The notes under the pieces: generated by a model | Seen by the model: the letters and a program-made list of their open reading frames with translations, nothing else | Told to the model about the DNA's origin: nothing | Databases searched by the model: none | Made by a program: the position numbers and the translations under genes | NCBI GenBank assembly: GCA_007376395.1 | Contig: VMGE01000004.1 | Location: 6,431 to 70,430 of the forward strand | Direction: 5' to 3' | Origin: Microgenomates group bacterium Gr01-1014_5 | Lineage (GTDB): Bacteria > Patescibacteriota > Microgenomatia > UBA8517 > UBA10165 | Length of the DNA: 64,000 nt | In this document: positions 1-64,000 of the stretch, one piece after another | Numbering within the stretch: position 1 is the first letter of the stretch | How the letters are laid out: each line of letters starts with the position of its first letter

Positions 1-218
1 AAAATTTTCTAAATATCGGGATGAAGTTCTAGGTTTTAAACAGGAAGTGCTCGGCGAGATTGAGAAGTTGAGAGAAGAATCCTCAGTCTCGGCATATCAA
101 TAGAAAAGAATAACAGATCGCGTTGAGGTGGTAGAGAAGCATTTGAATATTACTCCGCAAGACTAATTTTCCTGATCAAAAAGTTGCTACAAAAAGCTTC
201 GTTTGAGTACAATTAGTT

Positions 219-1163
219 ATGTTGAAAAAATTCCTTTTTGTGAGCCTTATCGTATCAATTGTTGCTGGCGGGCAATTGACAGACGCTGTCAAAGCAGGGA
301 AGATTCCCACAAAGTTCGAGTACTCCGCTTGTGACACTCCGATTTATTACAGCGTTGGCGAAGTAGACGAGAAATTCGGGGTTAAAAAGGAAAATTTTTT
401 ATCTTCTGTGAACCGCGCGGCGCAAATTTGGAACAAAGAAGCAGGAAGAGACATTTTCCGTTATACAATGAACGAGAACTTAGCCTCAAAAGGTGAGACC
501 CTGCAGATTCATTTTAAGTACGATAAACGTCAGGCATTAACGACACAAATAGGTCAAATTACAGGGAAAGTTTATAAAGACGAAAGTTCGTTAAGGGCGG
601 CGATTACAGACTATGAAGGCAAAGTTGCGGATTTTAACTCGCGCATGGAAGCTTTTAACGCCGAAGTGCAGAAATGGAATGAAAAAGGCGGCGTTTCGCC
701 AGAGGAATACGAACGGTTGCGAGGCCAAGAGCGCCAATTACAGGAGGAGGCAACTTCTCTTGCCAATCTTGCCAAGGAGTTAAGCCTATCGTCTGAGAAA
801 TACAGCTCGCAAGTGGGAAAGCTAAACTCAACAATTGAGGCTTTTAATTCGGAACTTGCGCGCCGGCCTGAAGAAGGACTGTTTAATCCTAACAATAATA
901 CAATTGAAATTTATTTTTTCGCCAACCAAACAGAGCTTTTACACACCCTGGCTCATGAACTCGGACACGCGCGGGGACTAGAACATATAAATAACGAGAG
1001 TGAGATTATGTTCCCATACACAACTGATGTTTTAATGCCGGGAGAAGAAGACAGGCTTCAATTGAATGAAATCTGCCGCGAGAGAGATATTATTGACGAG
1101 ACATTGCAGACGGGAAGGGCTTTTATTGAAAAATACAAACTACTTCTAATTCAAAATTTTTGA
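219..1163 (+). CDS. secreted zinc metalloprotease, metzincin/matrixin-like
   Basis: N-terminal hydrophobic signal-like segment. Extended zinc-binding motif HELGHARGLEH (HExxHxxGxxH) near the C-terminus. Long coiled-coil-like insert. Confidence 0.55.
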   Translation: MLKKFLFVSLIVSIVAGGQLTDAVKAGKIPTKFEYSACDTPIYYSVGEVDEKFGVKKENFLSSVNRAAQIWNKEAGRDIFRYTMNENLASKGETLQIHFKYDKRQALTTQIGQITGKVYKDESSLRAAITDYEGKVADFNSRMEAFNAEVQKWNEKGGVSPEEYERLRGQERQLQEEATSLANLAKELSLSSEKYSSQVGKLNSTIEAFNSELARRPEEGLFNPNNNTIEIYFFANQTELLHTLAHELGHARGLEHINNESEIMFPYTTDVLMPGEEDRLQLNEICRERDIIDETLQTGRAFIEKYKLLLIQNF

Positions 1164-1186
1164 ATTGACAATTCGGGATTGGAAAG

Positions 1187-1846
1187 CTAAAAATCTTGTA
1201 GAATAGAGGCAATTGCTTGAGTTCTATCTGGCTCTTTCGGCCAACGCTGCATATCTTCATTGTAGTTAGCTTCTTTTGGAAACTTGAAAGGGTCATCAAA
1301 TCCTCTTCTTTTATACCAATGGTAAATATCTCCCTGGCCCAATTTACCCCCCTTGTCAACCGGATTTAAGTATACCCTCCATGATTTAATATCAGCCAAG
1401 GTACACAGATTCTGCATAAGAAAACTTCCGACACCCTCTGCACGGCTATATCCAAACTCAGGTGGTAAATGCTCTGTTTCAGTTCGAACCATGTCTACTC
1501 TAATCGCCAAAGCATTGTCTGGAGGGTCTAGATTCTCAATTTCTAAAAATCCTACTTTCCCATTGCCCAAGTTGTGTCTCTCGAGCCATTTGTCAAAACC
1601 GGCACTAATTTTCTCAGTTCTCATCATTTCGTCAGCTGCGGGTTTTTGCTCCTCCCAATTTGGAACGCTAACCGACCACACAAAGTCTGCCGGTTCAACA
1701 GGGATATCTCCTTCAAAAATATAGCGCAATCCTTTTATCACAACCTCTTGTTTAAAGTGTAATGGTTGAGGAGACTCAAGTTCTGCGGATTGAAGATCGC
1801 CTCCTGTCTCTGATGAAGTTGCAGACATCTTATATAAGTATATCAC
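1187..1846 (-). CDS. hypothetical protein
   Basis: 219-codon ORF convergent with the protease gene. No motif I recognise. Confidence 0.35.
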   Translation of the reverse strand: MIYLYKMSATSSETGGDLQSAELESPQPLHFKQEVVIKGLRYIFEGDIPVEPADFVWSVSVPNWEEQKPAADEMMRTEKISAGFDKWLERHNLGNGKVGFLEIENLDPPDNALAIRVDMVRTETEHLPPEFGYSRAEGVGSFLMQNLCTLADIKSWRVYLNPVDKGGKLGQGDIYHWYKRRGFDDPFKFPKEANYNEDMQRWPKEPDRTQAIASILQDF

Positions 1847-1910
1847 CTGCAGTTTCTTGGAACTTAGGACGAAACTGGGTTTGGCTGAGGGATTGTTGTA
1901 GAATAATACT

Positions 1911-4118
1911 GTGAACCAAGTAAAAAATAACCAACCTCAAAACTCACTCGCTTTTTTGTTTGTTAAAATCCCTGCTAAAAACGAGGCCAAAGCTTCAGAG
2001 ATGGAGGAGTTTTTGAAGGCTTTGCATCGCGTCCTTCCGAACGGATCTACCATCTCTTTGGAAATGATGTCTCGGGATCAATTTTTACGTTTTTATATTG
2101 TCATTGAAAGAATTTACAAATCAGCTTTCGAATCTCAGTTGTATTCCCAATATCACGATGCGGAAGTCGAAGAAGCGGTAGAATATGTGCCCCAATTCGG
2201 AGTAAATACTGCTTTTGCAGAGGTTACTTTCCGCCACCATAGCATGCGGCCAATTGCGACACATAAAGAAAATCAGGAAGATTTCTTGAAAAGTTTTACT
2301 GCCTTTTTGTCTAAAACAGATCCTGGTGAAGAAATTTACATGCAGCTTGTAGTTAATAGAGTAGGATCGAAGCCCTGGAACCGGGGTTTATCTGGCATCG
2401 CTTCTCTGTTTAGTGGTAAACAATACACAAAAGAAGGAGAGGCAACAGCATCAACCTTAAAAATATCCCAAGATTTGTTTCGGGGAAGATTACTACTGGC
2501 TTATACGGCACAGGATAAAACAGTTGCAAAACAAAAGTTAAATCTTTTAATTAACTTATACAAACACACAGATTCAGGTAACAAACTAAGGAAGAAATGG
2601 TTTAATCTTTTCAGAGACTTATCGCTCGATTTCAAAACCCGTAAAGTTTCAGGGGGAGATTTTTGGAGTCCTGCCGAAATTGCAACAATCTATCACTTCG
2701 TTCCATATAAAGGAACCGTAGTTTCAAACGTTGTGAGCACAACTTCCCGTCGTTCTCCTGCGCCTGATTTTCTCCCCCGCGAAGGTTCGACAGCAGAGAG
2801 TAAAATTTCCTTGTTTGGAGTTACAAACTACAGGAACGACAACAAAAAATTTGGAATTTTGCGCGCAGATCGGTCAAAACACCTTTATGTTGTCGGTAAA
2901 ACAGGTTCAGGAAAAACCAAGCTTTTAGAGTTGTTAGTTATTGCTGATATTTTACAGGGGCACGGTTGTTGTTTTTTGGATCCGCATGGAGATTCGGCAG
3001 ACGAAATCTTAAAATATGTTCCAGAAGCGCGTATTAAAGATGTGGTTTATATTAACCCGACAGACCGTGATTTCCCGGTGGGATTCAATCCTCTTGAGCC
3101 GACTCAAGATTATGAGGAACGTCACAGACTTGCGTATTTCTTCGTCTCAATTTTCAAGAAAGAGTTCACGGCAACTTGGAACCCTAGAATGGAACATTTA
3201 ATCCGTTTTATTGTTTTGGCACTTCTTGAGACTCCAGACTCTAATATCTTAGGCATTGAGCGGATGTTGTCAGACACTGGATTTCGGCAAAGGGTTATCC
3301 GCCAAATCCAAGACCCTGTAGTGAAAAGCTTTTGGGCAAATGAATATGGAACTTGGGCAGAACGTTACGCTAACGACGCGGTTGTACCCATCTTAAACAA
3401 AGTAGGACAATTTATTTCCAACCCTGTAATGCGCAATATGGTAGGGCAAACCAGAAACGCTCTCGATTTTGAAGCTTTTATGAATGATGGCAAAATAGTG
3501 GTTATTAATATGTCTAAAGGAAGGCTGGGCGAAGAAAACATTGGGCTTTTGGGCTCCATGTTTGTTACCCGGATACAACAAGCAGCCCTCTCCCGTTCAA
3601 AAATACGGGAAGAAGACCGCCGGCCATTTTATTTTTATGTTGACGAGTTTCAGAACTTTGCTAACGATGCTTTGGCGACCATCCTTTCTGAGGCACGAAA
3701 ATACCAGCTCTGCATGACTATCGCTCACCAATATATTGCCCAGCTTCCCCAAGCAGTTAAAGACGCAACGTTTGGAAATGTAGGATCGCTTATTTCGTTT
3801 GGAGTTGGCGGGGACGACGCTAGTTATTTAACCAAAGAGCTGTTGCCGACTTTTTCACCCGAGGATTTAATCAATCTGGACAACCGCGATATGTATTTAA
3901 AAATTTTAGTAAACGGAAAAGTGACTCCGCCATTCTCTGCCCGCACCATTGACATGCCCAAACCCGAGGTTGATAACACCCGTGAGATTTTAAGTTATTC
4001 GAGAATGACTTACGGAAAAAATAGAATAGAGGTAGAGAGGGAAATAGAAAAATGGACTGCGGTTTCAGAATCAGTAACTGCCTCAGGCGAGGATTCTTTC
4101 CCGGAACCGATTCTTTAG
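1911..4118 (+). CDS. TraG/TraD/VirD4-family (type IV coupling protein-like) P-loop ATPase with a soluble N-terminal domain
   Basis: Walker A VVGKTGSGKT, followed by FLDPHGD (the TraG-family DPKGE-like motif). Walker B-like FYFYVDEFQNF. About 300-aa N-terminal region without TM helices. Confidence 0.5.
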   Translation: MNQVKNNQPQNSLAFLFVKIPAKNEAKASEMEEFLKALHRVLPNGSTISLEMMSRDQFLRFYIVIERIYKSAFESQLYSQYHDAEVEEAVEYVPQFGVNTAFAEVTFRHHSMRPIATHKENQEDFLKSFTAFLSKTDPGEEIYMQLVVNRVGSKPWNRGLSGIASLFSGKQYTKEGEATASTLKISQDLFRGRLLLAYTAQDKTVAKQKLNLLINLYKHTDSGNKLRKKWFNLFRDLSLDFKTRKVSGGDFWSPAEIATIYHFVPYKGTVVSNVVSTTSRRSPAPDFLPREGSTAESKISLFGVTNYRNDNKKFGILRADRSKHLYVVGKTGSGKTKLLELLVIADILQGHGCCFLDPHGDSADEILKYVPEARIKDVVYINPTDRDFPVGFNPLEPTQDYEERHRLAYFFVSIFKKEFTATWNPRMEHLIRFIVLALLETPDSNILGIERMLSDTGFRQRVIRQIQDPVVKSFWANEYGTWAERYANDAVVPILNKVGQFISNPVMRNMVGQTRNALDFEAFMNDGKIVVINMSKGRLGEENIGLLGSMFVTRIQQAALSRSKIREEDRRPFYFYVDEFQNFANDALATILSEARKYQLCMTIAHQYIAQLPQAVKDATFGNVGSLISFGVGGDDASYLTKELLPTFSPEDLINLDNRDMYLKILVNGKVTPPFSARTIDMPKPEVDNTREILSYSRMTYGKNRIEVEREIEKWTAVSESVTASGEDSFPEPIL

Positions 4119-4122
4119 AAAA

Positions 4123-5046
4123 TTAATACTTGAGAGGTCCCCAGCCAAAGTTTCTGGAATTTATCTCAGCCTGTAGGAGAGGAACAATTCTTTCGTATTC
4201 TTCGCGGGTCAGCTGCCGATTTAATATGCAGTATTGCATATTTTTAAGACCTGTGCAGCCAAAACAGTATTTGCAGTTTCCGCAATCAATAACATAAGAA
4301 GAGTCTTGACAATGACCTGACCAGATAACATAGTCGCAGTTAAATAGAGAAGTCGAATCCGACACCTCATAACTCAGTTGGCACTCGCCAGAACTATCAA
4401 TGTCGAAACAAGTTTTATTATCGTGAGCGTCATAAAGATATCCCGAGTTTTCGTTCTTGCTGGCGTCAAAACAAAGATAACAATTCTTGTTGTAGTAAAT
4501 ATAATTTCCAAAACTTGAATTAATGTTACCCTGCTCATTTGTTTGTGTCCAAGGGAAGCGATGGCCTAAAGTCCCAACTTCTTTTAGAACATCTTCTGGT
4601 TTCCAGGCAAGGTATTTTGGTAATAGTTGTTTGTATTCAGCCTCAGATAATTGACGGTTAAAAATACAAAACGATTTATTTTTTAGATTTATACAACCAA
4701 AGCAGTCGTGGCAGTTGCTGGACCATGTACAGAAATACGAATCGCGCATATTTTCACAATGATTAAGGTAATTACAGTTGTAGCACTTATAAGCGTCTGT
4801 GCACTCATAGCACAGTTCAGATTCCAAGCAATAGTCGCAATCCGCACTTTTTACCGTTAGGTAGCAATTATAAAGAAACAAGGAATCGTTAGACTTTGAT
4901 GTGTCAAATGTCCAATAAACGTTCTTGCAGAAATAAGTGCTGTTTGCCCATTCAACATTTTCTGTATTCATAAGGAGTGTGGGTCTTCTTGGGCGTAGAT
5001 TATTTAATCGTACAAGCTCTTGGAAAAATAAATCTGCTGTCAGCAT
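4123..5046 (-). CDS. cysteine-rich protein with two internal repeats (putative multi-zinc-binding)
   Basis: More than 30 Cys arranged as CxxC/CxxCxxC clusters. Two roughly 110-aa repeats each ending in C..CFGC..LKN...CI.NRQL..EEY. Confidence 0.5.
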   Translation of the reverse strand: MLTADLFFQELVRLNNLRPRRPTLLMNTENVEWANSTYFCKNVYWTFDTSKSNDSLFLYNCYLTVKSADCDYCLESELCYECTDAYKCYNCNYLNHCENMRDSYFCTWSSNCHDCFGCINLKNKSFCIFNRQLSEAEYKQLLPKYLAWKPEDVLKEVGTLGHRFPWTQTNEQGNINSSFGNYIYYNKNCYLCFDASKNENSGYLYDAHDNKTCFDIDSSGECQLSYEVSDSTSLFNCDYVIWSGHCQDSSYVIDCGNCKYCFGCTGLKNMQYCILNRQLTREEYERIVPLLQAEINSRNFGWGPLKY

Positions 5047-5047
5047 A

Positions 5048-5368
5048 TTATTGTGGAGTATTTGTATCAGGTAATGGTTCGTTGACCATTAAATCGCCTT
5101 CAACATTCCATTTGTCATAATCCTCGCGGCATAATATTGGACTAGTGGCAGTTTGCGGATCATAAGAAGTAACAATATCTTTCCCGCATTTAGAACACTT
5201 AGCTCGGTAAAGTTTTCGTCCTCCACGAAGCTCCAAACGTCTCGCTTGGCGGCATTCAGGGCATTGAGAGGGAGTTGGTAAGTTCTTTTCGCGTAGAAAC
5301 TGTTGTTCTTGGTCAATGACCAAAAACTGTTTTGTACACTTTGCGCAAGTCTGTGTTATAGCGGCCAT
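5048..5368 (-). CDS. zinc-ribbon protein
   Basis: Three CxxC pairs (CAKC, CPEC, CSKC). 1-nt gap to the downstream Cys-rich gene on the same strand, so a likely operon. Confidence 0.45.
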   Translation of the reverse strand: MAAITQTCAKCTKQFLVIDQEQQFLREKNLPTPSQCPECRQARRLELRGGRKLYRAKCSKCGKDIVTSYDPQTATSPILCREDYDKWNVEGDLMVNEPLPDTNTPQ

Positions 5369-6013
5369 TTTATGATGTGATTACAGAATAATGTATGGAT
5401 TTGCGAATGTAAAGTAATTTCGACCTTGACAGGGGCTGCTGCACTCATGTTAAAGTTAATTTTAGAATGACTCCGGGCGGTAAAGAAGCAATTCTTCCCA
5501 AAACCATCCTTTCTCTTGCTCCCGATATATACACCCCTGACCACGATACACCACAGGTGAGAATAGCTTGGGCTGGCGGCAGTTTTCTTATTGCTGTTAG
5601 ACACAGTTGCCCAGAGTATTGTGAGCCAAGCAGTCCCAAGTGTAGCGGAGTGGTAGTTGTTCCTGTAGCGTCAAGGGATATCGGTGATAAAAAGCGTTTT
5701 TGCGATAATTGCCAACAAGAGGTGCTTGTTAAAGGTGTCGGAGGGTTACGGATTGAAGCTGCTTCTATTCTTCAAGCCATGCAGAAAAACAGACTATAGA
5801 GAGTAATTTTGCATTCTTCTTGCCGGTTTGCTAAAATACTTACGTTTACACACATTCGGCCTGTAATGGTTCCTGCAGAGCGATCTGTTAATCCCCAGGA
5901 CGAATGGAGGCAAAAAGGAACCTTTTAAGTAATAAGTAACAAGCGAAAAGTAAGAAGTTAAATCGCTTTAGAGAATTCTTGTTACTTGTTGCTTATCACT
6001 TTTTACTATCATT

Positions 6014-6751
6014 ATGAATATATCACTTGAACAATTATTGGAAGCCGGAAGCCATTTTGGACATCAGGTTAGACGCTGGAATCCGAAAATGGCTCCTTAT
6101 ATTTACGCCCAGCACGACGGGGTGCATGTTTTTGACCTGACTAAAACTAAAGCAGGATTAGAAGAAGCGTGCGAAGCGGTTAAAAAAGCCGTTACAGAAG
6201 GGCAAGTTATTCTTTTTGTAGCTACAAAGCGCCAGGCAAAGGATATCGTCACCCAAGCGGCTCAAAGTGTCGGTATGCCGTTTGTCTCAACCCGCTGGTT
6301 AGGCGGAATGTTAACCAACTTTGATCAAATAAAGCGTTCTTTGCGTAAGCTTCAAGATCTTAAGAAATCCCGCGATTCTGGCGAATTTGATGAATACACT
6401 AAACACGAACGTTTACTTCTTGACCGTGAGATAGCAAGCCTCGAAAGAATGCTTGGGGGAGTGGCAAGTCTTACCAAGACCCCTGATATGTTGTTTGTGC
6501 TGGATACCCACGAAGAAGCGACGGCGGTTCGCGAGGCAAACAAGATAGGAATTCCGGTTGTGGGAGTGGTTGATACTAACGGAGATCCGCAGATTATCGA
6601 TTATCCAATTCCGGCAAATGACGACGCGGTCAAAAGTATTACACTGCTTGTTAACGCTATTACCGAAGCTGTTAAAGAAGGGCAGAAAAAGATTGAGATA
6701 GAGACAGAGAAAGAGAATAAAAAGAAGGCTAAGGAAGAAAAGAAACTCTAA
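6014..6751 (+). CDS. rpsB: 30S ribosomal protein S2
   Basis: N-terminus MNISLEQLLEAGSHFGHQVRRWNPKMAPYIY is the S2 signature. Lys/Glu-rich tail. Confidence 0.95.
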   Translation: MNISLEQLLEAGSHFGHQVRRWNPKMAPYIYAQHDGVHVFDLTKTKAGLEEACEAVKKAVTEGQVILFVATKRQAKDIVTQAAQSVGMPFVSTRWLGGMLTNFDQIKRSLRKLQDLKKSRDSGEFDEYTKHERLLLDREIASLERMLGGVASLTKTPDMLFVLDTHEEATAVREANKIGIPVVGVVDTNGDPQIIDYPIPANDDAVKSITLLVNAITEAVKEGQKKIEIETEKENKKKAKEEKKL

Positions 6752-6833
6752 GCGCTAAATCCTAAATTCTAAACAATATTTAAATTACAATTTTCCAAGG
6801 TTTAAAACATTAGTATTTACAATTTGTAATTTA

Positions 6834-6865
6834 TTTAGAGTTTAGATATTAGATATTAGAATTTT
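6834..6865 (+). repeat. tandem heptamer leader (TTTAGAG/TTTAGAT/ATTAGAT/ATTAGAA) abutting the tsf start codon
   Basis: Read directly: 7-nt periodic TTAGA units ending at the ATG. Confidence 0.6.
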
Positions 6866-7318
6866 ATGAAAATAAGTATCACTCAAATTAAAAAATTACG
6901 CTCCGAAACCGGTGCCGGAATTAATGATATTAAAAGTGCCCTTGAAGAGGCTAAAGGGGATGAGACAAAAGCAAAAGAGCAATTGCGGAAAAAAGGCTTT
7001 GAAAAAGCTGATAAAAAGGCTTCCCGCGAAATAAAAGCAGGCAGAGTTTTTTCATACGTTCATCACTCGGGAACAGTAGGGGCAATGATTACCTTGGGGT
7101 GCGAGACAGATTTTGTGGCTAAAACCGATGAGTTTCAACTGTTGGGACGCGAGTTGGCAATGCAGGCGGCCTCAATGAAGCCGGAAAACAAAGAAGAATT
7201 CTTAAAACAAGACTATATCCGTGATCCGCAAAAAACAATCGAGACTTTAATTAAGGAAGTTATAGCCAAAACCGGCGAAAACTGCCAGCTTCTTGACTTC
7301 AAACGCTTCGAGGTTTAA
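6866..7318 (+). CDS. tsf: elongation factor Ts (short form)
   Basis: N-terminal UBA-like ITQIKKLRSETGAGINDIKSALEEAKGD. Follows rpsB. Confidence 0.9.
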   Translation: MKISITQIKKLRSETGAGINDIKSALEEAKGDETKAKEQLRKKGFEKADKKASREIKAGRVFSYVHHSGTVGAMITLGCETDFVAKTDEFQLLGRELAMQAASMKPENKEEFLKQDYIRDPQKTIETLIKEVIAKTGENCQLLDFKRFEV

Positions 7319-7353
7319 TTTCACTTGACAGGCGTGTTATAGTAATAATTAAC

Positions 7354-7599
7354 ATGGGTTTATTTGAACGGTTTAGGAGAAAAGAAGAACCGGTAATGCA
7401 GTTTGTTAGGGTCCTGGAAGCATCTGGAGCGCCTGAGTTGTTACAGCTAAAGTCTGAAGAGATAAGCGGAAGAACTCACACAGGAACATCCGGTCAGTGG
7501 CTTGCGTGGCAAGAGTTAAGTTGGGATAAACAGCATTCAAGCGAGAGAGCTAAAAGACTTCGTGTAGAGGCAAGTGCCTATAATCTTTTGTATGGATGA
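7354..7599 (+). CDS. doubtful small ORF in the tsf-frr spacer, where pyrH normally sits
   Basis: 81 codons with no recognisable family. Overlaps the start of frr. Confidence 0.2.
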   Translation: MGLFERFRRKEEPVMQFVRVLEASGAPELLQLKSEEISGRTHTGTSGQWLAWQELSWDKQHSSERAKRLRVEASAYNLLYG

Positions 7600-8146
7600 A
7601 AATCAGATAAAACAGAGGATGCAGCAGGTCTTGGATTTGGTGCGCCAAGATATTGGCACTATAAGAACCGGTCGGGCGACTCCTTCTTTGGTAGAAGATA
7701 TTATGGTTGACGCCTATGGAGGAACTTCGAAACTGCGTATTCTGGAACTAGCTTCAATTTCCGCTCCTGATCCGCAAACCCTAATTATCAGCCCTTGGGA
7801 TAAGCAGGTCGTTGGCGAAATCCGCAAGGGGATTGAGGCGGCAAATACTGGATTAAGCCCGGTTATCTCAGGCGAAATTATCCGTATTAATTTACCGCCA
7901 ATGACGACTGAAGACCGAGAAAAATATGTCAAACTATTACATCAGAAACTCGAGAATGGACGAGTAATGGTGCGCCAGACGCGGCAAGATGCAAACCACG
8001 AAATAAAAAAGGCATTTGAAGATAAAAAGTCTTCCGAAGATGAAAAAGACAGGCGGGAAAAGCAGGTGCAGACGTTAACCGATCAGTTTATTGGTCAGAT
8101 TGAGACTTTAGGTATCACTAAAGAGAACGAACTTAGACGTATATAA
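7592..8146 (+). CDS. frr: ribosome recycling factor
   Basis: RTGRATPSLVEDIMVDAYG...NLPPMTTEDREKYVK is typical of RRF. The start is probably MDENQ at 7592 rather than the upstream ATG at 7574. Confidence 0.9.
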   Translation: MDENQIKQRMQQVLDLVRQDIGTIRTGRATPSLVEDIMVDAYGGTSKLRILELASISAPDPQTLIISPWDKQVVGEIRKGIEAANTGLSPVISGEIIRINLPPMTTEDREKYVKLLHQKLENGRVMVRQTRQDANHEIKKAFEDKKSSEDEKDRREKQVQTLTDQFIGQIETLGITKENELRRI

Positions 8147-8242
8147 ATTTCTAATTGACCTAATTTACCTAATTGATCTAAACATTAGGACGTTAGAGTT
8201 TATTTAGAAATTAGAGTAATTAGTAATTAGAATAATTTTTTT
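8147..8242 (+). repeat. TAATT/TTAGA-rich periodic leader (CTAATTGAC/CTAATTTAC/CTAATTGAT, then TTAGAGT...TAGTAAT TAGAATA) abutting the rseP ATG
   Basis: Read directly. Contains CTAATTGACCTAATT, the reverse complement of AATTAGGTCAATTAG seen at 54.79 kb and 63.55 kb. Confidence 0.55.
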
Positions 8243-9310
8243 ATGACTCCTTTTATTTTTCTAATAGTTTTGTCTATTTTAATATTTGTCCATGAACTTG
8301 GGCATTTTATTGCAGCGCGCCGCTCTGGAGTTAAAGTCGAAGAGTTTGGTTTGGGTTTTCCGCCCCGTATTTGGTCGCGAAGAAGAGGCGACACGGTTTA
8401 TTCGATTAACCTTCTCCCTATCGGCGGATTTGTCAGGCTTTACGGCGAAGAACATTCGGTAAATGTCGACAAGACCCAAGCTTATTATCACAAAGGGAGA
8501 TTGGCAAGGACAGCAATTGTTGTTTCAGGAGTATTGATGAATTTTCTCCTTGCAGTGTTTGCTTTTGCGGCAATTACCTGGTTTGTCGGCGTTCCCCGCG
8601 ATTTAGGGCATGTTAAGGTGCTAAGCGTTTCCGAAAACTCTCCAGCTTCTCAAGCCGGACTTTTGACAGACGACGTGGTTGTGGCGGTTGCAGGACAAAA
8701 TGTAGTCCAGACAAAAGAGTTTATCGAGACTGTAAATAACAGACGGGGTAAAGAAACAGAGCTCGTGGTTCGCCGCGGCTCGGAAGAAGTCAAACTTAAG
8801 GTAACCCCGAGGGAAAATCCTCCGCAAGGGCAAGGGGCATTGGGGGTTGGCATAACTTCGAGCGAAATTTACAATCCGCCTTTAGCTGAAAAACCCTTTG
8901 TTTCACTTTTTGAGGGCTTTAAACAAGCAACCTTTTGGGTGAAAGCTACGGTTTTGGGAATAACAGATTCGTTAGTGAAAGTCTTTGGCGGGAAAGCGCC
9001 TGAAGGCCTTGCTGGGCCAATTGGAATTTACCAAATCACAGAAATTGCCGCCGGGCAGGGGATTTTGGCTTTACTTTCTTTTATTGCCATACTTTCAGTC
9101 AACCTTGCGGTGTTAAATATTTTGCCGATTCCGGCACTTGACGGAGGAAGGTTGTTGTTTATCGGGGTAGAAGCGCTTTTCGGCAGACGAGTTTTGCCCA
9201 CCTTTGAAAAATACGCCCACAGAGTGGGGATGATAATTCTTTTGGCTTTAATTTTCTTAATCACCATAGGGGATATCAAGCGCCTCTTCTCCGGCGGATT
9301 TAATTTTTAG
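8243..9310 (+). CDS. rseP: RIP metalloprotease RseP (site-2 protease, M50)
   Basis: HELGHFIAAR in the first TM helix. PDZ region. C-terminal LDGG motif. Confidence 0.9.
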   Translation: MTPFIFLIVLSILIFVHELGHFIAARRSGVKVEEFGLGFPPRIWSRRRGDTVYSINLLPIGGFVRLYGEEHSVNVDKTQAYYHKGRLARTAIVVSGVLMNFLLAVFAFAAITWFVGVPRDLGHVKVLSVSENSPASQAGLLTDDVVVAVAGQNVVQTKEFIETVNNRRGKETELVVRRGSEEVKLKVTPRENPPQGQGALGVGITSSEIYNPPLAEKPFVSLFEGFKQATFWVKATVLGITDSLVKVFGGKAPEGLAGPIGIYQITEIAAGQGILALLSFIAILSVNLAVLNILPIPALDGGRLLFIGVEALFGRRVLPTFEKYAHRVGMIILLALIFLITIGDIKRLFSGGFNF

Positions 9311-9375
9311 GTGTTGACCCCGCTGAGCGGGGTTGACCCTTCGACTTCGCTCAGGGCTTGACAGCGCGTATTTTT
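9311..9375 (+). repeat. GC-rich palindromic element (terminator-like) after rseP
   Basis: CCCCGCTGAGCGGGG hairpin plus GACCCTTCGACTTCGCTCAGGGC, a motif shared with 60.83 kb and 63.01 kb. Confidence 0.6.
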
Positions 9376-9699
9376 GAGGAGTAAGCTATATATCAGTTTA
9401 CAAATTACCTCGGGATTGGTTTCGGGGTTTATTTTTGCGTCGCGAAGCAAAGCATAAAACAAGCTTCGCTTATGTTTGGTTAAAACAGCAATGAATAAAC
9501 AAGAAAATCTATATGTACACGTAGAACCATTAGTAGGATATGTATCCCCCGAAAACGGGGAGTATATTACAATGGCGGATATAAAAAGAGCCAGAGCTGA
9601 GCTTGCAATAACTGGTCCTACTCCTCGCGTAACACCACGACCAACGCCTTTTGACCCTGAATCTCTAAAGAAGAGACTGCCATCTCAATATATCCACAC

Positions 9700-9925
9700 T
9701 TGACTTCTGAGAGGGTGAGTATTATATTTATTTTAACGCAATGAAGGAGTTCCCAGCTTTTTCAAACCCTGAGTGAAATCGAAGGGGGAGCGGGCAAGGA
9801 TTAAGTAACTTGCACGGGTAAGCCCGAAATAGCAGTAATAAGTCACGACCAGGTTTATGGTTGTGTAAACAAAGGTGGTACCACGGCATAGCCGTCCTTT
9901 ACTAAAGGATGGCTATTTTTGTTTT
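9700..9925 (+). promoter_or_regulatory. putative T-box leader (promoter, Stem I region, canonical antiterminator/terminator)
   Basis: -35 TTGACT 9700-9705, -10 TATATT 9723-9728. AAAGGTGGTACCACGG 9871-9886 matches the T-box consensus with the 7-nt UGGUACC bulge. A1 helix AAAGG/CCTTT and A2 helix ACGG/CCGT. The competing terminator AGCCGTCCTTT..AAAGGATGGCT is followed by ATTTTTGTTTT. Confidence 0.5.
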
Positions 9926-9928
9926 AAG

Positions 9929-10189
9929 ATGATAAAACCAACAATTAAATACGAAGATTTTGAGAAGGTCGATATGCGAGCTGGCAGGGTCACACGTGTC
10001 GAGGACTTTCCTGAAGCCCACAAGCCTGCATATAAACTTTGGATTGACTTCGGGCCAGAGATTAGGACAAAGCAGTCTAGTGCCCAGGTGGTTAAGCATC
10101 AAACAAAAGAAGATTTATTGGGAAAACTTGTGGTTTGTGTAGTCAATTTTGAACCAAAACAAATTGGCCGTTTACTTCTGAGGTATTAA
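9929..10189 (+). pseudogene. CsaA/Trbp111-like tRNA-binding domain protein, apparently frameshifted near the 3' end
   Basis: [28 protein letters not shown] matches the OB-fold tRNA-binding domain. The ORF stops at 10189, but the +2 frame continues as [31 protein letters not shown] to 10279, a typical C-terminus. Confidence 0.55.
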
Positions 10190-10280
10190 CCTTAGGGGTT
10201 GCAGATGAAACCCAAGATGCAAGCAACTGGATAATCTTGCGACCTTTTAAAGAGGCGCCGTTAGGAGGTATGATTAAGTA

Positions 10281-11720
10281 ATGGCGGACAAAATAACCAA
10301 AAAGTCTGAAAATATTTCTTCTTGGTATAACGATGTAGTTTTGGCGGCAAAGCTTGCCGAACACGGGCCAGCGCGGGGAACGATTATTATCCGCCCCTAT
10401 GGATATGCGATTTGGGAAATAATCCAGCGTTATCTGGATGCTAAGATCAAAAGCTTCGGGGTTGATAATGCTTATTTCCCTTTATTTATTCCAAATTCTC
10501 TTTTACAAAAAGAAAAATCACACGTCGAGGGATTTTCTCCAGAACTTGCAGTTGTAACTCATGGCGGAGGAGAAGAACTAGCCGAACCTCTTGTTGTGCG
10601 TCCGACATCCGAAACTATTATGTACGATGCTTATTCTCACTGGATTTCGTCTTACCGAGATTTACCTTTAAAAATTAATCAATGGAATAATGTTGTCAGA
10701 TGGGAAAAAAGGCCGTACCTTTTCCTGCGCGGGACAGAATTTTTGTGGCAAGAAGGGCACACTGCGCATGCAACTCACGAAGACGCAATTGATATGACTA
10801 AAAAAGCTTTGGATGCTTATGTTGATACTTACCAAAACCAAATGGCTTTATTTGGCTATGCTGGCCGCAAGTCTGAAAGCGAAAAGTTTGCCGGTGCCGC
10901 AGTTACTTACACTTATGAAACTTTAATGCCTGATGGGAAAATTGTGCAAAGTTGTACATCCCACGATTTAGGGCAAAATTTTGCGAAAGCTTTTGATATT
11001 AAATTCCAGGACCAAAATTCTGAAAATCAGTATGTCTGGCAGACTTCTTGGGGGCTTTCAACGCGTTCAATTGGAGTATTAATTTTGGCGCACGGTGACG
11101 ACAATGGCCTTGTCTTGCCTCCTGCGGTTGCACCGTACCAGGTAGTGATTGTTCCTATTCATGGTAAAGACGGCGATCACGAAAAAATTGGGCAATTATC
11201 GCAACGTGTCTTTGAAGTTTTAGAGACTTCCAGTCTCCGGGTTAAAGTGGATAGTACAGAAAATTCTACTGGTTGGAAGTTTAATGAAGCAGATTTGCAA
11301 GGAATACCCTTGCGAATTGAAATAGGGAAGACAGAGATAGAGACAGAGAAAGTGAAGGTTGTGGTCAGATGGCCTGAGACCCGAGATGTGTTCAACTTTG
11401 GAATCAGCGAGTTGGCGCAAGAAGTTGAGAAGCTTTTGGACACAATGCAAAAAGATCTTTTACGGGCTCACAAAGACTGGACCCTTGCTAATACCAGGGA
11501 GGTAGGAACATACGATGAGTTCAAAGAGATTATGTCAACTGTCCGCGGATTTATTAAGGCTTACTGGTGCGAAGAAGCCGAGTGTGAAGCAAAGATTAAA
11601 GAAGAAACAAAGGCGACTGTACGCGTTTTACCTTTTGATGAGGAGGTTGAGACAGAAGGTAAGTGTGTCCAATGCGGCAATAAAGCTTTTCGCCGTTGGC
11701 TCTTCGGCCAGAGTTATTAA
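10281..11720 (+). CDS. proS: prolyl-tRNA synthetase, archaeal/eukaryotic type
   Basis: Class II motifs. C-terminal zinc-binding CxxC...CVQCG and conserved terminal Y (..RRWLFGQSY). Confidence 0.9.
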   Translation: MADKITKKSENISSWYNDVVLAAKLAEHGPARGTIIIRPYGYAIWEIIQRYLDAKIKSFGVDNAYFPLFIPNSLLQKEKSHVEGFSPELAVVTHGGGEELAEPLVVRPTSETIMYDAYSHWISSYRDLPLKINQWNNVVRWEKRPYLFLRGTEFLWQEGHTAHATHEDAIDMTKKALDAYVDTYQNQMALFGYAGRKSESEKFAGAAVTYTYETLMPDGKIVQSCTSHDLGQNFAKAFDIKFQDQNSENQYVWQTSWGLSTRSIGVLILAHGDDNGLVLPPAVAPYQVVIVPIHGKDGDHEKIGQLSQRVFEVLETSSLRVKVDSTENSTGWKFNEADLQGIPLRIEIGKTEIETEKVKVVVRWPETRDVFNFGISELAQEVEKLLDTMQKDLLRAHKDWTLANTREVGTYDEFKEIMSTVRGFIKAYWCEEAECEAKIKEETKATVRVLPFDEEVETEGKCVQCGNKAFRRWLFGQSY

Positions 11721-12311
11721 GTTTGCCTTCTCTTTAGCTTCAGATAGTAGAATTATTGAAGAAAAATCCTTAGGTGCAAAGCTGTTCCACAGCCTGTCTG
11801 CTTCCTGCTTCAATGTTCTGGTAAAAGCAAGAGAAAGGTCTTTGTTAGTTCGGGGATCAATTGCGCCGTTCTTGTTGCGGGTAACATAATCTTCTGGATA
11901 CAATACAATCAGCGCTTTTCTAAAAGGGGTTGCTCCGAGGTCTTTAACTAAATCTCTATTCCAGGTTTCAGTGGCTTCTAAGAGGTAATTATTTCTTTGC
12001 TGTACTGACGACTGCGCTCTTGTAAAAAACACGGCGATAGCTGTTCCGTCTGGAATTTGAGCTCCGTTTGGATCAGCAAGTAGAACCTCTATAAATCTGG
12101 AACTTATACTCATTCCTAAGTTAGGAAAGTCATTGTAAAGGTAAATTTTCTTCTTGTAGTTTTTTGCTTGAGCTGGCTCAAGGTTAAATCTTTGATCTAT
12201 AGAAAGATTAGCTTCGGGTTGGGTGCAAGATAGGGCTGTAACTGCGGAACCAAGACCTAGTAAAGTTAAAAATTCTTTTCTTGTAAATTTCCTTCTATTT
12301 TGTTCAGCCAT
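11628..12311 (-). CDS. putative lipoprotein
   Basis: N-terminal signal with lipobox ALSC. The 3' end overlaps proS by 93 nt. Confidence 0.4.
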   Translation of the reverse strand: MAEQNRRKFTRKEFLTLLGLGSAVTALSCTQPEANLSIDQRFNLEPAQAKNYKKKIYLYNDFPNLGMSISSRFIEVLLADPNGAQIPDGTAIAVFFTRAQSSVQQRNNYLLEATETWNRDLVKDLGATPFRKALIVLYPEDYVTRNKNGAIDPRTNKDLSLAFTRTLKQEADRLWNSFAPKDFSSIILLSEAKEKANLITLAEEPTAKSFIAALDTLTFCLNLLIKR

Positions 12312-12314
12312 GGT

Positions 12315-13010
12315 TCATTTTAACAAATTTGAAAGAAATTCGCCATTAAGTCTTACCTTGATAGGTTTATATTTATCTTCAAAATCGATAAGAATTTTTA
12401 ATTTACCCGACTGAATATCTGTTTGTCCTCTGGACATAGTGCGTGCAATAGAACCGAATATTGCCAAAGATAAATAAGTGCCAAGCAGAAGTTGAAATTG
12501 ACAACCTTCTTTTTCCTGATTTTCGGAAGCGAACCTATCCTCCACTCTTTTTATTGCATCTGGAATCGAGATGAGGATATTGACAGGTTTTTGTGGAGAT
12601 AACTTTTTGTTTTGTTTTTCCAGCTCCCTCATTCTTTCTCTTAAAAGAGTAATATCAGAAGCTACGTTTGTATACTTTTTAGTTGCCTGGTCTTGCAACT
12701 CTTTTGACATCAGGCTTGTCGGAACAAAATGCACAAGAAAGACAACGTTTTCAGGTAAATTCAAAGCTCCTAAATTAGGAGAATTGACATACTCCTGAAG
12801 TTTTTTAGGATCGACTGATATTGAATTATTTACATCGTGGTTTACGACAGTTAAATTTATCGAGACGGCAATTTTTTCAAAACTACGAAGAGCAACGTGC
12901 TCCGGTGTTTTAGCAACAGGAGAACATTCTTGAAGAGGCTGTTGTCTTGTGTCCCGACAACCAGCGAGTACAGCGCCAGTTAAATATGCCAAAACTCTGC
13001 GTCTTTCCAT
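12315..13010 (-). CDS. putative lipoprotein
   Basis: MERRRVLAYLTGAVLAGC lipobox. Coiled-coil segment. Confidence 0.4.
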   Translation of the reverse strand: MERRRVLAYLTGAVLAGCRDTRQQPLQECSPVAKTPEHVALRSFEKIAVSINLTVVNHDVNNSISVDPKKLQEYVNSPNLGALNLPENVVFLVHFVPTSLMSKELQDQATKKYTNVASDITLLRERMRELEKQNKKLSPQKPVNILISIPDAIKRVEDRFASENQEKEGCQFQLLLGTYLSLAIFGSIARTMSRGQTDIQSGKLKILIDFEDKYKPIKVRLNGEFLSNLLK

Positions 13011-13090
13011 AGTTAATTGTAACACTAAAAACACTAAATATCAACCCATAGTAGAATTTGACAAGCAGTGTCAAGTAAGGGACAATTTGA

Positions 13091-14073
13091 GGAAATCGAT
13101 GGCAAAGAAGCGTGTTGTAGTTATTGGCGGAGGGACAGGGGCTTACCAAGTACTTGTAGGTTTGAAAAAATATCCGGTAGATCTTTCTGCCGTTGTAACC
13201 ATGTCGGATTCGGGTGGGTCTACCGGAAAATTACGCCGTGAATTTAGCATCTTGCCTCCAGGGGATGTCAGGCGTGCACTAAGTGCCTTATCAAATCTTC
13301 CATTGGCTGAAAAAACACTAGAAACGCTCTTTGATTTCCGCTTCCACTCTAAAGGGTCCTTAGGCGGGCATTCAGTTGGCAACTTGTTATTGGCCGCTTT
13401 AACCCAAATTACAGGCCGGGAAGATCTCGCCATTAAAGAGGCTGGGAAAATTTTGGCTGTTTCGGGTAACGTCTGTCCTGTAACGCTGGACAAAACAACT
13501 CTTGTTGCTGAGCTTGAGAATGGTAAAAAGATTGTCGGAGAGACAAAAATTGATTTGCGCTGGCAGGGTAAAGAATTTGCCGAAGTGCCGATTAAAAAGG
13601 TTTATCTCCGTCCTGGGGCAAAAGTTTTTAAAGAGGCCTCTGAGGCGATAAAAAAAGCCGATCTTGTAATCTTGGGGCCGGGAGATTTATACACCAGCAT
13701 TATCCCAAACCTGCTCGTTGACGGAGTAAACGAGGCAATTGCCGCCTCCCGCGCAAAAGTTGCTTTAATTGTAAACCTGATGACCAAGCCCGGGGAAACA
13801 GATAACTTTACCGCTTCTGATTTCATACGAATTATCAGGCAATATTTGCAAAAGGCCGGTAATAAAATTTCGCATGTTGTGGTCAATACAAAATTTCCGG
13901 AAGACGTGCAAACATTGGCTTGGTATCTGAAGCACTCTTCAAAACCTGTGCTCGACGACGTAGATTCAAGGCGGGAAAAGATAAAACTTATCCGCGGAGG
14001 GTTTACCCAGCGTGGGGAATTATTGCGCCATGACCCCGCAAAACTTGTTCGGGTATTGACAAAGTTATTATAA
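13091..14073 (+). CDS. YvcK/CofD-family (gluconeogenesis factor / 2-phospho-L-lactate transferase-like) protein
   Basis: KKRVVVIGGGTGAYQVLVGLK...VTMSDSGGSTGKLRREF is typical of the UPF0052/YvcK family. Confidence 0.7.
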
Positions 14074-14103
14074 ATGCTATTTTGAAACCACTGTTCACAA
14101 AAT

Positions 14104-15561
14104 ATGCCAGCTTGGAATGAACTACTAAAACCGCCACTTGAAGCCCTCCGTTACCTTTCTCCTTTTACGATCAAATACGGATCTGATGAAATGCATGCTG
14201 TATGGTCTGAAAAAAGTCGTGCTCTTGCAGTACGAGATCTTTGGATTGCAACGGCATACGTTCAGATGGAAGCAGGTCTTGTAACACAAGAGCAGTACGA
14301 CGACTTAGTTGTTAATAGAGAAAAGTTAGACATTAGAGAAGCTTATCGGATGGAGTTAGATAGAGACTATTCGAGATTTACAGGACACGATATAGTCGCA
14401 GCAAGTCGAGAATACGGAGATAAAGCAAAAATCGGCGGTTCTATTATAGGAAAAGGTGAAACTTCTGAAGAACCTCTTTCTAATTCAGAGATTTTATTAA
14501 CCCATAAAGGGATAGATATTCTTGATAGAAGGATTGTAAGTGTTTTAACCTCACTAGTGAGCCCAATTAGAAAGTATAAAGATTTAATTTGTATGGAATG
14601 GACTCATCTACAAGCTGCTGAACCCACAACTGTTGGTCTTCGTTTAGCCGGATATGCACAAGACTTACTTAATGATTTGAGTATACTTCGTTTTTTTAAG
14701 ACATTAATACTGGGAAAGGGGATTAAAGGTGCTGTTGGGACTTCTGCTTCTTTTACACACATGTTAGAGGGTAATCCGATGACAGCACGAGAAATGGAAG
14801 ATAAAATAATGGCAAGATATGGCTTGACTCCAGCCTTAATTACCACTCAAACATATCCTCGCAAATTTGCCTTAATGGCGGTAACCGCGAACGCTTTTAT
14901 GGGGCAAAGTGCTTATAAATTTGCAAACGATTTAAAGATTCTTCAATCTACTCCATTTGGTGAATGGGCTGAACCTAGACGTAGAGATCAAGTTGGTTCA
15001 TTTGCTATGCCTCACAAAGAGAATCCTAATAACGCTGAGGGAATAAAAGCTTTGGCAAGAGGTTTAGCTTTCCATGTTGCACATATGTGGTTTATTGCAG
15101 CAGATACTACTTTAGGCAGGGGATTGGAAGATTCAGCAGGAAAACGAAGTGTTATACCTGAATCTTTCTTGGCTGCAGATGAAATTTTAGTGAGGATGGA
15201 TAGAATGGTTAAGGGACTACAAATAAGAGAAGTTCCTATTGCAAGAAATTTGGCAGCGTATGGACCTTTTGTGGCAATGGAAATTATTCTTTCAGAGTTA
15301 TCAAGAAATCCCAATGTTGATCGTCCAGCAATGCATGACTCGTTAAGAGAAAAAGCTAGAACTGCAAATGAAGCCGTAAGACGAGGCGAACCAAATCCAT
15401 TACAGGACCTAGTAAGAACTGATTCTGAATTAACGAAATATTTGTCAACAGAAGAGATTGACTCGGCATTTACTTCTGTTAATAAATATATTGGAGATGC
15501 ACCAGAAAGGTGTCATGAAATGGCTGATATAATTGAAAAGGAGCTAGTAAAAACAACATGA
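14104..15561 (+). CDS. purB: adenylosuccinate lyase
   Basis: Lyase class I signature region GSFAMPHKENPNNAEG (GSSxMPxKxNP). Confidence 0.75.
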   Translation: MPAWNELLKPPLEALRYLSPFTIKYGSDEMHAVWSEKSRALAVRDLWIATAYVQMEAGLVTQEQYDDLVVNREKLDIREAYRMELDRDYSRFTGHDIVAASREYGDKAKIGGSIIGKGETSEEPLSNSEILLTHKGIDILDRRIVSVLTSLVSPIRKYKDLICMEWTHLQAAEPTTVGLRLAGYAQDLLNDLSILRFFKTLILGKGIKGAVGTSASFTHMLEGNPMTAREMEDKIMARYGLTPALITTQTYPRKFALMAVTANAFMGQSAYKFANDLKILQSTPFGEWAEPRRRDQVGSFAMPHKENPNNAEGIKALARGLAFHVAHMWFIAADTTLGRGLEDSAGKRSVIPESFLAADEILVRMDRMVKGLQIREVPIARNLAAYGPFVAMEIILSELSRNPNVDRPAMHDSLREKARTANEAVRRGEPNPLQDLVRTDSELTKYLSTEEIDSAFTSVNKYIGDAPERCHEMADIIEKELVKTT

Positions 15562-16604
15562 GAGAAAGATGTAGGAGGCTATTTCCGGATGTTCCCCCCG
15601 CTAATTTAATGAACGGGCTAGTCTCTTTTGTTATGCCTGAATGGGGGCCTCCGATCCGTGGGAAGGTAAGAGAGAGTTGGGTGAGAGAGCACGGCGGGAG
15701 AAGTGTCCGCGTGATGGTCACGACTGACCGTAAATCAGCTTTCGACAGAATAGTTGCCACGGCTCCTGACGTCGGCAGGGTCTTAAACCTTCTTTCTGCT
15801 TTTTGGTTTGAAAGAACAAGCCATATTATTCCAAATCACATGATTGACGTGCCCCATCCAAACGTCTTGATTGCCGAACAGGTTGACATAACGCTTCCTG
15901 TGGAGCTTGTTTTGCGCCGTTATATGGCAAAAAGTTCAACTTCAACATCAGTCTATGTAAACTATGTAGATTTAGGGAGAAGAAATATTTATGGCGTGGA
16001 CTTTCCTGACGGGTTGAGAGCAAACGAGGCATTTCCTGAAACACTTGGAAAGAGTGGAGTAATTGTAACTCCTACAACCAAAGCAGGGGAAGGAGAACAC
16101 GACCAGGAGCTGAAGGATGAACAGGCGCGAAGCATAGTCGATGCTAGGTGTGGCGCGGGTACTTGGGATAAAGCAAAAAGAGGCTGTTTAGATGTGTTTC
16201 TATGTGCGGCAGATTGGCTTGAAAAACAAGGGATCGTGTTAGTTGACACAAAAATAGAAATGGGGATAAAAGACGGTCGGATTATGATTATAGACGAACT
16301 GTTTACTCCCGACTCTTCGCGTTTTTGGCTTAAGAGTACTTACCAGCAAAGGTTGCGAGCAGGTCAAAACCCGGAAACGTTCGACAAAGAATTACTTAGA
16401 GGTGTTTTAGTTCAAAAAGGATTTACCGGTGAAGGCCCTGTTCCTGTTTTAGAACAAGAGGCTATCGAAAGGTTATCTGTGGTATACAGGGAAATATTCC
16501 ACAGAATCACGAGTAGTGAATATGTAAAAGGCAGATCGTTGTCCCCCACAACAGCAACAGCAATTAGGGCATCTTTAGTTGATTACTTTGGTCTTGCTGC
16601 CTAA
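15558..16604 (+). CDS. purC: SAICAR synthetase
   Basis: GKVRE..., DRKSAFDRIV, VLVDTKIEMG and ELFTPDSSRFW match conserved PurC blocks. Confidence 0.8.
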   Translation: MRERCRRLFPDVPPANLMNGLVSFVMPEWGPPIRGKVRESWVREHGGRSVRVMVTTDRKSAFDRIVATAPDVGRVLNLLSAFWFERTSHIIPNHMIDVPHPNVLIAEQVDITLPVELVLRRYMAKSSTSTSVYVNYVDLGRRNIYGVDFPDGLRANEAFPETLGKSGVIVTPTTKAGEGEHDQELKDEQARSIVDARCGAGTWDKAKRGCLDVFLCAADWLEKQGIVLVDTKIEMGIKDGRIMIIDELFTPDSSRFWLKSTYQQRLRAGQNPETFDKELLRGVLVQKGFTGEGPVPVLEQEAIERLSVVYREIFHRITSSEYVKGRSLSPTTATAIRASLVDYFGLAA

Positions 16605-16713
16605 CTTCTTGAAGAAATCCCGATGTGCAAACGTAATCCACACCTGGTGTGGAATAGCTTTGCACCTGCGTACCCTTGCCTCTAGAAATATATCGCGTTA
16701 TACTGAGAGCCAA

Positions 16714-17274
16714 ATGGCTGATCAGCCCCAAGAACCAACAATTGTCCAACCCAGCCCGCCAGTAGCTATTCCTACAGCTCCAGCAGAAGACTGTATTTTT
16801 TGTAAAATAGTCCGTGGCGAGGCACCTGTACATAAAATTTGGGAAGATAGCGAACACATGGCTTTCTTAAGCATATTTCCCAACACACCAGGATTTACTG
16901 TGGTAATTACCAAAGTTCACCACCCAAGCTATGCTTTTGCCAACTCTGACGAAATATTGACTAAATTGACGCTTGCCGCAAAGAAAGTAGGAGAGCTTTT
17001 GGATTTGGCTTTTGAAGACGTGGGCCGTACCGGATTAATGTATGAAGGGTTTGGGGTTAATCATTTGCACGCTAAGTTGTTTCCTATGCATGGAACCGGC
17101 AATATGGAAACCTGGGAACCAATCAAAAGCCCGTTGAAAACGTTTTTTGACCAATATCCCGGATTCATGTCTTCGCACGACGCTGACAAGGCAGACGATG
17201 CCCAGCTTGAGGCACAAGCTTCCAAAATCCGCAACAAAGCAAAACAGGTTGCAGAACTGGGCGGGAAGATTTAA
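16714..17274 (+). CDS. HIT-family hydrolase
   Basis: DCIFCKIVRGEAPVHKIWEDSEHMAFLSIFPNTPGF.VVITKVHH followed by a NHLHAKLFPMHG His cluster. Confidence 0.65.
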   Translation: MADQPQEPTIVQPSPPVAIPTAPAEDCIFCKIVRGEAPVHKIWEDSEHMAFLSIFPNTPGFTVVITKVHHPSYAFANSDEILTKLTLAAKKVGELLDLAFEDVGRTGLMYEGFGVNHLHAKLFPMHGTGNMETWEPIKSPLKTFFDQYPGFMSSHDADKADDAQLEAQASKIRNKAKQVAELGGKI

Positions 17275-17341
17275 CTAGAGACTAGAGACTGGAGACTAGA
17301 GACTGGAGACTAGAGACTGGAGACTGGAGATTAGAGGCTAG
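17275..17341 (+). repeat. about 9.5 tandem copies of the heptamer CTAGAGA/CTGGAGA, running from the stop codon of one gene to the ATG of the next
   Basis: Read directly: CTAGAGACTAGAGACTGGAGACTAGAGACTGGAGACTAGAGACTGGAGACTGGAGATTAGAGGCTAG. Confidence 0.85.
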
Positions 17342-17788
17342 ATGTTGAAAGATGAACTGTCAAAGCAAATTATAGAATCCCTTAAATCCGGGAATTCAGT
17401 GCGTGTTTCAACCTTAAGACTTCTGGCAAGCGCGCTTCACAACGAAGAAATAGCCAAACAAGCACAACTCTCTAACGACGACGAAGTGGTGATTATCAAA
17501 AGACAATTAAAGCAAAGAGAAGAAGCCGTAGAGGCTTATGAAAAAGCAGGAAGAACCGAATCGGCAGAAAAAGAAAGGTCAGAGGGAGAAATCCTGAAAG
17601 AATTCCTGCCAGAACAGATAGGAGAAAATGAATTGAGCGATATAGTTAATAAAGCGATTGAGGAAAGTAGCGCACACTCAATGAGCGATTTTGGAAAGGT
17701 AATGAGTGCGGTTATGGCTAAAGTTAAAGGACAAGCAGATGGGAAGCTTACCTCAGAGCTAGTTAGAGCAAAACTATCGGGTGGTTAA
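17342..17788 (+). CDS. yqeY: GatB/YqeY-domain protein
   Basis: Typical YqeY N-terminus (LKSGNSVRVSTLRLLASAL) and length. Confidence 0.7.
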   Translation: MLKDELSKQIIESLKSGNSVRVSTLRLLASALHNEEIAKQAQLSNDDEVVIIKRQLKQREEAVEAYEKAGRTESAEKERSEGEILKEFLPEQIGENELSDIVNKAIEESSAHSMSDFGKVMSAVMAKVKGQADGKLTSELVRAKLSGG

Positions 17789-17808
17789 ATTACGCATGTT
17801 CCAAATAT

Positions 17809-17837
17809 GGCCTCATAAGGTCTCACCTTGCGAAGCT
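17809..17837 (+). repeat. degenerate copy of the AGCTTCGCAAGG-TCTCT-CCTTGCGAAGCT palindromic element
   Basis: GGCCTCATAAGGTCTCACCTTGCGAAGCT. Right arm intact, left arm decayed. Confidence 0.45.
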
Positions 17838-17863
17838 AAGATACAAACATATAATCTTATAAG

Positions 17864-18250
17864 ATGATTAGAATATTAATCACTCGCCAGGCTCGGTACC
17901 CGACAGATATCCGCGAATTAAGAGAAAGGGTAAAAACAACCTTGACCAAACAAGGAGTGGGACAAGCAGAGGTGAGTGTCGCGTTGGTTGGAGAACGGAA
18001 AATGCGGGAGCTGGCACAAAAGTATTTAGGAGAAAGCTCCAAGTACCCAGTCCATGAGGTTCTTTCGTTTCCCTCGTCTGGTGATATTGCTTTTCCCGAC
18101 TCCGGCAAACTGACACAGCTTGGTGATATAGTGATTTGCTATCCCGAAGCGCGCAAAATTGCTATCAAAAGAAACAGAATGATGGATGATGTTATTGGGG
18201 AATTGGCCCAGCACGCGACTTTGCATTTGTTGGGGATACACCACGACTAA
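17864..18250 (+). CDS. ybeY: rRNA maturation endoribonuclease YbeY
   Basis: C-terminal HATLHLLGIHHD matches the H..H..GxDH metal site. Confidence 0.85.
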   Translation: MIRILITRQARYPTDIRELRERVKTTLTKQGVGQAEVSVALVGERKMRELAQKYLGESSKYPVHEVLSFPSSGDIAFPDSGKLTQLGDIVICYPEARKIAIKRNRMMDDVIGELAQHATLHLLGIHHD

Positions 18251-18261
18251 TTTTTAATTTT

Positions 18262-19803
18262 ATGTCATCGACTTATTACTTGAAGTATCGTCCGCAAAGA
18301 ATTTCTGAACTTGATCTTGAAAGTGTCCGTGGTCAGCTGCAAAAGATTGTTTCTTCCGGGCGCATGCCGCACGCGTTTTTGTTTCCCGGTCCCCGCGGCG
18401 CAGGTAAAACTTCAACCGCCAGGATTTTAGCGAAAGTGCTCAACTGTGAGCACTTAGAACAAAGTTACGAACCCTGTAACGAGTGCTCTCAGTGCAAGGA
18501 AATAACACGCGGCGCAAGTTTGGATGTGGTCGAAATAGACGCCGCTTCAAACCGCGGAGTTGACGACATCCGCTCTCTTCGCGAAACAGTCAAGCTTGCC
18601 CCAATCGGAGCAAAGAAAAAGGTTTATATCATTGACGAAGCTCACATGTTAACTACTGAAGCGGCAAATGCTTTATTGAAAACTCTTGAAGAGCCGCCCT
18701 CCCACGCAGTTTTTATTTTAGCGACAACTGCGCCTGAGAAACTTTTAGATACTATCCGTTCCAGGTGTACGACTATTTCTTTCTATAAAGGGAAAGAAGC
18801 AGAAATTATCCGGGCGCTTAAAAAGGTTGTAGAGGGTGAAAAGTTAGAGATTAACGAGGAGGCTTTGACTGAAATTGCCCGCGGGGTTGACGGTAGTTTT
18901 CGCGAAGCTCATAAGATTCTTGAGCAATTGTCATTCACAAAAGGCGCGATTACACAGGAAGCTGTGCGCGGGCTTACACAAGAGAATTTTGCCGACCCCG
19001 CGACTTTACTCGCGCTTCTTGCCAAAAAAGAAACCAAAGCCGCGCTTTCCGAGGTTGATGATTTGGTCAATAAAGGGATAAACCTTAAAACTTATTTAAC
19101 AGGCGCCATGGCAGTATTGCGTAAATCTCTTTTAACAAAAATGGGGGCAATAGAAGACGTGGTTATCGAAGGTTTGGAAGTTCGAGATCACCAAGTTTTG
19201 ATTGAGTATCTTACGGACGCGGCACGGCTTTATCCGACTGCTCTTATTCCGCAACTGCCTTTGGAGATTGCGGTGGTGAAGTGGTGTGTGGGAGGTAAAG
19301 AGAAGTTAGAAGTTAGAAGCGAGAAGCTAGAGGAAGAAGTGGGAAGTGGGAAAGAAAAAAAAGAGGTATCAGAAATATCCCACGTCTCACCTCGAAACGA
19401 AGTGATTCCCACGTCCCAAGTCACACCTCTCATGTCCAAACTCAGCCCATCTGAGTTGGACAATCTCTGGCCGCAGATTATGAAACTTACAAAGGAAAAG
19501 AATCATTCCGTGGAAGCCTTGTTGCGCGCGGCGCGCCCGACTGCGTTTGACGGAAAGTTTTTACAAATCGAAGTTTTTTATAAATTTCATAAGGAACGTT
19601 TAGAAAAAGAGCCTTACAGAACTTTAGTCGAAGAGGTTGCCGCCAGTCTCTTGGGAGGACCTTTAAGACTGACCTGTGTTTTAACAGAAGGACAAAAACG
19701 GGCGGCAGATGTGCGGAATGTGACAACCCCCGAAGACGAAGAATTGGCAAAACTCGCAGAAGATATTTTCAACACTGCGTCCGGCAACGGTAAGATTCAT
19801 TAA
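18262..19803 (+). CDS. dnaX: DNA polymerase III subunit gamma/tau
   Basis: YRPQRISELDLESVRGQL...FPGPRGAGKTSTARILAKVLNCE, zinc module C..C..C..C, IIDEAHMLT. Confidence 0.9.
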   Translation: MSSTYYLKYRPQRISELDLESVRGQLQKIVSSGRMPHAFLFPGPRGAGKTSTARILAKVLNCEHLEQSYEPCNECSQCKEITRGASLDVVEIDAASNRGVDDIRSLRETVKLAPIGAKKKVYIIDEAHMLTTEAANALLKTLEEPPSHAVFILATTAPEKLLDTIRSRCTTISFYKGKEAEIIRALKKVVEGEKLEINEEALTEIARGVDGSFREAHKILEQLSFTKGAITQEAVRGLTQENFADPATLLALLAKKETKAALSEVDDLVNKGINLKTYLTGAMAVLRKSLLTKMGAIEDVVIEGLEVRDHQVLIEYLTDAARLYPTALIPQLPLEIAVVKWCVGGKEKLEVRSEKLEEEVGSGKEKKEVSEISHVSPRNEVIPTSQVTPLMSKLSPSELDNLWPQIMKLTKEKNHSVEALLRAARPTAFDGKFLQIEVFYKFHKERLEKEPYRTLVEEVAASLLGGPLRLTCVLTEGQKRAADVRNVTTPEDEELAKLAEDIFNTASGNGKIH

Positions 19804-19826
19804 AAATTGTAAATTGAAAATTAAAA

Positions 19827-19849
19827 ATTCCCAAATTATGTTATAATTT
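19827..19849 (+). promoter_or_regulatory. perfect 10-bp inverted repeat containing TATAAT (CCCAAATTATgttATAATTTGGG)
   Basis: Read directly. Lies between dnaX and the ybaB-like ORF. Confidence 0.4.
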
Positions 19850-19855
19850 GGGCAT

Positions 19856-20081
19856 ATGTTTCAAAAGATGCAGCAAGCCAAACAGCTTTGGGATTTACGC
19901 AACAAAGCTATGGCGATGCAAAAAGCGCTCGCGCAGGAATTTGTCACTATTGAGAATTGACGGAACGGAAAACCGCAATGTCGCAGAAGCGGTGAACGAG
20001 GCCATTAAAGAGTCGCAGAAAATCGCCGCTAAAAAAATCCAAGAAATGGGTGGAGGGTTAGGCGGATTGCTGGGAGGTTAA
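19856..20081 (+). pseudogene. ybaB: degenerate YbaB/EbfC-like gene (frameshift plus internal deletion)
   Basis: Frame 1 MFQKMQQAKQLWDLRNKAMAMQKALAQEFVTIEN* matches the YbaB N-terminus. A second frame carries IDGTENRNVAEAVNEAIKESQKI...GGGLGGLLGG, the YbaB C-terminus. The central beta-core is absent. Sits in the conserved dnaX-ybaB-recR position. Confidence 0.5.
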
Positions 20082-20093
20082 TTAAAATAGCGC

Positions 20094-20396
20094 GTGGTAG
20101 CAATGACTGAACTAGCTGAAGGAGTTAAAAGGACACCTTTGCCTGCCGGGACGTGTATCAGTACCGGGCCGGATTTTGATGGAATGCCTCTTGAGCGCCT
20201 ACCTGAAAATGCAGTTTTAGTGCATATTGATAATGGTAAACGTCCGGCCAGAGATGGCCGAGGTAGGGGTATTTGGTTTTATGGAGAAATCGAATCTCCG
20301 CCGGAGTTGAGAAATTCATATCCGGGTAAGGTTTGGGCTCGCTTGGAGGTAAAAAAAGGCAGGCAAGGTGGGCACTGGCGCGGTTCTAATGTATAA
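20094..20396 (+). CDS. doubtful ORF in the ybaB-recR spacer
   Basis: ORF only. No recognisable motif. Confidence 0.2.
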   Translation: MVAMTELAEGVKRTPLPAGTCISTGPDFDGMPLERLPENAVLVHIDNGKRPARDGRGRGIWFYGEIESPPELRNSYPGKVWARLEVKKGRQGGHWRGSNV

Positions 20397-20404
20397 TTTG
20401 AACA

Positions 20405-21028
20405 ATGCGCATTCCCCAAGCCATAAAGCGTTTAATTGAAGCCTTCGAGAAACTTCCCGGCATAGGTCCAAAAACGGCACAGCGTTTAACTTTTTATCTT
20501 CTGCATGTTCCCCAAGGACAATTGGAAGGTTTTGCCGAAGCTTTAGCGAGCCTTAAGAAAAATACAGTTCTTTGTTCTGTCTGTAAAAATGTGGGTGAGA
20601 CAGACCCGTGTTCAGTATGTGCCAACTCTGCGCGGGATCACAGTACGATTATGGTTGTTGAACAGCCGTTAGACCTATTGGCTCTTGAGCGGACAGGTAA
20701 ATATCATGGTGTTTATCATGTTTTGCATGGCGCGATTAATCCAATGGATAATATCGGCCCTGATGAGATATTTATCGGGAAGTTAATTGAGAGAACTAGA
20801 GAATTAAGTGAATCAACCCCAAATATCGAAATAATCCTTGCTACCAATCCAACAATGGAAGGCGAGGCCACAGCAATGTATATAAAAAAACAGCTTCAAG
20901 AACTGGAAAATGGACATTGGAAATTGGAAATTTCCCGTCTGGGCGTTGGGTTGCCGACCGGAGCGGATTTAGAATACGCAGACGAAACAACACTAATGCG
21001 GTCAATAGAAGGACGAAGAATTTTTTAA
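20405..21028 (+). CDS. recR: recombination protein RecR
   Basis: HhH IGPKTAQRLTFYLL. C4 zinc finger CSVC...CSVC. Toprim region. Confidence 0.9.
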   Translation: MRIPQAIKRLIEAFEKLPGIGPKTAQRLTFYLLHVPQGQLEGFAEALASLKKNTVLCSVCKNVGETDPCSVCANSARDHSTIMVVEQPLDLLALERTGKYHGVYHVLHGAINPMDNIGPDEIFIGKLIERTRELSESTPNIEIILATNPTMEGEATAMYIKKQLQELENGHWKLEISRLGVGLPTGADLEYADETTLMRSIEGRRIF

Positions 21029-21031
21029 AAT

Positions 21032-21484
21032 ATGCAACCGACTGCCAAAAAACCTAAAGATAAAAAAAGAATATACACACAAAATCCTTTCGAGGAACCT
21101 CTAAAGATTTTAGAAGAGGCAGGAAAACAACTTTCTGGAGATTATTCTCCTGCGAACCAGCAAGAACAGCAAACAGAAAATACATCAGCGGTAGATCATG
21201 CTGCAATTAAAAAACGCGAACAGAGACATTATCAGACTTTCCAAAACGAACTAATCGAAATTAGAAACATTCAAAAAGAGAGAGAACAAGAGCGTCAACA
21301 ATTGAGGGTGCAGGAAGAACGGCAAAAACAGATGCAAGAAGAACAGAAAAAGAAAAAAGAACAAGAAGGGCTAATTGAACCAATTACCCGCAAGGCAAGA
21401 GGAATGCTCGGGGGTGCAGGGGCAATGCTGGGGGTTAAAAGAAAACAGCGAAGCACAGAATTGGTAAAAACGCCGAGCAACTAG
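21032..21484 (+). CDS. hypothetical Lys/Glu/Gln-rich coiled-coil protein
   Basis: Low-complexity ORF. Its stop codon TAG is the first unit of the downstream heptamer repeat. Confidence 0.35.
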   Translation: MQPTAKKPKDKKRIYTQNPFEEPLKILEEAGKQLSGDYSPANQQEQQTENTSAVDHAAIKKREQRHYQTFQNELIEIRNIQKEREQERQQLRVQEERQKQMQEEQKKKKEQEGLIEPITRKARGMLGGAGAMLGVKRKQRSTELVKTPSN

Positions 21485-21514
21485 AGACTAGAGATTGGAG
21501 GTTAGAGGCTAGAC
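21481..21514 (+). repeat. tandem heptamers CTAGAGA CTAGAGA TTGGAGG TTAGAGG CTAGAC abutting the ATG at 21515
   Basis: Read directly. Confidence 0.8.
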
Positions 21515-21874
21515 ATGGCAGTTGATTTTACAGAGCTAAGAGTTTGGCAGATTGCACATAAACTAACTATCGATATTTATCTTCTTACAAAGAAGTTCCC
21601 TAAAGAAGAAATCTACGGACTAATTAGCCAACTTAGGAGGGCGGCGGTTTCTGTGGAAGCTAATATTGCAGAAAGTCATGGACGGTTTCATTCGGCTGAT
21701 ATTGTCAGATTTTTACTAGATTCTCGAGGGTCTATATATGAAGTTCAAAGCCTACTAATGATATCCCAAGACGTGGGCTATTGCACGAGTCACAGTACAG
21801 ACGCTTTGTTGAAACAGTATTCAGATCTTGCGAAACAAGTTAACAGTTTAATTAGATACAAAAGAAACAATTAA
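21515..21874 (+). CDS. four-helix-bundle protein (23S rRNA intervening-sequence protein family)
   Basis: WQIAHKLTIDIYLLTKKFPKEEIYGLISQLRRAAVSVEANIAES is the family signature. Confidence 0.65.
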   Translation: MAVDFTELRVWQIAHKLTIDIYLLTKKFPKEEIYGLISQLRRAAVSVEANIAESHGRFHSADIVRFLLDSRGSIYEVQSLLMISQDVGYCTSHSTDALLKQYSDLAKQVNSLIRYKRNN

Positions 21875-21944
21875 AACAAGTTCTGAGTAATCCAGCCTCC
21901 AGTCTCTAGTAGTCTAATCTCATCTGTTGTACAATTAGCTTCAG

Positions 21945-23363
21945 ATGATTACTCTCTACAACAGCCTAACTCGCTCCAAAGAGGAATTTACTCCCATAAA
22001 TCCTCCTCACGTTTCGCTCTATACTTGTGGGCCGACGGTTTATGATTATCAGCATATTGGAAACTGGCGGACCTTTGTTTTTGAGGATATCCTGCGCCGG
22101 ACTTTAGAGAAAAACAACTACAAAGTTAACCATGTAATGAATGCAACAGACGTAGGGCACTTGTCAGGCGACAACTTGGGAGACGCCGACACAGGTGAGG
22201 ATAAAATGGAAAAAGGGGCTAAGCGCGAGAAGAAAAACGTTTGGGATGTGGCCCAATTTTATTTGGATGACTTTGTTCAAACCCGCGAATGGCTAAATAT
22301 TCTTCCTCCGGCAAAGTTTGTCCGCGCAACTGAATTTATTCAAGAACAAATCGCGCTAATCCAAAAACTGCTGGACAAGGATTTAGCCTACGAAACCGAG
22401 ACAGGCGTGTTTTTCAGTGTTGACAGCTATCCTGAGTATGGGAAACTATCAGGACAAAAGTTGGTTGATAAAAGGGTGGCTTCAAGAGAGGAAGTAGAAG
22501 AAGACAAATTAAAGAAAAACCCTGCCGATTTTGCGCTTTGGTTTAAGACAGTCGGTAAATTTGCAGACCACCAAATGCGCTGGCCTGCTCCTTGGGGAGA
22601 AGGGTTTCCGGGATGGCACATTGAATGTTCGGCTATGGCTATGAGTTTGTTGGGGGAACAAATTGATATCCACACAGGAGGCGTTGACCATGTAGCAATT
22701 CATCACACGAATGAAATCGCGCAATCTGAAGGAGCAACGGGTAAGCCTTTTGCTAAATACTGGATGCATGGAGAATTTTTGATGGTTGACGGGGGGCGTA
22801 TGGGAAAATCTTTAGGCAACGCTTATACGTTACACGACATTAAAGGAAAGGGCTTTGACCTTTTAGCTTTGCGCTATTTATATCTTGGGGCACATTACAG
22901 AGATAAATTAAACTTTACTTGGGATTCTCTAGAGGCTGCGCAAACGGCGCTGGTAAGGCTAAGAAATCAGTTCATAGCGCACAGCGAACAGCGTATAGGT
23001 GTGGAAGCAACTTCAGATACGGGAAAGATGTATTTACAAAAATTTATGGATGCTATAAATAACGATTTAAACACACCCCAAGCTTTAGCTGTCGTTTGGG
23101 AAGCTGTAAAAAGCGACTTACCTCAAGAAGCAAAAAGATCTTTACTGCTCGGTTTTGATAAAGTACTGGGGCTAGGACTGGAGACAGAAATAGTGACGGA
23201 AGCAGAAACCTCCCAGGAAGTACAAGAGCTGGTAAGCGCGCGGGAAGAGGCGCGCAGAGAGGGGGATTTTGCAAAAGCGGATCAGGTTCGACAACGCCTT
23301 GAAAATTTGGGTTATACAGTAAAAGATACTAAGTCCGGACCGCTGGTTGTACCGAAGGTCTAG
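21945..23363 (+). CDS. cysS: cysteinyl-tRNA synthetase
   Basis: YTCGPTVYDYQHIGN (HIGH region) and KMGKSLGN (KMSKS). Confidence 0.9.
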   Translation: MITLYNSLTRSKEEFTPINPPHVSLYTCGPTVYDYQHIGNWRTFVFEDILRRTLEKNNYKVNHVMNATDVGHLSGDNLGDADTGEDKMEKGAKREKKNVWDVAQFYLDDFVQTREWLNILPPAKFVRATEFIQEQIALIQKLLDKDLAYETETGVFFSVDSYPEYGKLSGQKLVDKRVASREEVEEDKLKKNPADFALWFKTVGKFADHQMRWPAPWGEGFPGWHIECSAMAMSLLGEQIDIHTGGVDHVAIHHTNEIAQSEGATGKPFAKYWMHGEFLMVDGGRMGKSLGNAYTLHDIKGKGFDLLALRYLYLGAHYRDKLNFTWDSLEAAQTALVRLRNQFIAHSEQRIGVEATSDTGKMYLQKFMDAINNDLNTPQALAVVWEAVKSDLPQEAKRSLLLGFDKVLGLGLETEIVTEAETSQEVQELVSAREEARREGDFAKADQVRQRLENLGYTVKDTKSGPLVVPKV

Positions 23364-23952
23364 CCTTTTGTATGACTACTACTTCTGCTATGAACCTATA
23401 ACCTTTCCCGAGTACCGTTACAATAATATCTTCTGGTAGACCAAACTCTTCAAGTTTCCTTCTTAAATGATGAATACTTGTCTTAATATTTTGTTCAGAA
23501 GAAGAGAACCCAGCGTCATTAAGTGCGCACCTAACATTGTCGTGGGTGGCAATATTTCCTTGTTTAGAGATAATAGCTGAGAAGAATACTGAGAGTCGAT
23601 TCGTAAGAGTAAAACGCCCTTCCGGTGTGTTGATAGTTCTGATTTCAGGATAATATGCGCTGTCTAGAAATTGATAGACTGCGCCTGAAGATAAAGGCTC
23701 TTTTCCTGTGTTTGTTGTTTTTAGACGCACCTCCTTCGGTGTAAACACGCCGAGTTCCACAAGACCTTGTCCCATCGTGTTAACGAAATCTGCATAGGTT
23801 ATTTTTCCGTTAGATCCCCTTAGACCTGGTACCTCATTAACCGCCTCGTAACATCTCTCTATCAACCTTTTAACGTATTCGTAATATGCTTCCGTTTTTT
23901 CCCGTTCTGTTATCATGTTGGGTATTATATCAAAAGGTAGCGTTTTGCGCAC
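23329..23952 (-). CDS. OmpR/PhoB-type winged-helix DNA-binding protein without a receiver domain
   Basis: C-terminal NIKTSIHHLRRKLEE...IVTVLGKGYRF matches the trans_reg_C domain. N-terminal 110 aa unassigned. 35-nt convergent overlap with cysS. Confidence 0.5.
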   Translation of the reverse strand: MRKTLPFDIIPNMITEREKTEAYYEYVKRLIERCYEAVNEVPGLRGSNGKITYADFVNTMGQGLVELGVFTPKEVRLKTTNTGKEPLSSGAVYQFLDSAYYPEIRTINTPEGRFTLTNRLSVFFSAIISKQGNIATHDNVRCALNDAGFSSSEQNIKTSIHHLRRKLEEFGLPEDIIVTVLGKGYRFIAEVVVIQKARPSVQPAVRT

Positions 23953-23989
23953 CTTTTTGTGTGCTACAATCAGTTAAAGCCCTGCCTAT

Positions 23990-24625
23990 ATGCAAGAGTT
24001 CTTTTGGAAGCACGACGCCTCAATAAAGTCTGTTTTTGTAGTTATTCTTCTTGTCTTAGTGATGTGGATTGTTAGTTTGCAAAGCCAGCTGACCTTTGTT
24101 CCTGCAACACCTCCCGAAGTAATTACAAATGACGTTTGCGGGGAAGATTGCAAGAAGACGATACAAGAAATTGTTACAGAGTCAGTCTCGTCGATTTCTG
24201 CCTCGCCGAAAATTGTTTATGCAATTCCAAAACAAACCGGTAATCAGCAAAAAGTAACTTATAACCAGCAGGTTACATATATTCCAATTCCCGGAGGGTT
24301 TTCAACCCGTTTAACAGAATGGTCGGACGTGGCGCGATCCGAGGTTTATATCGATCTTGCGGAGTATTCCAGCGAGCCATATATTGACTGGGAAGCAACG
24401 GTAAGAGCAGTGAGCGGCAATATACAGGTACGTTTGTTTGACGTGACACACACGATCGCTGTGGGGGAAAGCGAAATAAAAAGTGTCTCCAGTACCTTTA
24501 CCACTATTTCTTCTGGAAACATAAGTTTGTGGAGAGGTAAAAATTTGTACCGAGTACAGGTAAAATCATTGGACGGATCCGAAGTTTTCTTCGATTCAGG
24601 GAGAATAAAAATAGTTTCAAAATAG
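23990..24625 (+). CDS. membrane-anchored hypothetical protein
   Basis: Single N-terminal TM helix. No motifs. Confidence 0.4.
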   Translation: MQEFFWKHDASIKSVFVVILLVLVMWIVSLQSQLTFVPATPPEVITNDVCGEDCKKTIQEIVTESVSSISASPKIVYAIPKQTGNQQKVTYNQQVTYIPIPGGFSTRLTEWSDVARSEVYIDLAEYSSEPYIDWEATVRAVSGNIQVRLFDVTHTIAVGESEIKSVSSTFTTISSGNISLWRGKNLYRVQVKSLDGSEVFFDSGRIKIVSK

Positions 24626-24680
24626 TAAGCAGTGGTCAGTAACCAGTAGTCAGTGAGTTAGTAGTGAATAGAGTGATTAG
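24626..24680 (+). repeat. heptamer-periodic leader (CAGTGGT CAGTAAC CAGTAGT CAGTGAG TTAGTAG TGAATAG AGTGATT AG) abutting the ATG
   Basis: Read directly. Confidence 0.75.
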
Positions 24681-25040
24681 ATGGACAATTTAGAATTTGC
24701 AAAAAGGCTAGAAGTAAGGACAGAACGATTTGCCGATGACGTGTATGTTCTTTGTCGTGCGTTGGAGAAAGTAGATCTAGTTGTAAAAGAAATTATATCT
24801 CAATTAGTAAGGTCAGCAGGTTCTGTAGGATCAAATTACATAGAGGCGAACGAAAGTTTAAGCAGGAAAGACTTTTTTCATAGGATCAGGATATGTCGGA
24901 AAGAGAGCAGAGAATCTCGTTTCTGGCTTAAGAGACTATTAATTTTGTTACCAGAGAAACACACTAAAGAAGTCAATCGCTTAATAAGTGAATCTTCAGA
25001 ATTCATTTTGATTTTTTCTAAAATATTAACTAAAGCATAA
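24681..25040 (+). CDS. four-helix-bundle protein (second copy, same family as 21515..21874)
   Basis: LVRSAGSVGSNYIEANESLSRKDFFHRIRICRKESRESRFWL is the family signature. Confidence 0.65.
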   Translation: MDNLEFAKRLEVRTERFADDVYVLCRALEKVDLVVKEIISQLVRSAGSVGSNYIEANESLSRKDFFHRIRICRKESRESRFWLKRLLILLPEKHTKEVNRLISESSEFILIFSKILTKA

Positions 25041-25099
25041 CTGTTTACTTTATTTACTGATTGTTTACTGTTAACTGAATACTGGATACTTTAATACAT
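25041..25099 (+). repeat. TACTG-periodic leader (..TTAACTG AATACTG GATACTT TAATACA) abutting the ATG
   Basis: Read directly. Confidence 0.6.
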
Positions 25100-25753
25100 A
25101 TGAAATACAGTGCTGTTCTTTTTGACCTTGATGGGACAATTTTAGATAACGAGGATGTTTACGGCAAGGCTTTTGCCGCTGTTTTTAATAAACATAAAAT
25201 TCCGCCTCTTGATAGCGAATACCCGCACACTCCGGGAATCGGCATGGAGGCTAACTGGAAAGCTCTAAAAGAAAAATACGATGAGTTACGCGATGTTTCG
25301 GTTGTACAGCTGGTGCATGAAACCCAAGGAGAGTATCACGACAGAATTAGAGACGTGGTTATCCGTCCCGGATTTTTTGAATTCCACCAAGCATTAATTG
25401 ACAAAGAGGTTGTTGTGGCTCTGGCGACCTCAAACGACTGGTGGCTGGTCGAGGACGAATTGGACGACCTGGATTTACACCGGTATTTTGAAACAATTAC
25501 AACAGGTGAAGAGGTCTATGAACGCAAACCTGCGCCCGATATTTTTATTCTTACTGCCCGCAAAATTCACGCCGAACCGGAAGATTGCATTGTTATCGAG
25601 GATTCGCGAGCAGGAGTTAAAGCCGGAAAAGAAGCAGGAATGAAAGTTGTGGTAATCCGCAATTCACACAACACACAAGAAGATTTTTCAAATGCAGATT
25701 TAGTCGTTGAAGGTTTTTACGACCTTAACCCGCAGGTTCTTGAAAATCTTTAA
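25100..25753 (+). CDS. HAD-superfamily hydrolase (beta-phosphoglucomutase-like)
   Basis: Motif I FDLDGTILD. Motif IV region IEDSRAGVKAGKEAGM. Confidence 0.8.
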   Translation: MKYSAVLFDLDGTILDNEDVYGKAFAAVFNKHKIPPLDSEYPHTPGIGMEANWKALKEKYDELRDVSVVQLVHETQGEYHDRIRDVVIRPGFFEFHQALIDKEVVVALATSNDWWLVEDELDDLDLHRYFETITTGEEVYERKPAPDIFILTARKIHAEPEDCIVIEDSRAGVKAGKEAGMKVVVIRNSHNTQEDFSNADLVVEGFYDLNPQVLENL

Positions 25754-26943
25754 TCCTCGTCGTCTTCTTCTTGGGTAAATTCAACACCTTTTTTCAAAAA
25801 ATAGTTAAGCGCTCTTTTATTGTTACCCACGATCTCTTTTAAATTTTTAATAACTTGATTTAAAGGCATTAGATTTCTGCGTACATATTTCCCAATAAAA
25901 TTAACCCATATTTTTTGCTCCTCTTCTGTAAATCTGTTGCCAACGAACTCACTGTTTGAGAAAGTAAATTTGAAAGGTATGACTGGAATGAGTTTATTAA
26001 TTCCAACTATGAAAATAGCAGATGCGATGCCGAGTGCCTTAGGCACTTGTCTAGTCTTTTCTTTTGCTAAAAACGCATATCCTGTCGCGGGATTTTTAAA
26101 GACTGTACCAAATTTTTCTGCCAATTTATCGATAAATAAACACAAAAAATCATCTGCGTTATCAACTAGTTTAATAATGCCAGCAAGATCTATTACATCT
26201 TTTATGTCTACGTTAGTGTCTAATTTGTGACAAATTTTAGAAATTGCTCTTAAAACTGGTTCACCAGCTATTACAAATCGCTCTTTGCTGGTTTGATAGT
26301 CCGGAAGAGTCTCAATTAAATAAGTATCAACTTTATTCCAAAGTTCTATCATCGGTGATTCGAAAATATCTCTCTCAACAACGTTTTGAATAATTGCCAT
26401 CAAAGGTTTTTCCTCATTGCTTAAGCCGCTAGAAAAAGATAAGCGTTGAGAGAGATTGCCCGCTTTTTTGACAAACGTTGCGTACCAAACTTTATCCAGG
26501 ATCTCTACAATAACTTCTGTGTCGTTATTTTCAAAAAACTTGATTTGTATGCCTTCTTTGAGCGGTTGTTCGTGGTTTCTCGTAGAAATACGCACGTAGA
26601 CACCACTTAACAAACTATGCACTTTTATTGATTTTGGATCTTTAGCCTTTATTCCGAGCGCATAACACTCGGCTGTAAATTCATTTGTGGAATCTGTCAA
26701 ATTATCTATAATAATTTGCCTGTTAGGATTTCCTGGTTCTCCTAAAAAAATCTTTCCGCTATCTGAGGTAATTTTAATACCTCTTGCTAACATTCCTCCA
26801 AAAATTGCTGCTTGATGTAATTTATCTGCGAGGTCTACAGTTGCTGTTTCTATCCATCCGACAGAGAGAATAGATGCAGGTATTTTTTCGCCCAGCAAAA
26901 CTGCTTCTTGAGGTAAAATGCGCGGACTTCTTTCTGAACTCAT
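25750..26943 (-). CDS. hypothetical protein
   Basis: 397-codon ORF. No motif I can assign. Confidence 0.4.
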   Translation of the reverse strand: MSSERSPRILPQEAVLLGEKIPASILSVGWIETATVDLADKLHQAAIFGGMLARGIKITSDSGKIFLGEPGNPNRQIIIDNLTDSTNEFTAECYALGIKAKDPKSIKVHSLLSGVYVRISTRNHEQPLKEGIQIKFFENNDTEVIVEILDKVWYATFVKKAGNLSQRLSFSSGLSNEEKPLMAIIQNVVERDIFESPMIELWNKVDTYLIETLPDYQTSKERFVIAGEPVLRAISKICHKLDTNVDIKDVIDLAGIIKLVDNADDFLCLFIDKLAEKFGTVFKNPATGYAFLAKEKTRQVPKALGIASAIFIVGINKLIPVIPFKFTFSNSEFVGNRFTEEEQKIWVNFIGKYVRRNLMPLNQVIKNLKEIVGNNKRALNYFLKKGVEFTQEEDDED

Positions 26944-27034
26944 GAAGCTATTATATCAATTTTGAAGCCGATAGTAAACTGTTATTTGCAGGTGTTGACA
27001 AAGTCTGATATATAGTTAACAATTGTCTTGTTAA

Positions 27035-27823
27035 ATGTCTGCCAAGAATAAAAGTATACAAACGACGGACGAGTCGGTTATAGTTGAGGAAGTACAACCT
27101 GCTGAAGAGACAGAGCAGACAGACACATCTGGCCAAAGTAGTACCGAAACAGCAGATACCCCTGCCATAGACACTTCTGCCCAACCAAGTGCTGATGTTA
27201 CGGATTCGTCCGCTAGCAACACGCCCGAGACAGAACAACAACCAGAAATGGAACAACACGATACAGAACAAACACAAACCCCTAAAGCAAATGATTTTTT
27301 TGGTGCTCCTCCTGAGCCGTCAAAGGGCGGAATCCCCAAAGTCTTAATAGCAGTTATCTTACTTATTGTTGCCGGAGGCGCGGCAAGTTTTATGTTCCTT
27401 GGCGGTGGAGGGCAGTTTTTAGGGGTTAAAACAGAAGCAACTCCCGCTCCGATTACGGAAGAAATTCCAACCCCCATGCCTTCACCAGAGACAGAAGTGA
27501 TTGATTTAACAGAATTTACTGTTAGAGTTCTTAACGGGACAGGAACTGCCGGAGAAGCGGGCAAAGTAAAGGTTTTATTAGAGGAAGCTGGATTTGAAGA
27601 AATTAAGACGGGTAATGCGCCTTCAGATGACAATACTATAACCACAGTTTCTGCAAAAGCAGACGTTCCGGCAGGAGCGGTAAAAGCTATAGAAAATGCC
27701 TTGAAAGGCACATTTACAACCGAGGCTGGAGACGCGCTGGCAGAAGACTCTGATTATGACATCGTGGTAACTACCGGCGGCGCGAGTGCAAAAGACGCTA
27801 CCGGATCTGCAGAAGAAGAGTAA
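27035..27823 (+). CDS. LytR_C-domain (cell-envelope-related) protein with acidic low-complexity N-terminus and a TM helix
   Basis: TVRVLNGTGTAGEAGKVKVLLEEAGFEE...TTVSAK matches the LytR C-terminal domain. Confidence 0.6.
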   Translation: MSAKNKSIQTTDESVIVEEVQPAEETEQTDTSGQSSTETADTPAIDTSAQPSADVTDSSASNTPETEQQPEMEQHDTEQTQTPKANDFFGAPPEPSKGGIPKVLIAVILLIVAGGAASFMFLGGGGQFLGVKTEATPAPITEEIPTPMPSPETEVIDLTEFTVRVLNGTGTAGEAGKVKVLLEEAGFEEIKTGNAPSDDNTITTVSAKADVPAGAVKAIENALKGTFTTEAGDALAEDSDYDIVVTTGGASAKDATGSAEEE

Positions 27824-27837
27824 CGGCCCATTAAAAT

Positions 27838-29940
27838 ATGGCAGTTCAAGCAGAAACACTCAGAGAATTAACTGCCGAAAGACTTCAATTTATAAGTGCC
27901 GCACTAGCCAGAAAAGCTGCTAATGAATACTCAGAAGGAAACCCCGATATAGCTGACGCAAGCTTGCGATTAGGTGTTGACATAGCTGAAACAAGACAGC
28001 GTCTTCGAGTAGAGTTAACAGAAATTGCCGCCAGGTTGCGTGGTCTTGGGTTAGACGATCTCGAAGGAACAACAATATCTCCACCGGTTGTTCCTGCAAA
28101 GGAAAATTTACCACCGGAAAATCCCTACGGAAAGCTTTGGATAGGATTGGGAAGAAAACCAGTTAATGTATATGCGATGGGCACGGCTCTTTTCTCATTA
28201 AACGAAAATGGCACTTTATTACACAAGTCAAAAGATGAAGTAGTAGACGCTGCAAATTTAGGGAGTCATCCTAATTTTCAGACCACAAGAATAGATTTAA
28301 GAGATAAAATGTTGAAAATTGGTGAAGAGGAGTGCCTGACAATCTTTTCGGGTTTGAATAAATGCCTTGAGATAGCCAGAAAAGAAGTTCCCAATAGACC
28401 GTTTGCTGATTGCTTACAATATTTAATGTATGACAGGTTTTATCCCCCTTCGCGAACCGAGAGCGTTAGCTCGCAGGTCAGAGCGAAGTGTTGTTCGCTT
28501 CGGAGGGATTCCGCTCCCGACGAAGCGCGGGGAGAAGATACTCCGACCGTCAGGTCGTGGGAGCTTCATGGCGTGGAAAAAGAACCTGTTGAATCAGCCA
28601 CAGAGCCTAATAAAAGGAATGGGCAAAGACAGGAAACGCTAGTCAGAGAGTTATTCGCTTTGAACGAAGAACAGACAGGTTTGCGTCATCAGGATTTTAA
28701 CCAGGTGGTCGAGTCAGCATACGCTGATAAGTTAAAAGGCATAGATGGTCAAAGAAGGGAAAAGCAGATCAGAATTAATCAATCGAGCGGTTATCAATCC
28801 AGGAACTTGATAAGGAGTCGTATTGCAATGCAAGGCGAAGAATGGGTAGTGTTTAAATATCCGGACGTAAAAACGTTTCTTGTTTGGGCAAGACAACAAC
28901 CCCAATTTGCCAAGATGTGGAGTTTTCTTGATTTGGTAGATTATGGTCTAAGGCTCAAGAAGGTTGAGGTGGCAATTACGCCTGTTCAGCCTGTGGTTGA
29001 AACCCCAATTATTGCACCAAGTCCAAACGGCGCAGTCGCGGAAACTGAGCAAACTATTTATTCTGCACCTCTTGAGCCAAAAACCGAACCAGAACCAGAA
29101 CAGCCGAGCGTTACTATTAATAATTCTACTTATTTCCACTTACTGACTATTTTGCGTGAAGTTGATTCTGAAAAAGGAAGAGAGTTTAACCTAAGCTTTA
29201 CTAGAGAAGATAGAAGTTTGATAGCTATTTACCATTCAAGACTCCGCTCTGTGCTTTCTTTAAGAGATTTATCACGAGAAGGTATTAATATTCTCATCCA
29301 GGCTGTACGTTTACTGCAAAACAAAGCCATGGTTGTTAACGAGGTTGCTGTTGCGGGTGTAGAAAGCTCAAAAATACTAGCCGAAGTAGCAAAATCAAAC
29401 GCAGACTTTATAAATTTTATTAGGAGCAAGAGAAAAACTTTCAAACCAAGTGTGCAAGTTGTTGAGCGGGTGGAAGCTAAGGAAGCCCCAAAAACCCTAA
29501 AATTAAGTACTGGTGAGAGGTTTTGGTTGGTCAAGGCTGCTTGTGAACTGCCTCCGGCTGATTACAGATTCTCAGGTATTCCGGATTCGCATCTTCCGAC
29601 AAATACTTGGAGGTTAAGAATTGGAGAAGAAGTGTTGGGACTTTTATCTGAGCCTATTTTGCTTGAACAAAAAGACGAAGACATAGAAAGTCTTAGGGAA
29701 AAAATCTGGGGTGCGTACTGTGAAGGCAGAAAGAGTGAATTTTTTCACGCAAACAGCGCTTATAAAGCAAAAGAAGTTTTAGAACTTTTGTTTAGCATTG
29801 ATGATAAAAGAAGTTTTGCTACAATACTTGATCGTCTAATAGAAGTCGCAAGGAAAGCCTCGACCGATAAGGTTGTGGTTGATCCCAACTGGATGATTCA
29901 AGCAAGACATATGTCCCCTTCGATAGCTCGACAAGCCTAA
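27838..29940 (+). CDS. large hypothetical protein carrying an in-frame GC-rich element
   Basis: 700 codons. Segment 28441-28570 is abruptly GC-rich and palindromic but preserves the frame. Confidence 0.5.
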   Translation: MAVQAETLRELTAERLQFISAALARKAANEYSEGNPDIADASLRLGVDIAETRQRLRVELTEIAARLRGLGLDDLEGTTISPPVVPAKENLPPENPYGKLWIGLGRKPVNVYAMGTALFSLNENGTLLHKSKDEVVDAANLGSHPNFQTTRIDLRDKMLKIGEEECLTIFSGLNKCLEIARKEVPNRPFADCLQYLMYDRFYPPSRTESVSSQVRAKCCSLRRDSAPDEARGEDTPTVRSWELHGVEKEPVESATEPNKRNGQRQETLVRELFALNEEQTGLRHQDFNQVVESAYADKLKGIDGQRREKQIRINQSSGYQSRNLIRSRIAMQGEEWVVFKYPDVKTFLVWARQQPQFAKMWSFLDLVDYGLRLKKVEVAITPVQPVVETPIIAPSPNGAVAETEQTIYSAPLEPKTEPEPEQPSVTINNSTYFHLLTILREVDSEKGREFNLSFTREDRSLIAIYHSRLRSVLSLRDLSREGINILIQAVRLLQNKAMVVNEVAVAGVESSKILAEVAKSNADFINFIRSKRKTFKPSVQVVERVEAKEAPKTLKLSTGERFWLVKAACELPPADYRFSGIPDSHLPTNTWRLRIGEEVLGLLSEPILLEQKDEDIESLREKIWGAYCEGRKSEFFHANSAYKAKEVLELLFSIDDKRSFATILDRLIEVARKASTDKVVVDPNWMIQARHMSPSIARQA
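28441..28570 (+). repeat. GC-rich palindromic mini-element embedded in-frame in a CDS
   Basis: CCCCTTCGCGAACCGAGAGCG...CGCTTCGGAGGGATTCCGCTCCCGACGAAGCGCGGGG. Composition and palindromes contrast with the AT-rich flanks. Confidence 0.5.
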
Positions 29941-29948
29941 TTTAATTC

Positions 29949-30686
29949 ATGCATTTTCTGGTAGTTCTTATAATTTCTCTAGCTGTTGCGGCCTTCGCGT
30001 TTTTTGGAAGTGGAAATATAAATAAACCCGAGGCGCCAGCCGACGGAGTTTACTCCCCGCAACCAGTTATTTCTGCGTCACCCTCCCCGGTTTTAAAATC
30101 AAAGGTTTTATTTGATGTGCCGTTTGTATCCCAAGCACCCACAGGAAACTGGGACGACCCGCGCCAGCAAGACGGGTGCGAAGAAGCTGCGGCTTATATG
30201 GTTATGTTGTGGGTAATGGGTAGTGAGGCACCAAAAACTCAAATAGAGCAAGAGAAGAAAATTGTTGAGATAGCGGATTGGGAAGAAGAGGAATATGGAA
30301 ATTATCACGATACAGCAGTTGAGGATACCGTCGAGAGGGTTTACCGCCAATACTTTAAATACGAGAAAGTAAAGGTGGTAAAAGACGTAACAGTAGAAAA
30401 AATAAAGCAGGAACTCTCAAGCGGCAATTTAGTTCAGGTTCCGGCAGACGGCAGAGCACTGGGTAATCCGAATTACACGGCACCTGGCCCCGAGCGCCAC
30501 AACTTACTGATAATCGGTTATGACGAGGCGAACGGCGAATTTATCACTAATGATAATGGAACCAGGAAGGGTAAAGGTTATCGTTATAAATACGAGGTGA
30601 TGATGTCTGCTATCCGCGATTATCCGACAGGTTATCACGAACCAATCACAGGTAAGCACAAGGCGATGATAGTAATTTCTAAATGA
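29949..30686 (+). CDS. papain-like C39_2-type peptidase-domain protein (secreted or anchored)
   Basis: N-terminal TM helix. VPFVSQAPTGNW...DGCEEAAAYMVMLW (putative catalytic Cys) and HNLLIIGYDEANGEFITNDNG (putative His). Confidence 0.45.
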   Translation: MHFLVVLIISLAVAAFAFFGSGNINKPEAPADGVYSPQPVISASPSPVLKSKVLFDVPFVSQAPTGNWDDPRQQDGCEEAAAYMVMLWVMGSEAPKTQIEQEKKIVEIADWEEEEYGNYHDTAVEDTVERVYRQYFKYEKVKVVKDVTVEKIKQELSSGNLVQVPADGRALGNPNYTAPGPERHNLLIIGYDEANGEFITNDNGTRKGKGYRYKYEVMMSAIRDYPTGYHEPITGKHKAMIVISK

Positions 30687-30761
30687 TAATATTTAAATTT
30701 TCTCCGTTCTACGTAGAATGGTAGAAAACAAGAAAAGTTAGACCTTTGATATAATTGATTT

Positions 30762-33194
30762 GTGTTCAAGCGTGAAAATATTTTAATTGCGAAGCAACAA
30801 GCTTTGCTTATCCTTCTTATTACACTTCTTCTGACAGGTATTGTTTTTAGGCAGTTTTTCACTAAAGGCTTTTTGCCTATCCCGGCAGATATTATTACGG
30901 CTGGATACTATCCTTGGGCAGATTCCTCCTGGGGTTATCCTGTCCGTGTCCCAATTAAAAATAGTTTGCCGTCTGACGTCCCCTCGCTTCTATACCCCTG
31001 GCGCGTCCAGGCTTTAGAAATTTTTAAGTCAGGCTATCTCCCTCTTTGGAATCATACAATTCTTTTAGGTACTCCGCTTTTTGCTAACTTTCAGTCTGCA
31101 GTTCTAAATCCTGTCAATGTTTTGTTTTTTGTCTTACCGACGAAACTTGCCTGGAGTTGGCAAGTCATTTTACAAATACCTTTATTATTTTTAACTACGT
31201 TTCTTTTTCTTAGGAATTTAAAACTTTCCTTGCCGGCGACTGTATTCGGCGCTTTATGTTTTACGCTTTCCGGACAAGTATTAGTTTGGCTTGAATATAA
31301 CACTCTAGTTTACACTTATATTTACTTTCCCTTATTGTTTTTTCTAGTAGATTCTGGTTATCCTTTGAACACGCTTTACACCTTGGTTTTTCTTGCTCTT
31401 TATTTTTTATATCGAATACTTCGTTCTGGAAATGTAACCCCCGGGAAATTCATTCTCTTGTTTCTGGGAATTATTGGGGGTTTAGGTTTATCAGCAATCC
31501 AACTGATTCCCGGGCAAGAAATGGCTAACCTTTCTGTCCGCGCGTTTGATAATACCGCTATTGCAGGAGACGTCAAATATTTACCCCTTTCTCATATTCT
31601 TAGTTTTTTTATGCCCGACTTGTTTGGCAACCCCGGTACGCAAAATTATTGGAGTTCGGGAAGTTTTGATAACTTTTCGTTTTTTATACCTGCAGTAGGG
31701 GCTTACTTTTTTCTTCTCTCACTTTTTACCAGGACTGCCTTTAGAAGAGGGAACTTGATCTTTTTACTATTTTGCGTCATATCTCTTTTTTGGGCGGTCG
31801 CGAGTCCGTTAACAGAAGCTTTTGGAAGTTTAAGTTTTGCAGGAATTGGAGCGGCAGTTAACACTCGGGTATTGTTTATTTTTACTTTTAGCGCCTCGGT
31901 TTTGGCAGCATTTGGATTTGAGGAAGTCTTAAAAAACAAGGTGAGTTTATTCTGTAAAATTTTGCCTTTAACTGTCTTTTTTGCAATTGTTTTAGCTTTT
32001 TTAATAGCTTATCAGGCTTCCCAAAAGTTAGAAAAAGAAGTAGAGGATCTTGTGGCAAGTAATATTTCTCCTAGTGCACTTTTTACAGACGCGGGTGAAA
32101 ACGCACTAAATTCTGCCCGAGAGGGAATTAGTAATTTCAAAATTGGTTTGCGCAACACTGTAATTCCAACCTCGGTTGCCCTCCTAACCTTTGCCCTGAT
32201 AACAATTAATTTTAGGAGGTTTAATATGTTGGTAATTCCGCTTTTGGTTTTAGCAGTCTTGCCGACGTTTGATAAATATCTTTCGTTCGTGCGGCCTGAT
32301 TTAGTTTTCCCAGAGACTCAAGCAATGACTCGTTTGCAAGAGTTAACAGGAATTCATAGATTTGAACGCGAAAAAGCAGAGATATTACCTTCCAACACGT
32401 GGTCATTATATGGATTGAGCTCTCCTTCCGGACAAAACGCATTTGCCCCGCTTTCTGCTGTTCGTTATCTAGATATGATCAATCGTGGAAAACTTGACGA
32501 CCGCTTGTTAACCCGTTTTGTGCATGTTGAAAACACAAAGTCGCCCCTTTTCGATACGTTGGATATCGAAACTGTGGCTTACTTGGATCGACACGTAAAA
32601 GAATCCATACCTTACAAAGACGGTAGGCCATTCCCCTGGATTATGCCAAACGATTTTACCGAACTTGCCAATATCGATACTGTCAGAATTTATAAAAATA
32701 CGAACAATTTAGGTTCCGCCTGGTTTGCCAAGAATGTTATTTGCGAACACGATTTGGCAAAAAGTTCTCAGATTTTGACGGCAGAAGGTTTTAATCCCCG
32801 CGAGACTGCTGTGGTTTCCTGTAGTCAGGGTATAGTTGACGCCGACCTAGGCGAGGCAAAACTATTAGAGAAACAGCCCAACGGTCTGAATTTTTTAGTT
32901 AACACGCCGGAAGGGAATTATTTAGTTCTTTCCCAAACTAACTTTCCCGGTTGGAAGGCGTATATTGACGGAGGAGAAAGCTCAATAACACCAGCCAACA
33001 TCGGCCTCTCTGCCGTGTATGTCCCGCAAGGCAAACACGAAATAGAGTTAAAATACGAGCCTTTGAGTATTAAGGCCGGCTCTGTTATTTCTGGTTTTAC
33101 CTTAATTGGTTGGATATTGATTTGTTATCTGAATGTAATTAAAATCAGGTCAACTGCTCGCAATATATGGCAAAAGAAAGATGGGCTTCATTAA
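30762..33194 (+). CDS. YfhO-family polytopic membrane protein
   Basis: More than 12 predicted TM helices. N-terminal YPWADSSWG...LPLWNHTILLGTPLFANFQSA is typical of the YfhO family. Confidence 0.65.
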   Translation: MFKRENILIAKQQALLILLITLLLTGIVFRQFFTKGFLPIPADIITAGYYPWADSSWGYPVRVPIKNSLPSDVPSLLYPWRVQALEIFKSGYLPLWNHTILLGTPLFANFQSAVLNPVNVLFFVLPTKLAWSWQVILQIPLLFLTTFLFLRNLKLSLPATVFGALCFTLSGQVLVWLEYNTLVYTYIYFPLLFFLVDSGYPLNTLYTLVFLALYFLYRILRSGNVTPGKFILLFLGIIGGLGLSAIQLIPGQEMANLSVRAFDNTAIAGDVKYLPLSHILSFFMPDLFGNPGTQNYWSSGSFDNFSFFIPAVGAYFFLLSLFTRTAFRRGNLIFLLFCVISLFWAVASPLTEAFGSLSFAGIGAAVNTRVLFIFTFSASVLAAFGFEEVLKNKVSLFCKILPLTVFFAIVLAFLIAYQASQKLEKEVEDLVASNISPSALFTDAGENALNSAREGISNFKIGLRNTVIPTSVALLTFALITINFRRFNMLVIPLLVLAVLPTFDKYLSFVRPDLVFPETQAMTRLQELTGIHRFEREKAEILPSNTWSLYGLSSPSGQNAFAPLSAVRYLDMINRGKLDDRLLTRFVHVENTKSPLFDTLDIETVAYLDRHVKESIPYKDGRPFPWIMPNDFTELANIDTVRIYKNTNNLGSAWFAKNVICEHDLAKSSQILTAEGFNPRETAVVSCSQGIVDADLGEAKLLEKQPNGLNFLVNTPEGNYLVLSQTNFPGWKAYIDGGESSITPANIGLSAVYVPQGKHEIELKYEPLSIKAGSVISGFTLIGWILICYLNVIKIRSTARNIWQKKDGLH

Positions 33195-33667
33195 TCAGTG
33201 GCGGCGGTTCAACGATGTTTGAAATGGCCAGCGCAATTCAGAGCGGAGAAATAGAGATGGAGGCAGCCTGTGTAATTGCGAGCACTCCCGAGGCAGGTGG
33301 GCTGATAAAGGCTCAAACTTTAGGTATACCTGTTGAAGTTGTTAACCCAAAGGATTATACAGGGGCAGATGGCAAAGTAGACTTATACGCTTTTGGAGTT
33401 GCAAACCTCGCTGTATTAAGAAAGTATGGAGCAACAGTAGTTACTCAAAACGGCTATCTTGCCCGCACTTCTGATATTGTCATCGACGCCTTCCGCGACT
33501 CAATTTTTAACCAACACCCAGGGCCCAAGCGTGAAACCCACGGAACCAAAGGTACGCAACCCCACGCGATTATGCTTTATATTGCGCAAGCTACCGGGCG
33601 CAACCGCGGTACAGAAGTTATTACTCACCGCGTTAACTCTAAATGGGATGATGGGCTCTTCCGGTAG
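33167..33667 (+). CDS. purN: formyltransferase-domain protein, PurN-like (phosphoribosylglycinamide formyltransferase)
   Basis: LISGGGS...GIPVEVV...FNQHPGP resembles the PurN N-x-H catalytic region. Shorter than canonical PurN. Confidence 0.45.
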   Translation: MAKERWASLISGGGSTMFEMASAIQSGEIEMEAACVIASTPEAGGLIKAQTLGIPVEVVNPKDYTGADGKVDLYAFGVANLAVLRKYGATVVTQNGYLARTSDIVIDAFRDSIFNQHPGPKRETHGTKGTQPHAIMLYIAQATGRNRGTEVITHRVNSKWDDGLFR

Positions 33668-33709
33668 AGCATAAACTCCAAATTACGCTTTTACAGCAAA
33701 TTGTAAAAG

Positions 33710-35137
33710 GTGAAGTTTGTGAGGTTGAAATTGCAAGACGATATACGGCCATACGCGAAGAGGAAATTTTACGGTCTGCACGGGTTTATGCCCGAAAAAG
33801 ATATCCTAATGGTTAAAGAAAGAGGGCAGACAGTTTTAGTTGTGGACGGTGGTGGAAGGGGGTCGGCTCTAGTACATAAATACTCGCTCTCTCACCGAGT
33901 CTCCAGAATTTTGTGTATCCCAGGAAACGATCTAAACGGACTTAATTCTAAAAAACCGGTCAAGATTTATCCTCACCTTGAGACAACTTCAGTCAGCCAA
34001 ATAGTTGAAATTTGTAAAAAAGAGAAGGTCGACTTGGTTGACGTTAACCAAGATAACGCAGTAGAGGCGGGTTTGACTGATGAACTGATTAAGAACGGAA
34101 TTAAGGCAATCGGACCGTCAAAACTTGCCGGGCAGATTGAATGGGACAAAGCTTGGGCTCGGGATTTTATGAAGAAATATAAAATTCCGCAACCAAAATA
34201 CCACGTATGTAATTCTCAAAAAGAGGGGATTACTTATATCAAAAAACAAAAAGACGGGAAGTGGTTTGTTAAAGCAGCAGGACTGGCGTTTGGCAAAGGA
34301 GCGCTTCCTGCTGAAAATAATAAACGGGCAATAGAAAGGATTAAGGAGATGAATAAATTTGGTAAATCTGGTGACACTTACGTAATTGAGGAGTGGTTAG
34401 AAGGTGAAGAATTTTCATTGTTCGTGCTTTGTGATAGTATCTCATACCACATAGTCGGTTGTGCTCAAGATCACAAACGAATGTATAACTGGGATTTAGG
34501 AGAAAACACCGGTGGTATCGGTTGCAGTACTCCACCTTTAGTTGTTGCTCCGAAAGTTTTGCGCGAGACCGATAGAAATATAATTAAAAAGACAGTTGAC
34601 GGGTTAAAAAAAGAAGGAAGAGAATTTAAAGGAATTTTGTATTTGGGAGCTATCATAGTCCGTGGTAAGGTATACGTAATTGAATTCAATGCTCGCTGGG
34701 GGAGCCCTGAGGCAGAAGTTTTGGTTCCGGCAATTGTGAATGATTTATTTGTAGTTTCAGATGCGATGGCCGAAGGTAGATTGTCAAAAATACATGTAAG
34801 GGTAGATAAAAAAGCCAGAGTAGCGGTGACACTTTCCTTAAGGGAAAACCCGACACCCGTGAACTCTAAGGTTGGTAGAAGAATTTATGGTATAGACCAA
34901 GTAAAACTAATTCCAGGTGTTACGCTGTATGGGGCAAGAGTTAGTAAGAAGGGTAACAAATACTATGCCGGATCCGGAAGACTGCTTCATATTGTGGGGG
35001 AGGGAAAAAATGTAATTGAGGCAAGGGAGAAAGCGTATCAGGCCGCATCACTTTTTTCTGTTGAAGGAAATAATCTTCATTATAGAACCGACATCGGCTG
35101 GCGGGACGTGGAGAGATTAAGGGTGGGAAACGCTTGA
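33710..35137 (+). CDS. purD: phosphoribosylamine--glycine ligase
   Basis: VLVVDGGGRGSALVHK. ATP-grasp segments EEWLEGEEFSLFVLCD and VIEFNARWGSPE. The true start may be an internal Met. Confidence 0.8.
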   Translation: MKFVRLKLQDDIRPYAKRKFYGLHGFMPEKDILMVKERGQTVLVVDGGGRGSALVHKYSLSHRVSRILCIPGNDLNGLNSKKPVKIYPHLETTSVSQIVEICKKEKVDLVDVNQDNAVEAGLTDELIKNGIKAIGPSKLAGQIEWDKAWARDFMKKYKIPQPKYHVCNSQKEGITYIKKQKDGKWFVKAAGLAFGKGALPAENNKRAIERIKEMNKFGKSGDTYVIEEWLEGEEFSLFVLCDSISYHIVGCAQDHKRMYNWDLGENTGGIGCSTPPLVVAPKVLRETDRNIIKKTVDGLKKEGREFKGILYLGAIIVRGKVYVIEFNARWGSPEAEVLVPAIVNDLFVVSDAMAEGRLSKIHVRVDKKARVAVTLSLRENPTPVNSKVGRRIYGIDQVKLIPGVTLYGARVSKKGNKYYAGSGRLLHIVGEGKNVIEAREKAYQAASLFSVEGNNLHYRTDIGWRDVERLRVGNA

Positions 35138-35167
35138 TCAAGCTCTGAAAGACAATGTCGTAAATTT

Positions 35168-35196
35168 AGCTTCGCAAGGTCTCTCCTTGCGAAGCT
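35168..35196 (+). terminator. perfect 12-bp-stem hairpin AGCTTCGCAAGG-TCTCT-CCTTGCGAAGCT after purD (member of a dispersed palindromic family)
   Basis: Read directly. Confidence 0.6.
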
Positions 35197-35210
35197 GACT
35201 TCAGCGCACT

Positions 35211-35233
35211 GTTTAAGGCGCCCCCTTAAACAA
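35211..35233 (+). repeat. 21-bp hairpin GTTTAAGG-CGCCC-CCTTAAAC, left copy flanking the 618-aa gene
   Basis: Near-identical copy at 37131-37153. Confidence 0.7.
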
Positions 35234-35271
35234 CCCAAACATTTTAGAAAAATGTTATATATACTTAAATT

Positions 35272-37128
35272 ATGAGTGAAAATGGCGAATCTGGCTCAAT
35301 ACCAAAAACTACTCCACCTTTTATTCGAGAATTTTCAAAAGTTAACAGTAAAGATGACCGCCTCGCTCTTGCACAGGAATTGAGAGCAAAACGGGCAGAA
35401 TATTTTGAGAGAAAAAGTTCTTTAACACAAAAATCATCAGAGGTTGCAATCAACATAGAGCAAACAGGAGAGCAGAAAAAAGCTGCTTTGGAAAATTTAG
35501 GAAACACACTTGAGGCAATCAATTCACTTCCAAGCCGCTGGTACGATAAGGTTTTAAATCTGTATAGAATTGTCAAATTAAATGCTCAAAAAGGAACCGA
35601 AAGTAGAGTTGCCAGTGAATTGCAAAAAGCAGAAGAGAGCCTGAATGAAGAGGAAAGTAAAATTGAAAAAGAGCTTAAAATACCTGGAAAAGATTTGGAA
35701 TTGGGAGAGGCTCGGCGCATGCTTGCTGGTTTTTACGAGAGACAAACCAAGCTTTGGCAGGAAGCGCCAATTGATCCAAAAGATCTCGAATATCTGCACG
35801 AATCTTATTTATCAAAACTAAATTTAGATCAATATATAACTTTGTTAAAAAAGTTTCCTTCCCGATTTTTAACACATGTAACAAGGCAGGGAATTAGGGA
35901 TCATATATCCCACCACGCGGTTCATCATGGCGATTTTATTGACGGTTTTGTTGATATTTTAAAAGCAGGAAAGCTTGATTCGGTTGTGAGCCAAATATTT
36001 AGAAACGGATTAAAAGATGAAGCAGTTGCAGAATTTTTAGGTCTTGAGAGGTACAAAAAATATGAAGAAGAAAGTTTAAAAAGACAATATGCGGATGAGC
36101 AGATGATGGGAGTTTATATTAGGAATATGGGTACTGAGCCTGCTATGCAATTTGTTAAGAAGAAGGTAAGAGACGAAACATTGAGCTCAGTTATACAAAA
36201 TCCTAATTCGCCTAGAATTTTTAGAGACAAGTCGTCTATACATTTCGCGTTTGACTGGGTTGCGGATTGTTATTATGGAGGTGAATCGGGAAACGAAATA
36301 TTTTTTGCGCTTCCTGCTGTATATGCGGCTTCAGAGTTGGGGTTAACAAGCGGTATTTCAAGAGAAAAAGAAACATATGAAAATTTTTCAAGAGTAGAAG
36401 CCGATGGTTGGAATGATGTTTGGGTTAATGGCGTCAAAAACGGAATAAACATTAATACTGCCATAGTTTTTATTCCGGCAAATACTCAAGTAGATAGAAA
36501 TACAGGTTCGCAATATGAATTGGATGAGAATTTAAAACCGGTTGAAAATAGCGAGCTGATAAACGAGGTTGTTAAACTCATGCGCAGGCCGGATATAGTT
36601 GATTATGCAAAAAAAAGCTTGCTTGCACATACTGCAGATTATGAAAAAGTGTCAGACCTAGAAGAATTAACCGGACTTAAAAGTGATTTGCTTTACATTG
36701 TTGCTAGAAATTTATCTACTGTAAGATTTCTTGACGAATTAGAATCACGCGACCCTTCAATTGATCCAGGGGGCGGCAAACAAAACTATATAAACAATGG
36801 CGGCGCATATAATGAGGTGAGGAAGATGCTATCCCAAGGCGGATATAATTTTAAGCTAAGCTCTGACACAATTTCTTCAAAAGATTATTGGGAAGACTTT
36901 TTTGCCAAAAATCCGAACCTGAAGCCAACAAAAATTGTTTATTACAGAGGTAGTCCTGAACGGGCTTTGGATGAATTTTACAAAAATAACGGGCTAGGGA
37001 CGGGGGACGCAGGTAAATTTTCCAATGTTGAAAAAGGTAAATTAAACGATCAGGAAATAAACGACGACTATAAAAGATTTATGGATATCGCCAAGGGAGT
37101 TATTGAGCGGTATTTTGCAGACAATTAA
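35272..37128 (+). CDS. large hypothetical protein (618 aa)
   Basis: Long ORF with coiled-coil N-terminus. Bracketed by two near-identical hairpins. Confidence 0.5.
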   Translation: MSENGESGSIPKTTPPFIREFSKVNSKDDRLALAQELRAKRAEYFERKSSLTQKSSEVAINIEQTGEQKKAALENLGNTLEAINSLPSRWYDKVLNLYRIVKLNAQKGTESRVASELQKAEESLNEEESKIEKELKIPGKDLELGEARRMLAGFYERQTKLWQEAPIDPKDLEYLHESYLSKLNLDQYITLLKKFPSRFLTHVTRQGIRDHISHHAVHHGDFIDGFVDILKAGKLDSVVSQIFRNGLKDEAVAEFLGLERYKKYEEESLKRQYADEQMMGVYIRNMGTEPAMQFVKKKVRDETLSSVIQNPNSPRIFRDKSSIHFAFDWVADCYYGGESGNEIFFALPAVYAASELGLTSGISREKETYENFSRVEADGWNDVWVNGVKNGININTAIVFIPANTQVDRNTGSQYELDENLKPVENSELINEVVKLMRRPDIVDYAKKSLLAHTADYEKVSDLEELTGLKSDLLYIVARNLSTVRFLDELESRDPSIDPGGGKQNYINNGGAYNEVRKMLSQGGYNFKLSSDTISSKDYWEDFFAKNPNLKPTKIVYYRGSPERALDEFYKNNGLGTGDAGKFSNVEKGKLNDQEINDDYKRFMDIAKGVIERYFADN

Positions 37129-37130
37129 CT

Positions 37131-37153
37131 ATTTAAGGCGTCCCCTTAAACAG
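37131..37153 (+). repeat. 21-bp hairpin TTTAAGG-CGTCC-CCTTAAAC, right copy, 4 nt after the stop codon
   Basis: 20/21 identity to 35211-35233. Confidence 0.7.
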
Positions 37154-37428
37154 TTTTGCCGGCTTTACCGTTTGGATTTTCACTTTGAGCGTTGCGAAAA
37201 GCAAGGTTCTGCGGAGCAGATTCTTATTTCTCCATTGTTAATTTCAACCGTAAAATTATTTTCCTGCGGCATTTTGGAAAGCTGATCATTCAAAAGTTGC
37301 TGGCCGATACCTCCAAAAATATCGGGAAAGGGGTTAAAAGAGAGACCGCCTAAGCTAATTTTTGTTATCTGTTGCACTTCCATATTCTACTACTGGAAGT
37401 GTCGGATATTTAAGTTGAATACAACGCG

Positions 37429-37460
37429 GGTTTGACAAGTCAGTACATTGTCAGTACAAT
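37429..37460 (+). promoter_or_regulatory. toxin-antitoxin promoter with overlapping direct-repeat operator
   Basis: TTGACA, 17-nt spacer, TACAAT. GTCAGTACA occurs twice (GTCAGTACAttGTCAGTACAatg) across the spacer and -10. Confidence 0.5.
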
Positions 37461-37466
37461 GTTTGT

Positions 37467-37709
37467 ATGTATATTCAAAAACTCTATAAAAACGGCAATT
37501 CAGTGGCCGTTACCATACCTAAACAGGTTTTGAGAGAACTTGACCTTCGTGATGGCACAAAGGTTGTGGTCGAGAAGCGGGGACAAGAAGTAGTGCTTAA
37601 ATCTGCAAGGAAGGTTAAAGCTCCTGGAGTGGATGCAAAGTTTATGAAAATGGTTGACGAGTTTATGCTGGGACATGAAGACGTCCTTGCAGAACTTGCA
37701 AGAAAGTGA
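37467..37709 (+). CDS. AbrB/MazE/SpoVT-type antitoxin
   Basis: KNGNSVAVTIPKQVLRELDLRDGTKVVVEKRGQEVVL is a swapped-hairpin signature. Overlaps the toxin start by 4 nt. Confidence 0.7.
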   Translation: MYIQKLYKNGNSVAVTIPKQVLRELDLRDGTKVVVEKRGQEVVLKSARKVKAPGVDAKFMKMVDEFMLGHEDVLAELARK

Positions 37710-38095
37710 AAATCAATTACCTCAACGTTCCTCAGGTTTTGGCCATTCACGATCAAGCGGTAAGGAGGTTTGGCGGATCGTTTGGTGTTCGTGATATTGG
37801 TCTTGTTGAGTCGGCTATTGCCAGGCCGCGTGCGACCTATGATGGAAATGACCTTTATCGAGATATTTTTGATAAGACAGCGGCTCTTTTGCAATCTCCT
37901 TTAAAGAATCATCCCTTTATTGATGGCAACAAACGGACAGCCCTGTCTTCAGCTGGCATCTTTCTTAAAATGAATGGGTATAGTTTGCAAAACAAACATG
38001 AAGAAGAAGTGAAATTTGCAATTAAAGTCGATAATGAACACCTAAGTTTAGAACAAATTTCCTCCTGGTTAAAAAAGAATTCAAAGAAAAATTAA
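37706..38095 (+). CDS. doc: Doc (death-on-curing) Fic-fold toxin
   Basis: HPFIDGNKRTA motif. Confidence 0.8.
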   Translation: MKINYLNVPQVLAIHDQAVRRFGGSFGVRDIGLVESAIARPRATYDGNDLYRDIFDKTAALLQSPLKNHPFIDGNKRTALSSAGIFLKMNGYSLQNKHEEEVKFAIKVDNEHLSLEQISSWLKKNSKKN

Positions 38096-38102
38096 CATAG
38101 GT

Positions 38103-38396
38103 TTAACTTATCCTTACACCAATGAAGTCGATCTTGGAAAAATGGGTTCGCACCTCGCTTCTAAATTTGTCTGCTAGATTTCCCGAAAAATTAGAATAAA
38201 CCCCGCGCTCGGTTTTGCCGCAAAGCCGCGCCTCGTGCTCCCGGAGAACCGGCAAAACTCTTTTCCCTACCTTATTGAAGCGGTAAGAGTATGCATCGGG
38301 GTTTTTGACAAAATTGTCGTGTATAACCTTGAAAGAAGCAAAAAGTTCTTTATTTTGCTCAAGCATTTCCTGGACTGCCTTTTTGTATCTTGTCAC
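38103..38396 (-). CDS. hypothetical protein
   Basis: ORF only. Confidence 0.3.
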   Translation of the reverse strand: MTRYKKAVQEMLEQNKELFASFKVIHDNFVKNPDAYSYRFNKVGKRVLPVLREHEARLCGKTERGVYSNFSGNLADKFRSEVRTHFSKIDFIGVRIS

Positions 38397-38434
38397 GAAA
38401 TGTATTGTATCAGACGGGAGAGAAATGGAGTTAA

Positions 38435-38965
38435 TTATCCGGCAAAAATGCCAATTAAGTTTGCTTTGCGAACCATTTTTCTAAATTCTTCTTCTGAGTA
38501 GACGACGTCATGATGTTTGACTGTAACCCTAAAACCCTGATCTGATAATATACGTTTTGTTTTATCTGTTTTACTAAGCGAATTATTAAAAATACCTCCT
38601 ACAAGAGACTGAGCAGGGTATGCACGCGGTAGGGCATATGTATCAGTAGTTTGCGTAAAGCTTATCCTTTTGCCCCATAATCCCTTTGCCGTAAATTTTG
38701 TGTAGTATTCCCATTCGTCATACCCTCTGGGCAATGATATTTGTTCATCCGGTTGGACAAGAACTTTTCTTTCGCCGATTTGTGCCAGAACTTCCTTTGC
38801 TCTTGCTAACCGCGCGACTTCAATAAAATCCCCAAGGGTTCCTATTTTTATTTCTGGGCGGAAATGTTCTACAACAGTTTGTCTAAATCTTTCTAACCTT
38901 CCAGCCATGCAAGGATTATACTCCGGCAAACAGGCATAGTCAAAAAAACTGCAAATGTTTGACAA
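38435..38965 (-). CDS. hypothetical protein
   Basis: ORF only. Confidence 0.35.
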   Translation of the reverse strand: MSNICSFFDYACLPEYNPCMAGRLERFRQTVVEHFRPEIKIGTLGDFIEVARLARAKEVLAQIGERKVLVQPDEQISLPRGYDEWEYYTKFTAKGLWGKRISFTQTTDTYALPRAYPAQSLVGGIFNNSLSKTDKTKRILSDQGFRVTVKHHDVVYSEEEFRKMVRKANLIGIFAG

Positions 38966-39555
38966 TTAAAATGGAGTGCCTATACTATGAGACTATGGAA
39001 CTTATACTAGGTAATGTTCTTGAAGGTGTTAACCCGGAAAATCTATCTTCACGCGCAATGTGGAATAAGATCAATGCAATTATTGATGTTGATCAAGAAG
39101 CGGCAAGAAGCTTTGCAGGGGTAATGGTTCACCCAACTCTTAAAGGAAAAACAAAGCAGGAAATTATAGAAGGTTTGAAACAGAGAGGTGGAGATTTAAT
39201 AAGAACAAGTGTTATGACAGGACATCTCGAAACATGCTTAGATTGCGGAAAGCATTATGTAGCCGGTTCAATTGAATTAGAACGGGTAATGCCGGATGAT
39301 TCTACCCAAAATCCATATATAGAAAGAGGGCCAAATTACACAAGAGTTACATCGTTCGTAGATGCAATAAATTGGAAAAGGAAAAGAAAAGACCAGAGAA
39401 CATTTTCTATTCCCGCTGCTGTAGGACACGCAATGCAAATACATAATAGTTGTGCAGCAAGGTTTAGGGCGCCAGCCAGCGAAGATTACCCTGTACTTGT
39501 TAATAAGACGTCGAGTATAAACCCCCATGAACTTAAGACATTTTTAGGGGTATAA
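38959..39555 (+). CDS. hypothetical protein
   Basis: ORF only. One CxxC. Confidence 0.35.
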   Translation: MTIKMECLYYETMELILGNVLEGVNPENLSSRAMWNKINAIIDVDQEAARSFAGVMVHPTLKGKTKQEIIEGLKQRGGDLIRTSVMTGHLETCLDCGKHYVAGSIELERVMPDDSTQNPYIERGPNYTRVTSFVDAINWKRKRKDQRTFSIPAAVGHAMQIHNSCAARFRAPASEDYPVLVNKTSSINPHELKTFLGV

Positions 39556-39572
39556 TATCTCTACCTTTCTAA

Positions 39573-39989
39573 ATGAAAAAGTATTTAATTATTCTGCTTC
39601 TTGTAACGTCAGGCGTTTTGGCTTTTGGAGGTAATAACTTTGCATTTTTGAAATCAACATTGTCTCCCGCTATGCCAGCTTCCGAAGTTGCCCGCGAGGT
39701 GAAGAAAGCAACTGTCGAAATTGTCGATAGAGGTGAGTTGCGAAAATATCCGGATCTTGAGTTTAAAGAGGGTGAAACAGCGCTTGGCTTAACCCGCTTA
39801 GTCGTGGAAGTTGAGACCAAAGGGGAAGGGGAACAAGCATTTGTAACCGCAATTAGCGGAAAGTTAGCCGATTCGGTCAAGAAAGAATTTTGGTCGTTTT
39901 TAGTCAACGGTAAAATGGCAGAGACAGGGGCGGGAAGTTATAAAGTGCAAAATGGCGACACAATTACTTGGAAGATATCCACATTTTGA
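39573..39989 (+). CDS. secreted DUF4430-like small protein
   Basis: Signal peptide. C-terminal YKVQNGDTITWKI resembles DUF4430 domains found beside ECF S-components. Confidence 0.35.
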   Translation: MKKYLIILLLVTSGVLAFGGNNFAFLKSTLSPAMPASEVAREVKKATVEIVDRGELRKYPDLEFKEGETALGLTRLVVEVETKGEGEQAFVTAISGKLADSVKKEFWSFLVNGKMAETGAGSYKVQNGDTITWKISTF

Positions 39990-40507
39990 TGTTAATTTAC
40001 GGACTTATTGCACTAGGCGCGTTATTTAGAATCGTTTCGCACCTTTCTGGATTTGAAATTTTTCCACCAAACTTTGCGCCGATTGGGGCAATGGCTCTCT
40101 TTGGCGGTTTTTACCTTCCGCGGAAGATGAGTATAGTTATGCCGCTCGCGGCTATGTTTATCTCGGATTTAGTTATCGGATTTTACTCGCTTCCCGTAAT
40201 GTTCTCAGTTTACATAAGTTTTATTTTAATTAACTTTATTGGACAAGCACTGAGACAAAAGAAAAACACAGTTTTGACTTTTGGCGGGGTAATTAGTTCT
40301 TCTGTTTTGTTCTTTTTAGTTACAAACTTTGCTGTTTGGGCAATACCGAATTCTATGTACAGCCACAACTTCCAAGGATTACTCGCAAGCTATATTGCAG
40401 GTTTGCCATTTTTGAAATTTACTTTAGCAGGAGACCTTTTCTTTAATGGTTTGTTTTTTACAGCCTATGCTTTAGGAAGCCAGAAGAAGTTTTTAAGAGC
40501 TTTTTAG
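39968..40507 (+). CDS. small polytopic membrane protein, ECF-transporter S-component-like
   Basis: About 6 TM helices, 179 aa. Overlaps the preceding gene. Confidence 0.35.
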   Translation: MEDIHILMLIYGLIALGALFRIVSHLSGFEIFPPNFAPIGAMALFGGFYLPRKMSIVMPLAAMFISDLVIGFYSLPVMFSVYISFILINFIGQALRQKKNTVLTFGGVISSSVLFFLVTNFAVWAIPNSMYSHNFQGLLASYIAGLPFLKFTLAGDLFFNGLFFTAYALGSQKKFLRAF

Positions 40508-40560
40508 GGTTTGTAAATTGATATGTAGAGAAAGTTGCAAACGTAGCATATAATTCCTAC

Positions 40561-41694
40561 ATGAGTTTAGAAAACAGAATCGGGATTGTTGGCGGCGGTC
40601 AGTTGGGTCGAATGATGACTTTGGATGCCAAGCGTTTGGGATTTGAGGTAATAGTGGTTGACTCAACACCAAACAGTCCCGCAAAGCAAGTTGGCGCTGA
40701 GCAGATTGTTGCACCTCTTACAGACGAAGCCGCAACAAGGCAATTGGCTGAGGTTTCCGACTTTCTCACTTTTGAAATAGAACACATTAACACAGACGTG
40801 CTTCGTGAACTAAGAGAAAGTGGAATAAGAGTAAATCCTTCTCCGGAAACATTAGAGACGATTAAAGATAAGTTAAATCAAAAACGATTTCTTCAAGGTT
40901 GGGGTATACCAGTTGTTGAGTTCTCCGAAGTGACCGACAGAGACGGAGCATTGGAAGTAGCCAGTTTGTTTGGTTTTCCCTTTGTTCTCAAGTCTCGTTT
41001 TGGCGGTTACGACGGGAGGGGGAATTTGGTGGTTATGGACGGAAAGGAGCTTGATTGGGCTCTGGAAAAATTTGGAAAGCAACCGCTCTATGCAGAGAGA
41101 TACGTTCGTCTTGAAAAAGAGCTAGCTATAATGGTTGCCAGAAGCATGAGTGGGGAAATAGTGACTTATCCTGTAGTTGAAACTATTCATAGAAACAACA
41201 TCTGCCATATCGTGCTTGCTCCTGCGCCTGTTGACATAAAGGTATATCAACAAGCGGAGAATATTAGTAGGGAAATAATGCGACATCTTAAAGGAGCCGG
41301 TGTGTTTGGAATCGAGATGTTTATGACAAGAGACGGAGAGGTTCTTGTCAATGAATTAGCGCCTCGTGTACATAATTCCGGTCATTATACAATTGAGGCT
41401 TGCAGAACCTCGCAGTTTGAACAGCATGTGCGGGCAATAACAGGCCTGCCGCTTGGTAGTACAGAGATGACAGTGCCGGCCGCTGTAATGGTAAATATTT
41501 TAGGCGATAGACAAGGGAAAGCTCAGGTTCTTGGCCTTAACGAAGTATTAAAAATCCGTAACGCAGGTGTGCACATCTACGGGAAGGCAGAAACAAAACC
41601 AGAGAGGAAAATGGGCCATATTACCGTAGTTGCAGACAGTATCGAAGAAGCTCGAAGAAACGCCGAATTAGCAAGAAGTTTAATTTCAATTTAA
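40561..41694 (+). CDS. purK: N5-carboxyaminoimidazole ribonucleotide synthase
   Basis: IGIVGGGQLGRMM. ATP-grasp core. Length fits PurK. Confidence 0.8.
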   Translation: MSLENRIGIVGGGQLGRMMTLDAKRLGFEVIVVDSTPNSPAKQVGAEQIVAPLTDEAATRQLAEVSDFLTFEIEHINTDVLRELRESGIRVNPSPETLETIKDKLNQKRFLQGWGIPVVEFSEVTDRDGALEVASLFGFPFVLKSRFGGYDGRGNLVVMDGKELDWALEKFGKQPLYAERYVRLEKELAIMVARSMSGEIVTYPVVETIHRNNICHIVLAPAPVDIKVYQQAENISREIMRHLKGAGVFGIEMFMTRDGEVLVNELAPRVHNSGHYTIEACRTSQFEQHVRAITGLPLGSTEMTVPAAVMVNILGDRQGKAQVLGLNEVLKIRNAGVHIYGKAETKPERKMGHITVVADSIEEARRNAELARSLISI

Positions 41695-41736
41695 ACATAA
41701 TTTGACAGAGAGTAAAAATTTGCTTATTGTTAAACA

Positions 41737-42699
41737 ATGCCCAAGAACTCTAAAACACAAGCCGGTATAGTTCACTTACTAACACTTCTTGTCATAGCAG
41801 GATTGGGTTTATTTGTTGCAGGTAATATTCCAACCACGAAAAATCTAGCTTCAACCCAAAGCGTTTTAGGAGAAAACGAAGAAGCTAAAAAGGCTGAAGA
41901 ACAGGCAAAAGAAGTAGCCAAGAAAACAGAAGAACGGCAAAAAGAAGACAGTAAATCAAATTCTGGTTCGGGAAACCCTAAAAAATCTGAGTCAGAAACT
42001 ATTTCTTCAACAGGCACAAAATCGAAAACCAAGATAGAAGGTAATAAGCAAGAAACAGAGATAGAAACTGCCGATGGGCAAAAAATCAAGACAAAGGTCG
42101 AAGACGACGGTACTGCAAAGGTAGAAATTGAGCGCGGTCAGCTTAAGGTAAAGTATGTATTCGAAAACGGTGTGTTAAAACTAAAGGCGGAGAATGAAAG
42201 TGGCAAAGAAGTGGAATTGGAAGACGACGAGCTTGACGAAGTTGAATCAGAGCTGGAAGACGATGGAATTAAAATTGCCTCAGCCTCAGGCAGACCTGTT
42301 CTTTCGAGAAATAAAATTGGAGCGCAAACCGATTTCCCGCTTTCAATTGATATTGGAACCAATCAGTTGATAGTTAGTACTCCGGCAGGGCAAAAAGTAG
42401 TTACAGTTTTACCCGATCAGGCGGTGCAAAATTTACTGGCGACTAATATTATAAATAGTGTAGATTCTACAGGCACGGATGCTGCAGGAGAGTTGGGGGC
42501 GTTGGATAGCGTAGTAAAGCTGGAGATGAGAAACGACGAAGTTGTCTATAGGGTCAAGGGAGTAAAGACACGAAGATTATTTGGGTTGTTTAGCGTCAAC
42601 AATTCCACCACTGTCTTTGTGTCTAGTGAAAGCGGACTGCCTGTTGCCCAAGAACAATCTTTGCTGGCTAATATAGTCGACTCCCTTTCTCCTCAATAA
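41737..42699 (+). CDS. secreted hypothetical protein with Lys/Glu-rich region
   Basis: N-terminal TM/signal. Low-complexity charged repeats. Confidence 0.4.
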   Translation: MPKNSKTQAGIVHLLTLLVIAGLGLFVAGNIPTTKNLASTQSVLGENEEAKKAEEQAKEVAKKTEERQKEDSKSNSGSGNPKKSESETISSTGTKSKTKIEGNKQETEIETADGQKIKTKVEDDGTAKVEIERGQLKVKYVFENGVLKLKAENESGKEVELEDDELDEVESELEDDGIKIASASGRPVLSRNKIGAQTDFPLSIDIGTNQLIVSTPAGQKVVTVLPDQAVQNLLATNIINSVDSTGTDAAGELGALDSVVKLEMRNDEVVYRVKGVKTRRLFGLFSVNNSTTVFVSSESGLPVAQEQSLLANIVDSLSPQ

Positions 42700-42704
42700 C
42701 CTTC

Positions 42705-42923
42705 TTAAGGTAGTTTTGAAGTAATTTCTTCGATTTCCGGATAGCGGCCTTGTTCATGTTTTGAAAAAACCAGTTTGTCGTTTACCCAAACATCAAACAC
42801 GCCTCGGTCGCCTTCAACAAGTTCAACCTCACCCCCTTTTTCTTCTAGAGCTTTTTTAAATTCTTCTGCTTTAGCAAGGTATCCGCACGGAACACAGTAC
42901 TTAATTTTAATTTTTGTTGTCAT
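42705..42923 (-). CDS. Rdx-family (SelW/SelT-like) redox protein, Cys form
   Basis: KIKYCVPCGY places CxxC at the Rdx position. 72 aa. Confidence 0.6.
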   Translation of the reverse strand: MTTKIKIKYCVPCGYLAKAEEFKKALEEKGGEVELVEGDRGVFDVWVNDKLVFSKHEQGRYPEIEEITSKLP

Positions 42924-42956
42924 AAGTAATTATAGTATTATTTACTCAAGATATAT

Positions 42957-44066
42957 ATGGCTGGAAAACCAATAACATATGCATCAACAGGCGTCAATTA
43001 TGGCGCCATGGATCCTTTTAAAAGATTAGCTCAACTTCGAGCTAGAGCCACCGCTCGAAACCTTGAACGCTTTGGCATGAGAGAAGTAGAAGCAAGCCGC
43101 GGTGAATCAGCTTATGTTTGGGAAGAGCCTGATAGTTTTAGAGCATTTGTTATAGAAGGGTTAGGAACTAAAAATAGAGTTGCAGATGAAACGAGAAAAA
43201 TAACTGGTAAAACTTATTATGATGCGCTTGCTCAAGATACAGTTGCCATGATTGTAAATGACTTAATTGTGGTTGGAGCAGAACCCCAAGTAATTAATGC
43301 TTATTTTGCGGTGGGAAGTTCAGACTGGTTTTTAGACGAAGAACGGGCAAGAGATTTAGTTGAAGGCTGGGCTAAGGCGTGTAGTCTTGCCGGAGCAGTT
43401 TGGGGAGGTGGAGAAACACCTACATTAAAAGGAATTATAGAACCTGATACTATTGATTTATCTGGTTCGGCTGTTGGCATAATAAAGCCCAAAGAGCGTT
43501 TAACATTAGGAGAAAAATTAACTCCAGGTGACGCGATTTTATTGGTTGAAAGTAGTGGAATTCATGCAAATAGCTTAACTCTGGTCAGAAAAATTGCCTC
43601 AAAACTTCCTGATGGGTATGCAACTCCTTTACCGGGTGGAATTAGCTATGGTGAATCCATCCTTGCCCCTACACACATTTATGCAGGTTTGGTAAGAGAT
43701 TTATTTGAAGCGGAGATAGACATTCATTATATGGTCAATATTACAGGTCATGGTTGGAGAAAATTGATGAGGGCTACCAGAGATTTGAGTTATGTAATTG
43801 ACCAAATTCCAGAACCTCAGCCTGTTTTTGGGTTTATTCAAAAACACTCGGGTAATGACGATACTGAGATGTATGGAAATTTCAACATGGGAGCAGGTTT
43901 TGCAATCTTTTTACCGGAAAAGGCTGTTGGATTGGCTCAACAAATTGCTGTGGAAAACCATTCACTGAGTTCATTAAGGGCAGGTTGTGTCGAAGAAGGG
44001 CAAAAACAGGTTGTTATCCGACCCAAAAATGTAATTTTCAAAGGCGAGACACTAGGTGTTCGTTAA
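42957..44066 (+). CDS. purM: AIR synthetase (phosphoribosylformylglycinamidine cyclo-ligase)
   Basis: YASTGVNYGAMD, EGLGTKNRVA and DTVAMIVNDLIVVGAEP align with PurM blocks. Confidence 0.75.
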   Translation: MAGKPITYASTGVNYGAMDPFKRLAQLRARATARNLERFGMREVEASRGESAYVWEEPDSFRAFVIEGLGTKNRVADETRKITGKTYYDALAQDTVAMIVNDLIVVGAEPQVINAYFAVGSSDWFLDEERARDLVEGWAKACSLAGAVWGGGETPTLKGIIEPDTIDLSGSAVGIIKPKERLTLGEKLTPGDAILLVESSGIHANSLTLVRKIASKLPDGYATPLPGGISYGESILAPTHIYAGLVRDLFEAEIDIHYMVNITGHGWRKLMRATRDLSYVIDQIPEPQPVFGFIQKHSGNDDTEMYGNFNMGAGFAIFLPEKAVGLAQQIAVENHSLSSLRAGCVEEGQKQVVIRPKNVIFKGETLGVR

Positions 44067-44152
44067 GCTTCTAACATACTCCTCCATCAGTACCGCAAGA
44101 ACCGCCAAAGTTTTTTGTTGTCAAGAACTGGTTCAAATGAGATAATACGCGC

Positions 44153-44683
44153 ATGCAGCTAAAAAATGTTTTTGCCTTTATTGACGCCCAAAATTTAAAT
44201 CTTGGGGTACGCTCGCAGGGGTGGAAGTTGGACTGGCGTAAGTTCAGACAATATCTACGCCATAAATATGTTGTGGTTAAGGCATATCTTTTTATTGGTC
44301 AAGTAGCCGGAAACGAAGCTTTATACACCTTTTTACAGGAAAGTGGCTATATTTTAATTTTCAAACCCACGATGGAGCTACCCGATAAGATGGTAAAGGG
44401 AAATGTCGATGCGGAGCTGGTTTTACATTCGATGATACAGTATAAGAATTATAGTAAGGCCATTATTGTTTCAGGAGACGGAGATTTTCATTGTTTAGTT
44501 GAGTACTTAGATCAGCAAGGGAAACTTCTACACATTCTCACCCCAAATAGACACTATTCTGGACTTTTGAGAAAATTTAACCAACATGTAGTACGAGTAG
44601 ATCTGCTTAGAAGCTCTTTAGAATTAAGCGGAGCTTTTCTTCGAATAAAAAAGACCGAGATCAGCGGTCGGTCGAAACCTTAG
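44153..44683 (+). CDS. NYN/LabA-like PIN-domain protein
   Basis: FIDAQNLNL...IIVSGDGDF. Confidence 0.65.
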   Translation: MQLKNVFAFIDAQNLNLGVRSQGWKLDWRKFRQYLRHKYVVVKAYLFIGQVAGNEALYTFLQESGYILIFKPTMELPDKMVKGNVDAELVLHSMIQYKNYSKAIIVSGDGDFHCLVEYLDQQGKLLHILTPNRHYSGLLRKFNQHVVRVDLLRSSLELSGAFLRIKKTEISGRSKP

Positions 44684-44760
44684 GCTGCTTAGCTCGGTCA
44701 TCGTGATAATAGTATGATACTACAAATATATAGGAAAATCAAGTTAGAAGGGCTAGAAAC

Positions 44761-45069
44761 ATGAGTCTAAAAGTTGGGATAGTAGGTTTGCCAAATGTTG
44801 GGAAAAGCACGTTGTTTAACGCACTCTTAAAAAAACAACAGGCATATGTTGCGAATTTTCCGTTTGCTACCATTGAGCCGAATGTCGGTATTGTTCCGGT
44901 TCCTGACGCAAGGCTGGATGAATTGGCGCGAGTTGTCATGGCCTCTGAAAACATGGGAAGCGTACCACCTAAAGTTCCCGCAACCGTAGAGTTTGTTGAT
45001 ATCGCAGGCCTAATTGCCGGCGCACACAAAGGCGAAGGTTTGGGTAATAAATTTTTAACTCTAAATTAA
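44761..45069 (+). pseudogene. ychF: 5' fragment of a divergent ychF copy (encodes residues 1-98)
   Basis: [23 protein letters not shown]...[14 protein letters not shown] is about 80-85% nucleotide-identical to the start of full-length ychF at 47862. Similarity ends near 45055, followed by TLN*. Confidence 0.75.
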
Positions 45070-45095
45070 TTAGCTTTTATATTAAACAAAATTAT

Positions 45096-45338
45096 AGTGT
45101 CCTTGGAATTGATGGTGGGATAAATTTTACTACTGATCTGATTGATAAACTACCCTTTCCAGACTTTAACCCAAAAGACACAAAAAATAGAATTATTGAG
45201 TTAACTAATAATATTTTGAATTCTAAAGTTGAAGGTAAGGTAAAAATATTCAAATCTCAGATTGATGAATTGATTTACAAACTCTACGGCCTCACGTCGG
45301 AAGAAATTGCAATTGTGGAAAATTCAAATAATAAATAA
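45096..45338 (+). pseudogene. 3' remnant of an N6-adenine DNA methyltransferase (type IIG/BREX-like) gene
   Basis: Frame without a start codon encodes ...IDELIYKLYGLTSEEIAIVENSNNK*, the characteristic C-terminal LYGLTxEEIxxIE motif. Confidence 0.5.
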
Positions 45339-45343
45339 TTTTT

Positions 45344-45691
45344 ATGTCAAACAAATATGGCATTTCTGAAAAAGAATTAATAAAGATTAGGGAAAGAGAC
45401 AAGACTTGTGTGTATTGTCACAAAGTAATGATCGATCCTAGATCAAGGGGTAGGCGAATCGATTGGGCGACAATTGAACATTTAAACTTTATGCCCCCAT
45501 GGAACAACGCTTCTACTGTTGCAATCTGCTGTTGGAGTTGTAACTCAAGTCGTGGTAGCAAGAAATTGTTGGATTGGTTTAAAGGAGAATATTGTTTGAT
45601 TAAGAAAATAAATGAAAAGACTGTAGCCAAGCCCGTCAGAGAATTTATCAAAGTTCAAGTAAAATCGGTATTGACAATATTATCGAATTAG
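45344..45691 (+). CDS. HNH-type nuclease
   Basis: CVYCHK...IEHL...CCWSCNSSRG Cys/His pattern. Confidence 0.5.
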   Translation: MSNKYGISEKELIKIRERDKTCVYCHKVMIDPRSRGRRIDWATIEHLNFMPPWNNASTVAICCWSCNSSRGSKKLLDWFKGEYCLIKKINEKTVAKPVREFIKVQVKSVLTILSN

Positions 45692-45727
45692 TGTAATATC
45701 GATAACAAGGAAATACTAATTATCGAT

Positions 45728-46912
45728 ATGAATATTATTAATAATCGAGCAGGTATATACAAAAAAATCTTATCAGGGAATATTGCATACAAAGCATTTG
45801 TTCCTAATTTTTTGCCACTCTATCCGTCAATAAAGATGGATGACACGATTCAAATGCTATTATCTAACGCGGATAGAGCGATAGGTGGCCTTAATATAGT
45901 TACCGAACTATTGCCGGATTCAGATTATTTTATCCTTTCGTATTTAAGAAAAGAAGCTACTTTATCAAGCCAAATTGAAGGTACAAAAGCTACCTTTATT
46001 GATGTTGCTAAAGCAGAGGCAGGAGAGATAGATAGAGAAACTCCTCAGGATTACCCTGAAATCGTTAATTATATTAATGCTATAAATTATGGACTAAAAA
46101 GAATTCGTGAAGATGATTTTCCTATGGCATTACGTTTACTTAGAGAGATTCATGAAAGAATTTTAAAAGAAGTTCGTGGTCAATATAAAACTCCGGGAGA
46201 ATTTAGAAAATCACAAAATTGGATTGGCGGTGCATCTATCAACACAGCATCATATATACCTCCAACGGCTGAGGATATGAACGCAGCACTAGATAACTTG
46301 GAAAATTTTATGAACGACAAAAAACCAATGCCCGTACTAATTAGAATAGGATTAATTCATTCACAGTTCGAAACAATTCATCCCTTTTTAGATGGAAATG
46401 GTAGAGTTGGAAGACTCATGATTACTTTATTGTTATGCCATTATGGTTTGTTACCAAAACCAGCCCTTTATTTATCAGAGTATTTCAAAGCTTTTAGGAA
46501 TGAGTATTACGATAGATTAAACGCTGTACACGAAAAGGGAGATTTTGAAGGTTGGTTAAAATACTTTTTAGAAGGTGTTTGGTTGGTTGCAGAAGAGGCT
46601 ACAAGTACAGCTATGAAAATTAAAGCTTTAAAGGATAGAGATATTATGAAACTATCGGGTTTAAGCGCTCAAACTTCGCGTAATGCGATTAAATTACTTG
46701 AGAATTTATTTAGTAGCCCTATCATGACAGTGAAAGACGTTTCAAAATACACAGGATTGTCTTATGCTAACGCAAATAACCTTGTTAAAAAGTTAATAGA
46801 TTTAAAAATACTAGAACCTCTTGTTGAAAGAAAAAGGAACAGAGTTTTTGCTTATTCTGAGTATATGAACCTATTTAAAAATAGAGAATCTTATAAAAGA
46901 CAATTAAACTAA
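45728..46912 (+). CDS. Fic-family protein with C-terminal winged helix
   Basis: HPFLDGNGRVGRLM Fic motif. Upstream inhibitory-helix-like region. Confidence 0.85.
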   Translation: MNIINNRAGIYKKILSGNIAYKAFVPNFLPLYPSIKMDDTIQMLLSNADRAIGGLNIVTELLPDSDYFILSYLRKEATLSSQIEGTKATFIDVAKAEAGEIDRETPQDYPEIVNYINAINYGLKRIREDDFPMALRLLREIHERILKEVRGQYKTPGEFRKSQNWIGGASINTASYIPPTAEDMNAALDNLENFMNDKKPMPVLIRIGLIHSQFETIHPFLDGNGRVGRLMITLLLCHYGLLPKPALYLSEYFKAFRNEYYDRLNAVHEKGDFEGWLKYFLEGVWLVAEEATSTAMKIKALKDRDIMKLSGLSAQTSRNAIKLLENLFSSPIMTVKDVSKYTGLSYANANNLVKKLIDLKILEPLVERKRNRVFAYSEYMNLFKNRESYKRQLN

Positions 46913-46967
46913 TATGTCTAAATATTACCCTCCAAACAGAACACAGGAAGATATTTAGCTTCATAAC

Positions 46968-47003
46968 TGATAAAATACTCAAATGTCATTAAAAGTTGGG
47001 ATA
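46968..47003 (+). repeat. 36-nt copy of the ychF upstream region plus first 7 codons (att-like direct repeat)
   Basis: TGATAAAATACTCAAATGTCATTAAAAGTTGGGATA against TGATAGAATGATCAAATGTCATTAAAAGTAGGAATA at 47847-47882, 31/36 identical. Confidence 0.7.
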
Positions 47004-47143
47004 CGCCACACGCTATCCTATCTTTAGACTTCAGCTTCAAATTCTCACTTCCTGATCCTAAAAAGCAAAGGATTATTCTTCAGAGAGACGCTAAAGGTCG
47101 AATTTTACATTCAACTACTCAAACCTAAGCTTTTTGTCTAGTC

Positions 47144-47818
47144 TTATTCTGATATTTTCCAACGTTCTGTATCAACTAAAATTATTTTTGGTTGTTCGCT
47201 GGTGATTATGTATCCAAAATTGTCAGTATCAAAAACTCCCACTTCGTGTAATTTATCGACGATTTCATTATATTCCTTTTCCCAACTGGTTCCCCTCATT
47301 TCAAAACGGGGAGAATTTGATAGAGTTGGATAATATCTATATATCATATAGTTCTTTGTTGAATTAGCATCAGTATAATAAGCTAGTAATTGCTCTACTG
47401 GCAAATCTTCAGAATAGGCTTGCTTATAGCGTTTACTGGCTTCATTGACGATTCTAATTTGAGCTAATGGAATATTTGCCTCTAAGCGTCTCTTATACCA
47501 AGGTTCCCCTTTTTCGTTGTGGACGTCATAAGTAGAATATGCCATCTCTTTCACTAGAATTTCTGTATTACCAATTGAAAACTTTTCTACTCTCCTGGTT
47601 GATTTGCTTATTTCTTCTCCACCCTTATTTTTCCAATTAAGTGGAATTCCATTTTTTCGCCAAGGTGTTTCTGCTAATAATAGTTCCTGAAAATCTGCAG
47701 ATAAATCAGGTGGAAGAGATTTTAATACGAATAGATGTCCATCAGTGAATTTGACCCTTTCGAAATGAGGCCACTGAATCGTTGGAGTTGTATTATCGAC
47801 ACCCTCTGACATAATCAC
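47144..47818 (-). CDS. hypothetical protein (224 aa), cargo of the segment bounded by the 36-nt repeats
   Basis: ORF only. Possible kinase-like ILVDTERW. Confidence 0.4.
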   Translation of the reverse strand: MIMSEGVDNTTPTIQWPHFERVKFTDGHLFVLKSLPPDLSADFQELLLAETPWRKNGIPLNWKNKGGEEISKSTRRVEKFSIGNTEILVKEMAYSTYDVHNEKGEPWYKRRLEANIPLAQIRIVNEASKRYKQAYSEDLPVEQLLAYYTDANSTKNYMIYRYYPTLSNSPRFEMRGTSWEKEYNEIVDKLHEVGVFDTDNFGYIITSEQPKIILVDTERWKISE

Positions 47819-47861
47819 AATTATATATTAAATAATTGTGAAAATTTGATAGAATGATCAA

Positions 47862-48866
47862 ATGTCATTAAAAGTAGGAATAGTCGGTTTGCCAAATGTA
47901 GGGAAAAGCACATTGTTTAACGCTCTTCTAAAAAGGCAACAGGCATATGTTGCGAATTTTCCGTTTGCTACCATTGAGCCGAATGTAGGCATTGTTCCGG
48001 TTCCAGACAGTCGGCTCGACAAGCTCGCCGAGGTGATTAGTGATTCTTGGATAGTGAATGGTGAGAAGAAAAAACCACCCATTGTCCCCGCAACTGTAGA
48101 ATTTGTAGATATCGCAGGGTTAATTGCCGGAGCTTCCAAGGGCGAAGGGCTGGGGAATAAGTTCTTATCCCATATCCGCGAAGTTGACGCAATTTGCCAT
48201 GTTATCCGGCATTTCAAAGATAAAAATATTATTCAAACAGGAACTAATCCCAAAGAGGACTTTGAGATTGTCAAAACCGAATTAGATTTGGCAGACTATG
48301 AAATGGAAGAACAGCACAAAGAAAGAAATAAAGGAAAGGTTGACGAAAACCTACCCCTCTTTAAGAAGAAACCGATTTTAGTTGTGCTTAACGTTGACGA
48401 AGAGGATTTAATAAACGCAAAGAATATCGAGGCTGGGTTTGCGACTTCTGTGGGGCTTAATAAAGAGCAGGTGATTGCAATTTGTGCTAAAACTGAAGCG
48501 GAATTGGCGGATCTTTCAGAAGACGAACAAAAGGAATATTTAAGTGACTTGCGAATTGACAAACCGGGTTTGGAAAGGCTGGCGCAAAGCGCTTTTACCA
48601 CCCTTGGTTTAATTACGTTTTTAACCGCAGGAGAAAAGGAAGTGCGGGCTTGGACCATTCGGCGAGGTGCGACGGCTCTAGAGGCTTCCGGGGAAATCCA
48701 CACCGACTTTATGGCTAAGTTTATTAAAGCGGAAGTTGTGAAGTATGAGGATTTTGTAAATTCAGGAGGATGGAAGAAATCCCGCGATGTCGGTAAAGCC
48801 AGACTTGAAGGCAGAGATTATATCGTCCAAGACGGTGATGTGGTTGAATTTAAGATTGGCGCTTAG
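47862..48866 (+). CDS. ychF: ribosome-binding ATPase YchF (Obg-family GTPase)
   Basis: G1 [16 protein letters not shown]-terminal TGS domain (KARLEGRDYIVQDGDVVEF). Confidence 0.9.
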   Translation: MSLKVGIVGLPNVGKSTLFNALLKRQQAYVANFPFATIEPNVGIVPVPDSRLDKLAEVISDSWIVNGEKKKPPIVPATVEFVDIAGLIAGASKGEGLGNKFLSHIREVDAICHVIRHFKDKNIIQTGTNPKEDFEIVKTELDLADYEMEEQHKERNKGKVDENLPLFKKKPILVVLNVDEEDLINAKNIEAGFATSVGLNKEQVIAICAKTEAELADLSEDEQKEYLSDLRIDKPGLERLAQSAFTTLGLITFLTAGEKEVRAWTIRRGATALEASGEIHTDFMAKFIKAEVVKYEDFVNSGGWKKSRDVGKARLEGRDYIVQDGDVVEFKIGA

Positions 48867-48881
48867 TATAGTTAACTTGTT

Positions 48882-51116
48882 ATGCCAGAACCATCTGCCG
48901 ATACTCCGCAATTATCATTAAGAGACAGGCTCGAGAGAATTTTCCATAAACCAATGACGCGGAGAGAGGTTGTTGCCGCCGGAGCCGGGGCGGGTTTAAG
49001 TTTAATCGCAACAGGAGTTATTGGAGTCCCCAAATTTCTACAAATGGAGGCAAGCCTAGAAACTTCCCGGAAGGAAACAAACGAAGCAAGGGCAGGATTG
49101 GAAGAGGCTAAGGATCGGGTTGAAAAAGCTCAAGATCGGGCTCAACAAGCTCAGGAAGAAACAGCAGTTCTGCAAAAAGACTTGGAAAAAGTCAATCTTT
49201 CTGAGGAGAGAGCCAGGATTGTAGCTGATCAGGCCAAAATTGAGAAAATTGAGTCAGAAAAAGAGCGGGGTCTTGCATTAGAAGAAATGTCGAGATTATT
49301 CGTTAAAGATTATGATCAAAATGTAAAAGCATCAAATACATTGGTTGATACATATGTTTATGCTCAAGAGGTAAGAAAGTCGGGTGGTAATGCCAGTTCT
49401 TCAGGATTGGAATTGCGAATAGCCTTTGAAAGGGCATGGTTAATTCTTGAAAGAGGGGTTGCCTTGACTTCAGCTTGGCAAAGGCTAAAAGGGGAGAAGA
49501 ATCCTGTGGGTTTTGATAAAGACGGCAGATTGATAATTGAAGGAAAAAAACTGCAGGTTAACGAAGATGTGTGTGATTATCACCTAGCACTAAACCTTTT
49601 AAGGGCAAAAATAGATTTAGCAAGTAACAACGACTCTGACAAGCGGGCTTTGGCAGATGAAGATATTCAAAATCTCTTGCGTTTTATTGACATTCGTCCG
49701 AAAGTTGATATTGAAAAAACAGCATGGGCAGTTATGCCGCCTGACTGGGCAGGGGCTCTTGCGCGTTTTACGATCTTTTTAGACGAACGGAGAATTCCAC
49801 CACCCCAACTATATAGAATTTATCGCGATGTCCTCCTGGACGGGAGCCGATCCGGTGGGGGATTTTACGTCGGCGGTAAAGAGAAGTTCCCGCAGGCATC
49901 TCAGTTTTTACAATTGGGATCCCGTATGGATGCAACTGTTGTTTTCCACGAAGGGGGGCATTATATTGCTGACGCCTCTTCAATAAAAGAGAGATTAATT
50001 GGGGCCGGACGATTACAGGGGCATGCTGATTATCAGCGAGACTTTGATAGTCTGACAGCTAGAATGCAGAAAACTCTATTGTCTGCGGCTCGGAAGTCGG
50101 GAAAAAATTTAGGGGTATGGATGTCCAAAAGCTTTGTGAGCGCGTATGCCAGTTCCAATACAGCAGAAGATTTTGCGGAAACGTTTCGTGAGTTTTTAGG
50201 TTATGGCCCAGCTTTTAGAGAGAAGATAGAAAACCTGCGTAAAGAAGACCCTATTGCCGCATCTCTGCTTGAGGTTAAGTATGAATTTATGCGTGTTAAT
50301 GTGGCTCAGGGTGTTGAATATGGCATGAATGGTAGAAAAGCGGGTGCGCCTTTACTTTTTGAAGATAAAGAAAAGATAAAGGGTCGTAATAGTAAGTTAA
50401 ACTCACTTGCCTCATTACTTGAAGAAACGGGCAAGAGGTTTACAGAATATCTCTCCAGAGAGTCTGCTTTTAAAAATGCACAAGGTAAACTTGTGATACC
50501 GGAGTCTGATTTTGACCTTGATACCGCTCTGCTTGAGCCTAGAATTTGGAACGATATTATTGATTCGTTCAGAGGAGAAGTGATAGATGTATCTTCGGTT
50601 GTTCCTGTTCCTCATTATGAATTTCAAGGGGTAGCAGATATTGCCGTTAAATTAAAAAATGATAAAACAGTACGTTTAATTTTGGACACAAGAATCTCGG
50701 AAAGCGCCCAAAGTCTTATAAAATTAATTCCTGAATTTACAGACAAAGAGATCATTAAAACAAGAATGGTAAACAATGACCGCGGCCGTTTTTCTCAGGA
50801 GAGTTTGGATTATTTTAAGGCGCAAGGAGTTAAAAGCCCTCATGTTGCCTTTTCCGGAATATGGGAATCTTCTTATCCTCCAAGCCATGTCGACCGAGAA
50901 GGTGTGTTGTTTGTAAGATTTCAATATGAAAACGGGGAGTGGAAGCAAAAGCCGCTGGATGTACGCAGGACGAACCTTTTTATTAAGTCTGTGGCAGATG
51001 GGAAAGAAGAGGTTAGATCTTCCGGATATCACACTATAACTTTAGGAGAGAAAGATATCCTTTTTGGGTTTAATATAGACGGAAATCTTCGTGAGGTAAG
51101 AACCCACAATATTTAA
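48882..51116 (+). CDS. large hypothetical protein with twin-arginine-like N-terminus and an HExxH motif
   Basis: MTRREVVAAGAGAGLSLIATG signal-like segment. Coiled-coil. VVFHEGGHYIADA (HExxH) with a downstream AEDFAETFREF segment. Confidence 0.45.
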   Translation: MPEPSADTPQLSLRDRLERIFHKPMTRREVVAAGAGAGLSLIATGVIGVPKFLQMEASLETSRKETNEARAGLEEAKDRVEKAQDRAQQAQEETAVLQKDLEKVNLSEERARIVADQAKIEKIESEKERGLALEEMSRLFVKDYDQNVKASNTLVDTYVYAQEVRKSGGNASSSGLELRIAFERAWLILERGVALTSAWQRLKGEKNPVGFDKDGRLIIEGKKLQVNEDVCDYHLALNLLRAKIDLASNNDSDKRALADEDIQNLLRFIDIRPKVDIEKTAWAVMPPDWAGALARFTIFLDERRIPPPQLYRIYRDVLLDGSRSGGGFYVGGKEKFPQASQFLQLGSRMDATVVFHEGGHYIADASSIKERLIGAGRLQGHADYQRDFDSLTARMQKTLLSAARKSGKNLGVWMSKSFVSAYASSNTAEDFAETFREFLGYGPAFREKIENLRKEDPIAASLLEVKYEFMRVNVAQGVEYGMNGRKAGAPLLFEDKEKIKGRNSKLNSLASLLEETGKRFTEYLSRESAFKNAQGKLVIPESDFDLDTALLEPRIWNDIIDSFRGEVIDVSSVVPVPHYEFQGVADIAVKLKNDKTVRLILDTRISESAQSLIKLIPEFTDKEIIKTRMVNNDRGRFSQESLDYFKAQGVKSPHVAFSGIWESSYPPSHVDREGVLFVRFQYENGEWKQKPLDVRRTNLFIKSVADGKEEVRSSGYHTITLGEKDILFGFNIDGNLREVRTHNI

Positions 51117-51130
51117 AGAGAGTAATACAG

Positions 51131-51145
51131 CTTGCTAACCAGCCT
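51131..51145 (+). repeat. 15-bp direct repeat CTTGCTAACCAGCCT, left, overlapping the Fic stop codon
   Basis: 14/15 match to 52171-52185. Confidence 0.55.
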
Positions 51146-52109
51146 GGTAGTAAACACCTCTCGTCGTGCCTAGTTTTCGAATTAGCCGCTGGTCGGCTAA
51201 CTTTTTTAAGTCATAGCGTAAGGTTCTATCATTTACTTTGCTAAATCTTCTTTTAATTTGGTCAAAATTTACTAGCTTTTGCTCTTTTACGATGTTTAAA
51301 ATCTCTGCACGCCTAGGGAGTAAATAGTCTTCAGGGGTTAAATCTTTCTTTTTTAAGACTTGATCTTTTGCTTTATTTGCGCTCTCGGCTATTGCTTCAA
51401 GCATAAATTCGACATAATCTGTAACATCCTTTTGGCCTTCAGAGAGCATCGTATAGTATGTGCTTCTGTATTTATCGAGGTATTCCTCTATAGCTAAAAG
51501 CCCTTTCATTCCATAACCGCTCTTTTGTAAAGATAATTGGATTAATAATCTTCCGACCCTGCCATTTCCATCTAAAAAGGGGTGGATTTTTTCAAAAGAG
51601 TAATGGGCAAGTACAGCTCTAATTGGTACAAATTGTTCCTTTGGGCTGTTGGCAAACTTTATAAGCTTTTTTAGTAATCCTGGGATTTGTCTAGGAGGTG
51701 GCGGTATGTACACTGCAATACCGGCGGAGTTAAAAATAGCACTTACCTCGGTTCTGAATTTTCCGGGTGTATCGGTAAGTTTCAACATTGTGATTTTATG
51801 CATATCTAGAACGATACTTTGGGTAATATCGCGGAGCCCTTGTTTCTGAACCTTATTTAAGGCTTTTAAGATGTTAAACACTTCTTGCCTTTTTTGATCA
51901 GTTGAAGTTTTTCCTAACTCTTCAATTGTGAGCGGATTCCCCTCAATTCTTGCTGAAAAAAGGGAACTTTTTAACGTAGATTGGCGCCGGATATTGGTCT
52001 CTACTTCTGGTGGAATATTGATGGAGTCAATAACTTGTTTTGCAGCTTCAATTTGGCTTAATAACTCTGAAATTTTTGGGGTATGGATATACTTTGGAGG
52101 AATTAGCAT
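51135..52109 (-). CDS. Fic-family protein (second copy)
   Basis: IHPFLDGNGRVGRLLIQ motif. C-terminal wHTH. Confidence 0.8.
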   Translation of the reverse strand: MLIPPKYIHTPKISELLSQIEAAKQVIDSINIPPEVETNIRRQSTLKSSLFSARIEGNPLTIEELGKTSTDQKRQEVFNILKALNKVQKQGLRDITQSIVLDMHKITMLKLTDTPGKFRTEVSAIFNSAGIAVYIPPPPRQIPGLLKKLIKFANSPKEQFVPIRAVLAHYSFEKIHPFLDGNGRVGRLLIQLSLQKSGYGMKGLLAIEEYLDKYRSTYYTMLSEGQKDVTDYVEFMLEAIAESANKAKDQVLKKKDLTPEDYLLPRRAEILNIVKEQKLVNFDQIKRRFSKVNDRTLRYDLKKLADQRLIRKLGTTRGVYYQAG

Positions 52110-52170
52110 GATTTACCAGATATTACCAAATATATCCTAATATTACCAGATGTTACCCAAAATTCCGATT

Positions 52171-52185
52171 CTTGCTAGCCAGCCT
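52171..52185 (+). repeat. 15-bp direct repeat CTTGCTAGCCAGCCT, right
   Basis: See the left copy. Together they bracket the Fic gene and its promoter. Confidence 0.55.
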
Positions 52186-52209
52186 CGGAATTGGTATACT
52201 TCCATTTAG

Positions 52210-52629
52210 ATGAATACTTACGAATTAACAATTGTTTTGGCGGGTTCCATGACAGAGCCGAAGCAAAAGGCAGTTTTGGATAAAATTAAGAAAGCCGTTG
52301 CCGATTCTGGAGGTAAAGTCGACAAAGAAGATAGTTGGGGCAAAAAGCAATTTGCTTATCCTATAAAACACGAAAAAGAAGGCTATTATTTTTTCTTCGA
52401 GCTTACACTTCCTCCTGACCATGCCAACGGGATCAAGCGTTTAATTGAAAACGATGAACAAGTGGCGCGCCACCTCTTGATAGTAAAACGTGACAAGGTA
52501 CAAGTAACAAGTTCCAAGAAGGTAGAAACTCCGAATAGTGCAAGCACAGTAGCGCCAGAAACAGAAAAACAGAGTGTTGATAAAGAGAAAAAAGTGGTAA
52601 AATCTAAAAGGAAAGCAAGGAAAAAATAA
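52210..52629 (+). CDS. rpsF: 30S ribosomal protein S6
   Basis: MNTYELTIVL...YFFFEL. Basic tail. Confidence 0.9.
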   Translation: MNTYELTIVLAGSMTEPKQKAVLDKIKKAVADSGGKVDKEDSWGKKQFAYPIKHEKEGYYFFFELTLPPDHANGIKRLIENDEQVARHLLIVKRDKVQVTSSKKVETPNSASTVAPETEKQSVDKEKKVVKSKRKARKK

Positions 52630-53132
52630 TGGCGTCACGTTCTTTAAACAAAGTAATACTCATTGGTAATTTAACCCGGGATCCGGAATTGCGCTACACT
52701 CCTCAAGGAACCGCTGTTTGTACTTTCGGCCTTGCTACAAACCGTTCTTGGAAAACTGAAGATGGAACACAAAGGGAACAAACCGAATTCCACACAATTG
52801 TTACCTGGACCAGGCTTGCAGAAATTGTAGCTGAGTATTTAACCAAAGGTAAGCAGGCATACGTTGAAGGTCGTCTTTCAACCCGCGAGTGGGAAGGTCA
52901 AGATGGACAAAAAAGGCGCACGACAGAAATTATAGCCACAGAAGTTATTTTCTTAGGGTCACCGGGCGCGCGACCTGAGTCAATAGACGTTCCAGAGGAC
53001 TTGGGGATTAACGAGCAAAAGCCAGAAACAGAAACAGAGCCAGATACAGAGAAAGGGACAAAAGAAAAACCCGCAACTAAAACCAAAACTGAAGAAACAC
53101 CAGTTGTTGAAGGGGAAGATATTCCTTTCTAG
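52629..53132 (+). CDS. ssb: single-stranded DNA-binding protein
   Basis: LNKVILIGNLTRDPELRYTPQG OB fold. C-terminal acidic DIPF. Confidence 0.9.
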   Translation: MASRSLNKVILIGNLTRDPELRYTPQGTAVCTFGLATNRSWKTEDGTQREQTEFHTIVTWTRLAEIVAEYLTKGKQAYVEGRLSTREWEGQDGQKRRTTEIIATEVIFLGSPGARPESIDVPEDLGINEQKPETETEPDTEKGTKEKPATKTKTEETPVVEGEDIPF

Positions 53133-53203
53133 AGGCTAGAGAGCTGGAGGCTAGAGGTTAGATTCTAGCCTCTAATCTCTAATTATCTAGTAATCTAATT
53201 TTT
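53133..53203 (+). repeat. CTAGAGA/CTGGAGG heptamer-related repeat plus 8-bp-stem hairpin (AGGCTAGA..TCTAGCCT) and TAATCT repeats abutting the rpsR ATG
   Basis: Read directly. Confidence 0.7.
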
Positions 53204-53467
53204 ATGGCCAAGAAAAAAGACAAAGATAAAAACCGACCGCAAAGAGAAAAGCGCAAACCAGTGAACGAGGTTTGTCCTTTTTGTGAATCGCACAGGGCTC
53301 CTGATTACAAGGATGCGGTAAACTTAGACAGGTTTGTCAGTGAGCGCAGGAAAATTTGGAGCAGGGCGCGAAGCGGAGTTTGCGCCAAACATCAAAGGGC
53401 ACTTTCCCGGGAAATTAAACGGGCACGCCATTTAGCCCTACTTCCCTTCTCGCAAACTCCGTATTAA
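53204..53467 (+). CDS. rpsR: 30S ribosomal protein S18
   Basis: CPFCE...DYKDAVNLDRFVSERRKI. Confidence 0.9.
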   Translation: MAKKKDKDKNRPQREKRKPVNEVCPFCESHRAPDYKDAVNLDRFVSERRKIWSRARSGVCAKHQRALSREIKRARHLALLPFSQTPY

Positions 53468-53533
53468 TGCGTTAAAATAACTCTTGCTGATGTTCTTGTT
53501 ACTTTTTACTTATTACTCATAACTCTACTCTTT

Positions 53534-54751
53534 ATGAAGCTGACACTTCCCAAAATCCGGCTCTACACAATAATTCTCATTTTAATCGTTGTCTCTTTCG
53601 GCGGCGGTGTTTGGCTTGGGAAAAGGGATGTTTCTCTCCAAGCCGAAGGGCTAAAGTCTAAAATTACGATTAGCCGCAATATTCCCGAGCGGCACGCAGA
53701 TGTAGATTTCAATCTTTTCTGGGAAGTTTGGGATCGGCTTGAAGGTTCATACTTTGACAAGTCAAAAGTCGACAAAGCTAAAATGGTTTATGGCGCAATT
53801 TCAGGCATGGTTTCAGCAGTAGGTGATCCCTACACTGTTTTCCTTCCCCCTGAAGAACAAAAGAGAACGAAAGAGGACTTGGGAGGGGAGTTTGAAGGCG
53901 TCGGAATTCAGATAGGTTTCAAAGGCACCCAGCTTGCAGTCATTGCGCCTCTTGAGGGTACTCCAGCTTTTAAGGCGGATGTTAAGGCGGGAGATTATAT
54001 TGTTGGAATAAAGGATAAAAATAAAAATCTGGAACTAGGGACAGTTGGAGTTTCCTTGCCCGACGCTGTTAACGCGATCCGCGGGCCTGCAGGAACGGCT
54101 GTGGCCTTAATTTTAACCCGTGAAGGGGTAGACAAGCCGTTTGAGGTAGAAATTGTCCGCGAAAAAATTGACGTACCTTCAGTAATTCTGACAAAAGAAG
54201 GAGAGATAAGTCACCTAAAATTACTCAAATTTGGTGATCAAACTGATGGTGAATGGGATAAGGCAATAGCTAACATTAAAAAGCAAAATCCCAAAGGCTT
54301 GATTCTTGACCTGCGGAATAATCCCGGGGGATATCTCAACGGAGCGGTTACTGTGGCTGGAGAATTTATCACGCGGGGCAACGCTGTTTTACGCGAAGAC
54401 AGTAAAGGAACCCGAACCGGTATCGCGGTTAACGGTAAAGGTCAATTAATAAATACTCCATTGGTAGTGTTGGTGAATAAAGGAAGTGCTTCAGCGTCAG
54501 AAATTGTCGCGGGTGCTCTTAAAGATTACGGAAGAGCAAAGATTGTTGGTACTAAGACGTTTGGAAAGGGAACAATACAAGAATCTATTGATTTAGGGGA
54601 AGCTGGCATACACATCACTACCGAGCGCTGGCTGACACCAAACGGAACATGGGTAAATACAGTTGGACTCACGCCTGACGTGGAAGTTGAAGATGATGTC
54701 AAAACAGAGGAAGATGAACAAGTCGAAGCCGCGTTGCAGCTTCTTAAATGA
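53534..54751 (+). CDS. ctpA: carboxyl-terminal processing protease (S41)
   Basis: TM anchor. PDZ. LVVLVNKGSASASEIVAGALKDYGRAKIVGTKTFGKGTIQ. Confidence 0.85.
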   Translation: MKLTLPKIRLYTIILILIVVSFGGGVWLGKRDVSLQAEGLKSKITISRNIPERHADVDFNLFWEVWDRLEGSYFDKSKVDKAKMVYGAISGMVSAVGDPYTVFLPPEEQKRTKEDLGGEFEGVGIQIGFKGTQLAVIAPLEGTPAFKADVKAGDYIVGIKDKNKNLELGTVGVSLPDAVNAIRGPAGTAVALILTREGVDKPFEVEIVREKIDVPSVILTKEGEISHLKLLKFGDQTDGEWDKAIANIKKQNPKGLILDLRNNPGGYLNGAVTVAGEFITRGNAVLREDSKGTRTGIAVNGKGQLINTPLVVLVNKGSASASEIVAGALKDYGRAKIVGTKTFGKGTIQESIDLGEAGIHITTERWLTPNGTWVNTVGLTPDVEVEDDVKTEEDEQVEAALQLLK

Positions 54752-54821
54752 CAAATTATTCTAATTTCTAATTGCTCTAAAAGTTTAGAAATTAGGTCAA
54801 TTAGGTTAATTAAAAATCATT
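54752..54821 (+). repeat. TAATT/TTAGG periodic leader (..TTAGAAATTAGGTCAATTAGGTTAATTAAAA..) abutting the htrA ATG
   Basis: Read directly. Shares AATTAGGTCAATTAGGTTAATTA with 63.55 kb. Confidence 0.7.
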
Positions 54822-55970
54822 ATGCTTATAAAAAAATACCTGCTTCAAACGGCCATAATATTTGTAATCCTGGTTGCAGCTTTGGGAGGAGCTGTCTCTG
54901 ATCGTCTTTTTGGTCTTCGCCCTTTAGATTATATTTTCCCCAGGTCTGCCACCTCTGATACAGGATTTCAAGCCATAACCGAGCGTCAGGTGATCAAAGA
55001 GGAATCTCTCGTTATAGAAGCGATCAAGAAAGCTTCACCTGCCGTGGTAACAATTTCAGTCCAGACTCCGAAGAGGAAGGTTTTACAATTCAATCCGTTT
55101 GGCGGTTTGGACGTACGCGAGCAAGGAGGCGGACAGCAGGACTTGGCAACGGGATTTATCGTCTCTGCTGACGGACTTTTGGTTACCAATAAACACGTAG
55201 TGTCCAACTCAGAATATAAATATATTGTTATTGATAAAGACGGAAAGGAATACGAAGTCAAGAATATTTACCGCGACCCGGCCAACGACCTGGCACTTTT
55301 GAAGATTGAGGCTACGGGTTTACCTATAGTTGAACTTGGCGATTCTGAAAATTTGCAGGTAGGGCAGACTGTCGTGGCTATCGGTACGCCTTTGGGCGAA
55401 TTCCGCCAATCTGCGACATCCGGCATTATCTCGGGTTTGGGGAGGGGAATTGATACAGGTAATCCGTTTGAAGGATATGTAGAGCGGCTGGATAACATTA
55501 TCCAAACTGATGCCGCTATTAACCCCGGCAACTCGGGTGGGCCGCTTTTGGATAGCGGCGCGCGCGTAATCGGGATTAATGTTGCAGTAGCCGCGGGGGC
55601 GCAAAACATTGGGTTTGCAATTCCGATTAATGTTGTCAAAACTTCAATCGAACAATTCCGTCAAACTGGTGAATTTGCCAGGCCATTCTTAGGAGTACAG
55701 TACCAAATCATTTCAAAGGAGGCGGCTCTGGCAAATGATTTGCCGCAAGGAGCTTACGTGCGGGGTGTGGTTGACGGTTCGCCGGCAGCGCTTGCTGGAA
55801 TTAAAACAGAGGATGTAATTACAAAATTCGGTGGGGAAAAGATTGATGCTGAAAAAGGAGGACTTGCACAATTAGTAAATAAACACAAAGCAGGAGATGT
55901 TGTCCAGGTAGAACTATGGCGTAATGGCAAAACTCAAACTCTCCAAATCATCCTCCAAGAAGCAAAATAG
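54822..55970 (+). CDS. htrA: HtrA/DegP-family serine protease with PDZ domain
   Basis: Catalytic H (TNKHVV), D and GNSGGPLL. C-terminal PDZ. Confidence 0.85.
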   Translation: MLIKKYLLQTAIIFVILVAALGGAVSDRLFGLRPLDYIFPRSATSDTGFQAITERQVIKEESLVIEAIKKASPAVVTISVQTPKRKVLQFNPFGGLDVREQGGGQQDLATGFIVSADGLLVTNKHVVSNSEYKYIVIDKDGKEYEVKNIYRDPANDLALLKIEATGLPIVELGDSENLQVGQTVVAIGTPLGEFRQSATSGIISGLGRGIDTGNPFEGYVERLDNIIQTDAAINPGNSGGPLLDSGARVIGINVAVAAGAQNIGFAIPINVVKTSIEQFRQTGEFARPFLGVQYQIISKEAALANDLPQGAYVRGVVDGSPAALAGIKTEDVITKFGGEKIDAEKGGLAQLVNKHKAGDVVQVELWRNGKTQTLQIILQEAK

Positions 55971-55984
55971 GCTATAATCCTCAC

Positions 55985-56518
55985 ATGACTACACCAGAAA
56001 GAGAATCTGTAAGGTTTAAGTCCAGACAGATTACAGCCTTGAACGACCTTGTTAATGAAGTTGCTGAAAATAATGCAGGTTTATCTTCGAATGATATTGA
56101 AAGAGCGTTTGTTTACAAACTGCAACGCGCTCTTGGCGTAGAAAGACTAGAGAGTTTGCCGTTACATGACGAGAAGATCATAACAGTTGGCGGCATAACT
56201 CTTTATCCCGAAAGAGGTATTGTGATCTTGCCAGACGGAACGAGAAAAGACTTCTCTAGACAAGAGGTTAGATTTTTATGGCCTTTAATTTCTAATCCCG
56301 GAAGGGTTATTCCGTACAATTTAATTGCAAAGTCTATGTTTGGAAGAACTCGTTCGATTGGGGATTTTGCAATGGGTGATTTGAGGGTTTATGCGCAATA
56401 TGTACGAAAAAAGATTGGGGATTGTCGTATTAGCAGTTCAGGATCAGGTGCCAAATTTCGCTATATCAATTCAGTTATGGGCCACGGTTATATTTTTACG
56501 CCAGAGAGCGAATTATGA
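55985..56518 (+). CDS. OmpR/PhoB-type winged-helix DNA-binding protein without a receiver domain
   Basis: FSRQEVRFLWPLISNPGRVIPYNLI...LRVYAQYVRKKIG...VMGHGYIF. Confidence 0.5.
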   Translation: MTTPERESVRFKSRQITALNDLVNEVAENNAGLSSNDIERAFVYKLQRALGVERLESLPLHDEKIITVGGITLYPERGIVILPDGTRKDFSRQEVRFLWPLISNPGRVIPYNLIAKSMFGRTRSIGDFAMGDLRVYAQYVRKKIGDCRISSSGSGAKFRYINSVMGHGYIFTPESEL

Positions 56519-56522
56519 ATAG

Positions 56523-57221
56523 TTAAATTCCTTTTGTCGCTTCGACAATCTTATCCAAACTTCCGTCGACAACTGCTTCTAAATTGCCGAATGATTTTCC
56601 CAGTCTGTGGTCTGTTACCCTGTCTTGAGGAAAATTATAGGTACGGATTTTTTCCGCACGGTCTCCTGAGCCGATTGCTGATCTAAAATCCTTAACTTGA
56701 GCATTTCTTTCTTCCTCCCGGCGCTGATAAAGTTTTGCGCGCAAAAGTTCGAGGGCAATTTGGCGGTTTGCTTCCTGAAAACGTTCTGTTTGCGAGGTAA
56801 CAATTACTCCAGATGGCTTGTGGGTAAGCCTGACAGCGGTAGAGACCTTGTTAACGTTTTGTCCCCCTGAGCCGCCTGAGCGGTAAAACTGCCACTCTAA
56901 ATCTCCGGGGTTGATTTGTAATTGCGATTGAGAAATCTGCGGAACGACGGCTATGGTCGCGGTTGAGGTGTGGACGCGTCCTCTTTTTTCCGTTTGAGGG
57001 ATTCTTTGTACCCTGTGTACTCCGCCTTCGTGTTTTAGGGCTTCAAAACATCCCTGACCGCTGATCATCAAAGTTCCCTCATCAACTTGGGTTGTTTTCC
57101 AGTTTTTCTTAACCGCGAACCTGGCATACATGCGCAAAAGGTCAGAAGCCCAAATTTTAGCTTCGTCGCCGCCAGCCGCACCGCGGACTTCTAAGTATAA
57201 AGTTGAGTTTTGACTATCCAT
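56523..57221 (-). CDS. prfA: class-I peptide chain release factor lacking N-terminal domain 1 (RF1-type PxT motif)
   Basis: Begins at LEVRGAAGGDEA, which aligns to about residue 110 of E. coli RF1. Tripeptide motif PQT (RF1 P-x-T). GGQ motif in RSGGSGGQNVNKV. C-terminal RTYNFPQDRVTDHR. Only 51 nt separate it from upstream rpmE. Confidence 0.7.
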   Translation of the reverse strand: MDSQNSTLYLEVRGAAGGDEAKIWASDLLRMYARFAVKKNWKTTQVDEGTLMISGQGCFEALKHEGGVHRVQRIPQTEKRGRVHTSTATIAVVPQISQSQLQINPGDLEWQFYRSGGSGGQNVNKVSTAVRLTHKPSGVIVTSQTERFQEANRQIALELLRAKLYQRREEERNAQVKDFRSAIGSGDRAEKIRTYNFPQDRVTDHRLGKSFGNLEAVVDGSLDKIVEATKGI

Positions 57222-57272
57222 ATGGTGGGGTAGGTAATGGGTTGTGGGTAGTTGGGTGAGCCCAACAACTAA

Positions 57273-57599
57273 CTACTTACTCCCCACTACCGTTTTACGT
57301 ACTTCTTCTAGCGAGGTTGGCCGTGACATTTCTTCCTCGACCTTTTCTTTTCGTTTTGCCGCCCTGCGCTCTTTTTTGGAAAGACCTTCTAATTTATATG
57401 CATTCTCTTGTTTTGCTTTAAATTTATCTACTCGTCCTGCTGTATCTACAAAACGCATTTGCCCTGTGTAGAAAGGGTGACAGGCAGAACAAACCTCGAC
57501 ATGAATATTTTCCATGGTCGAGCCTGTGATAAAGGTGTTGCCGCAGGTGCAAACGACTTTTGCCGCGGGAAACCACGCTGGATGAATTTGTGCTTTCAT
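57273..57599 (-). CDS. rpmE: 50S ribosomal protein L31 with Lys/Glu-rich C-terminal extension
   Basis: [10 protein letters not shown]...[30 protein letters not shown]...[10 protein letters not shown]. Confidence 0.85.
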
Positions 57600-57640
57600 A
57601 ATTAGAAACTGGAGACTAGATACTAGAGGCTAGGTCCAGT
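57600..57640 (+). repeat. AGACTAG-type heptamers (AAACTGG AGACTAG ATACTAG AGGCTAG) abutting the rpmE start on the opposite strand
   Basis: Read directly. Same unit family as 17275-17341. Confidence 0.7.
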
Positions 57641-57704
57641 AATTTATTATACCCTAAATTTAGTTTAGCTTCAAGACCGTTATTTAATGTCTAGCCTCAA
57701 AACT

Positions 57705-58673
57705 CTACTTATGGTGTGCAAGGTGGTGTCCGTCTAGGCTCGGTCTAGCCGAGACTGATCCGCGTACTCTATGGGGAGAGTTAAGTAAACCTTTTTTGTA
57801 TTCGGCGATGATTATTCCCACCAAAATCAACAGAGAACTGGCAAGCAGGGTAAAATCAAATTTCTCTCCCAGCCAGATAATAGCCAAGGGAATAGACCAA
57901 ACTGCCGCCAAGTATCCAAAAGGATCTGCCTGAGAAGCATTAATTTTAGATACAGCAACTTCGTAAGCTGTGTAGGCAATAAGCGAGGAAAAAACAGCCA
58001 TGTAAATAATCGGAAGAATAACGGGTTTTGGAATCGAGTATAGGGAAAAACTTATATTTTGAGTAAAAAGGGTGATAAGAAAAAAACTAAGCAAACCCAC
58101 GAAGAAAGAGAAGGAAACAATATGAAAAGGTTTGAGGTCCGGATGTTCCCATTTTTTAGACAACAAGACAAATCCCACCCAGGCGAATCCTCCCAAGACT
58201 AACAATAAGTTACCCGAGAAGTTCGAAAACGCTCTTCCTTGTAAAAGAGGCTGGAAAATTGTAAGCGTACTACCCAAAAGTGCTAATCCTAATCCGAGCC
58301 GCATTCTCCGGCTTATTTTTTCGTGCAGAAAAAAGCTTGAGAAGACAACTACAAGCAGGGGAGTTAGACTCCCAATCAGGGTTGCTTCGATTACAGTCGT
58401 TTTAGAAAGTCCGATGAGCAGAAAACTTAAGTTAATCGTGGTGCATAATAAACCAAGAACAAATAGCTTCACATAGTCATGAGTTTTAAGAGGATGTTTT
58501 TTAAAATACCAAAACATTATTGGAAGGGTAACAATACAGGCTAGAAGAAAGCGCCAAAAAAGGAATTCAAAGGGAGAAATGTAGGCAAAGGAATATTTAA
58601 GGATTGGTCCGGCAAATCCCCAAATAATGGAGGTGATAAGTAATAAAAGATATGCAAAAAGACGAGTATTCAT
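57705..58673 (-). CDS. EamA/DMT-superfamily transporter
   Basis: 10 TM helices with two EamA-like halves. Confidence 0.7.
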   Translation of the reverse strand: MNTRLFAYLLLLITSIIWGFAGPILKYSFAYISPFEFLFWRFLLACIVTLPIMFWYFKKHPLKTHDYVKLFVLGLLCTTINLSFLLIGLSKTTVIEATLIGSLTPLLVVVFSSFFLHEKISRRMRLGLGLALLGSTLTIFQPLLQGRAFSNFSGNLLLVLGGFAWVGFVLLSKKWEHPDLKPFHIVSFSFFVGLLSFFLITLFTQNISFSLYSIPKPVILPIIYMAVFSSLIAYTAYEVAVSKINASQADPFGYLAAVWSIPLAIIWLGEKFDFTLLASSLLILVGIIIAEYKKGLLNSPHRVRGSVSARPSLDGHHLAHHK

Positions 58674-58711
58674 AGGGCAGATGTATGATATATCAATATA
58701 TCATACAAAAA

Positions 58712-59950
58712 TTAGAACGAGAGTTTCCTAACCAGCTCATCAATTTTAACTGTTTCTTGTTTGCCTGTTTGCATGTTTTTTAACTGTATAACACCTTGTT
58801 CGTTTTCTTCTGGACCGATGATTAAAACGAACGGGATGCTCTTTAGATCTGCGTATTTTAGTTGTTTTTCCATTTTTTCATTATCCGAGGGATAGACTTC
58901 TGTGTTTACACCCTTTTCTCTTAATCCACTCGCAATTTTAAGCGCTTCTTGAGCTAAGTTTTGGTTGAAAATTGTAACAAGAACTTTGGAAGCAGTTTTG
59001 GGAAGATTGGGCCAAAGATTTAATTCTTCAATAACATCACAAACCCGATCCAGGCCTATTGTGGTTCCTGTTGCCGGTAAATCCGGACCCCCAAGAGTTT
59101 TGAGTAGTCCGTCGTATCGGCCGCCGCCTGTCAGCGAGCCGATTTTGGGCTCTTCTACAACCGACTCAAAAATAGGTCCGGTGTAATAATCTAAACCGCG
59201 TGCCAGGGTCGGGTCAAAAACTAATGTATTTTGAATGCCCAAACTTCTTGCATATGCAAGAGTTGTGGTCAGAAAGTCATCGGGCTTTGCTTTAGAAATT
59301 GCCTCAAAAACGCTTTTAATTTGTTCTTTTGTTATGCCTTTGGTGTCTAGTTCAGCTTCAACTTCCACGCGGGTTTTTTTGTCCAACTTATCTATTGATC
59401 GGATAACTGTCAACCACCTAGGCTGTTCAACTCCTGCTTTTTCCATAATTGAAAAAAGAACTTGCCGGCTGTTAACTCTTATCTTGTAATTTGTGAATCC
59501 TAGAGCCGATAAGCAATCGTTTACAACAGCAATAATTTCGGCGTCAGCCATGGGAGAGGAAGAGCCTGCAATGTCGACGTCGCACTGATAGAACTCGCGG
59601 TAACGGCCTTTTTGTGTGTTTTCGGCGCGGTATGCAGGTTGGATTTGGTAGCGCTTAAATGGTTTTGGCAGGGCGGGATTATTGGCAATTGCCCGGGCAA
59701 AAGGGACTGTTAAGTCGTAGCGCAAGCCCACTTCCCGGTCGCCGGGATCACGGAAGAGATACATTAACTTTTCTGCCTCCTCGCCGTATTTTCCTGTTAA
59801 GACTTCGGCATATTCAAGAGCCGGAGTTTGCAGCTCGTCAAAACCGTATTTTTCAAAAACAGCACGCAAACGTCTAATGGCTTCATTTCTGATCACCATT
59901 TTCCCGGGTAAGAAGTCCCTAAATCCTTTAAGTGTTTGCAGTTTATCCAT
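58712..59950 (-). CDS. hisS: histidyl-tRNA synthetase
   Basis: GFRDFLP. Motif 2 region YRYDLTVPFAR. C-terminal anticodon-binding domain. Confidence 0.9.
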   Translation of the reverse strand: MDKLQTLKGFRDFLPGKMVIRNEAIRRLRAVFEKYGFDELQTPALEYAEVLTGKYGEEAEKLMYLFRDPGDREVGLRYDLTVPFARAIANNPALPKPFKRYQIQPAYRAENTQKGRYREFYQCDVDIAGSSSPMADAEIIAVVNDCLSALGFTNYKIRVNSRQVLFSIMEKAGVEQPRWLTVIRSIDKLDKKTRVEVEAELDTKGITKEQIKSVFEAISKAKPDDFLTTTLAYARSLGIQNTLVFDPTLARGLDYYTGPIFESVVEEPKIGSLTGGGRYDGLLKTLGGPDLPATGTTIGLDRVCDVIEELNLWPNLPKTASKVLVTIFNQNLAQEALKIASGLREKGVNTEVYPSDNEKMEKQLKYADLKSIPFVLIIGPEENEQGVIQLKNMQTGKQETVKIDELVRKLSF

Positions 59951-60099
59951 GTGATATTCCTTACTTTAGCATTTTTAACAATAAAAAAACCAGCTGTTGG
60001 CTGGTTTTAGGATACGAAATCTCAGCCAACTCTTACGCTGGTTGAAAATGATGAGCTTGTGACAAAATTCTTAACACTGTATAGTAATTATACCATTTT
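59951..60099 (-). promoter_or_regulatory. hisS leader: extended -10 promoter plus antiterminator/terminator attenuator
   Basis: On the minus strand, TGGTATAAT (extended -10). GTTGGCTG can pair with CAGCCAAC, the 5' arm of the terminator AAAACCAGCcaacaGCTGGTTTTTTT. Confidence 0.45.
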
Positions 60100-60804
60100 A
60101 TGGTTAAATACGCAATTATTTTGGCAGGAGGCAAGGGAGAGCGTTTAAGGCCCCATACTGATGACAAGCCTAAACCGATGATTCCCTTAGCAGGCAGACC
60201 AGCAGTTGAAAACCAAGTACTTCAATTAATAAAAGCGGGTGTTAAAGAGATCGTTTTTGCCGTTTCTTACAAGAGAGAGGTGTTGATGAAACACTTTGGC
60301 GACGGTTCGCGCTGGGGGATTAAAATTAGTTATTCGGAAGAAAATGAACCTTTGGGGCGGGGTGGGGGAATTAAAAAAGCAATGAGTTTTCTGCCTGAAA
60401 CTTGGGATAATGTATATGCTACAAATGGCGACAATCTCTGGCGGGTGGATTTCGAAAAGTTTCAGGAAGTACACTGCAAAAACAAAGCAATAGTTACCAT
60501 GATGGTGACCAAGCTAAAAAGCCCTTATGGGATTGTGCATATTGACGATTTGGACCGGATCGAAGGGTTTGTTGAAAAGCCGCTTCTTCCTCACTGGCTT
60601 AACGCCGGAGTATATTTATTTAATCGCGAAATTTACGATCTTCTGCCCGATAAAGGAGACATGGAAGACAGTACTTTTCCCGAGCTTCCAAAAGAAAAAT
60701 TCCTAGCTTTCAAGTCAGAAGGGTATTGGAAAGGCTTTGATACGATAAAAGACCTAAACGAGGCTGAGACGGAAGCTTCCGAAATCTTTGCCGACCTTGT
60801 TTGA
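60100..60804 (+). CDS. sugar-phosphate nucleotidyltransferase
   Basis: AIILAGGKGERLRPHTDDKPKPM N-terminal NTP-transferase signature. Confidence 0.8.
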   Translation: MVKYAIILAGGKGERLRPHTDDKPKPMIPLAGRPAVENQVLQLIKAGVKEIVFAVSYKREVLMKHFGDGSRWGIKISYSEENEPLGRGGGIKKAMSFLPETWDNVYATNGDNLWRVDFEKFQEVHCKNKAIVTMMVTKLKSPYGIVHIDDLDRIEGFVEKPLLPHWLNAGVYLFNREIYDLLPDKGDMEDSTFPELPKEKFLAFKSEGYWKGFDTIKDLNEAETEASEIFADLV

Positions 60805-60809
60805 ATTTT

Positions 60810-60870
60810 AGCTTCGTAAGGTCTCTCCCCTTCGAGGCTCAGGGTCTACGACTTGCGAAGCTAGTTTTTG
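60810..60870 (+). terminator. composite palindromic element: the AGCTTCGyAAGG...CTTGCGAAGCT hairpin interrupted by CCCTTCGAGGCTCAGGG, followed by a T-run
   Basis: Read directly. Combines both GC-rich element families. Confidence 0.6.
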
Positions 60871-60910
60871 TGTTAAATCGAAAAAGCTAATAGCTATAAT
60901 AAACGCAACT

Positions 60911-61606
60911 ATGAGTTGGCATGAGCAAGAACCACAGTATCAAGAAGCCCCAGTATGTCTTCCTCATCACGATTTTTTCGAGTTTGACCCTAAAAATTGG
61001 ATGTTTATTGTTCGCAGCGCGACTTCAGGATTGCGTTTTGAAGCGTCTCCCGCAAGCGATCTCGTTCAGGATATTTGGGATTTAAAAGTCACGCAAACTA
61101 CACAAAAAGAGATTGAGAGCAATAATCCCATAACCCCAGAGCCGTTACTAATTATGCCCTTAACTGGAACTTTAATTATTTCTCAGTCTTTGAGGAAGTG
61201 GCTTAAAGATTCCGACCAAGAGCGAGTAGCTGAGGTATTTGAAAGTACGAGAAAAGTAATCGAGGCTGTTTGTTGTGAACTTATGAAAAGGCAGGGCATT
61301 TCTTTCTCAAGAAGGACTGCAGCTAGATTTATAAAAAACGATGGTACAAAAAAATATTCTGGAGGGACTTTTATTTTAAATACAGTTGGCAGTTGTGCAT
61401 GCTTAGGACCAAATCCATACCCGACTTTTATGGCTTATAGGGACTCTCCCGTATCTGTTTACGACGATTTGTCTTTGCCGGTTGAAATGGTATTGCACAA
61501 CGCAGACTATCCTTATCAGAGTTTGAGTTTATATGCAGGCGCGGGAACAATAGCTCATTTCGCCAGGGAAGATATGATTAAGGCTGGGATGTTGGAGACG
61601 GCTTAG
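60911..61606 (+). CDS. hypothetical protein
   Basis: ORF only. Confidence 0.4.
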   Translation: MSWHEQEPQYQEAPVCLPHHDFFEFDPKNWMFIVRSATSGLRFEASPASDLVQDIWDLKVTQTTQKEIESNNPITPEPLLIMPLTGTLIISQSLRKWLKDSDQERVAEVFESTRKVIEAVCCELMKRQGISFSRRTAARFIKNDGTKKYSGGTFILNTVGSCACLGPNPYPTFMAYRDSPVSVYDDLSLPVEMVLHNADYPYQSLSLYAGAGTIAHFAREDMIKAGMLETA

Positions 61607-62351
61607 GTGAAGGTTTGGCTGAGGCTTTTGGGCTTGGAGAAGGGCTTACGGTTGGGCGTGGCGTACCTTTAGAACCGGGAATTACTTGGACTAAAGTAGC
61701 AACAAGCGTTTTGTCTTTCTTTGCGTTCAGTGTTCCAACGGCTACAATTCTATCTCCTTCTTCAATCTCTTTAGCCTCAATTTTTCCGTCCAGCCTTTTA
61801 ACAATTTCAGTTTTAACTGACGTTTCAACTGTCCAGACCTCTGCCGTTTTAAGATGCTTAATGGTCAAAACACCTTTTTTATTTGTCTCAACCTTGCCGT
61901 AGACTACTTGCTTTTGCAAGAAAGGGGTTTCGTCAAAAGCTAAAACACGTTGGGCGCCTAAAATATCGTCTCCGTTTTTATATCCCAAGGCGGCAATAAA
62001 ATCACCGATAGCCAAGTCAACAAACTTAACTTCCGCCTGTTTACCTTTTATGGTTTTAATGTATTTAGTATCTTTGTTTGTGGCAACCAAGACGAACTTT
62101 CCATCATCGGTTTTTATAGCGGAGCTGGTTTTTATCTTTAGTGTTGAGTCTGTAACACTATCCAGAGTGCCGATTACAGCTTTTGGTTTTTTAATCAGAT
62201 TTTCTATAGTTTTGCGGACTTTGTCGCGTACCGCATCAGTTCCAGAAGGGGAAGACTCGTCTTGGGCAGAAACGGTTGGAATTAGGAATAAAGAAGCAAG
62301 AATTAAGGAAAAAGACACGAGCGAAACCTTAATTCGTAATTCGTAATTCAT
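61578..62351 (-). CDS. secreted hypothetical protein with C-terminal Pro/Ser/Lys-rich tail
   Basis: Signal peptide. C-terminal TPRPTVSPSPSPKASAKPSPKPSP. Confidence 0.4.
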   Translation of the reverse strand: MNYELRIKVSLVSFSLILASLFLIPTVSAQDESSPSGTDAVRDKVRKTIENLIKKPKAVIGTLDSVTDSTLKIKTSSAIKTDDGKFVLVATNKDTKYIKTIKGKQAEVKFVDLAIGDFIAALGYKNGDDILGAQRVLAFDETPFLQKQVVYGKVETNKKGVLTIKHLKTAEVWTVETSVKTEIVKRLDGKIEAKEIEEGDRIVAVGTLNAKKDKTLVATLVQVIPGSKGTPRPTVSPSPSPKASAKPSPKPSPTSQP

Positions 62352-62779
62352 TATTCTGTTTCTCCCAATTCTGTTGTATAAACTACCACCAGTCTTTTTT
62401 GAGACTCGCTGCCGGAATCGTCAAAGCTAATAACTTTAATTTCATTCAGACCTACTTTAAGCTCAATTTCCTTTTCAAAACTTCCGTCTGCATCTGCCTC
62501 TAGGATGTACTCATCTATCCCTGTGGTAACAACGACCGTTGCCCGAGGGGTAGCAGCGCCTTTTATGAGTGTTGTGTCTTTTGTAACGACTAAATTATTT
62601 TCAGGTTGGGTAATTACGAGTTCGGAAAAATTATCAGGTTCCGGAGAAGCAAGCGGCGCCTCAGTTTGCAGAGCTCCAAGTTTCGGAGCAAGGGCTAAAT
62701 TTGCACGCCAAATCCCAAAGGCAACAGCAAGCCCTAACCCGACCCCAAGGATTATTGCAACAAGAACTTCCTTGCGCAT
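62351..62779 (-). CDS. membrane-anchored hypothetical protein
   Basis: N-terminal TM helix. Abuts the downstream gene, so a likely operon. Confidence 0.4.
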   Translation of the reverse strand: MRKEVLVAIILGVGLGLAVAFGIWRANLALAPKLGALQTEAPLASPEPDNFSELVITQPENNLVVTKDTTLIKGAATPRATVVVTTGIDEYILEADADGSFEKEIELKVGLNEIKVISFDDSGSESQKRLVVVYTTELGETE

Positions 62780-62847
62780 TCTTGTGCAATATAACTTATG
62801 ACTGATATCTTGTCAACCAAGTTGGCAAGTGATATATTGCAAATTAC

Positions 62848-63516
62848 ATGGAAATTCAATATCTCGGTCATTCCTCATTCCGCATAAAAGGTAAAACAGT
62901 AACCATTGTTACTGATCCTTACGATTCCGAAAAAGTAGGTTTTAAGTTTCCCAAACTTGAGGCAACAATTGTCACTATCTCACACGACCACTTTGATCAT
63001 AACCAAGCGCAATTGGTCGACCCTTCGGCAGGCTCAGGGCAAGCTCCGAAAGTTGTTTCAGGCCCGGGAGAGTATGAAATTGCCGGTGTTTCCATCTTTG
63101 GCACACATACTTATCACGACAACAAGAATGGGGAAGAAAGAGGTTCAAATACGGTCTATACAATAACTATTGACGGGGTTAACATTTGCCACTTGGGCGA
63201 TTTAGGACACAAGTTATCAGACGAACAGCTTGATTCGATAGGGAACGTTGACGTGTTGCTTGTTCCGGTTGGCGGGGTTGATACTATTGATCCATCAGAA
63301 GCAAGTCAGGTGATATCACAAATTGAACCAAAAATAATTATCCCCATGCACTACAAAGTACCAGGGTTGGCGATTTCTAAAAGAGATGATATGTCAGACG
63401 TCGAGGCATTTGTTAAGGAGATTGGCATAGAGCCAGTCAGAGACAATAAATTCGTAATTACTCCCGACAAAATGCTGGAAGAAGTACAGCTTGTCGTCTT
63501 GGAAAGACGATCTTAA
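62848..63516 (+). CDS. MBL-fold metal-dependent hydrolase (UPF0173-like) carrying an in-frame GC-rich element
   Basis: SHDHFDH metal motif. Segment 63005-63050 is homologous to the intergenic GC-rich element at 9327. Confidence 0.7.
   Translation: MEIQYLGHSSFRIKGKTVTIVTDPYDSEKVGFKFPKLEATIVTISHDHFDHNQAQLVDPSAGSGQAPKVVSGPGEYEIAGVSIFGTHTYHDNKNGEERGSNTVYTITIDGVNICHLGDLGHKLSDEQLDSIGNVDVLLVPVGGVDTIDPSEASQVISQIEPKIIIPMHYKVPGLAISKRDDMSDVEAFVKEIGIEPVRDNKFVITPDKMLEEVQLVVLERRS
63005..63050 (+). repeat. GC-rich element GTCGACCCTTCGGCAGGCTCAGGGCAAGCTCCG inside the MBL hydrolase ORF (in frame, encodes VDPSAGSGQAPK)
   Basis: About 24/31 identity to GTTGACCCTTCGACTTCGCTCAGGGCTTGAC at 9327-9357. Confidence 0.6.
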
Positions 63517-63593
63517 ATTTCTAATTTCTAATTACTCTAATTTCTAAAATTTAGGTCAATTAAAATAATTAGGTTAATTAGGTCAATTTGCAT
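63517..63593 (+). repeat. CTAATTT heptamer repeats plus AATTAGGTCAATTA motifs abutting the dnaB ATG
   Basis: CTAATTT CTAATTT CTAATTA CTCTAATTTCTAAAATTTAGGTCAATTAAAATAATTAGGTTAATTAGGTCAATTT. Confidence 0.7.
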
Positions 63594-64000
63594 ATGGCAA
63601 ATATCCAAGTTAAAATTCCTCCTCACTCGTTTGACGCAGAAGCCTCAATTTTAGGCGCTCTTCTTTTGGATAAAAACGCAATAGTAAACGTGGCCGAGTT
63701 TTTACAGGCTGACCATTTTTACGACAACAGACACTCATTTATTTTTGAAGCGATGATTGAGCTTTATGAAGCCAGAGAGCCAATCGATGTTTTGACTGTT
63801 TCTGATAAATTAAAGAAAAAGAAAAAACTGGTTGAAGTAGGCGGAGTGACTTATTTAGCAGATCTGGTCAATAAAGTTCCGACGTCGGCACACGTTGAAC
63901 ATTACGGGAAGATTGTCAAAGATTCGGCGATTAAACGCTCTTTAATGCGGTCTGCCGCGAGGCTTGTTGAGCTTTCCATGGACGAGGGAACAGCGACAGA
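63594..64000 (+). CDS. dnaB: replicative DNA helicase DnaB (N-terminal part; continues beyond the window)
   Basis: FDAEASILGALLLDKNAI...HFYDNRHSFIFEAMIELYEAREPIDVLTVSDKL is the DnaB N-terminal domain. Confidence 0.8.
   Translation, partial: MANIQVKIPPHSFDAEASILGALLLDKNAIVNVAEFLQADHFYDNRHSFIFEAMIELYEAREPIDVLTVSDKLKKKKKLVEVGGVTYLADLVNKVPTSAHVEHYGKIVKDSAIKRSLMRSAARLVELSMDEGTAT

Follow-up and report, generated by a model that had tools for sequence, protein, structure and literature searches.

What does a coupling-protein-like ATPase do when it is encoded next to a zinc-finger protein and a cysteine-rich repeat protein? The ultra-small Patescibacteria (CPR) account for much of bacterial diversity, and the majority of their lineage-specific genes are without a known function. 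[quoted passage not shown] The ATPase described here, encoded in a 64-kb stretch of DNA from Microgenomates group bacterium Gr01-1014_5 (the window), is a candidate member of this orphan set. The relevant features are located in the window as follows:

219..1163: metzincin-like ORF (Peptidase_M10 match, E 1.8e-7, and N-terminal hydrophobic segment)
1911..4118, plus strand: ORF of a 735-aa P-loop NTPase of the VirB4/VirD4/HerA clade, convergent to the repeat gene
4119..4122: the 4 nt that separate the stop codons of the convergent ATPase and repeat genes
4123..5046, minus strand: ORF of the 307-aa repeat protein
5048..5368, minus strand: ORF of the 106-aa zinc-finger protein
5385..5413, minus strand: promoter-like site TTTACA-17-TATTCT, found by consensus scan immediately upstream of the zinc-finger gene

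ORF coordinates agreed with the sequence-only reading, which had described the zinc-finger and repeat genes as 1 nt apart and the ATPase gene as convergent with them. The 4 nt between the two stop codons leave no space for separate terminators, so that the 3' ends of the ATPase and repeat-gene transcripts must overlap; no terminator-like site was found at this junction. A tight or overlapping convergent junction recurs in relatives (locus L001, with gene ends at 8921 and 8918, and locus L004). The promoter-like site showed 9 of 12 consensus matches, but sites of this kind had a similar frequency in shuffled sequence; hence it is a weak candidate promoter for the two-gene operon. In the spacer of 645 nt that precedes the operon, neither a tRNA nor a match above the Rfam threshold was found. 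The secreted metzincin mentioned in the same reading was confirmed as far as its M10 match and hydrophobic segment are concerned, but it lies outside the conserved neighbourhood and no relevance could be supported. Neither this ORF nor the 219-aa ORF beside the ATPase gene is conserved as a neighbour in the loci of relatives, and both were rejected as module members.

Of 33 non-redundant loci with the ~307-aa short form, 31 have the ATPase gene beside the repeat gene, convergent in every case and within 700 nt in 30 of them; in the short-form locus L031 no ATPase was found within 6 kb. In essentially all short-form loci the repeat gene is immediately preceded by a gene for an orthologue of the 106-aa protein, while the genes that flank the trio vary from locus to locus. 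In Microgenomates the module is near-universal, syntenic and single-copy, with rpsB-tsf-frr, guaA and carB as neighbours; the ATPase is ~58-60% identical across this group and the single-copy orthologue of the repeat protein ~50%. A gene for a ZIP zinc transporter adjoins the ATPase gene in one locus only, L074.

In distant classes the genes of the module are co-directional and may overlap: in locus L009 the ATPase gene comes after that of a 561-aa fused form and overlaps it by 4 nt, and the order in locus L040 is ATPase, zinc finger and four repeat genes. Peregrinibacteria and related groups have repeat proteins that carry a zinc finger fused at each end, and their genes form tandem arrays of up to 7 paralogues, some with the ATPase at the end. 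Of 150 representatives of the family, 90 have a zinc-finger fusion (65 as zf-SOL-zf, 17 as zf-SOL and 8 as SOL-zf), and the protein P0002 corresponds to the window's zinc-finger and repeat proteins as one polypeptide. Among 49 long-form loci, 39 showed no ATPase gene within their ~6-kb flanks. This may be due to arrays exceeding the flank or to many paralogues working without the motor.

The linkage in 31 of 33 loci with varying flanks, together with the fusions, identifies the trio as a conserved module and not a chance arrangement, one that appears so far to be specific to CPR/Patescibacteria. Thus the genes first described as linked in a single genome are also linked in relatives, including the fused and co-directional versions of distant classes. 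The combination of an operon and an ATPase had been called unrecognised, with homology to a known family or unlinked genes in relatives set as refutations; it stands after both tests.

The 735-aa ATPase matches G01um10145_488, a protein of Microgenomates group bacterium Gr01-1014_5, with 100% identity. The motifs GKTGSGKT, FLDPHGD and VDEFQNF, which had suggested a coupling protein, are all present, with GKTGSGKT at residues 329-336 (Walker A) and VDEFQ at 577-581 (Walker B, 575-580). The protein comprises a DUF8128 alpha/beta domain (residues ~1-260), assigned from the precomputed annotation of the identical database entry and of orthologues, an all-alpha insert (~401-511) between the Walker motifs, and a C-terminal part made of a disordered linker and the tail FPEPIL. 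This invariant tail, F[PE]EP[IL][IV]-COOH, follows a variable low-pLDDT linker and is kept from Microgenomates to Peribacteria. For the first 300 aa a soluble alpha/beta domain is predicted. No TM helix was found in the ATPase: the maximal 19-residue Kyte-Doolittle mean was 1.64, at residues 338-356 by the P-loop, in agreement with the proposal that a soluble N-terminus replaces the usual membrane anchor.

Profile searches placed the ATPase marginally above the gathering cut-offs of Pfam TrwB_AAD_bind (30.8 bits against 20.5), TraG-D_C and T4SS-DNA_transf. The match to DUF87 was weak and below cut-off (E 9.6e-4), and DUF87 was also matched in orthologues. The best NCBIfam scores were 44.6 bits for the CD1115-family VirD4-like proteins (cut-off 250) and 40.7 for SXT TraD (cut-off 366). 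The AF2 model (pLDDT 74.8) matched TrwK/VirB4 (3e-12), HerA (3e-8) and Cagbeta (8.5e-8) in Foldseek, as well as DotL and TrwB. Its TM score with TrwB was 0.57-0.60, normalised to TrwB; whole-protein comparison with VirB4 and HerA had the best E-values but a global TM score of only ~0.3 and an rmsd of 14 A. On this predicted fold, the protein is a soluble NTPase of the VirB4/VirD4/HerA clade.

As had been stated, no other T4SS gene was found among the large ORFs of the window, nor were T4SS or relaxase genes found in the annotated neighbourhoods (about 6-8 kb) of loci L001, L003, L004, L006, L008, L009, L040 and L074. The label of T4SS coupling-protein-like ATPase therefore applies at the superfamily level only, since the protein lacks a membrane anchor and T4SS neighbours and its fold is equally near VirB4, HerA and VirD4.

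The ATPase could still be a genuine T4CP of a distant patescibacterial T4SS, the zinc-finger and repeat proteins being either adaptors in the manner of DotN/IcmSW (for DotL) and CagZ (for Cagbeta) or effectors delivered to the host bacterium, and the arrays an effector/adaptor repertoire. The P-loop nucleotide-binding domain, Walker A and B motifs and all-alpha insert are those of VirD4, TraG, TraD, TrwB, DotL and Cagbeta, and the three Pfam matches and the superposition on TrwB show the same kinship. Coupling proteins use C-terminal tails and small Zn-binding partners (TraD-TraM, DotL-DotN), and the conserved ATPase tail with its dedicated small partner recalls TraD-TraM, DotL-DotN/IcmSW and Cagbeta-CagZ. 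In addition, tandem expansion to 7 or more paralogues is typical of effector families, and T4CP genes are often encoded far from virB4 (PMC12102498).

However, the ATPase carries the soluble DUF8128 domain (about 260-300 aa) where T4CPs have an N-terminal TM anchor, lacks T4SS and relaxase neighbours over the 6-8 kb annotated, scores far under the curated NCBIfam T4CP cut-offs, and gave its top fold E-values with VirB4 and HerA rather than VirD4. No known T4CP adaptor is related to its partner proteins. Translocation in an unfolded state would be expected to work poorly for zinc fingers and rigid repeats rich in beta structure, and a single-copy Microgenomates orthologue with ~50% identity is unlike an arms-race effector. 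Also, a t4cp homologue was reported to be non-essential for epibiotic growth, for which T4SS genes were essential (PMC12102498). We consider a genuine T4CP unlikely.

The likeness to VirB4 (TrwK) and HerA extends from the best Foldseek E-values to the soluble two-domain plan, an N-terminal domain followed by a RecA-like domain. As in HerA-NurA and HerA-Sir2/DUF4297, the motor is encoded beside a dedicated non-ATPase partner; unlike in HerA and VirB4 systems, no HAS-barrel or VirB3/VirB8 context was apparent, and the partner carries neither a nuclease nor an NADase domain. Outside the CPR, the strongest profile match (9.5e-78) was to phrog_5156, which comprises ATPases of Bacillus phages (phage G gp156 and gp91 of the SPO1-like phage CP-51); identity with phage G gp156 was 25% over 68% of the protein. 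Unlike the window ATPase, gp156 has a hydrophobic segment and adjoins a VirB-like gene. The phage loci contained no zinc-finger or repeat homologue and the conserved C-terminal tail was absent, and with the partner genes missing nearby these ATPases were rejected as a parallel module.

These similarities could point to defence against phages or other mobile elements, of the type in which HerA acts with an effector (HerA-Sir2, HerA-DUF4297, MADS), with repeat and zinc-finger proteins as sensors and arrays resulting from diversifying selection. PADLOC returned weak matches for the ATPase only (mad8, 2.8e-12; HerA, at least 5e-4) and none for the two partner proteins, Foldseek matched the HerA defence complexes 8xav and 8zir, several partners per motor occur, and homologous ATPases are found in large Bacillus phages. 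This reading is highly improbable: no component carries a nuclease, Sir2, TIR or other effector domain, the near-universal, syntenic, single-copy presence in Microgenomates and its housekeeping context differ from patchy defence islands, and no close relatives were found on plasmids, phages or viral contigs.

The 106-aa protein contains 7 Cys residues, which form the three CxxC pairs counted previously plus one lone Cys. Its Pfam class is the treble-clef zinc finger zf_Tbcl: PF13451 matched residues 5-44 with 32.4 bits (gathering cut-off 24, E 9e-8), the pairs being C8/C11 and C35/C38. Matches to PF23477 (zf_Tbcl_2) and TIGR04272 (CxxC-x17-CxxC) were below cut-off. The second finger (residues 51-85) is a degenerate zf_Tbcl_2 with ligands C58, C61, C80 and possibly D83, that is, three Cys and an Asp, unlike the standard finger. 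Two further features of the protein are the basic helix CRQARRLELRGGRK and the tail NDPII.DPLPE, which is conserved (pattern from 32 orthologues). Domains of the zf_Tbcl and zf_Tbcl_2 families, which carry no assigned function in Pfam, are also found at the termini of long-form repeat proteins. No literature was found on PF13451, zf_Tbcl or DUF8128.

The 307-aa protein is composed of an N-terminal helix, repeat 1 (residues ~30-132), a helical linker, repeat 2 (~176-278) and a C-terminal helix. The internal duplication proposed from the sequence was confirmed by pairwise alignment of residues 30-143 with 176-289 (38% identity over 114 aa, E 4e-29), and both repeats do end in CFGC..LKN..[FY]CI.NRQL[ST].EEY (FGC-x8-C-I-x-N-R-Q-L-[ST]-x-E-E-Y). 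The Cys spacings confirm the reported lack of CxxxCxxC motifs and CP dipeptides. The number of Cys residues is 25, and not more than 30 as had been given; they follow a strict 3-residue period, seen as a 9-residue register.

A ladder of CxxC units is present in the window protein, but most of its Cys residues are not kept in orthologues. Of the 25, C118 and C127 alone are invariant in 47 orthologues; conservation is 91-98% for C79, C264 and C273, 89% for C97 and 87% for C255, and the remaining positions exchange with Ser, Ala or Gly. Since most ladder Cys swap freely with Ser or Ala, the protein is not an obligate metal-cluster ladder. In 329 dereplicated family members, Cys occupancy at positions i and i+3 was uncorrelated within clades (mean phi 0.03), the strongest correlations were clade signatures, and no four-column co-occupancy group was found. 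The correlation near zero between CxxC partners leads us to reject the obligate CxxC-ladder metal site, and with it the multi-site zinc or metal ladder that the sequence-only reading had implied. That reading was right about the genes and their linkage in an unrecognised trio and wrong in the Cys count; the metal ladder and any relevance of the metzincin were not supported.

At the repeat ends, a cluster C-x2-C-x2-C-x2-C has an occupancy of 80-96% in the wider family, and both repeats of the window protein have the full cluster C-x2-C-x2-C-x2-C(-x8-C). This leaves space for a real metal site and for a chemistry beyond the readings given here, and one such site at the end of each repeat is possible. 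The repeat protein as a whole might then be a metalloprotein (multi-zinc, Fe-S, or a metallothionein-like store or redox protein), with the ATPase as its maturation or insertion factor. The Cys content of 5-12% across the family on a 3-residue period, the many CxxC pairs, the well-conserved Cys cluster that closes repeat 1 across the wider family and the ZIP gene in L074 would fit such a role. We regard it as quite unlikely, because 2 of 25 Cys are invariant, the Ser/Ala/Gly substitutes are those expected of small buried residues, CxxC partners do not covary, no ferredoxin, radical-SAM, DnaJ-CR or rubredoxin profile matched the protein, and the ZIP neighbour occurs once only.

Searches for relatives of the repeat protein yielded 387 close homologues and 3224 representative ones, none of them annotated. 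No Pfam match was obtained with the single sequence or with all 47 aligned members, and NCBIfam, PADLOC and the PDB sequence-profile search were also without matches; no confident homology to a characterised family was found. The AF2 model, of moderate confidence (pLDDT 70), is beta-rich; against PDB and BFVD Foldseek returned nothing significant, only generic beta-helix matches, including the pentapeptide-repeat protein AlbG and TBCC/RP2, with E>0.1 and TM about 0.1. These non-significant matches and the sequence periodicity are the basis for reading the predicted structure as probably solenoid-like. Pentapeptide, hexapeptide LbH, RTX, pectate-lyase-like, bactofilin and insect antifreeze families gave no significant sequence-profile or structural match. 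No signal peptide was found, and the family is predicted to be cytoplasmic. No relatives were found on plasmids, among INPHARED phages (E<1e-3) or on IMG/VR contigs, and a mobile-element origin was rejected. Together with the ~58-60% identity of the ATPase across Microgenomates, this resembles the behaviour of housekeeping genes.

An acidic rod of this kind could also act as a nucleic-acid mimic or filament subunit, similar to pentapeptide-repeat proteins or bactofilins, that plugs or inhibits the translocase or is remodelled by it, instead of serving as a cargo adaptor. The pI (~4.9, and 4.5-5.5 across orthologues), the matches of beta-helix type and the two beta-rich domains of ~100 aa, which is near the size of bactofilin domains, agree with this idea. 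On the other hand, every fold match is non-significant, there is no sequence kinship to bactofilin or pentapeptide-repeat-type families and the charge is just moderately acidic, which makes a mimic or filament improbable.

The reading that we prefer, with a probability of about 45%, is that the trio forms one conserved cytoplasmic machine, in which an exapted motor works with an adaptor or regulator unit. The motor would belong to the VirB4/VirD4/HerA branch of the FtsK-HerA superfamily, as a soluble and probably hexameric NTPase; its membrane anchor and T4SS context were lost or never present, hence its description as an exapted coupling protein. The treble-clef zinc finger and the tandem Cys-rich, beta-rich, solenoid-like repeats may be a single functional unit, made from two translationally coupled genes here and as one fused polypeptide in most other lineages, that would serve as adaptor or regulator of the motor. 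Within it, the basic helix of the zinc finger could contact nucleic acid or acidic cargo, and the rigid acidic repeat rod (pI ~4.9) could provide a docking or spacing scaffold. The acidic-hydrophobic tail F[PE]EP[IL][IV] of the ATPase would tether the motor to this unit, comparable to the partner-recruiting tails of TraD, DotL and SSB. In Microgenomates the motor would work with a single partner, in Peregrinibacteria with many paralogous ones.

The module gives orphan coupling-protein-like ATPases a conserved and testable genomic partner, fused in many lineages, and adds to the ATPase a predicted, conserved C-terminal docking-type motif. The partner family, which combines a zinc finger with Cys-rich repeats and has more than 3,000 representative clusters without a Pfam entry, merits domain definition and structure determination. 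A wider proposal, which we hold to be doubtful, is that this is a lineage-wide, undescribed CPR machine, in which a hexameric exapted motor recruited by its tail works on or with a new fold family of Cys-laddered, beta-rich rods capped by zinc fingers, expanded to arrays of seven or more paralogues in Peregrinibacteria, to handle nucleic-acid or protein cargo. Such a machine would be central to the reduced, host-dependent lifestyle of these bacteria and would account for the greater part of the orphan T4CP genes, numbering thousands, that were noted in 2025.

Large Cys-rich proteins described in the Peribacteria genome paper (PMC4736985) are extracellular and belong to a different family. The Tenebrio antifreeze protein (PF02420) and the Campylobacter phage protein CPt10_1641 (phrog_15341) have, like the repeat family, Cys at multiples of three and beta-rich repeats. 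No Pfam match to PF02420 was obtained for the repeat family; phrog_15341 was matched weakly by the 307-aa protein (7e-9), and hhalign aligned the family profile with CPt10_1641 with 87% probability (E 4e-6). This likeness may be compositional or periodic rather than homologous. Unlike Cys-laddered beta-helices, the repeat family is predicted to be cytoplasmic and its Cys are replaceable by Ser. The P-loop protein encoded next to CPt10_1641 gave an hhalign probability of 1.6% with the ATPase, and the apparent parallel was rejected. The depositors of CPt10 had themselves recorded weak Pfam matches of CPt10_1641 to insect antifreeze proteins.

ORF coordinates confirmed the three genes, and their positions, that the sequence-only reading had described in the window:

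1911 to 4118, forward strand: 735-aa ATPase gene, convergent with the 307-aa gene, the two stop codons being 4 nt apart
4123 to 5046, reverse strand: 307-aa cysteine-rich repeat gene, 1 nt downstream of the 106-aa gene
5048 to 5368, reverse strand: 106-aa zinc-finger gene

No membrane-helix-grade hydrophobic segment was found in any of the three proteins. The ATPase shows 100% identity to protein G01um10145_488 of Microgenomates group bacterium Gr01-1014_5, which makes the source a CPR bacterium; the neighbours of the trio in the window are housekeeping genes: rpsB, tsf, frr, proS, dnaX, cysS, hisS and purine genes. The ATPase and repeat genes are separated by a 4-nt gap (4119-4122) in the window and overlap by 4 nt at the equivalent junctions of relatives (loci L001, L004 and L006); since the stop codons lie this close or overlap and no terminator-like site was found at the junction, the two transcripts must overlap at their 3' ends.

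The zinc-finger gene is separated from rpsB by a 645-nt spacer (5369-6013), unusually long for a compact genome and locally richer in GC (0.47-0.51, around 5500-5700). The spacer contains no above-threshold Rfam family and no tRNA, and its 110-aa ORF (5467-5799) has no PHROG match. The ORF following rpsB (6866-7318, forward strand) resembles elongation factor Ts; at 150 aa it is about half the usual bacterial length. On the other side, a 219-aa ORF (1187-1846, reverse strand), divergent from the ATPase gene, had no match in Pfam, NCBIfam, PADLOC or PHROGs and does not lie beside the ATPase in other loci. A metzincin-like protein (219-1163, forward strand) has the motif HELGHARGLEH, an N-terminal hydrophobic segment and, ahead of the catalytic motif in an unusual architecture, a long insert of coiled-coil/LemA-like character (residues ~96-215); its gene is unlinked to the trio in other genomes.

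Gene neighbourhood is the decisive evidence for the module. The trio recurs in public assemblies with different flanks each time (L001, a 650-kb contig; L003; L004/L005; L006/L007). Scanning one genome per species gave 254 relatives, and 79 loci were fetched; their titles name Patescibacteria or are evident placeholders, and the few other titles look like mislabels. They come from Levy-, Blackburn- and Daviesbacteria, Saccharimonadales, Parcubacteria, Peregrinibacteria/Peribacteria and Gracilibacteria. To count linkage, the three proteins of the window were compared with every fetched locus by tblastn. Among the non-redundant loci with a repeat protein of about 307 aa (short form), the ATPase was found in 31 of 33, convergent with the repeat gene in 31/31 and within 700 nt of it in 30, and the zinc-finger gene lies directly upstream of the repeat gene. 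One of the two loci lacking the ATPase stops 343 nt past the repeat gene.

The 49 long-form loci come mainly from Peregrinibacteria, Peribacteria and Gracilibacteria. Their repeat protein is a single chain of 550-600 aa that carries zinc-finger modules on both ends, and its genes stand in tandem, 1-7 copies per 13 kb or less. In 10 of these 49 the ATPase gene was detected at the array end or beside the gene, and co-directional with it; the L009 copy shares 4 nt with the gene before it. L040 has the order ATPase, zinc finger, four short repeat genes. Unlinked genes in relatives, which the sequence-only reading had named as a refutation, are thus clearly not what was found: the genes are linked, both in the short-form loci and as fusions.

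The best-supported reading of the trio is a conserved CPR-wide cytoplasmic module, for which the known parallel is a motor ATPase with a dedicated partner. A soluble VirB4/VirD4/HerA-type ATPase would be the motor and the zinc-finger and double-repeat unit its adaptor or regulator; each motor would have one partner in Microgenomates and many paralogous ones in Peregrinibacteria.

The ATPase scored narrowly over the Pfam cut-offs of TrwB_AAD_bind, TraG-D_C and T4SS-DNA_transf and far below every cut-off of the curated NCBIfam coupling-protein models. Pfam DUF8128 is annotated at the N-terminus of its identical database entry and of its orthologues, most of which also have DUF87. In the AF2 model (pLDDT 74.8) a soluble alpha/beta N-terminal domain precedes a RecA-like core with an all-alpha insert (~401-511) and a disordered C-terminal linker. 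Foldseek matched the model to TrwK/VirB4 (E 3e-12), HerA (E 3e-8), Cagbeta (E 8.5e-8), DotL (E 3e-7) and TrwB (E 6e-7; TM 0.57-0.60 normalised to TrwB). Together, these matches and the Pfam and NCBIfam scores place the protein, as a soluble member, in the VirB4/VirD4/HerA branch. The earlier description as T4SS coupling-protein-like therefore holds for the superfamily, but a coupling protein is not demonstrable.

The most serious alternative is a true coupling protein for a distant T4SS, for which the zinc-finger and repeat proteins would be adaptors or effectors. Surveying patescibacterial T4SS, a 2025 study counted 5,713 VirD4-like T4CP homologues in 2,918 genomes, 148 of them near virB4; in Southlakia epibionticum the T4SS genes were essential and the T4CP homologue was not (PMC12102498). 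Its authors concluded that exaptation of these homologues "cannot be ruled out", and mention no partner for them (PMC12102498). A HerA-type defence system, to which the HerA match is relevant, is the least probable of the four alternatives considered; the 307-aa protein had no match in PADLOC.

Alignment of the ATPases revealed a variable, low-confidence linker followed by a near-invariant FPEPI[IL] end (residues 730-735; 4101-4118 in the window). The form F[PE]EP[IL][IV]-COOH after acidic residues is retained in distant long-form loci, so that conservation spans Microgenomates to Peribacteria (C-termini in L001-L084). Classically, partner-docking motifs are short acidic-hydrophobic peptides at the C-terminus, behind a flexible linker, as in TraD-TraM, the DotL C-terminus and the SSB tail. 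By analogy with these, the ATPase tail may dock the zinc-finger/repeat unit.

The 106-aa protein belongs to the Pfam family zf_Tbcl (32.4 bits, cut-off 24), a "probable treble clef" family with no assigned function; a second, degenerate finger of CxxC-x17-CxxC type scored below cut-off. Across 32 orthologues it keeps its cysteines, a basic helix with the pattern CP.CRQ.RRL.LRG and, as C-terminal tail, NDPII.DPLPE. The DPII element resembles the ATPase tail, and the two tails may share a docking motif.

The closest relatives of the ATPase outside CPR are in large Bacillus phages (phrog_5156, E 9.5e-78): gp156 of phage G and, in SPO1-like phages, proteins such as CP-51 gp91. The phage homologues have no such tail, and no zinc-finger or repeat genes occur at the phage loci. 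In phage G, gp156 directly follows a "VirB-like" gene, gp155, which suggests a phage-borne VirB4/T4CP-like pair.

The 307-aa protein contains an internal duplication (residues 30-143 against 176-289; 114 aa aligned, 38% identity, pairwise E 4e-29), and both halves close with FGC-x8-C-I-x-N-R-Q-L-[ST]-x-E-E-Y. It contains 25 cysteines, not the more than 30 first reported; every spacing is a multiple of three, which places them at positions 2, 5 and 8 of 9-residue rows. No match was found in Pfam (for the protein alone or for 47 family members singly), NCBIfam or the PDB sequence set. Close homologues number 387, nearly all of 306-310 aa and about 50% identical. An exhaustive profile search extended the family to 3,224 representative clusters (908 with E <1e-30); all source names recovered were "hypothetical protein". 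The 150 best representatives comprised 65 with zinc fingers on both ends, 17 repeat-zinc finger proteins in the order zinc finger first, 8 in the reverse order and 60 with the repeat only; in one member, P0002, the window-type zinc-finger and repeat proteins are fused directly. The cysteine-rich proteins of Peribacter are large, extracellular and unrelated (PMC4736985).

A 141-aa protein of a Campylobacter phage, CPt10_1641 (L091, 3887-4312), probably phrog_15341, also has cysteine at every third residue; its depositors annotated weak insect-antifreeze Pfam matches. Its hhalign probability against the family profile, 87%, may reflect homology or common periodicity.

A metalloprotein ranks second among the alternatives. 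Only C118 and C127 are invariant among 47 orthologues; C79, C264 and C273 reach 91-98%, C97 89% and C255 87%, and the remaining positions mix cysteine with Ser, Ala or Gly. In 142 diverse representatives the cysteine-rich columns fall strictly at every third position (occupancy 0.3-0.9), the sole well-conserved group being the C-x2-C-x2-C-x2-C that ends repeat 1, plus the cysteine of the FGC motif in repeat 2. Obligate four-ligand sites would yield correlated presence of cysteines. Among 329 dereplicated members the strongest correlations were clade signatures, and the mean phi of i/i+3 partners within clades was 0.03. Given the exchange and the lack of correlation, the cysteines of the ladder resemble small buried residues and not the ligands of serial zinc or Fe-S sites; one metal site per repeat end is possible. 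A nucleic-acid mimic or filament subunit is less probable than a metalloprotein.

Both the superfamily of the ATPase and the Pfam family of the zinc finger are already known. Searching the literature for the Pfam names gave no result. For the repeat family no model exists in Pfam or NCBIfam, and searches on its partner domains gave no paper. In the literature searched, the association of the three genes, the fusions, the arrays of paralogues and the conserved tail of the ATPase seem not to have been described. The chance is substantial that the partner is a new fold family and that the module is a new machine.

Several loci (L046, L049, L055, L057, L074 and others) carry up to seven paralogous genes with zinc fingers on both ends (550-600 aa) within 13 kb, a large investment for genomes of about 1 Mb. 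Some Microgenomates-type loci have a second tandem short repeat gene (L006 4711-5634, L018 5064-5984, L020 2996-3910), and one MAG (L040/L041) has two separate arrays, only one with the ATPase. A ZIP zinc-transporter gene immediately follows the ATPase in one Peribacteria locus (L074 9815-10702, reverse strand), and the GMP synthase gene guaA adjoins it in two otherwise different loci (L004 9274-10803, L040 668-2194); these neighbours may be coincidence or remnant synteny.

Follow-up and report, generated by a model that had tools for sequence, protein, structure and literature searches.

Heptanucleotide arrays in a Microgenomates genome as probable IVS-like hairpin elements of intergenic spacers

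In the window, i.e., the whole 64-kb stretch of DNA analysed here, short tandem 7-nt units stand directly before many start codons, which raises the question of what these units are and what they do. The host is a Microgenomates (Patescibacteria/CPR) bacterium with a compact genome. The initial annotation regarded the units as a lineage-specific leader architecture of genes without a Shine-Dalgarno (SD) sequence; the inverted pairing of most arrays was missed in it.

The 7-nt periodicity clearly exceeds background in the autocorrelation check proposed at that stage. When the 48 spacers of the window are pooled, the lag-7 match amounts to 0.320, against 0.278 ± 0.007 expected from 500 dinucleotide shuffles (z = 6.2, with 0/500 shuffles as high); lags 14 and 21 appear as weak harmonics, and the other lags are not significant. 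No lag-7 peak is found in the coding DNA of the window. Similarly, 76 segments of 35 nt reach at least 75% lag-7 identity, compared with 0-8 for each of the other lags between 4 and 12. Tandem Repeats Finder (TRF) places period-7 arrays at or beside every coordinate given in the initial annotation (Table 1). The unit length of 7 nt holds at most sites; around 8150, 54790 and 63551, TRF reports period 9 (CTAATTGAC / AATTAGGTC) mixed with period 7, while 25042-25072 has period 11 by TRF, a separate lag scan giving lag 7 only at 25062-25090. Overall, about 14 spacers carry arrays, and AATTAGGTCAATTAG alone occurs 9 times at ≤2 mismatches vs 0.23 expected. The units fall into at least six unrelated families within 64 kb, which argues against the single regulator suggested earlier. 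The arms before genes are purine-rich in some cases (yqeY, IVP1) and pyrimidine-rich in others (rpsR, cysS, rpmE).

Table 1. Arrays, hairpins and PF05635 (IVP) cassettes of the window
Feature	Position	Strand	Support and remarks
Hairpin, rpsB 5' region; TAAGTAA-type / CTTGTTA-type heptamer arms	5928..6007	+	TRF arrays 5926-5958 and 5978-6007; fold -23.3 kcal/mol, z = -3.2; promoter-like site upstream, 5808-5837
Hairpin, whole rpsB-tsf spacer; CTAAATN / NTTTAGA heptamer arms	6755..6859	+	inverted repeat I1, 39 nt, 74% complementary; fold z = -3.7; TRF 6755-6773 and 6834-6866
Hairpin, whole frr-rseP spacer; family B (CTAATTGAC / TTAGNAATTAG)	8149..8232	+	fold z = -2.7
One-armed array, CTAGAGA/CTGGAGA x 9.5, HIT-family gene to yqeY	17275..17341	+	length-polymorphic
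One-armed AAATTGN array, dnaX-ybaB spacer	19804..19847	+	TRF 19799-19829; lag scan
IVP1 5' arm (ACTAGAG / TTGGAGG heptamers), ends at ATG	21482..21514	+	TRF 21480-21513
IVP1, PF05635 / TIGR02436 four-helix-bundle ("23S rRNA intervening sequence") protein gene, 119 aa	21515..21874	+	
IVP1 3' arm (CCAGCCTCCAGTCTCTAG), upstream of cysS	21891..21916	+	inverted repeats I19, I21; folds
IVP2 5' arm (CAGTNNN heptamers)	24615..24680	+	TRF 24630-24665
IVP2, second PF05635 four-helix-bundle gene, 119 aa	24681..25040	+	Pfam E = 3e-11; TIGR02436 match
IVP2 3' arm (NNNACTG, incl. TAACTGA), upstream of HAD hydrolase gene	25041..25105	+	fold, lag scan
Family A hairpin without gene (CTAGAGG / CCTCTAG), fills ssb-rpsR spacer	53129..53190	+	fold -31.6 kcal/mol, z = -3.5
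One-armed CTTNTTA array, rpsR to S41 peptidase gene	53491..53527	+	TRF 53495-53517; lag scan
Family B hairpin (TTCTAAT / AATTAGGTC), fills S41 peptidase-htrA spacer	54754..54811	+	fold z = -3.7; alignment, motif counts
Family A element, upstream of rpmE	57600..57698	-	TRF 57603-57633
Family B hairpin, fills spacer before dnaB	63514..63590	+	fold z = -3.0; alignment, motif counts
TRF period-7 array	17274-17342		9.9 copies, 85% matches, score 96
TRF period-7 arrays	21480-21513; 53129-53162; 57603-57633; 6834-6866		
TRF period-7 arrays	24630-24665; 54759-54773; 63516-63547		

Both PF05635 (IVP) genes of the window are bracketed by inverted arrays, and a third one, 11 kb outside it, has CNGGTTN / AACCNGN arms. 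IVP1 matches Pfam (E = 5e-34), TIGR02436 and PDB 2GSC (E = 9e-17). In its MFE fold, 21482-21506 is paired with 21891-21916; the reverse-complement copy recognized earlier before cysS is confirmed, 21891-21910 being 85% complementary to 21480-21506. In the MFE fold of IVP2, 47 long-range pairs join 24615-24680 and 25041-25105.

The majority of the arrays occur as inverted pairs, and six spacers each fold as one bulged hairpin reaching from stop codon to start codon (z from -2.7 to -3.7). The gene-less hairpin at 53129-53190 can be aligned with the IVP1 cassette once the ORF is left out of the latter, and GAGGCTAGA, a family A sequence, is found 6 times vs 0.35 expected. The L31 N-terminus confirms 57599 as the start of rpmE. 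The element upstream of this gene reads on the mRNA strand as GAGGCTAGAC, a 64-nt loop with a promoter-like TTGAAG-17-TATAAT, and CTAGCCTCTAGTATCTAGTCTCCAG; within it, GAGGCTAGACAT repeats the IVP1 arm end exactly. Family B is present in three copies, one of them inverted: 54745-54830 and 63505-63600 can be aligned with the reverse complement of 8149-8232. The stems are AT-rich and weak (-11 to -23 kcal/mol), with a bulge every 7 nt. Three arrays (17275-17341, 19804-19847 and 53491-53527) have no partner arm. A search for a partner of the first gave none (fold z = -1.1), and its final 34 nt match the IVP1 5' arm at 91% identity; the last gives no fold signal (z = -0.9). The arrays are real, and mostly they are the two arms of long intergenic hairpins, not special translation leaders.

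The arrays lie solely in co-directional spacers, 9/33 of which carry one (14/33 with the weaker ones) vs 0/15 of the others (Fisher p = 0.023). Among the 12 divergent spacers, which are pure upstream regions and comprise 24 gene starts, none contains an array. The preference for sites upstream of starts is not supported in the form given earlier; arrays are found only where a stop codon faces a start codon. As described earlier, the arrays do adjoin start codons (0-13 nt before the ATG), and several begin at the upstream stop codon. The slippage-prone behaviour suggested earlier is supported by the sibling contig L001, which is identical over 5.6 kb save for a 14-nt (two-unit) deletion inside the 17275-17341 array. 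Over about 60 kb of otherwise identical sequence, the sibling contigs display very few internal differences, among them this 14-nt indel, one SNP and a 1-nt indel beside a contig end. Furthermore, the copy number is 7 units in L167 vs 4 in L168, and L168, whose dnaX-ybaB spacer measures just 2 nt, lacks the array there. The closest relatives, L002 and L003, have no arrays at the orthologous spacers, an absence equally compatible with selfish, neutral and functional elements.

The arrangement extends to other loci. Among 68 unrelated metagenome IVP loci, for which protein similarity was the sole selection criterion, complementary flanks occur in 52, compared with 5 in the direct-orientation control and 0 in shuffles, and 47 contain a lag-7 array, vs 17/905 control segments and 5/43 other spacers. 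Each locus has its own unit, yet its two arms match each other: the upstream unit is the reverse complement of the downstream unit (≤1 mismatch) in 24/31 loci, vs 3.7% of cross-locus pairs. Only 1 of the 40 IVP loci tested is located in an rRNA gene; the metagenome locus L124 is a true IVS with heptamer arms. IVP genes of cultured Nostoc punctiforme, Trichormus variabilis and Anabaena sp. 90 display the same flanking arrangement. In many other Patescibacteria loci, lag 7 is the prevailing tandem periodicity, and lag-7 arrays are also present in Anaerolineae, Planctomycetota and Elusimicrobiota loci and in cyanobacterial plasmids; together with the array-free closest relatives, this speaks against a lineage-specific architecture. 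Sense and antisense duplex energies are alike over the 68 loci (sense is favoured in 32, antisense in 36) and therefore do not set structure at the RNA level apart from structure at the DNA level. For arrays in CysS loci, a crude partner search gives a frequency barely higher than the control (32/111 vs 21/111).

The initial annotation, like MacGregor's proposal for TAACTGA repeats, would have the arrays replace the SD as ribosome standby, S1-loading or regulator-binding sites for internal cistrons. The short distance to the ATG where an SD is missing, the one-armed arrays before yqeY, the S41 peptidase gene and ybaB, and the TAACTGA within the IVP2 3' arm speak for this reading, as do the Beggiatoaceae TAACTGA arrays, mostly in one orientation and 1 nt before RBS-less start codons (PMC4679880). 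However, the SD is missing from all genes, with or without arrays: 18% of 73 starts reach -4.5 kcal/mol vs ACCUCCUUU, and 19% of random positions do so. The reported lack of SD sequences is therefore correct for the window as a whole without being specific to array genes, and two leaders even carry an SD-like GGAGG/GAGG within the unit (IVP1, -10.0; yqeY, -6.4 kcal/mol). Many genes of the window look leaderless, with -10 boxes 6 nt before the ATG, which point to leaderless mRNAs; SD-less initiation is a separate, genome-wide trait independent of the arrays. A translation role is further opposed by the purine- or pyrimidine-rich character of the ATG-proximal arm, depending on the gene, by the number of unit families, by the empty divergent spacers and by the lack of conservation at orthologous starts of relatives. 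In addition, the predicted folds leave the majority of arrays base-paired, contrary to an unstructured loading site. All three frames are closed in 11/14 array spacers and not, as had been stated, in every leader, and such closure does not exceed column-permuted controls (42-50% vs 38%); stop content is not enriched beyond composition, so that stop-codon insulation is not supported. On balance, translation leaders are quite unlikely.

A functionless by-product of slippage, in which the heptamer is the unit length most easily expanded by prokaryotic polymerases (the LSSR idea of Mrazek) and arrays survive only where harmless, would account for the two-unit indel, the copy-number difference between L167 and L168 and the missing arrays of the closest relatives; in most prokaryotic genomes, the commonest LSSRs are heptanucleotide ones (Mrazek 2007, as summarised in PMC4679880). 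This explanation is unlikely, as slippage by itself gives no matched inverted arms and leaves unexplained the 4-6-fold enrichment at IVP genes, the spread of one sequence family over several spacers and the co-directional restriction. About as doubtful as translation leaders, if not slightly more so, is a REPtron-like system, where the PF05635 protein would recognise, at the DNA or RNA level, the arrays on either side of its gene and propagate or maintain gene-less copies, the hairpins being non-autonomous relatives of the IVP-carrying element. IVP genes do lie between inverted arrays as RAYT genes lie between inverted REPs, gene-less hairpins of the IVP1-arm family are dispersed in the same genome, and the cassette lies on one side of gene X in the window and on the other side in L167/L168. 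Moreover, IVP1 is conserved about as well as RecR (65-67% vs 67-68%), and the family alignment shows conserved polar residues such as RRA..S...N..E. Against this, PF05635 is not known to have a nuclease or transposase fold, and PDB 2GSC is simply a four-helix bundle; for families B, C and D, the 84 kb examined contain no IVP gene whose arms match, and no target-site duplications are seen. Transcription signals are very improbable. There are -35/-10-like hexamers (TTGAC in CTAATTGAC, TAGAAT in TTAGAAT), promoter-like matches inside the arrays at 6834-6862 and 8205-8233, and T-runs after several hairpins, e.g. 8233-8242. However, the promoter-like matches are only slightly above shuffles (46 vs 34.8 ± 5.9; 53 vs 39.2 ± 5.7), the array -10 elements are 3 or 9 nt away from the ATG and not at the 6 nt of leaderless genes, and families A and F have no such hexamers. 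As for intrinsic terminators, the AT-rich and bulged stems keep every array hairpin from being called terminator-like.

In terms of identity and architecture, it is likely that these are slippage-prone heptamer arrays of the STRR/LSSR type forming IVS-like hairpin elements. Two opposite arrays would make one long hairpin with periodic bulges filling a co-directional spacer, starting at the stop codon and ending a few bases short of the next ATG, and the same inverted arrays would provide the stems enclosing PF05635 genes, here and in many phyla. The elements would thus be of IVS type but placed in mRNA spacers instead of rRNA, occurring in a long, gene-containing form and a short, gene-less form, both drawn from shared sequence families; array length would shift by whole units through replication slippage. 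The hairpins are presumably transcribed within operons and fold in RNA. By analogy, their stems might be cut by RNase III like classical IVS stems, or might block exonucleases, which would uncouple the fates of neighbouring cistrons; this action is proposed only tentatively. Since the stems are weak and bulged, they may be poor RNase III substrates; rnc is kept in at least 90% of CPR genomes (PMC12641178). Taken as a whole, as a compromise between identity and action, the IVS-like reading is held with slightly better than even confidence.

This kind of element is already known, whereas a general association of heptamer arrays with IVP genes seems not to have been described. The 23S rRNA IVS of Coxiella, Leptospira and Xanthomonas have, like the cassettes here, terminal inverted repeats that form a stem of about 25-30 bp, and the loop contains a PF05635 ORF. 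In Coxiella, RNase III cuts the terminal stem, which measures 28 bp, and the S23p ORF is preceded by tandem GACAGAT heptamers of variable copy number between strains (PMC4990558), which make up the 5' part of the stem region as the heptamers do here. In contrast, those IVS lie in rRNA helices 25, 45 or 9 and not between protein-coding genes, many copies here are without ORF, and RNase III cutting, established there, is here a proposal. The Coxiella ORF is decaying, whereas the IVP protein here looks conserved. The REP/BIME elements and REPtrons of Enterobacteria and Pseudomonas are likewise dispersed imperfect palindromes between co-directional genes, or a protein gene flanked by inverted copies, and REP/BIME act in RNA as decay barriers, which by analogy resembles the role considered above. 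REPs, however, are not made of short tandem units and have no sequence similarity to these arrays, and the REPtron protein is a RAYT (Y1 transposase) instead of a four-helix bundle.

The STRRs of heterocystous cyanobacteria and heptanucleotide LSSRs (Mrazek 2007) share the 7-nt tandem units, the confinement to non-coding DNA, the many unit families per genome and the proneness to slippage, and STRRs on Nostoc and Trichormus plasmids flank four-helix-bundle genes. The host here belongs to CPR/Microgenomates, and in the literature found STRRs and LSSRs are described as direct tandem arrays for fingerprinting; neither an inverted-pair hairpin organisation nor a PF05635 link was found stated in the STRR/LSSR literature searched. 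The TAACTGA repeats of Beggiatoaceae, Cyanobacteria and Bacteroidetes (MacGregor 2015, PMC4679880) are also heptamer arrays directly before the ATG, taking the place of the missing RBS, ribosomal-protein genes included, with stops in all frames. In BOGUAY there is one dominant unit in one orientation with a single inverted case, compared with at least six families, mostly in inverted pairs, in the window, and an IVP link is not reported there (PMC4679880). The 3' arms of IVP2 and of several metagenome IVP loci are (T/C)AACTGA-like and resemble the MacGregor repeats.

The tandem 7-nt arrays described in the initial annotation are real and non-random. Tandem Repeats Finder (TRF) returned period-7 calls at or adjoining each array that it had listed, and approximately 14 genes carry an array in the spacer preceding their ATG, in agreement with the proposed minimum of ten. 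When the fraction of identical bases at lags 2 to 21 was pooled over 48 spacers and compared with 500 dinucleotide-preserving shuffles, lag 7 reached 0.320 versus 0.278 ± 0.007 (z = 6.2), a value attained by 0 of the 500 shuffles. Lags 14 and 21 appear as weak harmonics, none of the other lags in this range stands out, and the lag-7 peak is absent from the coding DNA of the window. Lag-7 identity of at least 75% is found in 76 segments of 35 nt, compared with counts of 0-8 for the other lags between 4 and 12, and the AATTAGGTCAATTAG sub-motif occurs nine times at up to two mismatches (0.23 expected). Near 8150, 54790 and 63551 the arrays are confirmed, but 9-nt units are mixed with the 7-nt ones. 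As in LSSR and STRR repeats, the 7-nt copies run head to tail over lengths greater than chance and are nearly confined to non-coding DNA. Three exceptions lie within ORFs or at their ends, at 19295-19336 (3' part of dnaX), 20898-20935 (3' part of recR) and 62322-62362 (where two minus-strand genes meet); the array at 62322-62362 has an inverted partner at 62279-62308. The sole strong tandem array in any divergent spacer (52113-52157, separating a Fic-domain gene from rpsF) is non-heptameric, with 4.5 copies of the period-10 unit TTACCAAATA.

Two genes of the window, IVP1 (21515-21874) and IVP2 (24681-25040), are enclosed by such arrays in inverted orientation. Both encode 119-aa proteins of the PF05635/TIGR02436 family (23S rRNA intervening-sequence protein, IVP), related to PDB 2GSC; the arms are of the ACTAGAG and CTCTAGT types in IVP1 and of the CAGTNNN and NNNACTG types in IVP2. 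In the minimum free energy folds of both cassettes the 5' array pairs with the 3' array, giving 23 long-range pairs for IVP1 and 47 for IVP2. A third IVP gene, located after efp at 11 kb past the window end, has CNGGTTN and AACCNGN arms. A jackhmmer search of 80 CysS loci yielded only one more IVP gene (L007), again between inverted TAGTGAG and CTCACTA arrays. We know of no function assigned to PF05635 proteins in the approximately 30 years since the IVS was described.

This arrangement extends well beyond the genome under study. Eighty metagenome loci (L087-L166) were picked solely by IVP protein motifs, of which 68 include 100 nt or more of sequence on each side of the gene. Approximately three-quarters of these IVP genes from unrelated metagenomes lie between complementary arms (52 of 68 loci, versus 5 in the direct-orientation control and 0 in shuffles), and most such loci have a heptamer array in at least one flank. 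A lag-7 array in one or both flanks is seen in 47 of the 68 loci, compared with 17 of 905 control segments; only 3-6 of the 68 have arrays with a period other than 7, and the other spacers of these loci contain arrays in 5 of 43 cases. Where arrays are present on both sides, the upstream and downstream consensus units are reverse complements of each other, with at most one mismatch, in 24 of 31 loci, versus 3.7% of cross-locus pairs. The consensus units vary between loci, whose GC content ranges from approximately 30% to 70%, and the inverted pairing is kept while the unit sequence diverges. Only one of 40 tested loci (L124) lies inside an rRNA gene, and it has heptamer arms too. The hairpins also show a consistent handedness, with a G-rich 5' flank in 60 and a C-rich 3' flank in 50 of the 68 loci; the sense and antisense strands are equally stable across these 68 loci, which indicates that G-U pairing is not the cause of this bias. 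These data tie heptamer repeats and PF05635 proteins together, and such a strong, general association with inverted arrays appears to be previously undescribed.

Cultured cyanobacteria, whose STRRs are heptamers, present the same organization. In Nostoc punctiforme pNPUN01 an IVP-type gene lies between AGGAGTC...ATG and TGA-CTCCTGA, the same units occur on Trichormus variabilis plasmid C, and the arms in Anabaena sp. 90 are ACAGGTG and CACCTGT. The exceptions are Calothrix PCC 7716, in which arrays are absent, and Pseudanabaena, in which the long (AAAGCTA)n and (AAAGCCA)n flanks are direct rather than inverted. On Pseudanabaena galeata pPg_01 (L180) the four-helix-bundle gene lies between cas6 and cas4; on Anabaena sp. 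90 pANA02 (L179) it is directly 5' of cas4, with no gene listed on its other side in the plasmid table.

Among related Microgenomates, two contigs (L167 and L168) encode an IVP with 65-67% identity to IVP1, compared with 67-68% for RecR and 51% for CysS. Their cassette occupies the opposite side of the neighbouring gene with respect to the window, and consists of a complete hairpin before the gene and an extra 3' arm after it. Its unit is an octamer (GACTGGAG / ATCTAGTT), with a copy number of 7 versus 4 between the two contigs. Taken together with the conservation of IVP, these differences indicate that the elements are dynamic and that their period is not strictly 7, while the protein appears, from sequence comparison, to be under purifying selection. 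The arm order of the two cassettes (5' arm, 3' arm, gene, 3' arm) would permit two alternative pairings.

The same hairpin elements occur in the window without a gene. Six spacers each fold to one long hairpin whose arms are oppositely oriented arrays, with fold z-scores of -2.7 to -3.7 versus dinucleotide shuffles. Aligned arm for arm, the ssb-rpsR hairpin corresponds to the IVP1 cassette minus the ORF. The terminal 34 nt of the array before yqeY share 91% identity with the IVP1 5' arm; in the element that precedes rpmE, the 5' arm likewise terminates in GAGGCTAGAC(A)T, and GAGGCTAGA occurs six times (0.35 expected) in the window. No IVP ORF remnants were found in the loop of the 57600-57704 element beyond the arm ends. 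A separate family of the CTAATT / AATTAG type has three copies that can be aligned, one of which is inverted with respect to the direction of the genes. One CPR genome holds both gene-containing and gene-less versions of the hairpins, dispersed within its operons; this inverted-array organization in CPR operons appears to be previously undescribed.

Coordinates of hairpin spacers, arrays and start-associated features (window numbering unless a contig is named)
Feature	Coordinates	Location or description
Hairpin	5928-6007	before rpsB
Hairpin	6755-6859	rpsB-tsf spacer
Hairpin	8149-8232	frr-rseP spacer
Hairpin	53129-53190	ssb-rpsR spacer
Hairpin	54754-54811	S41 peptidase-htrA spacer
Hairpin	63514-63590	before dnaB
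Largest array	17274-17342	ACTAGAG, 9.9 copies, 85% matches (Tandem Repeats Finder)
Homologous IVP cassette arrays	L167 2887-3000 and 3373-3412	
Homologous IVP cassette arrays	L168 1467-1551 and 1924-1965	
TATAAT-like -10 hexamers before ATG (examples)	39548-39572; 40535-40560; 60885-60910; 55960-55984	
ychF	47862-48866	

Further dispersed hairpins of other composition are present. The AGCTTCGCAAGG...CCTTGCGAAGCT family, non-periodic and GC-richer than the heptamer hairpins, occupies three spacers (17810-17840, 35165-35198 and 60808-60865), with six motif matches versus 1.3 expected. The palindrome TTTAAGGCG(C/T)CCCCTTAAAC, of which no copy is expected by chance, is found twice in direct orientation (35212-35231 and 37132-37151), flanking a 618-aa gene (35272-37128) that has no Pfam match.

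The placement of the arrays does not support their description as translation leaders. Array-bearing spacers are exclusively co-directional, amounting to 9 of 33 by strict calls and rising to 14 of 33 once period-9 and weaker arms are included, versus none of the 15 spacers that separate divergent or convergent genes (Fisher p = 0.023). Divergent spacers consist entirely of upstream sequence and are devoid of arrays, so that the supposed preference for sites upstream of start codons does not hold, as stated, for the spacers of the window. Between co-directional genes the hairpins begin no more than approximately 3 nt from the upstream stop codon, which two of them overlap, and end 3-13 nt 5' of the next ATG. 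Since each hairpin spans the distance from the stop codon to near the ATG, stop-abutting and ATG-abutting arrays are two faces of one spacer-filling structure. The leader-like appearance therefore arises mainly because hairpin elements fill the compact spacers, which accounts for repeats that seem to stand in front of genes in compact genomes. Arrays at 17275-17341, 19804-19847 and 53491-53527 have no partner arm. An ungapped partner-arm search of 111 arrays from the window and the CysS loci gave 32 matches versus 21 in the control, a procedure too crude for AT-rich degenerate arms; pairing was accordingly judged by folding z-scores.

The absence of Shine-Dalgarno (SD) sequences before array-led genes was substantiated, although not as a property of these genes. 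Duplex energies with ACCUCCUUU reached the cut-off of -4.5 kcal/mol at 18% of 73 starts versus 19% of random positions, and the median was weaker than random. SD-like pairing at the random level over all 73 starts makes the absence a property of the whole window, and we regard it as a genome-wide trait. Read literally, the statement that no array-led gene has an SD is contradicted by GGAGG or GAGG inside the unit of two leaders. Nor is every leader frame closed by a stop codon, all three frames being closed in 11 of 14 array spacers. Three-frame closure amounts to 42-50% in the window arrays versus 38% in controls with the seven repeat-register columns permuted, and to 24-28% versus 21% in the arrays of IVP loci; enrichment of stop codons beyond the column-permuted level was rejected on these grounds. 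The stop-triplet density of array spacers is only modestly higher, at 0.106 versus 0.068 in other spacers, with an AT content of 69% versus 62%.

The positions of TATAAT-like -10 hexamers peak exactly 6 nt 5' of the ATG, a distance shared by 9 of 59 genes. This spacing is the signature of leaderless mRNAs, and many genes of this genome are probably translated from such messages. The window also encodes ychF, a gene linked to leaderless translation. The start of ychF resembles part of the 102-aa ORF at 44761-45069, a truncated GTPase paralogue: 44768-44907 and 47869-48008 are 90.7% identical over 140 nt.

Slippage-prone behaviour, which had also been predicted for the arrays, was observed. Sibling contigs of one population, from three assemblies (ERZ27284378, ERZ27284376 and SRR8863434), were compared with the window over approximately 60 kb, and the differences comprise one SNP (44680), a 1-nt indel by a contig end (19954) and, within the 17275-17341 array before yqeY, a deletion of exactly two units (14 nt). 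An array indel among so few differences identifies this longest array as the most mutable site seen, as slippage predicts, and it shows the length polymorphism by whole units that characterizes LSSR and STRR repeats. None of the shorter arrays changed in copy number among the 2-3 sibling assemblies; only the longest one varied. Siblings L082, L084 and L171, otherwise 100% identical to the window, additionally contain segments absent from it: one of 172 nt following 7578, one of 131 nt following 11790 and two of 69 nt, following 31352 and 33655. All four gaps fall within coding sequence and leave the 133-aa gene/frr junction, a minus-strand gene, yfhO and purN broken or shortened; they represent either real deletions of one strain or an assembly artefact of the window. 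Several ORF calls are affected by them and the arrays are not.

The kind of repeat is already known, and we know of no reason for the prevalence of heptamers among prokaryotic long simple repeats. Gene content and density of the window are in line with a CPR/Patescibacteria genome, and its CysS shares 58-60% identity with those of Microgenomates MAGs, Woesebacteria included. Among the long simple repeats of prokaryotes, heptanucleotide units are the most abundant class, with slippage proposed as their cause (Mrazek 2007, as summarized in PMC4679880). TAACTGA arrays located directly 5' of start codons lacking a ribosome-binding site were proposed to regulate translation (MacGregor 2015, PMC4679880). 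The arrays of the window share this proximity to the ATG. In contrast to the TAACTGA genome, with one dominant unit in one orientation and a single inverted case (PMC4679880), they comprise at least six unit families with no dominant one, both arm types stand beside ATGs, and most arrays are paired. The elements share with the IVS a long stem that encloses the insert and is built from inverted repeats at its termini (IVP1 and IVP2 folds, 52 of 68 loci), as well as an optional PF05635 (S23p) ORF in the loop (Pfam, TIGR02436, PDB 2GSC). However, they are not inserted into an rRNA helix; the flanking genes are protein-coding and Rfam detects no rRNA in the window, so that these elements are IVS-like rather than IVS. 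The only published link between heptamers and a PF05635 ORF found in our literature search is the Coxiella IVS. REP/REPtron systems are resembled in logic and not in composition or associated protein: instead of a RAYT gene flanked by inverted REPs, the enclosed gene encodes a four-helix-bundle PF05635 protein, and the Pfam tables of the window contain no transposase gene.

As to their action, the elements lie inside transcription units and should therefore fold as hairpins in the mRNA. In the Coxiella IVS, RNase III cuts in a 28-bp terminal stem, the 5' portion of which consists of tandem heptamers that vary in copy number (PMC4990558), and RNase III (rnc) is kept in at least 90% of CPR genomes (PMC12641178). 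Because IVS stems are RNase III substrates and rnc is retained in CPR, the most likely action would be endonucleolytic processing or exonuclease blocking between cistrons, for example rpsB/tsf and ssb/rpsR. Caution is warranted by the equal sense and antisense stability at the 68 IVP loci, the weakness of AT-rich stems and the absence of the elements from the closest relatives. The arrays are not canonical promoters or terminators: promoter and terminator scans gave no convincing signal at them, and the array hairpins are absent among terminator-like sites, intrinsic terminators being characterized by a GC-rich stem followed by a U-tract. Rfam and tRNA scans of the window returned no matches. 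Processing of intercistronic RNA furnishes a concrete, testable model, in which the hairpins would be RNase III substrates in mRNA spacers, possibly belonging to a protein-plus-hairpin element.

A far broader proposal, which we consider rather unlikely, would make PF05635 genes and inverted arrays one widespread self-propagating hairpin family that colonizes intercistronic spacers in many phyla, with gene-carrying copies autonomous and gene-less copies non-autonomous. The 23S rRNA IVS would then be a special case, STRRs and TAACTGA repeats would be arms of this family, and RNase III cuts near the stem base would set internal cistrons free as almost leaderless mRNAs in genomes that, like this one, lack SD sequences and depend on leaderless translation.

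Heptamer arrays are also absorbed into ORF calls, which calls for caution in annotation. For the third IVP gene (L172 14880-15320), the call in the public collection begins at a GTG within the 5' array and gives 146 aa. The call for rpmE (57273-57599, minus strand) is a truncated 80 aa, although the L31 N-terminus MKAQIHP starts at 57599. Finally, the hairpin GTGCAAAC.TAATCCACACC.GGTGTGGAATAGCTT.GCAC, located 5' of a HIT-family gene (16625-16665), has a second copy approximately 18 kb past the window end (L172 17768-17808), directly followed by an ACTACTT-type heptamer array.

Follow-up and report, generated by a model that had tools for sequence, protein, structure and literature searches.

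The 64,000-nt stretch of DNA analysed here (the window) comes from a Microgenomates bacterium of the candidate phyla radiation (CPR) and contains short GC-rich palindromes, two of which lie in-frame inside protein-coding genes. Are these elements dispersed repeats that spread as DNA, or are they native parts of the genes and gene ends in which they are found? An earlier note on this DNA favored the former, likening them to Rickettsia palindromic elements (RPEs). All of the features it described are present, some of them shifted by a few bases, in a genome that is AT-rich as it had stated, though only moderately so (GC 41%). We consider it probable that short REP-like hairpin repeats of at least four unrelated families are present in the window and spread as DNA within Microgenomates genomes. 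These GC-rich hairpins occupy positions just 3′ of genes and also form in-frame insertions in working protein genes. Copies have been gained between close relatives; most landed just 3′ of a stop codon, within the loop of another hairpin or in a protein surface loop.

Motif 1, AGCTTCGCAAGG-TCTCT-CCTTGCGAAGCT, has 12-bp arms and occurs three times in the window, each time 3′ of a stop codon and with no strand assigned. As described earlier, one copy is perfect, one decayed and one split. The copy at 35168-35196, 30 nt after the purD stop, is a perfect palindrome with a TCTCT loop whose RNA fold reaches −23.5 kcal/mol (z −8.1). That at 17809-17837, which precedes ybeY and follows the yqeY stop by 20 nt, matches at 24 of 29 bases, the right arm being complete (12/12) and the left arm decayed (8/12). 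The third (60810-60862) begins 5 nt after the stop of an NTP-transferase gene and has its loop expanded by a nested 24 nt; at the orthologous site of the closest relative (contig L001, 1812-1840) the 29-nt hairpin is intact, so that its position and sequence are kept between genomes 85% identical, which also fits a selected function. A single motif-1 12-mer with two mismatches is not above chance in the window (10 matches vs 5.4 expected), unlike the full palindromes, which are.

In metagenomes at least 120 stretches carry motif 1, which is abundant in low-GC, CPR-like contigs and is a 29-33-nt perfect palindrome typical of such genomes. Among the matches listed there are 113 distinct copies, up to three per contig; 47 of them (42%) lie inside ORFs, and the intergenic ones are a median of 13 nt from a gene 3′ end, with few between divergent genes. 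In CPR-like contigs motif 1 is in-frame in TsaD, ArgRS, DegT, an M24 peptidase and membrane proteins. The flanking bases pair and extend the stem, with T at −1 in 99/112 copies, A at +1 in 102/112, and C or T at −2, where G is found in only 8/112. The surroundings are T-rich upstream and A-rich downstream, and the consensus has no U-tract on either strand. The proposal that intergenic copies coincide with terminators therefore fails for canonical intrinsic (Rho-independent) terminators: a hairpin followed by a T-run (TTTTT) is found only at 60810, and at neither 35168 nor 17809.

Motif 2 (CCC-TTCG..GCTCA-GGG) had been thought related to motif 1. The two appear distinct, motif 1 being a perfect palindrome of low-GC, CPR-like contigs, whereas motif 2 has a 3-bp stem and a conserved 13-14-nt loop and is found in more than ten phyla. 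Searched as CCCTTCG-N(1-10)-GCTCAGGG, it has three exact matches in the window, at 9337, 60828 and 63021, and none in 100 shuffles. Copy 1 (GACCC-TTCGACTTCGCTCA-GGGC, 9335-9357, plus strand) is intergenic, 24 nt after the rseP stop. Directly upstream of it, 8 nt after the same stop, is a perfect mini-hairpin, CCCCGC-TGA-GCGGGG (9318-9332, plus strand), and the two fold jointly (−32.3 kcal/mol, z −4.4). A 23-mer identical to copy 1 is found six times in viral contigs and seven times among the genome matches listed, and a near-identical version of the mini-hairpin, TCCCGCTGAGCGGGA, constitutes a 38-nt insertion in L001. Copy 2 (CCC-TTCGAGGCTCA-GGG-TCTACGA, 60828-60851, plus strand) is the 24-nt insertion in the loop of the motif-1 hairpin at 60810-60862, a nesting found independently in another contig (L254). 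Copy 3 lies within a gene and is described below. Both motifs thus repeat in the window and widely outside it, as the earlier note expected.

Two weaker matches may belong to the same family. A candidate decayed, inverted copy absent from the earlier note, CCC-TTCGATTTCACTCA-GGG (9767-9786, minus strand, one mismatch), is either a real copy or chance; its loop shares 12 of 14 bases with the copy at 9340, and it overlaps the 3′ half of stem I of a putative T-box leader upstream of proS (9732-9902), which scores 50.3 bits against RF00230 (E 7e-10; gathering score 93) and has a strongly shortened stem I. The other, CTT-TTCGCAACGCTCA-AAG (37186-37198, minus strand), lies where a small minus-strand ORF ends and may be chance, with about 0.75 such matches expected per shuffled window. 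The remaining two families, again without an assigned strand, are family B (GTTTAAGG-CGCCC-CCTTAAAC), read directly at 35211-35231 and 37131-37151 as a pair flanking a 618-aa orphan ORF, and family C (GGTGCAAACGTAATCCACACC-T-GGTGTGGAATAGCTTTGCACC), found at 16617-16670 directly 3′ of a stop codon, with a half copy at 11775-11797 and a full copy 7 kb past the window (L005, 17763-17812). No Rfam family reaches its gathering score in the window or in 14 motif-dense loci; only a spurious miRNA hairpin (E 0.01) appeared.

Comparison with orthologues identifies three recent insertions, of 18, 24 and 126 nt, and these three are the only insertion events directly observed in this genome. The 24-nt insertion, copy 2 of motif 2, is a clean gap in the pairwise alignment with L001, and the GC-rich indels in the ~7 kb aligned between the window and L001 are these hairpins and one more in L001. 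The 18-nt insertion is copy 3 (63020-63047, plus strand), in-frame as reported earlier in an MBL-fold hydrolase ORF (62848-63516) that reads HDHFDHNQAQLVDPSAGSGQAPKVV; VEGNPK has become VDPSAGSGQAPK, a net gain of six codons. The insert is missing from 24 orthologues, including two that are 88-92% identical, and from L001 and L002 in DNA alignments as well. Since the exact insert-bearing protein is found in five contigs from four independent assemblies, it is not an assembly artefact. The insert falls just past HxHxDH, in a coil flanked by two strands (residues 59-66, between strands 57-59 and 68-71), in agreement with the surface loop that had been predicted for it. The junction is not clean (16 nt plus 2 nt plus substitutions), the target AAGGCAA resembles the 3′ part of the element itself, AGGGCAA, and this motif-2 copy alone has no stable fold (z +1.5).

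The 126-nt insertion (42 codons; 28444-28569, plus strand) is a GC-rich composite that lies in-frame in a 700-aa orphan ORF (27838-29940) and encodes PPSRTESVSSQVRAKCCSLRRDSAPDEARGEDTPTVRSWELH. Its GC content is 0.62, compared with 0.41 in the rest of the ORF. The block had been described as palindromic and in-frame, and the frame is indeed preserved, but its fold is only moderately better than that of shuffles (z −2.8). It begins with CCCCCTTCG and has a 3′ hairpin, CTCCGACCGTCAGGTCGTGGGAG, similar to CCCCGACCGTAAGGTCGTGGG of three CPR-like contigs. Neither homologue has the block, whether in the protein (P0122 and P0123) or in the DNA (L009 and L010), and the 700-aa gene is also present in an independent ENA assembly. 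Both intragenic elements are hence in-frame insertions that orthologues lack, and not native sequence.

Motif 2 is carried by at least 120 genome stretches and by 83 viral ones. The genome matches span more than ten phyla, including Acidobacteria, Chloroflexota, Proteobacteria, Cyanobacteria and CPR, at 35-73% GC, and two to three central variants dominate; among the matches listed, exact 22-mers repeat 15-22 times in unrelated contexts. The 13-14-nt loop, TTCG(A/G)C-N(2-3)-GCTCA, is conserved and the 3-bp stem covaries. Pairing at the three inner positions is 78-83%, each with 15-43 double changes, and the covariation score is 0.459, compared with 0.167 in shuffles (0 of 500 reach the observed value) and at most 0.21 when the partners are slid. 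Among 50 matches to the motif-2 loop in contigs selected for motif 1 alone, 20 have complementary flanks, against 3.3 with permuted flanks.

In CPR-like contigs, ORFs contain approximately 40% of the motif-2 copies. In Rho the motif adds 17 aa compared with the solved structure 8hsj, and it is also in-frame in DnaX, ribosomal protein L5 and a ComEC-like MBL protein, from a family with recurrent hairpin-derived inserts in three loops. The intergenic copies have no preferred orientation relative to the upstream gene (5 vs 5). Of the copies, 8.1% are enclosed by an outer stem of at least 8 bp, against 1.0% in controls, an 8-fold enrichment, and in Acidobacteria the motif is often found within the loop of a GTAG-type hairpin ending ...GGCGCTACA. 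In 61/99 genome loci (among the matches listed) and in 64/87 viral loci the motif lies on the G-rich strand. Stuttered or nested partial duplications, such as CCCTTC-GACCCTTCGAC...GCTCAGGGC-TCAGG, are common, and tandem arrays are found in two contigs (L147 and L148).

The combination of a conserved loop and a covarying stem suggests that the folded single strand is recognized by a structure-specific factor. This structural reading depends on a putative partner factor because the 3-bp stem is too weak to fold alone. Convergence or horizontal spread, as well as common descent, may underlie the sharing of the motif across phyla. We found no description of this hairpin family in the literature or in Rfam, and we tentatively raise the possibility, which we hold to be short of probable, that motif 2 is an undescribed minimal mobile hairpin of ~20 nt. 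The loop TTCG(A/G)C-N-GCTCA would be its recognition determinant, accompanied by a free 3-bp stem and often a YRAAC tail, and its movement would rely on a single-strand-specific enzyme, either widely shared or itself spreading horizontally, or on the core replication/repair machinery. It would invade hairpin loops, REPs and coding loops in at least ten phyla and in their viruses.

The elements of the window behave like REP elements, RPEs and yeast mitochondrial GC clusters. REPs, which include GTAG- and CGTC-tagged superfamilies (Di Nocera et al. 2013), are 20-40-bp palindromes present in many copies, mainly within 20 bp downstream of ORFs, where their ends can supply stop codons (PMC3733652). 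Intragenic copies, some of them in genes for replication, repair and tRNA synthetases, are read in-frame as peptides, and REPs also nest within other palindromes and form dimers and clusters (PMC3733652); the behaviors found here are all already documented for them (PMC3733652). Motif 1 shares with REPs its many dispersed short palindromes, three in 64 kb and the 113 of the metagenome matches listed, and its location near ORF 3′ ends, 5-30 nt after stops in the window and at the 13-nt median among those matches. However, motif 1 has paired Y-T...A-R flanks in place of an unpaired GTAG/CGTC tag, motif 2 is flanked by GA...C without such a tag, and the conserved loop and variable stem of motif 2 are the reverse of what is seen in REPs. 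Moreover, Pfam searches found no transposase, RAYT (Y1 HUH transposase) or other HUH gene among the called genes of the window outside 11-20 kb and of its 10-kb flanks, and the CPR lineage is not among the eight phyla listed for REPs (PMC3733652).

RPEs are dispersed palindromic repeats found in-frame in unrelated housekeeping genes, where they add a peptide at tolerated positions (PMC10969869). The resemblance proposed in the earlier note holds for behavior, given the in-frame, peptide-adding inserts in the MBL hydrolase, the 700-aa ORF and, in related contigs, Rho, DnaX, TsaD and ArgRS, and the 126-nt block is of RPE-like size. Nothing assigns the elements to the RPE sequence family, however: RPEs are ~100-150 bp and restricted to Rickettsia, whereas motifs 1 and 2 are 18-33 nt in a Microgenomates host, a separation made on size and host. 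Motif 2 is, in addition, not lineage-restricted, and no sequence relation is expected. Nor are in-frame palindromes rare outside Rickettsia, as had been supposed, since intragenic REPs are known in several phyla (PMC3733652) and GC clusters in yeast mitochondrial var1 (PMC8811140). Those clusters are mostly intergenic but in-frame in var1, merge and shuffle into composites, and are regarded as mobile with no transposase known (PMC8811140). They too are short, GC-rich and palindromic in a lower-GC genome, but they belong to a different genetic system, have unrelated sequences, and carry AG/TAG terminal repeats, read as target duplications, that are not found here. Mosaics of small hairpins with inverted ends (CCGTTCG...CGAACGG) are formed both by the 126-nt block and by compound elements of ~110-130 nt in L029 and L057. 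They recall BIMEs (mosaic REP clusters) and MITEs (Correia, ERIC and others), the latter of which also occur in-frame in ORFs. Unlike these, they have no identified parent insertion sequence, and the units are far shorter than typical MITEs. The three filled/empty pairs show no clean target-site duplication, only imperfect flanking similarity (AAGGTCTCTC/AGGGTCTACGA and TTTTAT/CTTCAT).

How might the hairpins spread? We propose that, while the DNA is single-stranded, they would be mobilized in trans or else copied via template switching or gene conversion, which would explain both the preference for hairpin loops and the bias for the G-rich strand. Selection would then retain only stop-free copies of a length divisible by three, leaving peptide insertions of 6 to 42 residues. 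A different possibility, which we regard as unlikely, is that the hairpins are functional RNA at mRNA 3′ ends (terminators, exonuclease protection or processing sites) selected in place, the intragenic copies being by-products. The 3′-proximal positions in the window and among the metagenome motif-1 matches listed, the scarcity of copies between divergent genes, the conservation of the 60810 hairpin in L001, the TTTTT that follows this hairpin in the window, and the similar role proposed for REPs (PMC3733652) are all consistent with it. It is difficult to reconcile, however, with the T-upstream, A-downstream consensus and thus the lack of a U-tract on either strand, with the even orientation of intergenic motif-2 copies, with the intragenic fraction (42% of listed motif-1 copies and ~40% of motif-2 copies in CPR-like contigs) and with the decay of the 17809 copy. 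It also leaves new coding-loop insertions unexplained, although it could coexist with mobility.

We find it rather improbable that host replication and repair enzymes account for everything, the elements spreading from other genomic copies by short-patch gene conversion, template switching or microhomology-mediated repair and with no transposition. The negative transposase search and the three filled/empty pairs described above would fit such a process, as would the similarity of the MBL target to the element, the stuttered duplications and tandem arrays of motif 2, and the comparable merging and shuffling of yeast GC clusters (PMC8811140), but it does not by itself explain the same loop with a covarying stem in more than ten phyla or the 8-fold enrichment inside other hairpins. 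That the peptide segments are instead native lineage-specific loops, chance matches or assembly artefacts is highly implausible. MBL loop length does vary among orthologues (GPSGNP, AAPPTGG and GAPLSERKL), and some motif-2 matches are native codons, clearly in RadA (L117) and probably in SHMT (L285). The insertion comparisons already contradict this explanation, however: MBL orthologues 88-92% identical lack the segment and independent assemblies agree. Moreover, the 22-nt string of the MBL insert also encodes DPSAGSGQ in an unrelated secreted protein (L266), motif 2 has no match in 100 shuffles, and exact 22-mers recur in unrelated contexts among the matches listed.

Spread of the hairpins as DNA, if true, would mean that small CPR genomes are still gaining hairpin inserts in essential proteins (Rho, DnaX, ArgRS, TsaD and L5), an overlooked source of protein length variation and of "orphan" segments. 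In-frame hairpin inserts, if kept in CPR genes, would also give rise to spurious ORFs and misleading alignments in metagenome annotation, and the presence or absence of an element between close strains offers a ready-made marker for strain tracking. Motif 2, should the tentative reading given above be correct, would be smaller and more widely distributed than any other mobile DNA unit known in bacteria. It raises the question of which factor reads the same 13-nt loop in Acidobacteria, Chloroflexota, Proteobacteria, Cyanobacteria and CPR, and that factor, once identified, could reveal a new mode of DNA movement.

The window has a GC content of 41%, its GC skew is positive along the whole length and its genes lie mostly on the plus strand; no tRNA gene reached threshold and no Rfam family reached its gathering score over the window. 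The recurrence of GC-rich motifs described in the earlier note is confirmed here. Motif 1, a 12-5-12 palindrome, is perfect at 35168-35196 (AGCTTCGCAAGG-TCTCT-CCTTGCGAAGCT), 30 nt after the purD stop codon. At 17809-17837, 20 nt after the yqeY stop codon, lies a copy whose left arm has decayed (24 of 29 bases match), and an interrupted one is found at 60810-60862, 5 nt after the stop codon of the NTP-transferase gene. Motif 2 is a TTCG..GCTCA loop closed by a short stem, in its CCC/GGG-stem form CCC-TTCGACAAGCTCA-GGG; written as CCCTTCG-N(1-10)-GCTCAGGG, it has three exact matches (9337, 60828 and 63021) and none in 100 shuffles. A candidate inverted copy with one mismatch lies on the minus strand at 9767-9786, within the Rfam-aligned stem I of a T-box-like leader (9732-9902) upstream of proS. 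This leader scores 50 bits against RF00230 (E 7e-10; the gathering score is 93) and has a much shortened stem I, whose 3' half on the minus strand closely resembles the motif-2 hairpin. A sliding scan for GC islands was unspecific, the 39 islands returned being for the most part native coding sequence. The two motifs had been taken as related; we find separate families with CTTCG alone in common, and a single family is ruled out by their different architecture and distribution.

Judged by sequence comparison with relatives, the copies are insertions in all three testable cases. In the MBL-fold hydrolase ORF (MBL; 62848-63516), the translation given earlier is correct and reads ...HDHFDHNQAQLVDPSAGSGQAPKVV..., and the segment is carried by none of 24 aligned orthologues, two of them at 88-92% identity. 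The orthologues have LVEGNPKV where the window has LVDPSAGSGQAPKV, and at the DNA level the window contains 16 + 2 bases more than either of two relatives, L001 and L002. The exact insertion-bearing protein is found on five contigs from four independent assemblies, and the insertion is therefore not an assembly artefact. It is identical to a protein listed by NCBI under 'Microgenomates group bacterium Gr01-1014_', a candidate phyla radiation (CPR) MAG, and the product of the 700-aa ORF described below is listed under Gr01-1014_5. AlphaFold (mean pLDDT 89) models residues 59-66 as a coil between strands 57-59 and 68-71, with the lowest confidence within the model core. Translation through an insert would give, for example, the spanning peptide LVDPSAGSGQAPK. 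The second case is the motif-2 copy nested in motif 1. L001, which is 85% identical to the window in nucleotide sequence across 8 kb, has an intact motif-1 hairpin at the orthologous site (AGCTTCGTAAGGTCTCTCCTTGCGAAGCT), and the motif-1 loop of the window holds exactly 24 extra bases, CCCTTCGAGGCTCAGGGTCTACGA. In the third, an orphan 700-aa ORF (27838-29940), the insert at 28444-28569 is 62% GC within a 41% GC gene; the sole two homologues are without its 42 residues and have the empty site GGTTTTAT/AGAGTGG. When this 126-nt block was compared by BLAST with all fetched loci, shuffled controls were not exceeded, and its 3' hairpin is the only part that recurs. The GC-rich indels in the alignment of the window with L001 are these hairpins and one 38-nt hairpin insertion in L001, TCCCGCTGAGCGGGA, which resembles the hairpin at window 9318-9332. 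The three filled/empty pairs have no clean target-site duplication, and no transposase-like Pfam family was found among the called genes of window 0-11 kb and 20-64 kb and of the flanks.

A metagenome scan for motif 1 with the pattern AGCTTCGYAAGG-N(3-33)-TTGCGAAGCT returned at least 120 stretches, and those listed have a mean GC content of 42%. Almost every listed copy has the 12-5-12 palindromic form, and the loop varies but is rich in GC (CCAGG/CCTGG, CGTCC/GGACG, CCTCC and TCTCT/AGAGA among the matches listed), and up to three occur per listed contig. The earlier note had placed intergenic copies at terminator positions. Among the matches listed, the median distance of intergenic copies from a gene 3' end is 13 nt. 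The flanks of the listed copies prolong the stem, with T at −1 in 99 of 112 and A at +1 in 102 of 112, and in the same 112 copies a U-tract is absent on either strand. Motif 1 is therefore no canonical terminator, and it is this flank composition that rules out the terminator reading. Among the matches listed, 47 of 113 distinct copies fall within ORFs of 100 aa or more; since motif-1 loci are 85% coding, copies are depleted in genes, yet far from excluded. The in-frame peptides read SFARxxLAKL or LASQGxALRS and are found within TsaD, ArgRS (DALR domain), DegT aminotransferases, an M24 peptidase and several membrane proteins.

Motif 2 was found in more than ten phyla. A stricter pattern, GACCCTTCG-N(1-10)-GCTCAGGGC, returned 83 stretches in viral contigs and at least 120 in species-representative genomes. 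Hosts among the matches listed are Acidobacteriota, Chloroflexota, Proteobacteria, Nitrospira, Bacteroidota, Verrucomicrobiota, Planctomycetota, Cyanobacteria, Actinomycetota and several CPR groups; they include isolates and closed chromosomes and range in GC from 35 to 73%. In the great majority of listed matches the gap is 3-4 nt, and single 22-mers (GACCCTTCGACAGGCTCAGGGC, ...ACAA...) recur 15-22 times in unrelated flanks, a recurrence that is for these reasons beyond chance. The variants of the window were found again elsewhere as exact strings.

In a relaxed search (NNN-TTCG-N(3-6)-GCTCA-NNN), the flanking triplets are complementary far above chance, and not as CCC/GGG alone: GGC/GCC, TGG/CCA, TCC/GGA, ATTC/GAAT, GTGC/GCAC and CGGCC/GGCCG stems also occur. 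Among 127 copies, none chosen via the CCC/GGG pattern, each of the three inner positions is paired in 78-83% of copies and shows 15-43 double changes. The covariation score is 0.459; the shuffled mean is 0.167, 0 of 500 shuffles attain the observed score, and sliding the partners yields no more than 0.21. In contigs ascertained only through motif 1, complementary flanks of at least 3 bp accompany 20 of 50 loop matches, against 3.3 for permuted flanks. Covariation and complementary flanks thus define the motif-2 unit as a conserved 13-14-nt loop on a short stem whose sequence is free to vary; CGAAC(GG) often comes next, or TAAAC in CPR-like contigs. In Proteobacteria-like loci, units are combined into 110-130-nt compound elements whose ends are inverted (CCGTTCG...CGAACGG) and in which each local hairpin has its own complementary triplets. 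Embedding in a larger perfect stem (8 bp or more) is eight-fold commoner for copies than for controls (8.1% vs 1.0%), and a CPR-like contig (L254) carries motif 2 within a motif-1-like loop, the same arrangement as in the window. The TTCG..GCTCA strand is the G-rich strand in 61 of 99 genome, 64 of 87 viral and 10 of 15 CPR-like loci, and the G-rich strand carries all three clear copies of the window; this bias can be due in part to the TGA stop made in one frame by the reverse orientation. Head-to-tail tandem arrays of motif 2 were observed in an Actinomycetota MAG (L147 7489-7606, five copies at 24-nt spacing) and a Betaproteobacteria MAG (L148 2-67, three copies at 22-nt spacing). The hairpin and its tail, GGCTCAGG(G/A)CGAACG, appear similar to the sequence conserved at the 5' end of 16S rRNA in bacteria (GGCTCAGGACGAACGC), which we take to be a coincidence.

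Of the 24 motif-2 hairpins in CPR-like contigs, 10 fall within ORFs, eight of these in sense orientation. The proteins affected include Rho, DnaX, the ribosomal protein L5 C-terminus, a ComEC-like MBL and a secreted protein whose peptide, IDPSAGSGQGN, is nearly equal to that of the window MBL. Compared with the solved structure 8hsj, CPR Rho has a clean insertion of 17 residues, TLEAGESPSTGSGLPKT. Gottesmanbacteria and relatives have a ComEC-like MBL family in which three loops occur in either a short or an insert-bearing form, the latter carrying decaying peptides derived from motif 1 or motif 2.

Other hairpins, repeats and islands were also observed. The hairpin GTTTAAGGCG(C/T)CCCCTTAAAC is found in direct orientation at 35211-35231 and 37131-37151, either side of a 618-aa orphan ORF (35272-37128), a placement that suggests arrival of the ORF as a cassette. 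Copies of a third palindrome family (GGTGCAAAC.TAATCCACACC / GGTGTGGAATAGCTTTGCACC) lie directly 3' of stop codons at window 16617-16670 and 11775-11797 and, 7 kb beyond the window, at 17763-17812 of locus L005; one copy is a single arm only. Intergenic spacers adjoining gene ends hold tandem heptamers (ACTAGAG/ACTGGAG) and AT-rich TTCTAAT/TAATTAG-type repeats (17274-17342, 21480-21513 and 57601-57634; also 8130-8240, 54747-54812 and 63519-63611), several pairs of which are inverted relative to each other across the window. The 5' part of ychF (47862-48866) has a duplicate, 80-88% identical, in a 102-aa fragment at 44761-45069, and the two are separated by a low-GC island (0.33-0.36) that carries a Fic_N/Fic gene and two ORFs of unknown kind; 44761-48866 has the appearance of an island that was inserted into ychF and partly duplicated its target. 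Two 23S_rRNA_IVP-family genes are present in the window, as are unusually many Fic-domain genes, one of these paired with a MazE-like antitoxin gene (together 21515-21874, 24681-25040, 37467-38095, 45728-46912 and 51135-52109). In L001 the NTP-transferase gene is followed by an additional gene of 849 nt (915-1810, vs window 60766), flanked by a ~45-nt duplication of the 3' end of the NTP-transferase gene, and dnaB is followed by an additional sigma70-like gene of 1475 nt (5851-7325, vs window ~64875); both are cassettes of gene size by whose gain or loss the two genomes, 85% identical, differ. Conserved gene order between the window genome and L001 stops at a tRNA gene (L005 14100-14190, L001 9450-9545), beyond which L001 goes on with a Fic/HTH gene, as expected for a tRNA-integrated element.

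Rfam gave no match in 14 motif-dense loci nor in an E-value scan of the compound-element region, the sub-threshold T-box being its sole result overall. Full-text search for the motif DNA strings and typical translations found no relevant paper, and a keyword search combining REP with CPR found one unrelated preprint only. REPs are 20-40-bp palindromes near ORF 3' ends, where they supply stop codons, and they also occur in-frame within genes and nested in other palindromes (Di Nocera et al., PMC3733652). The window hairpins behave like REPs, but the defining GTAG or CGTC tag is missing, and motif 2 is conserved in the part that varies in REPs and vice versa. Rickettsia palindromic elements (RPEs; PMC10969869) and yeast mitochondrial GC clusters (PMC8811140) are functional analogues and not relatives. 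In-frame palindromes, which the earlier note had called rare outside Rickettsia, are not peculiar to it; REPs are found likewise inside genes (PMC3733652). Motif 2 is a member of a structured, apparently undescribed hairpin family that crosses phyla, and the route by which the hairpin elements move is inferred; the core of the earlier interpretation, dispersed hairpin repeats tolerated as in-frame insertions, holds by analogy.
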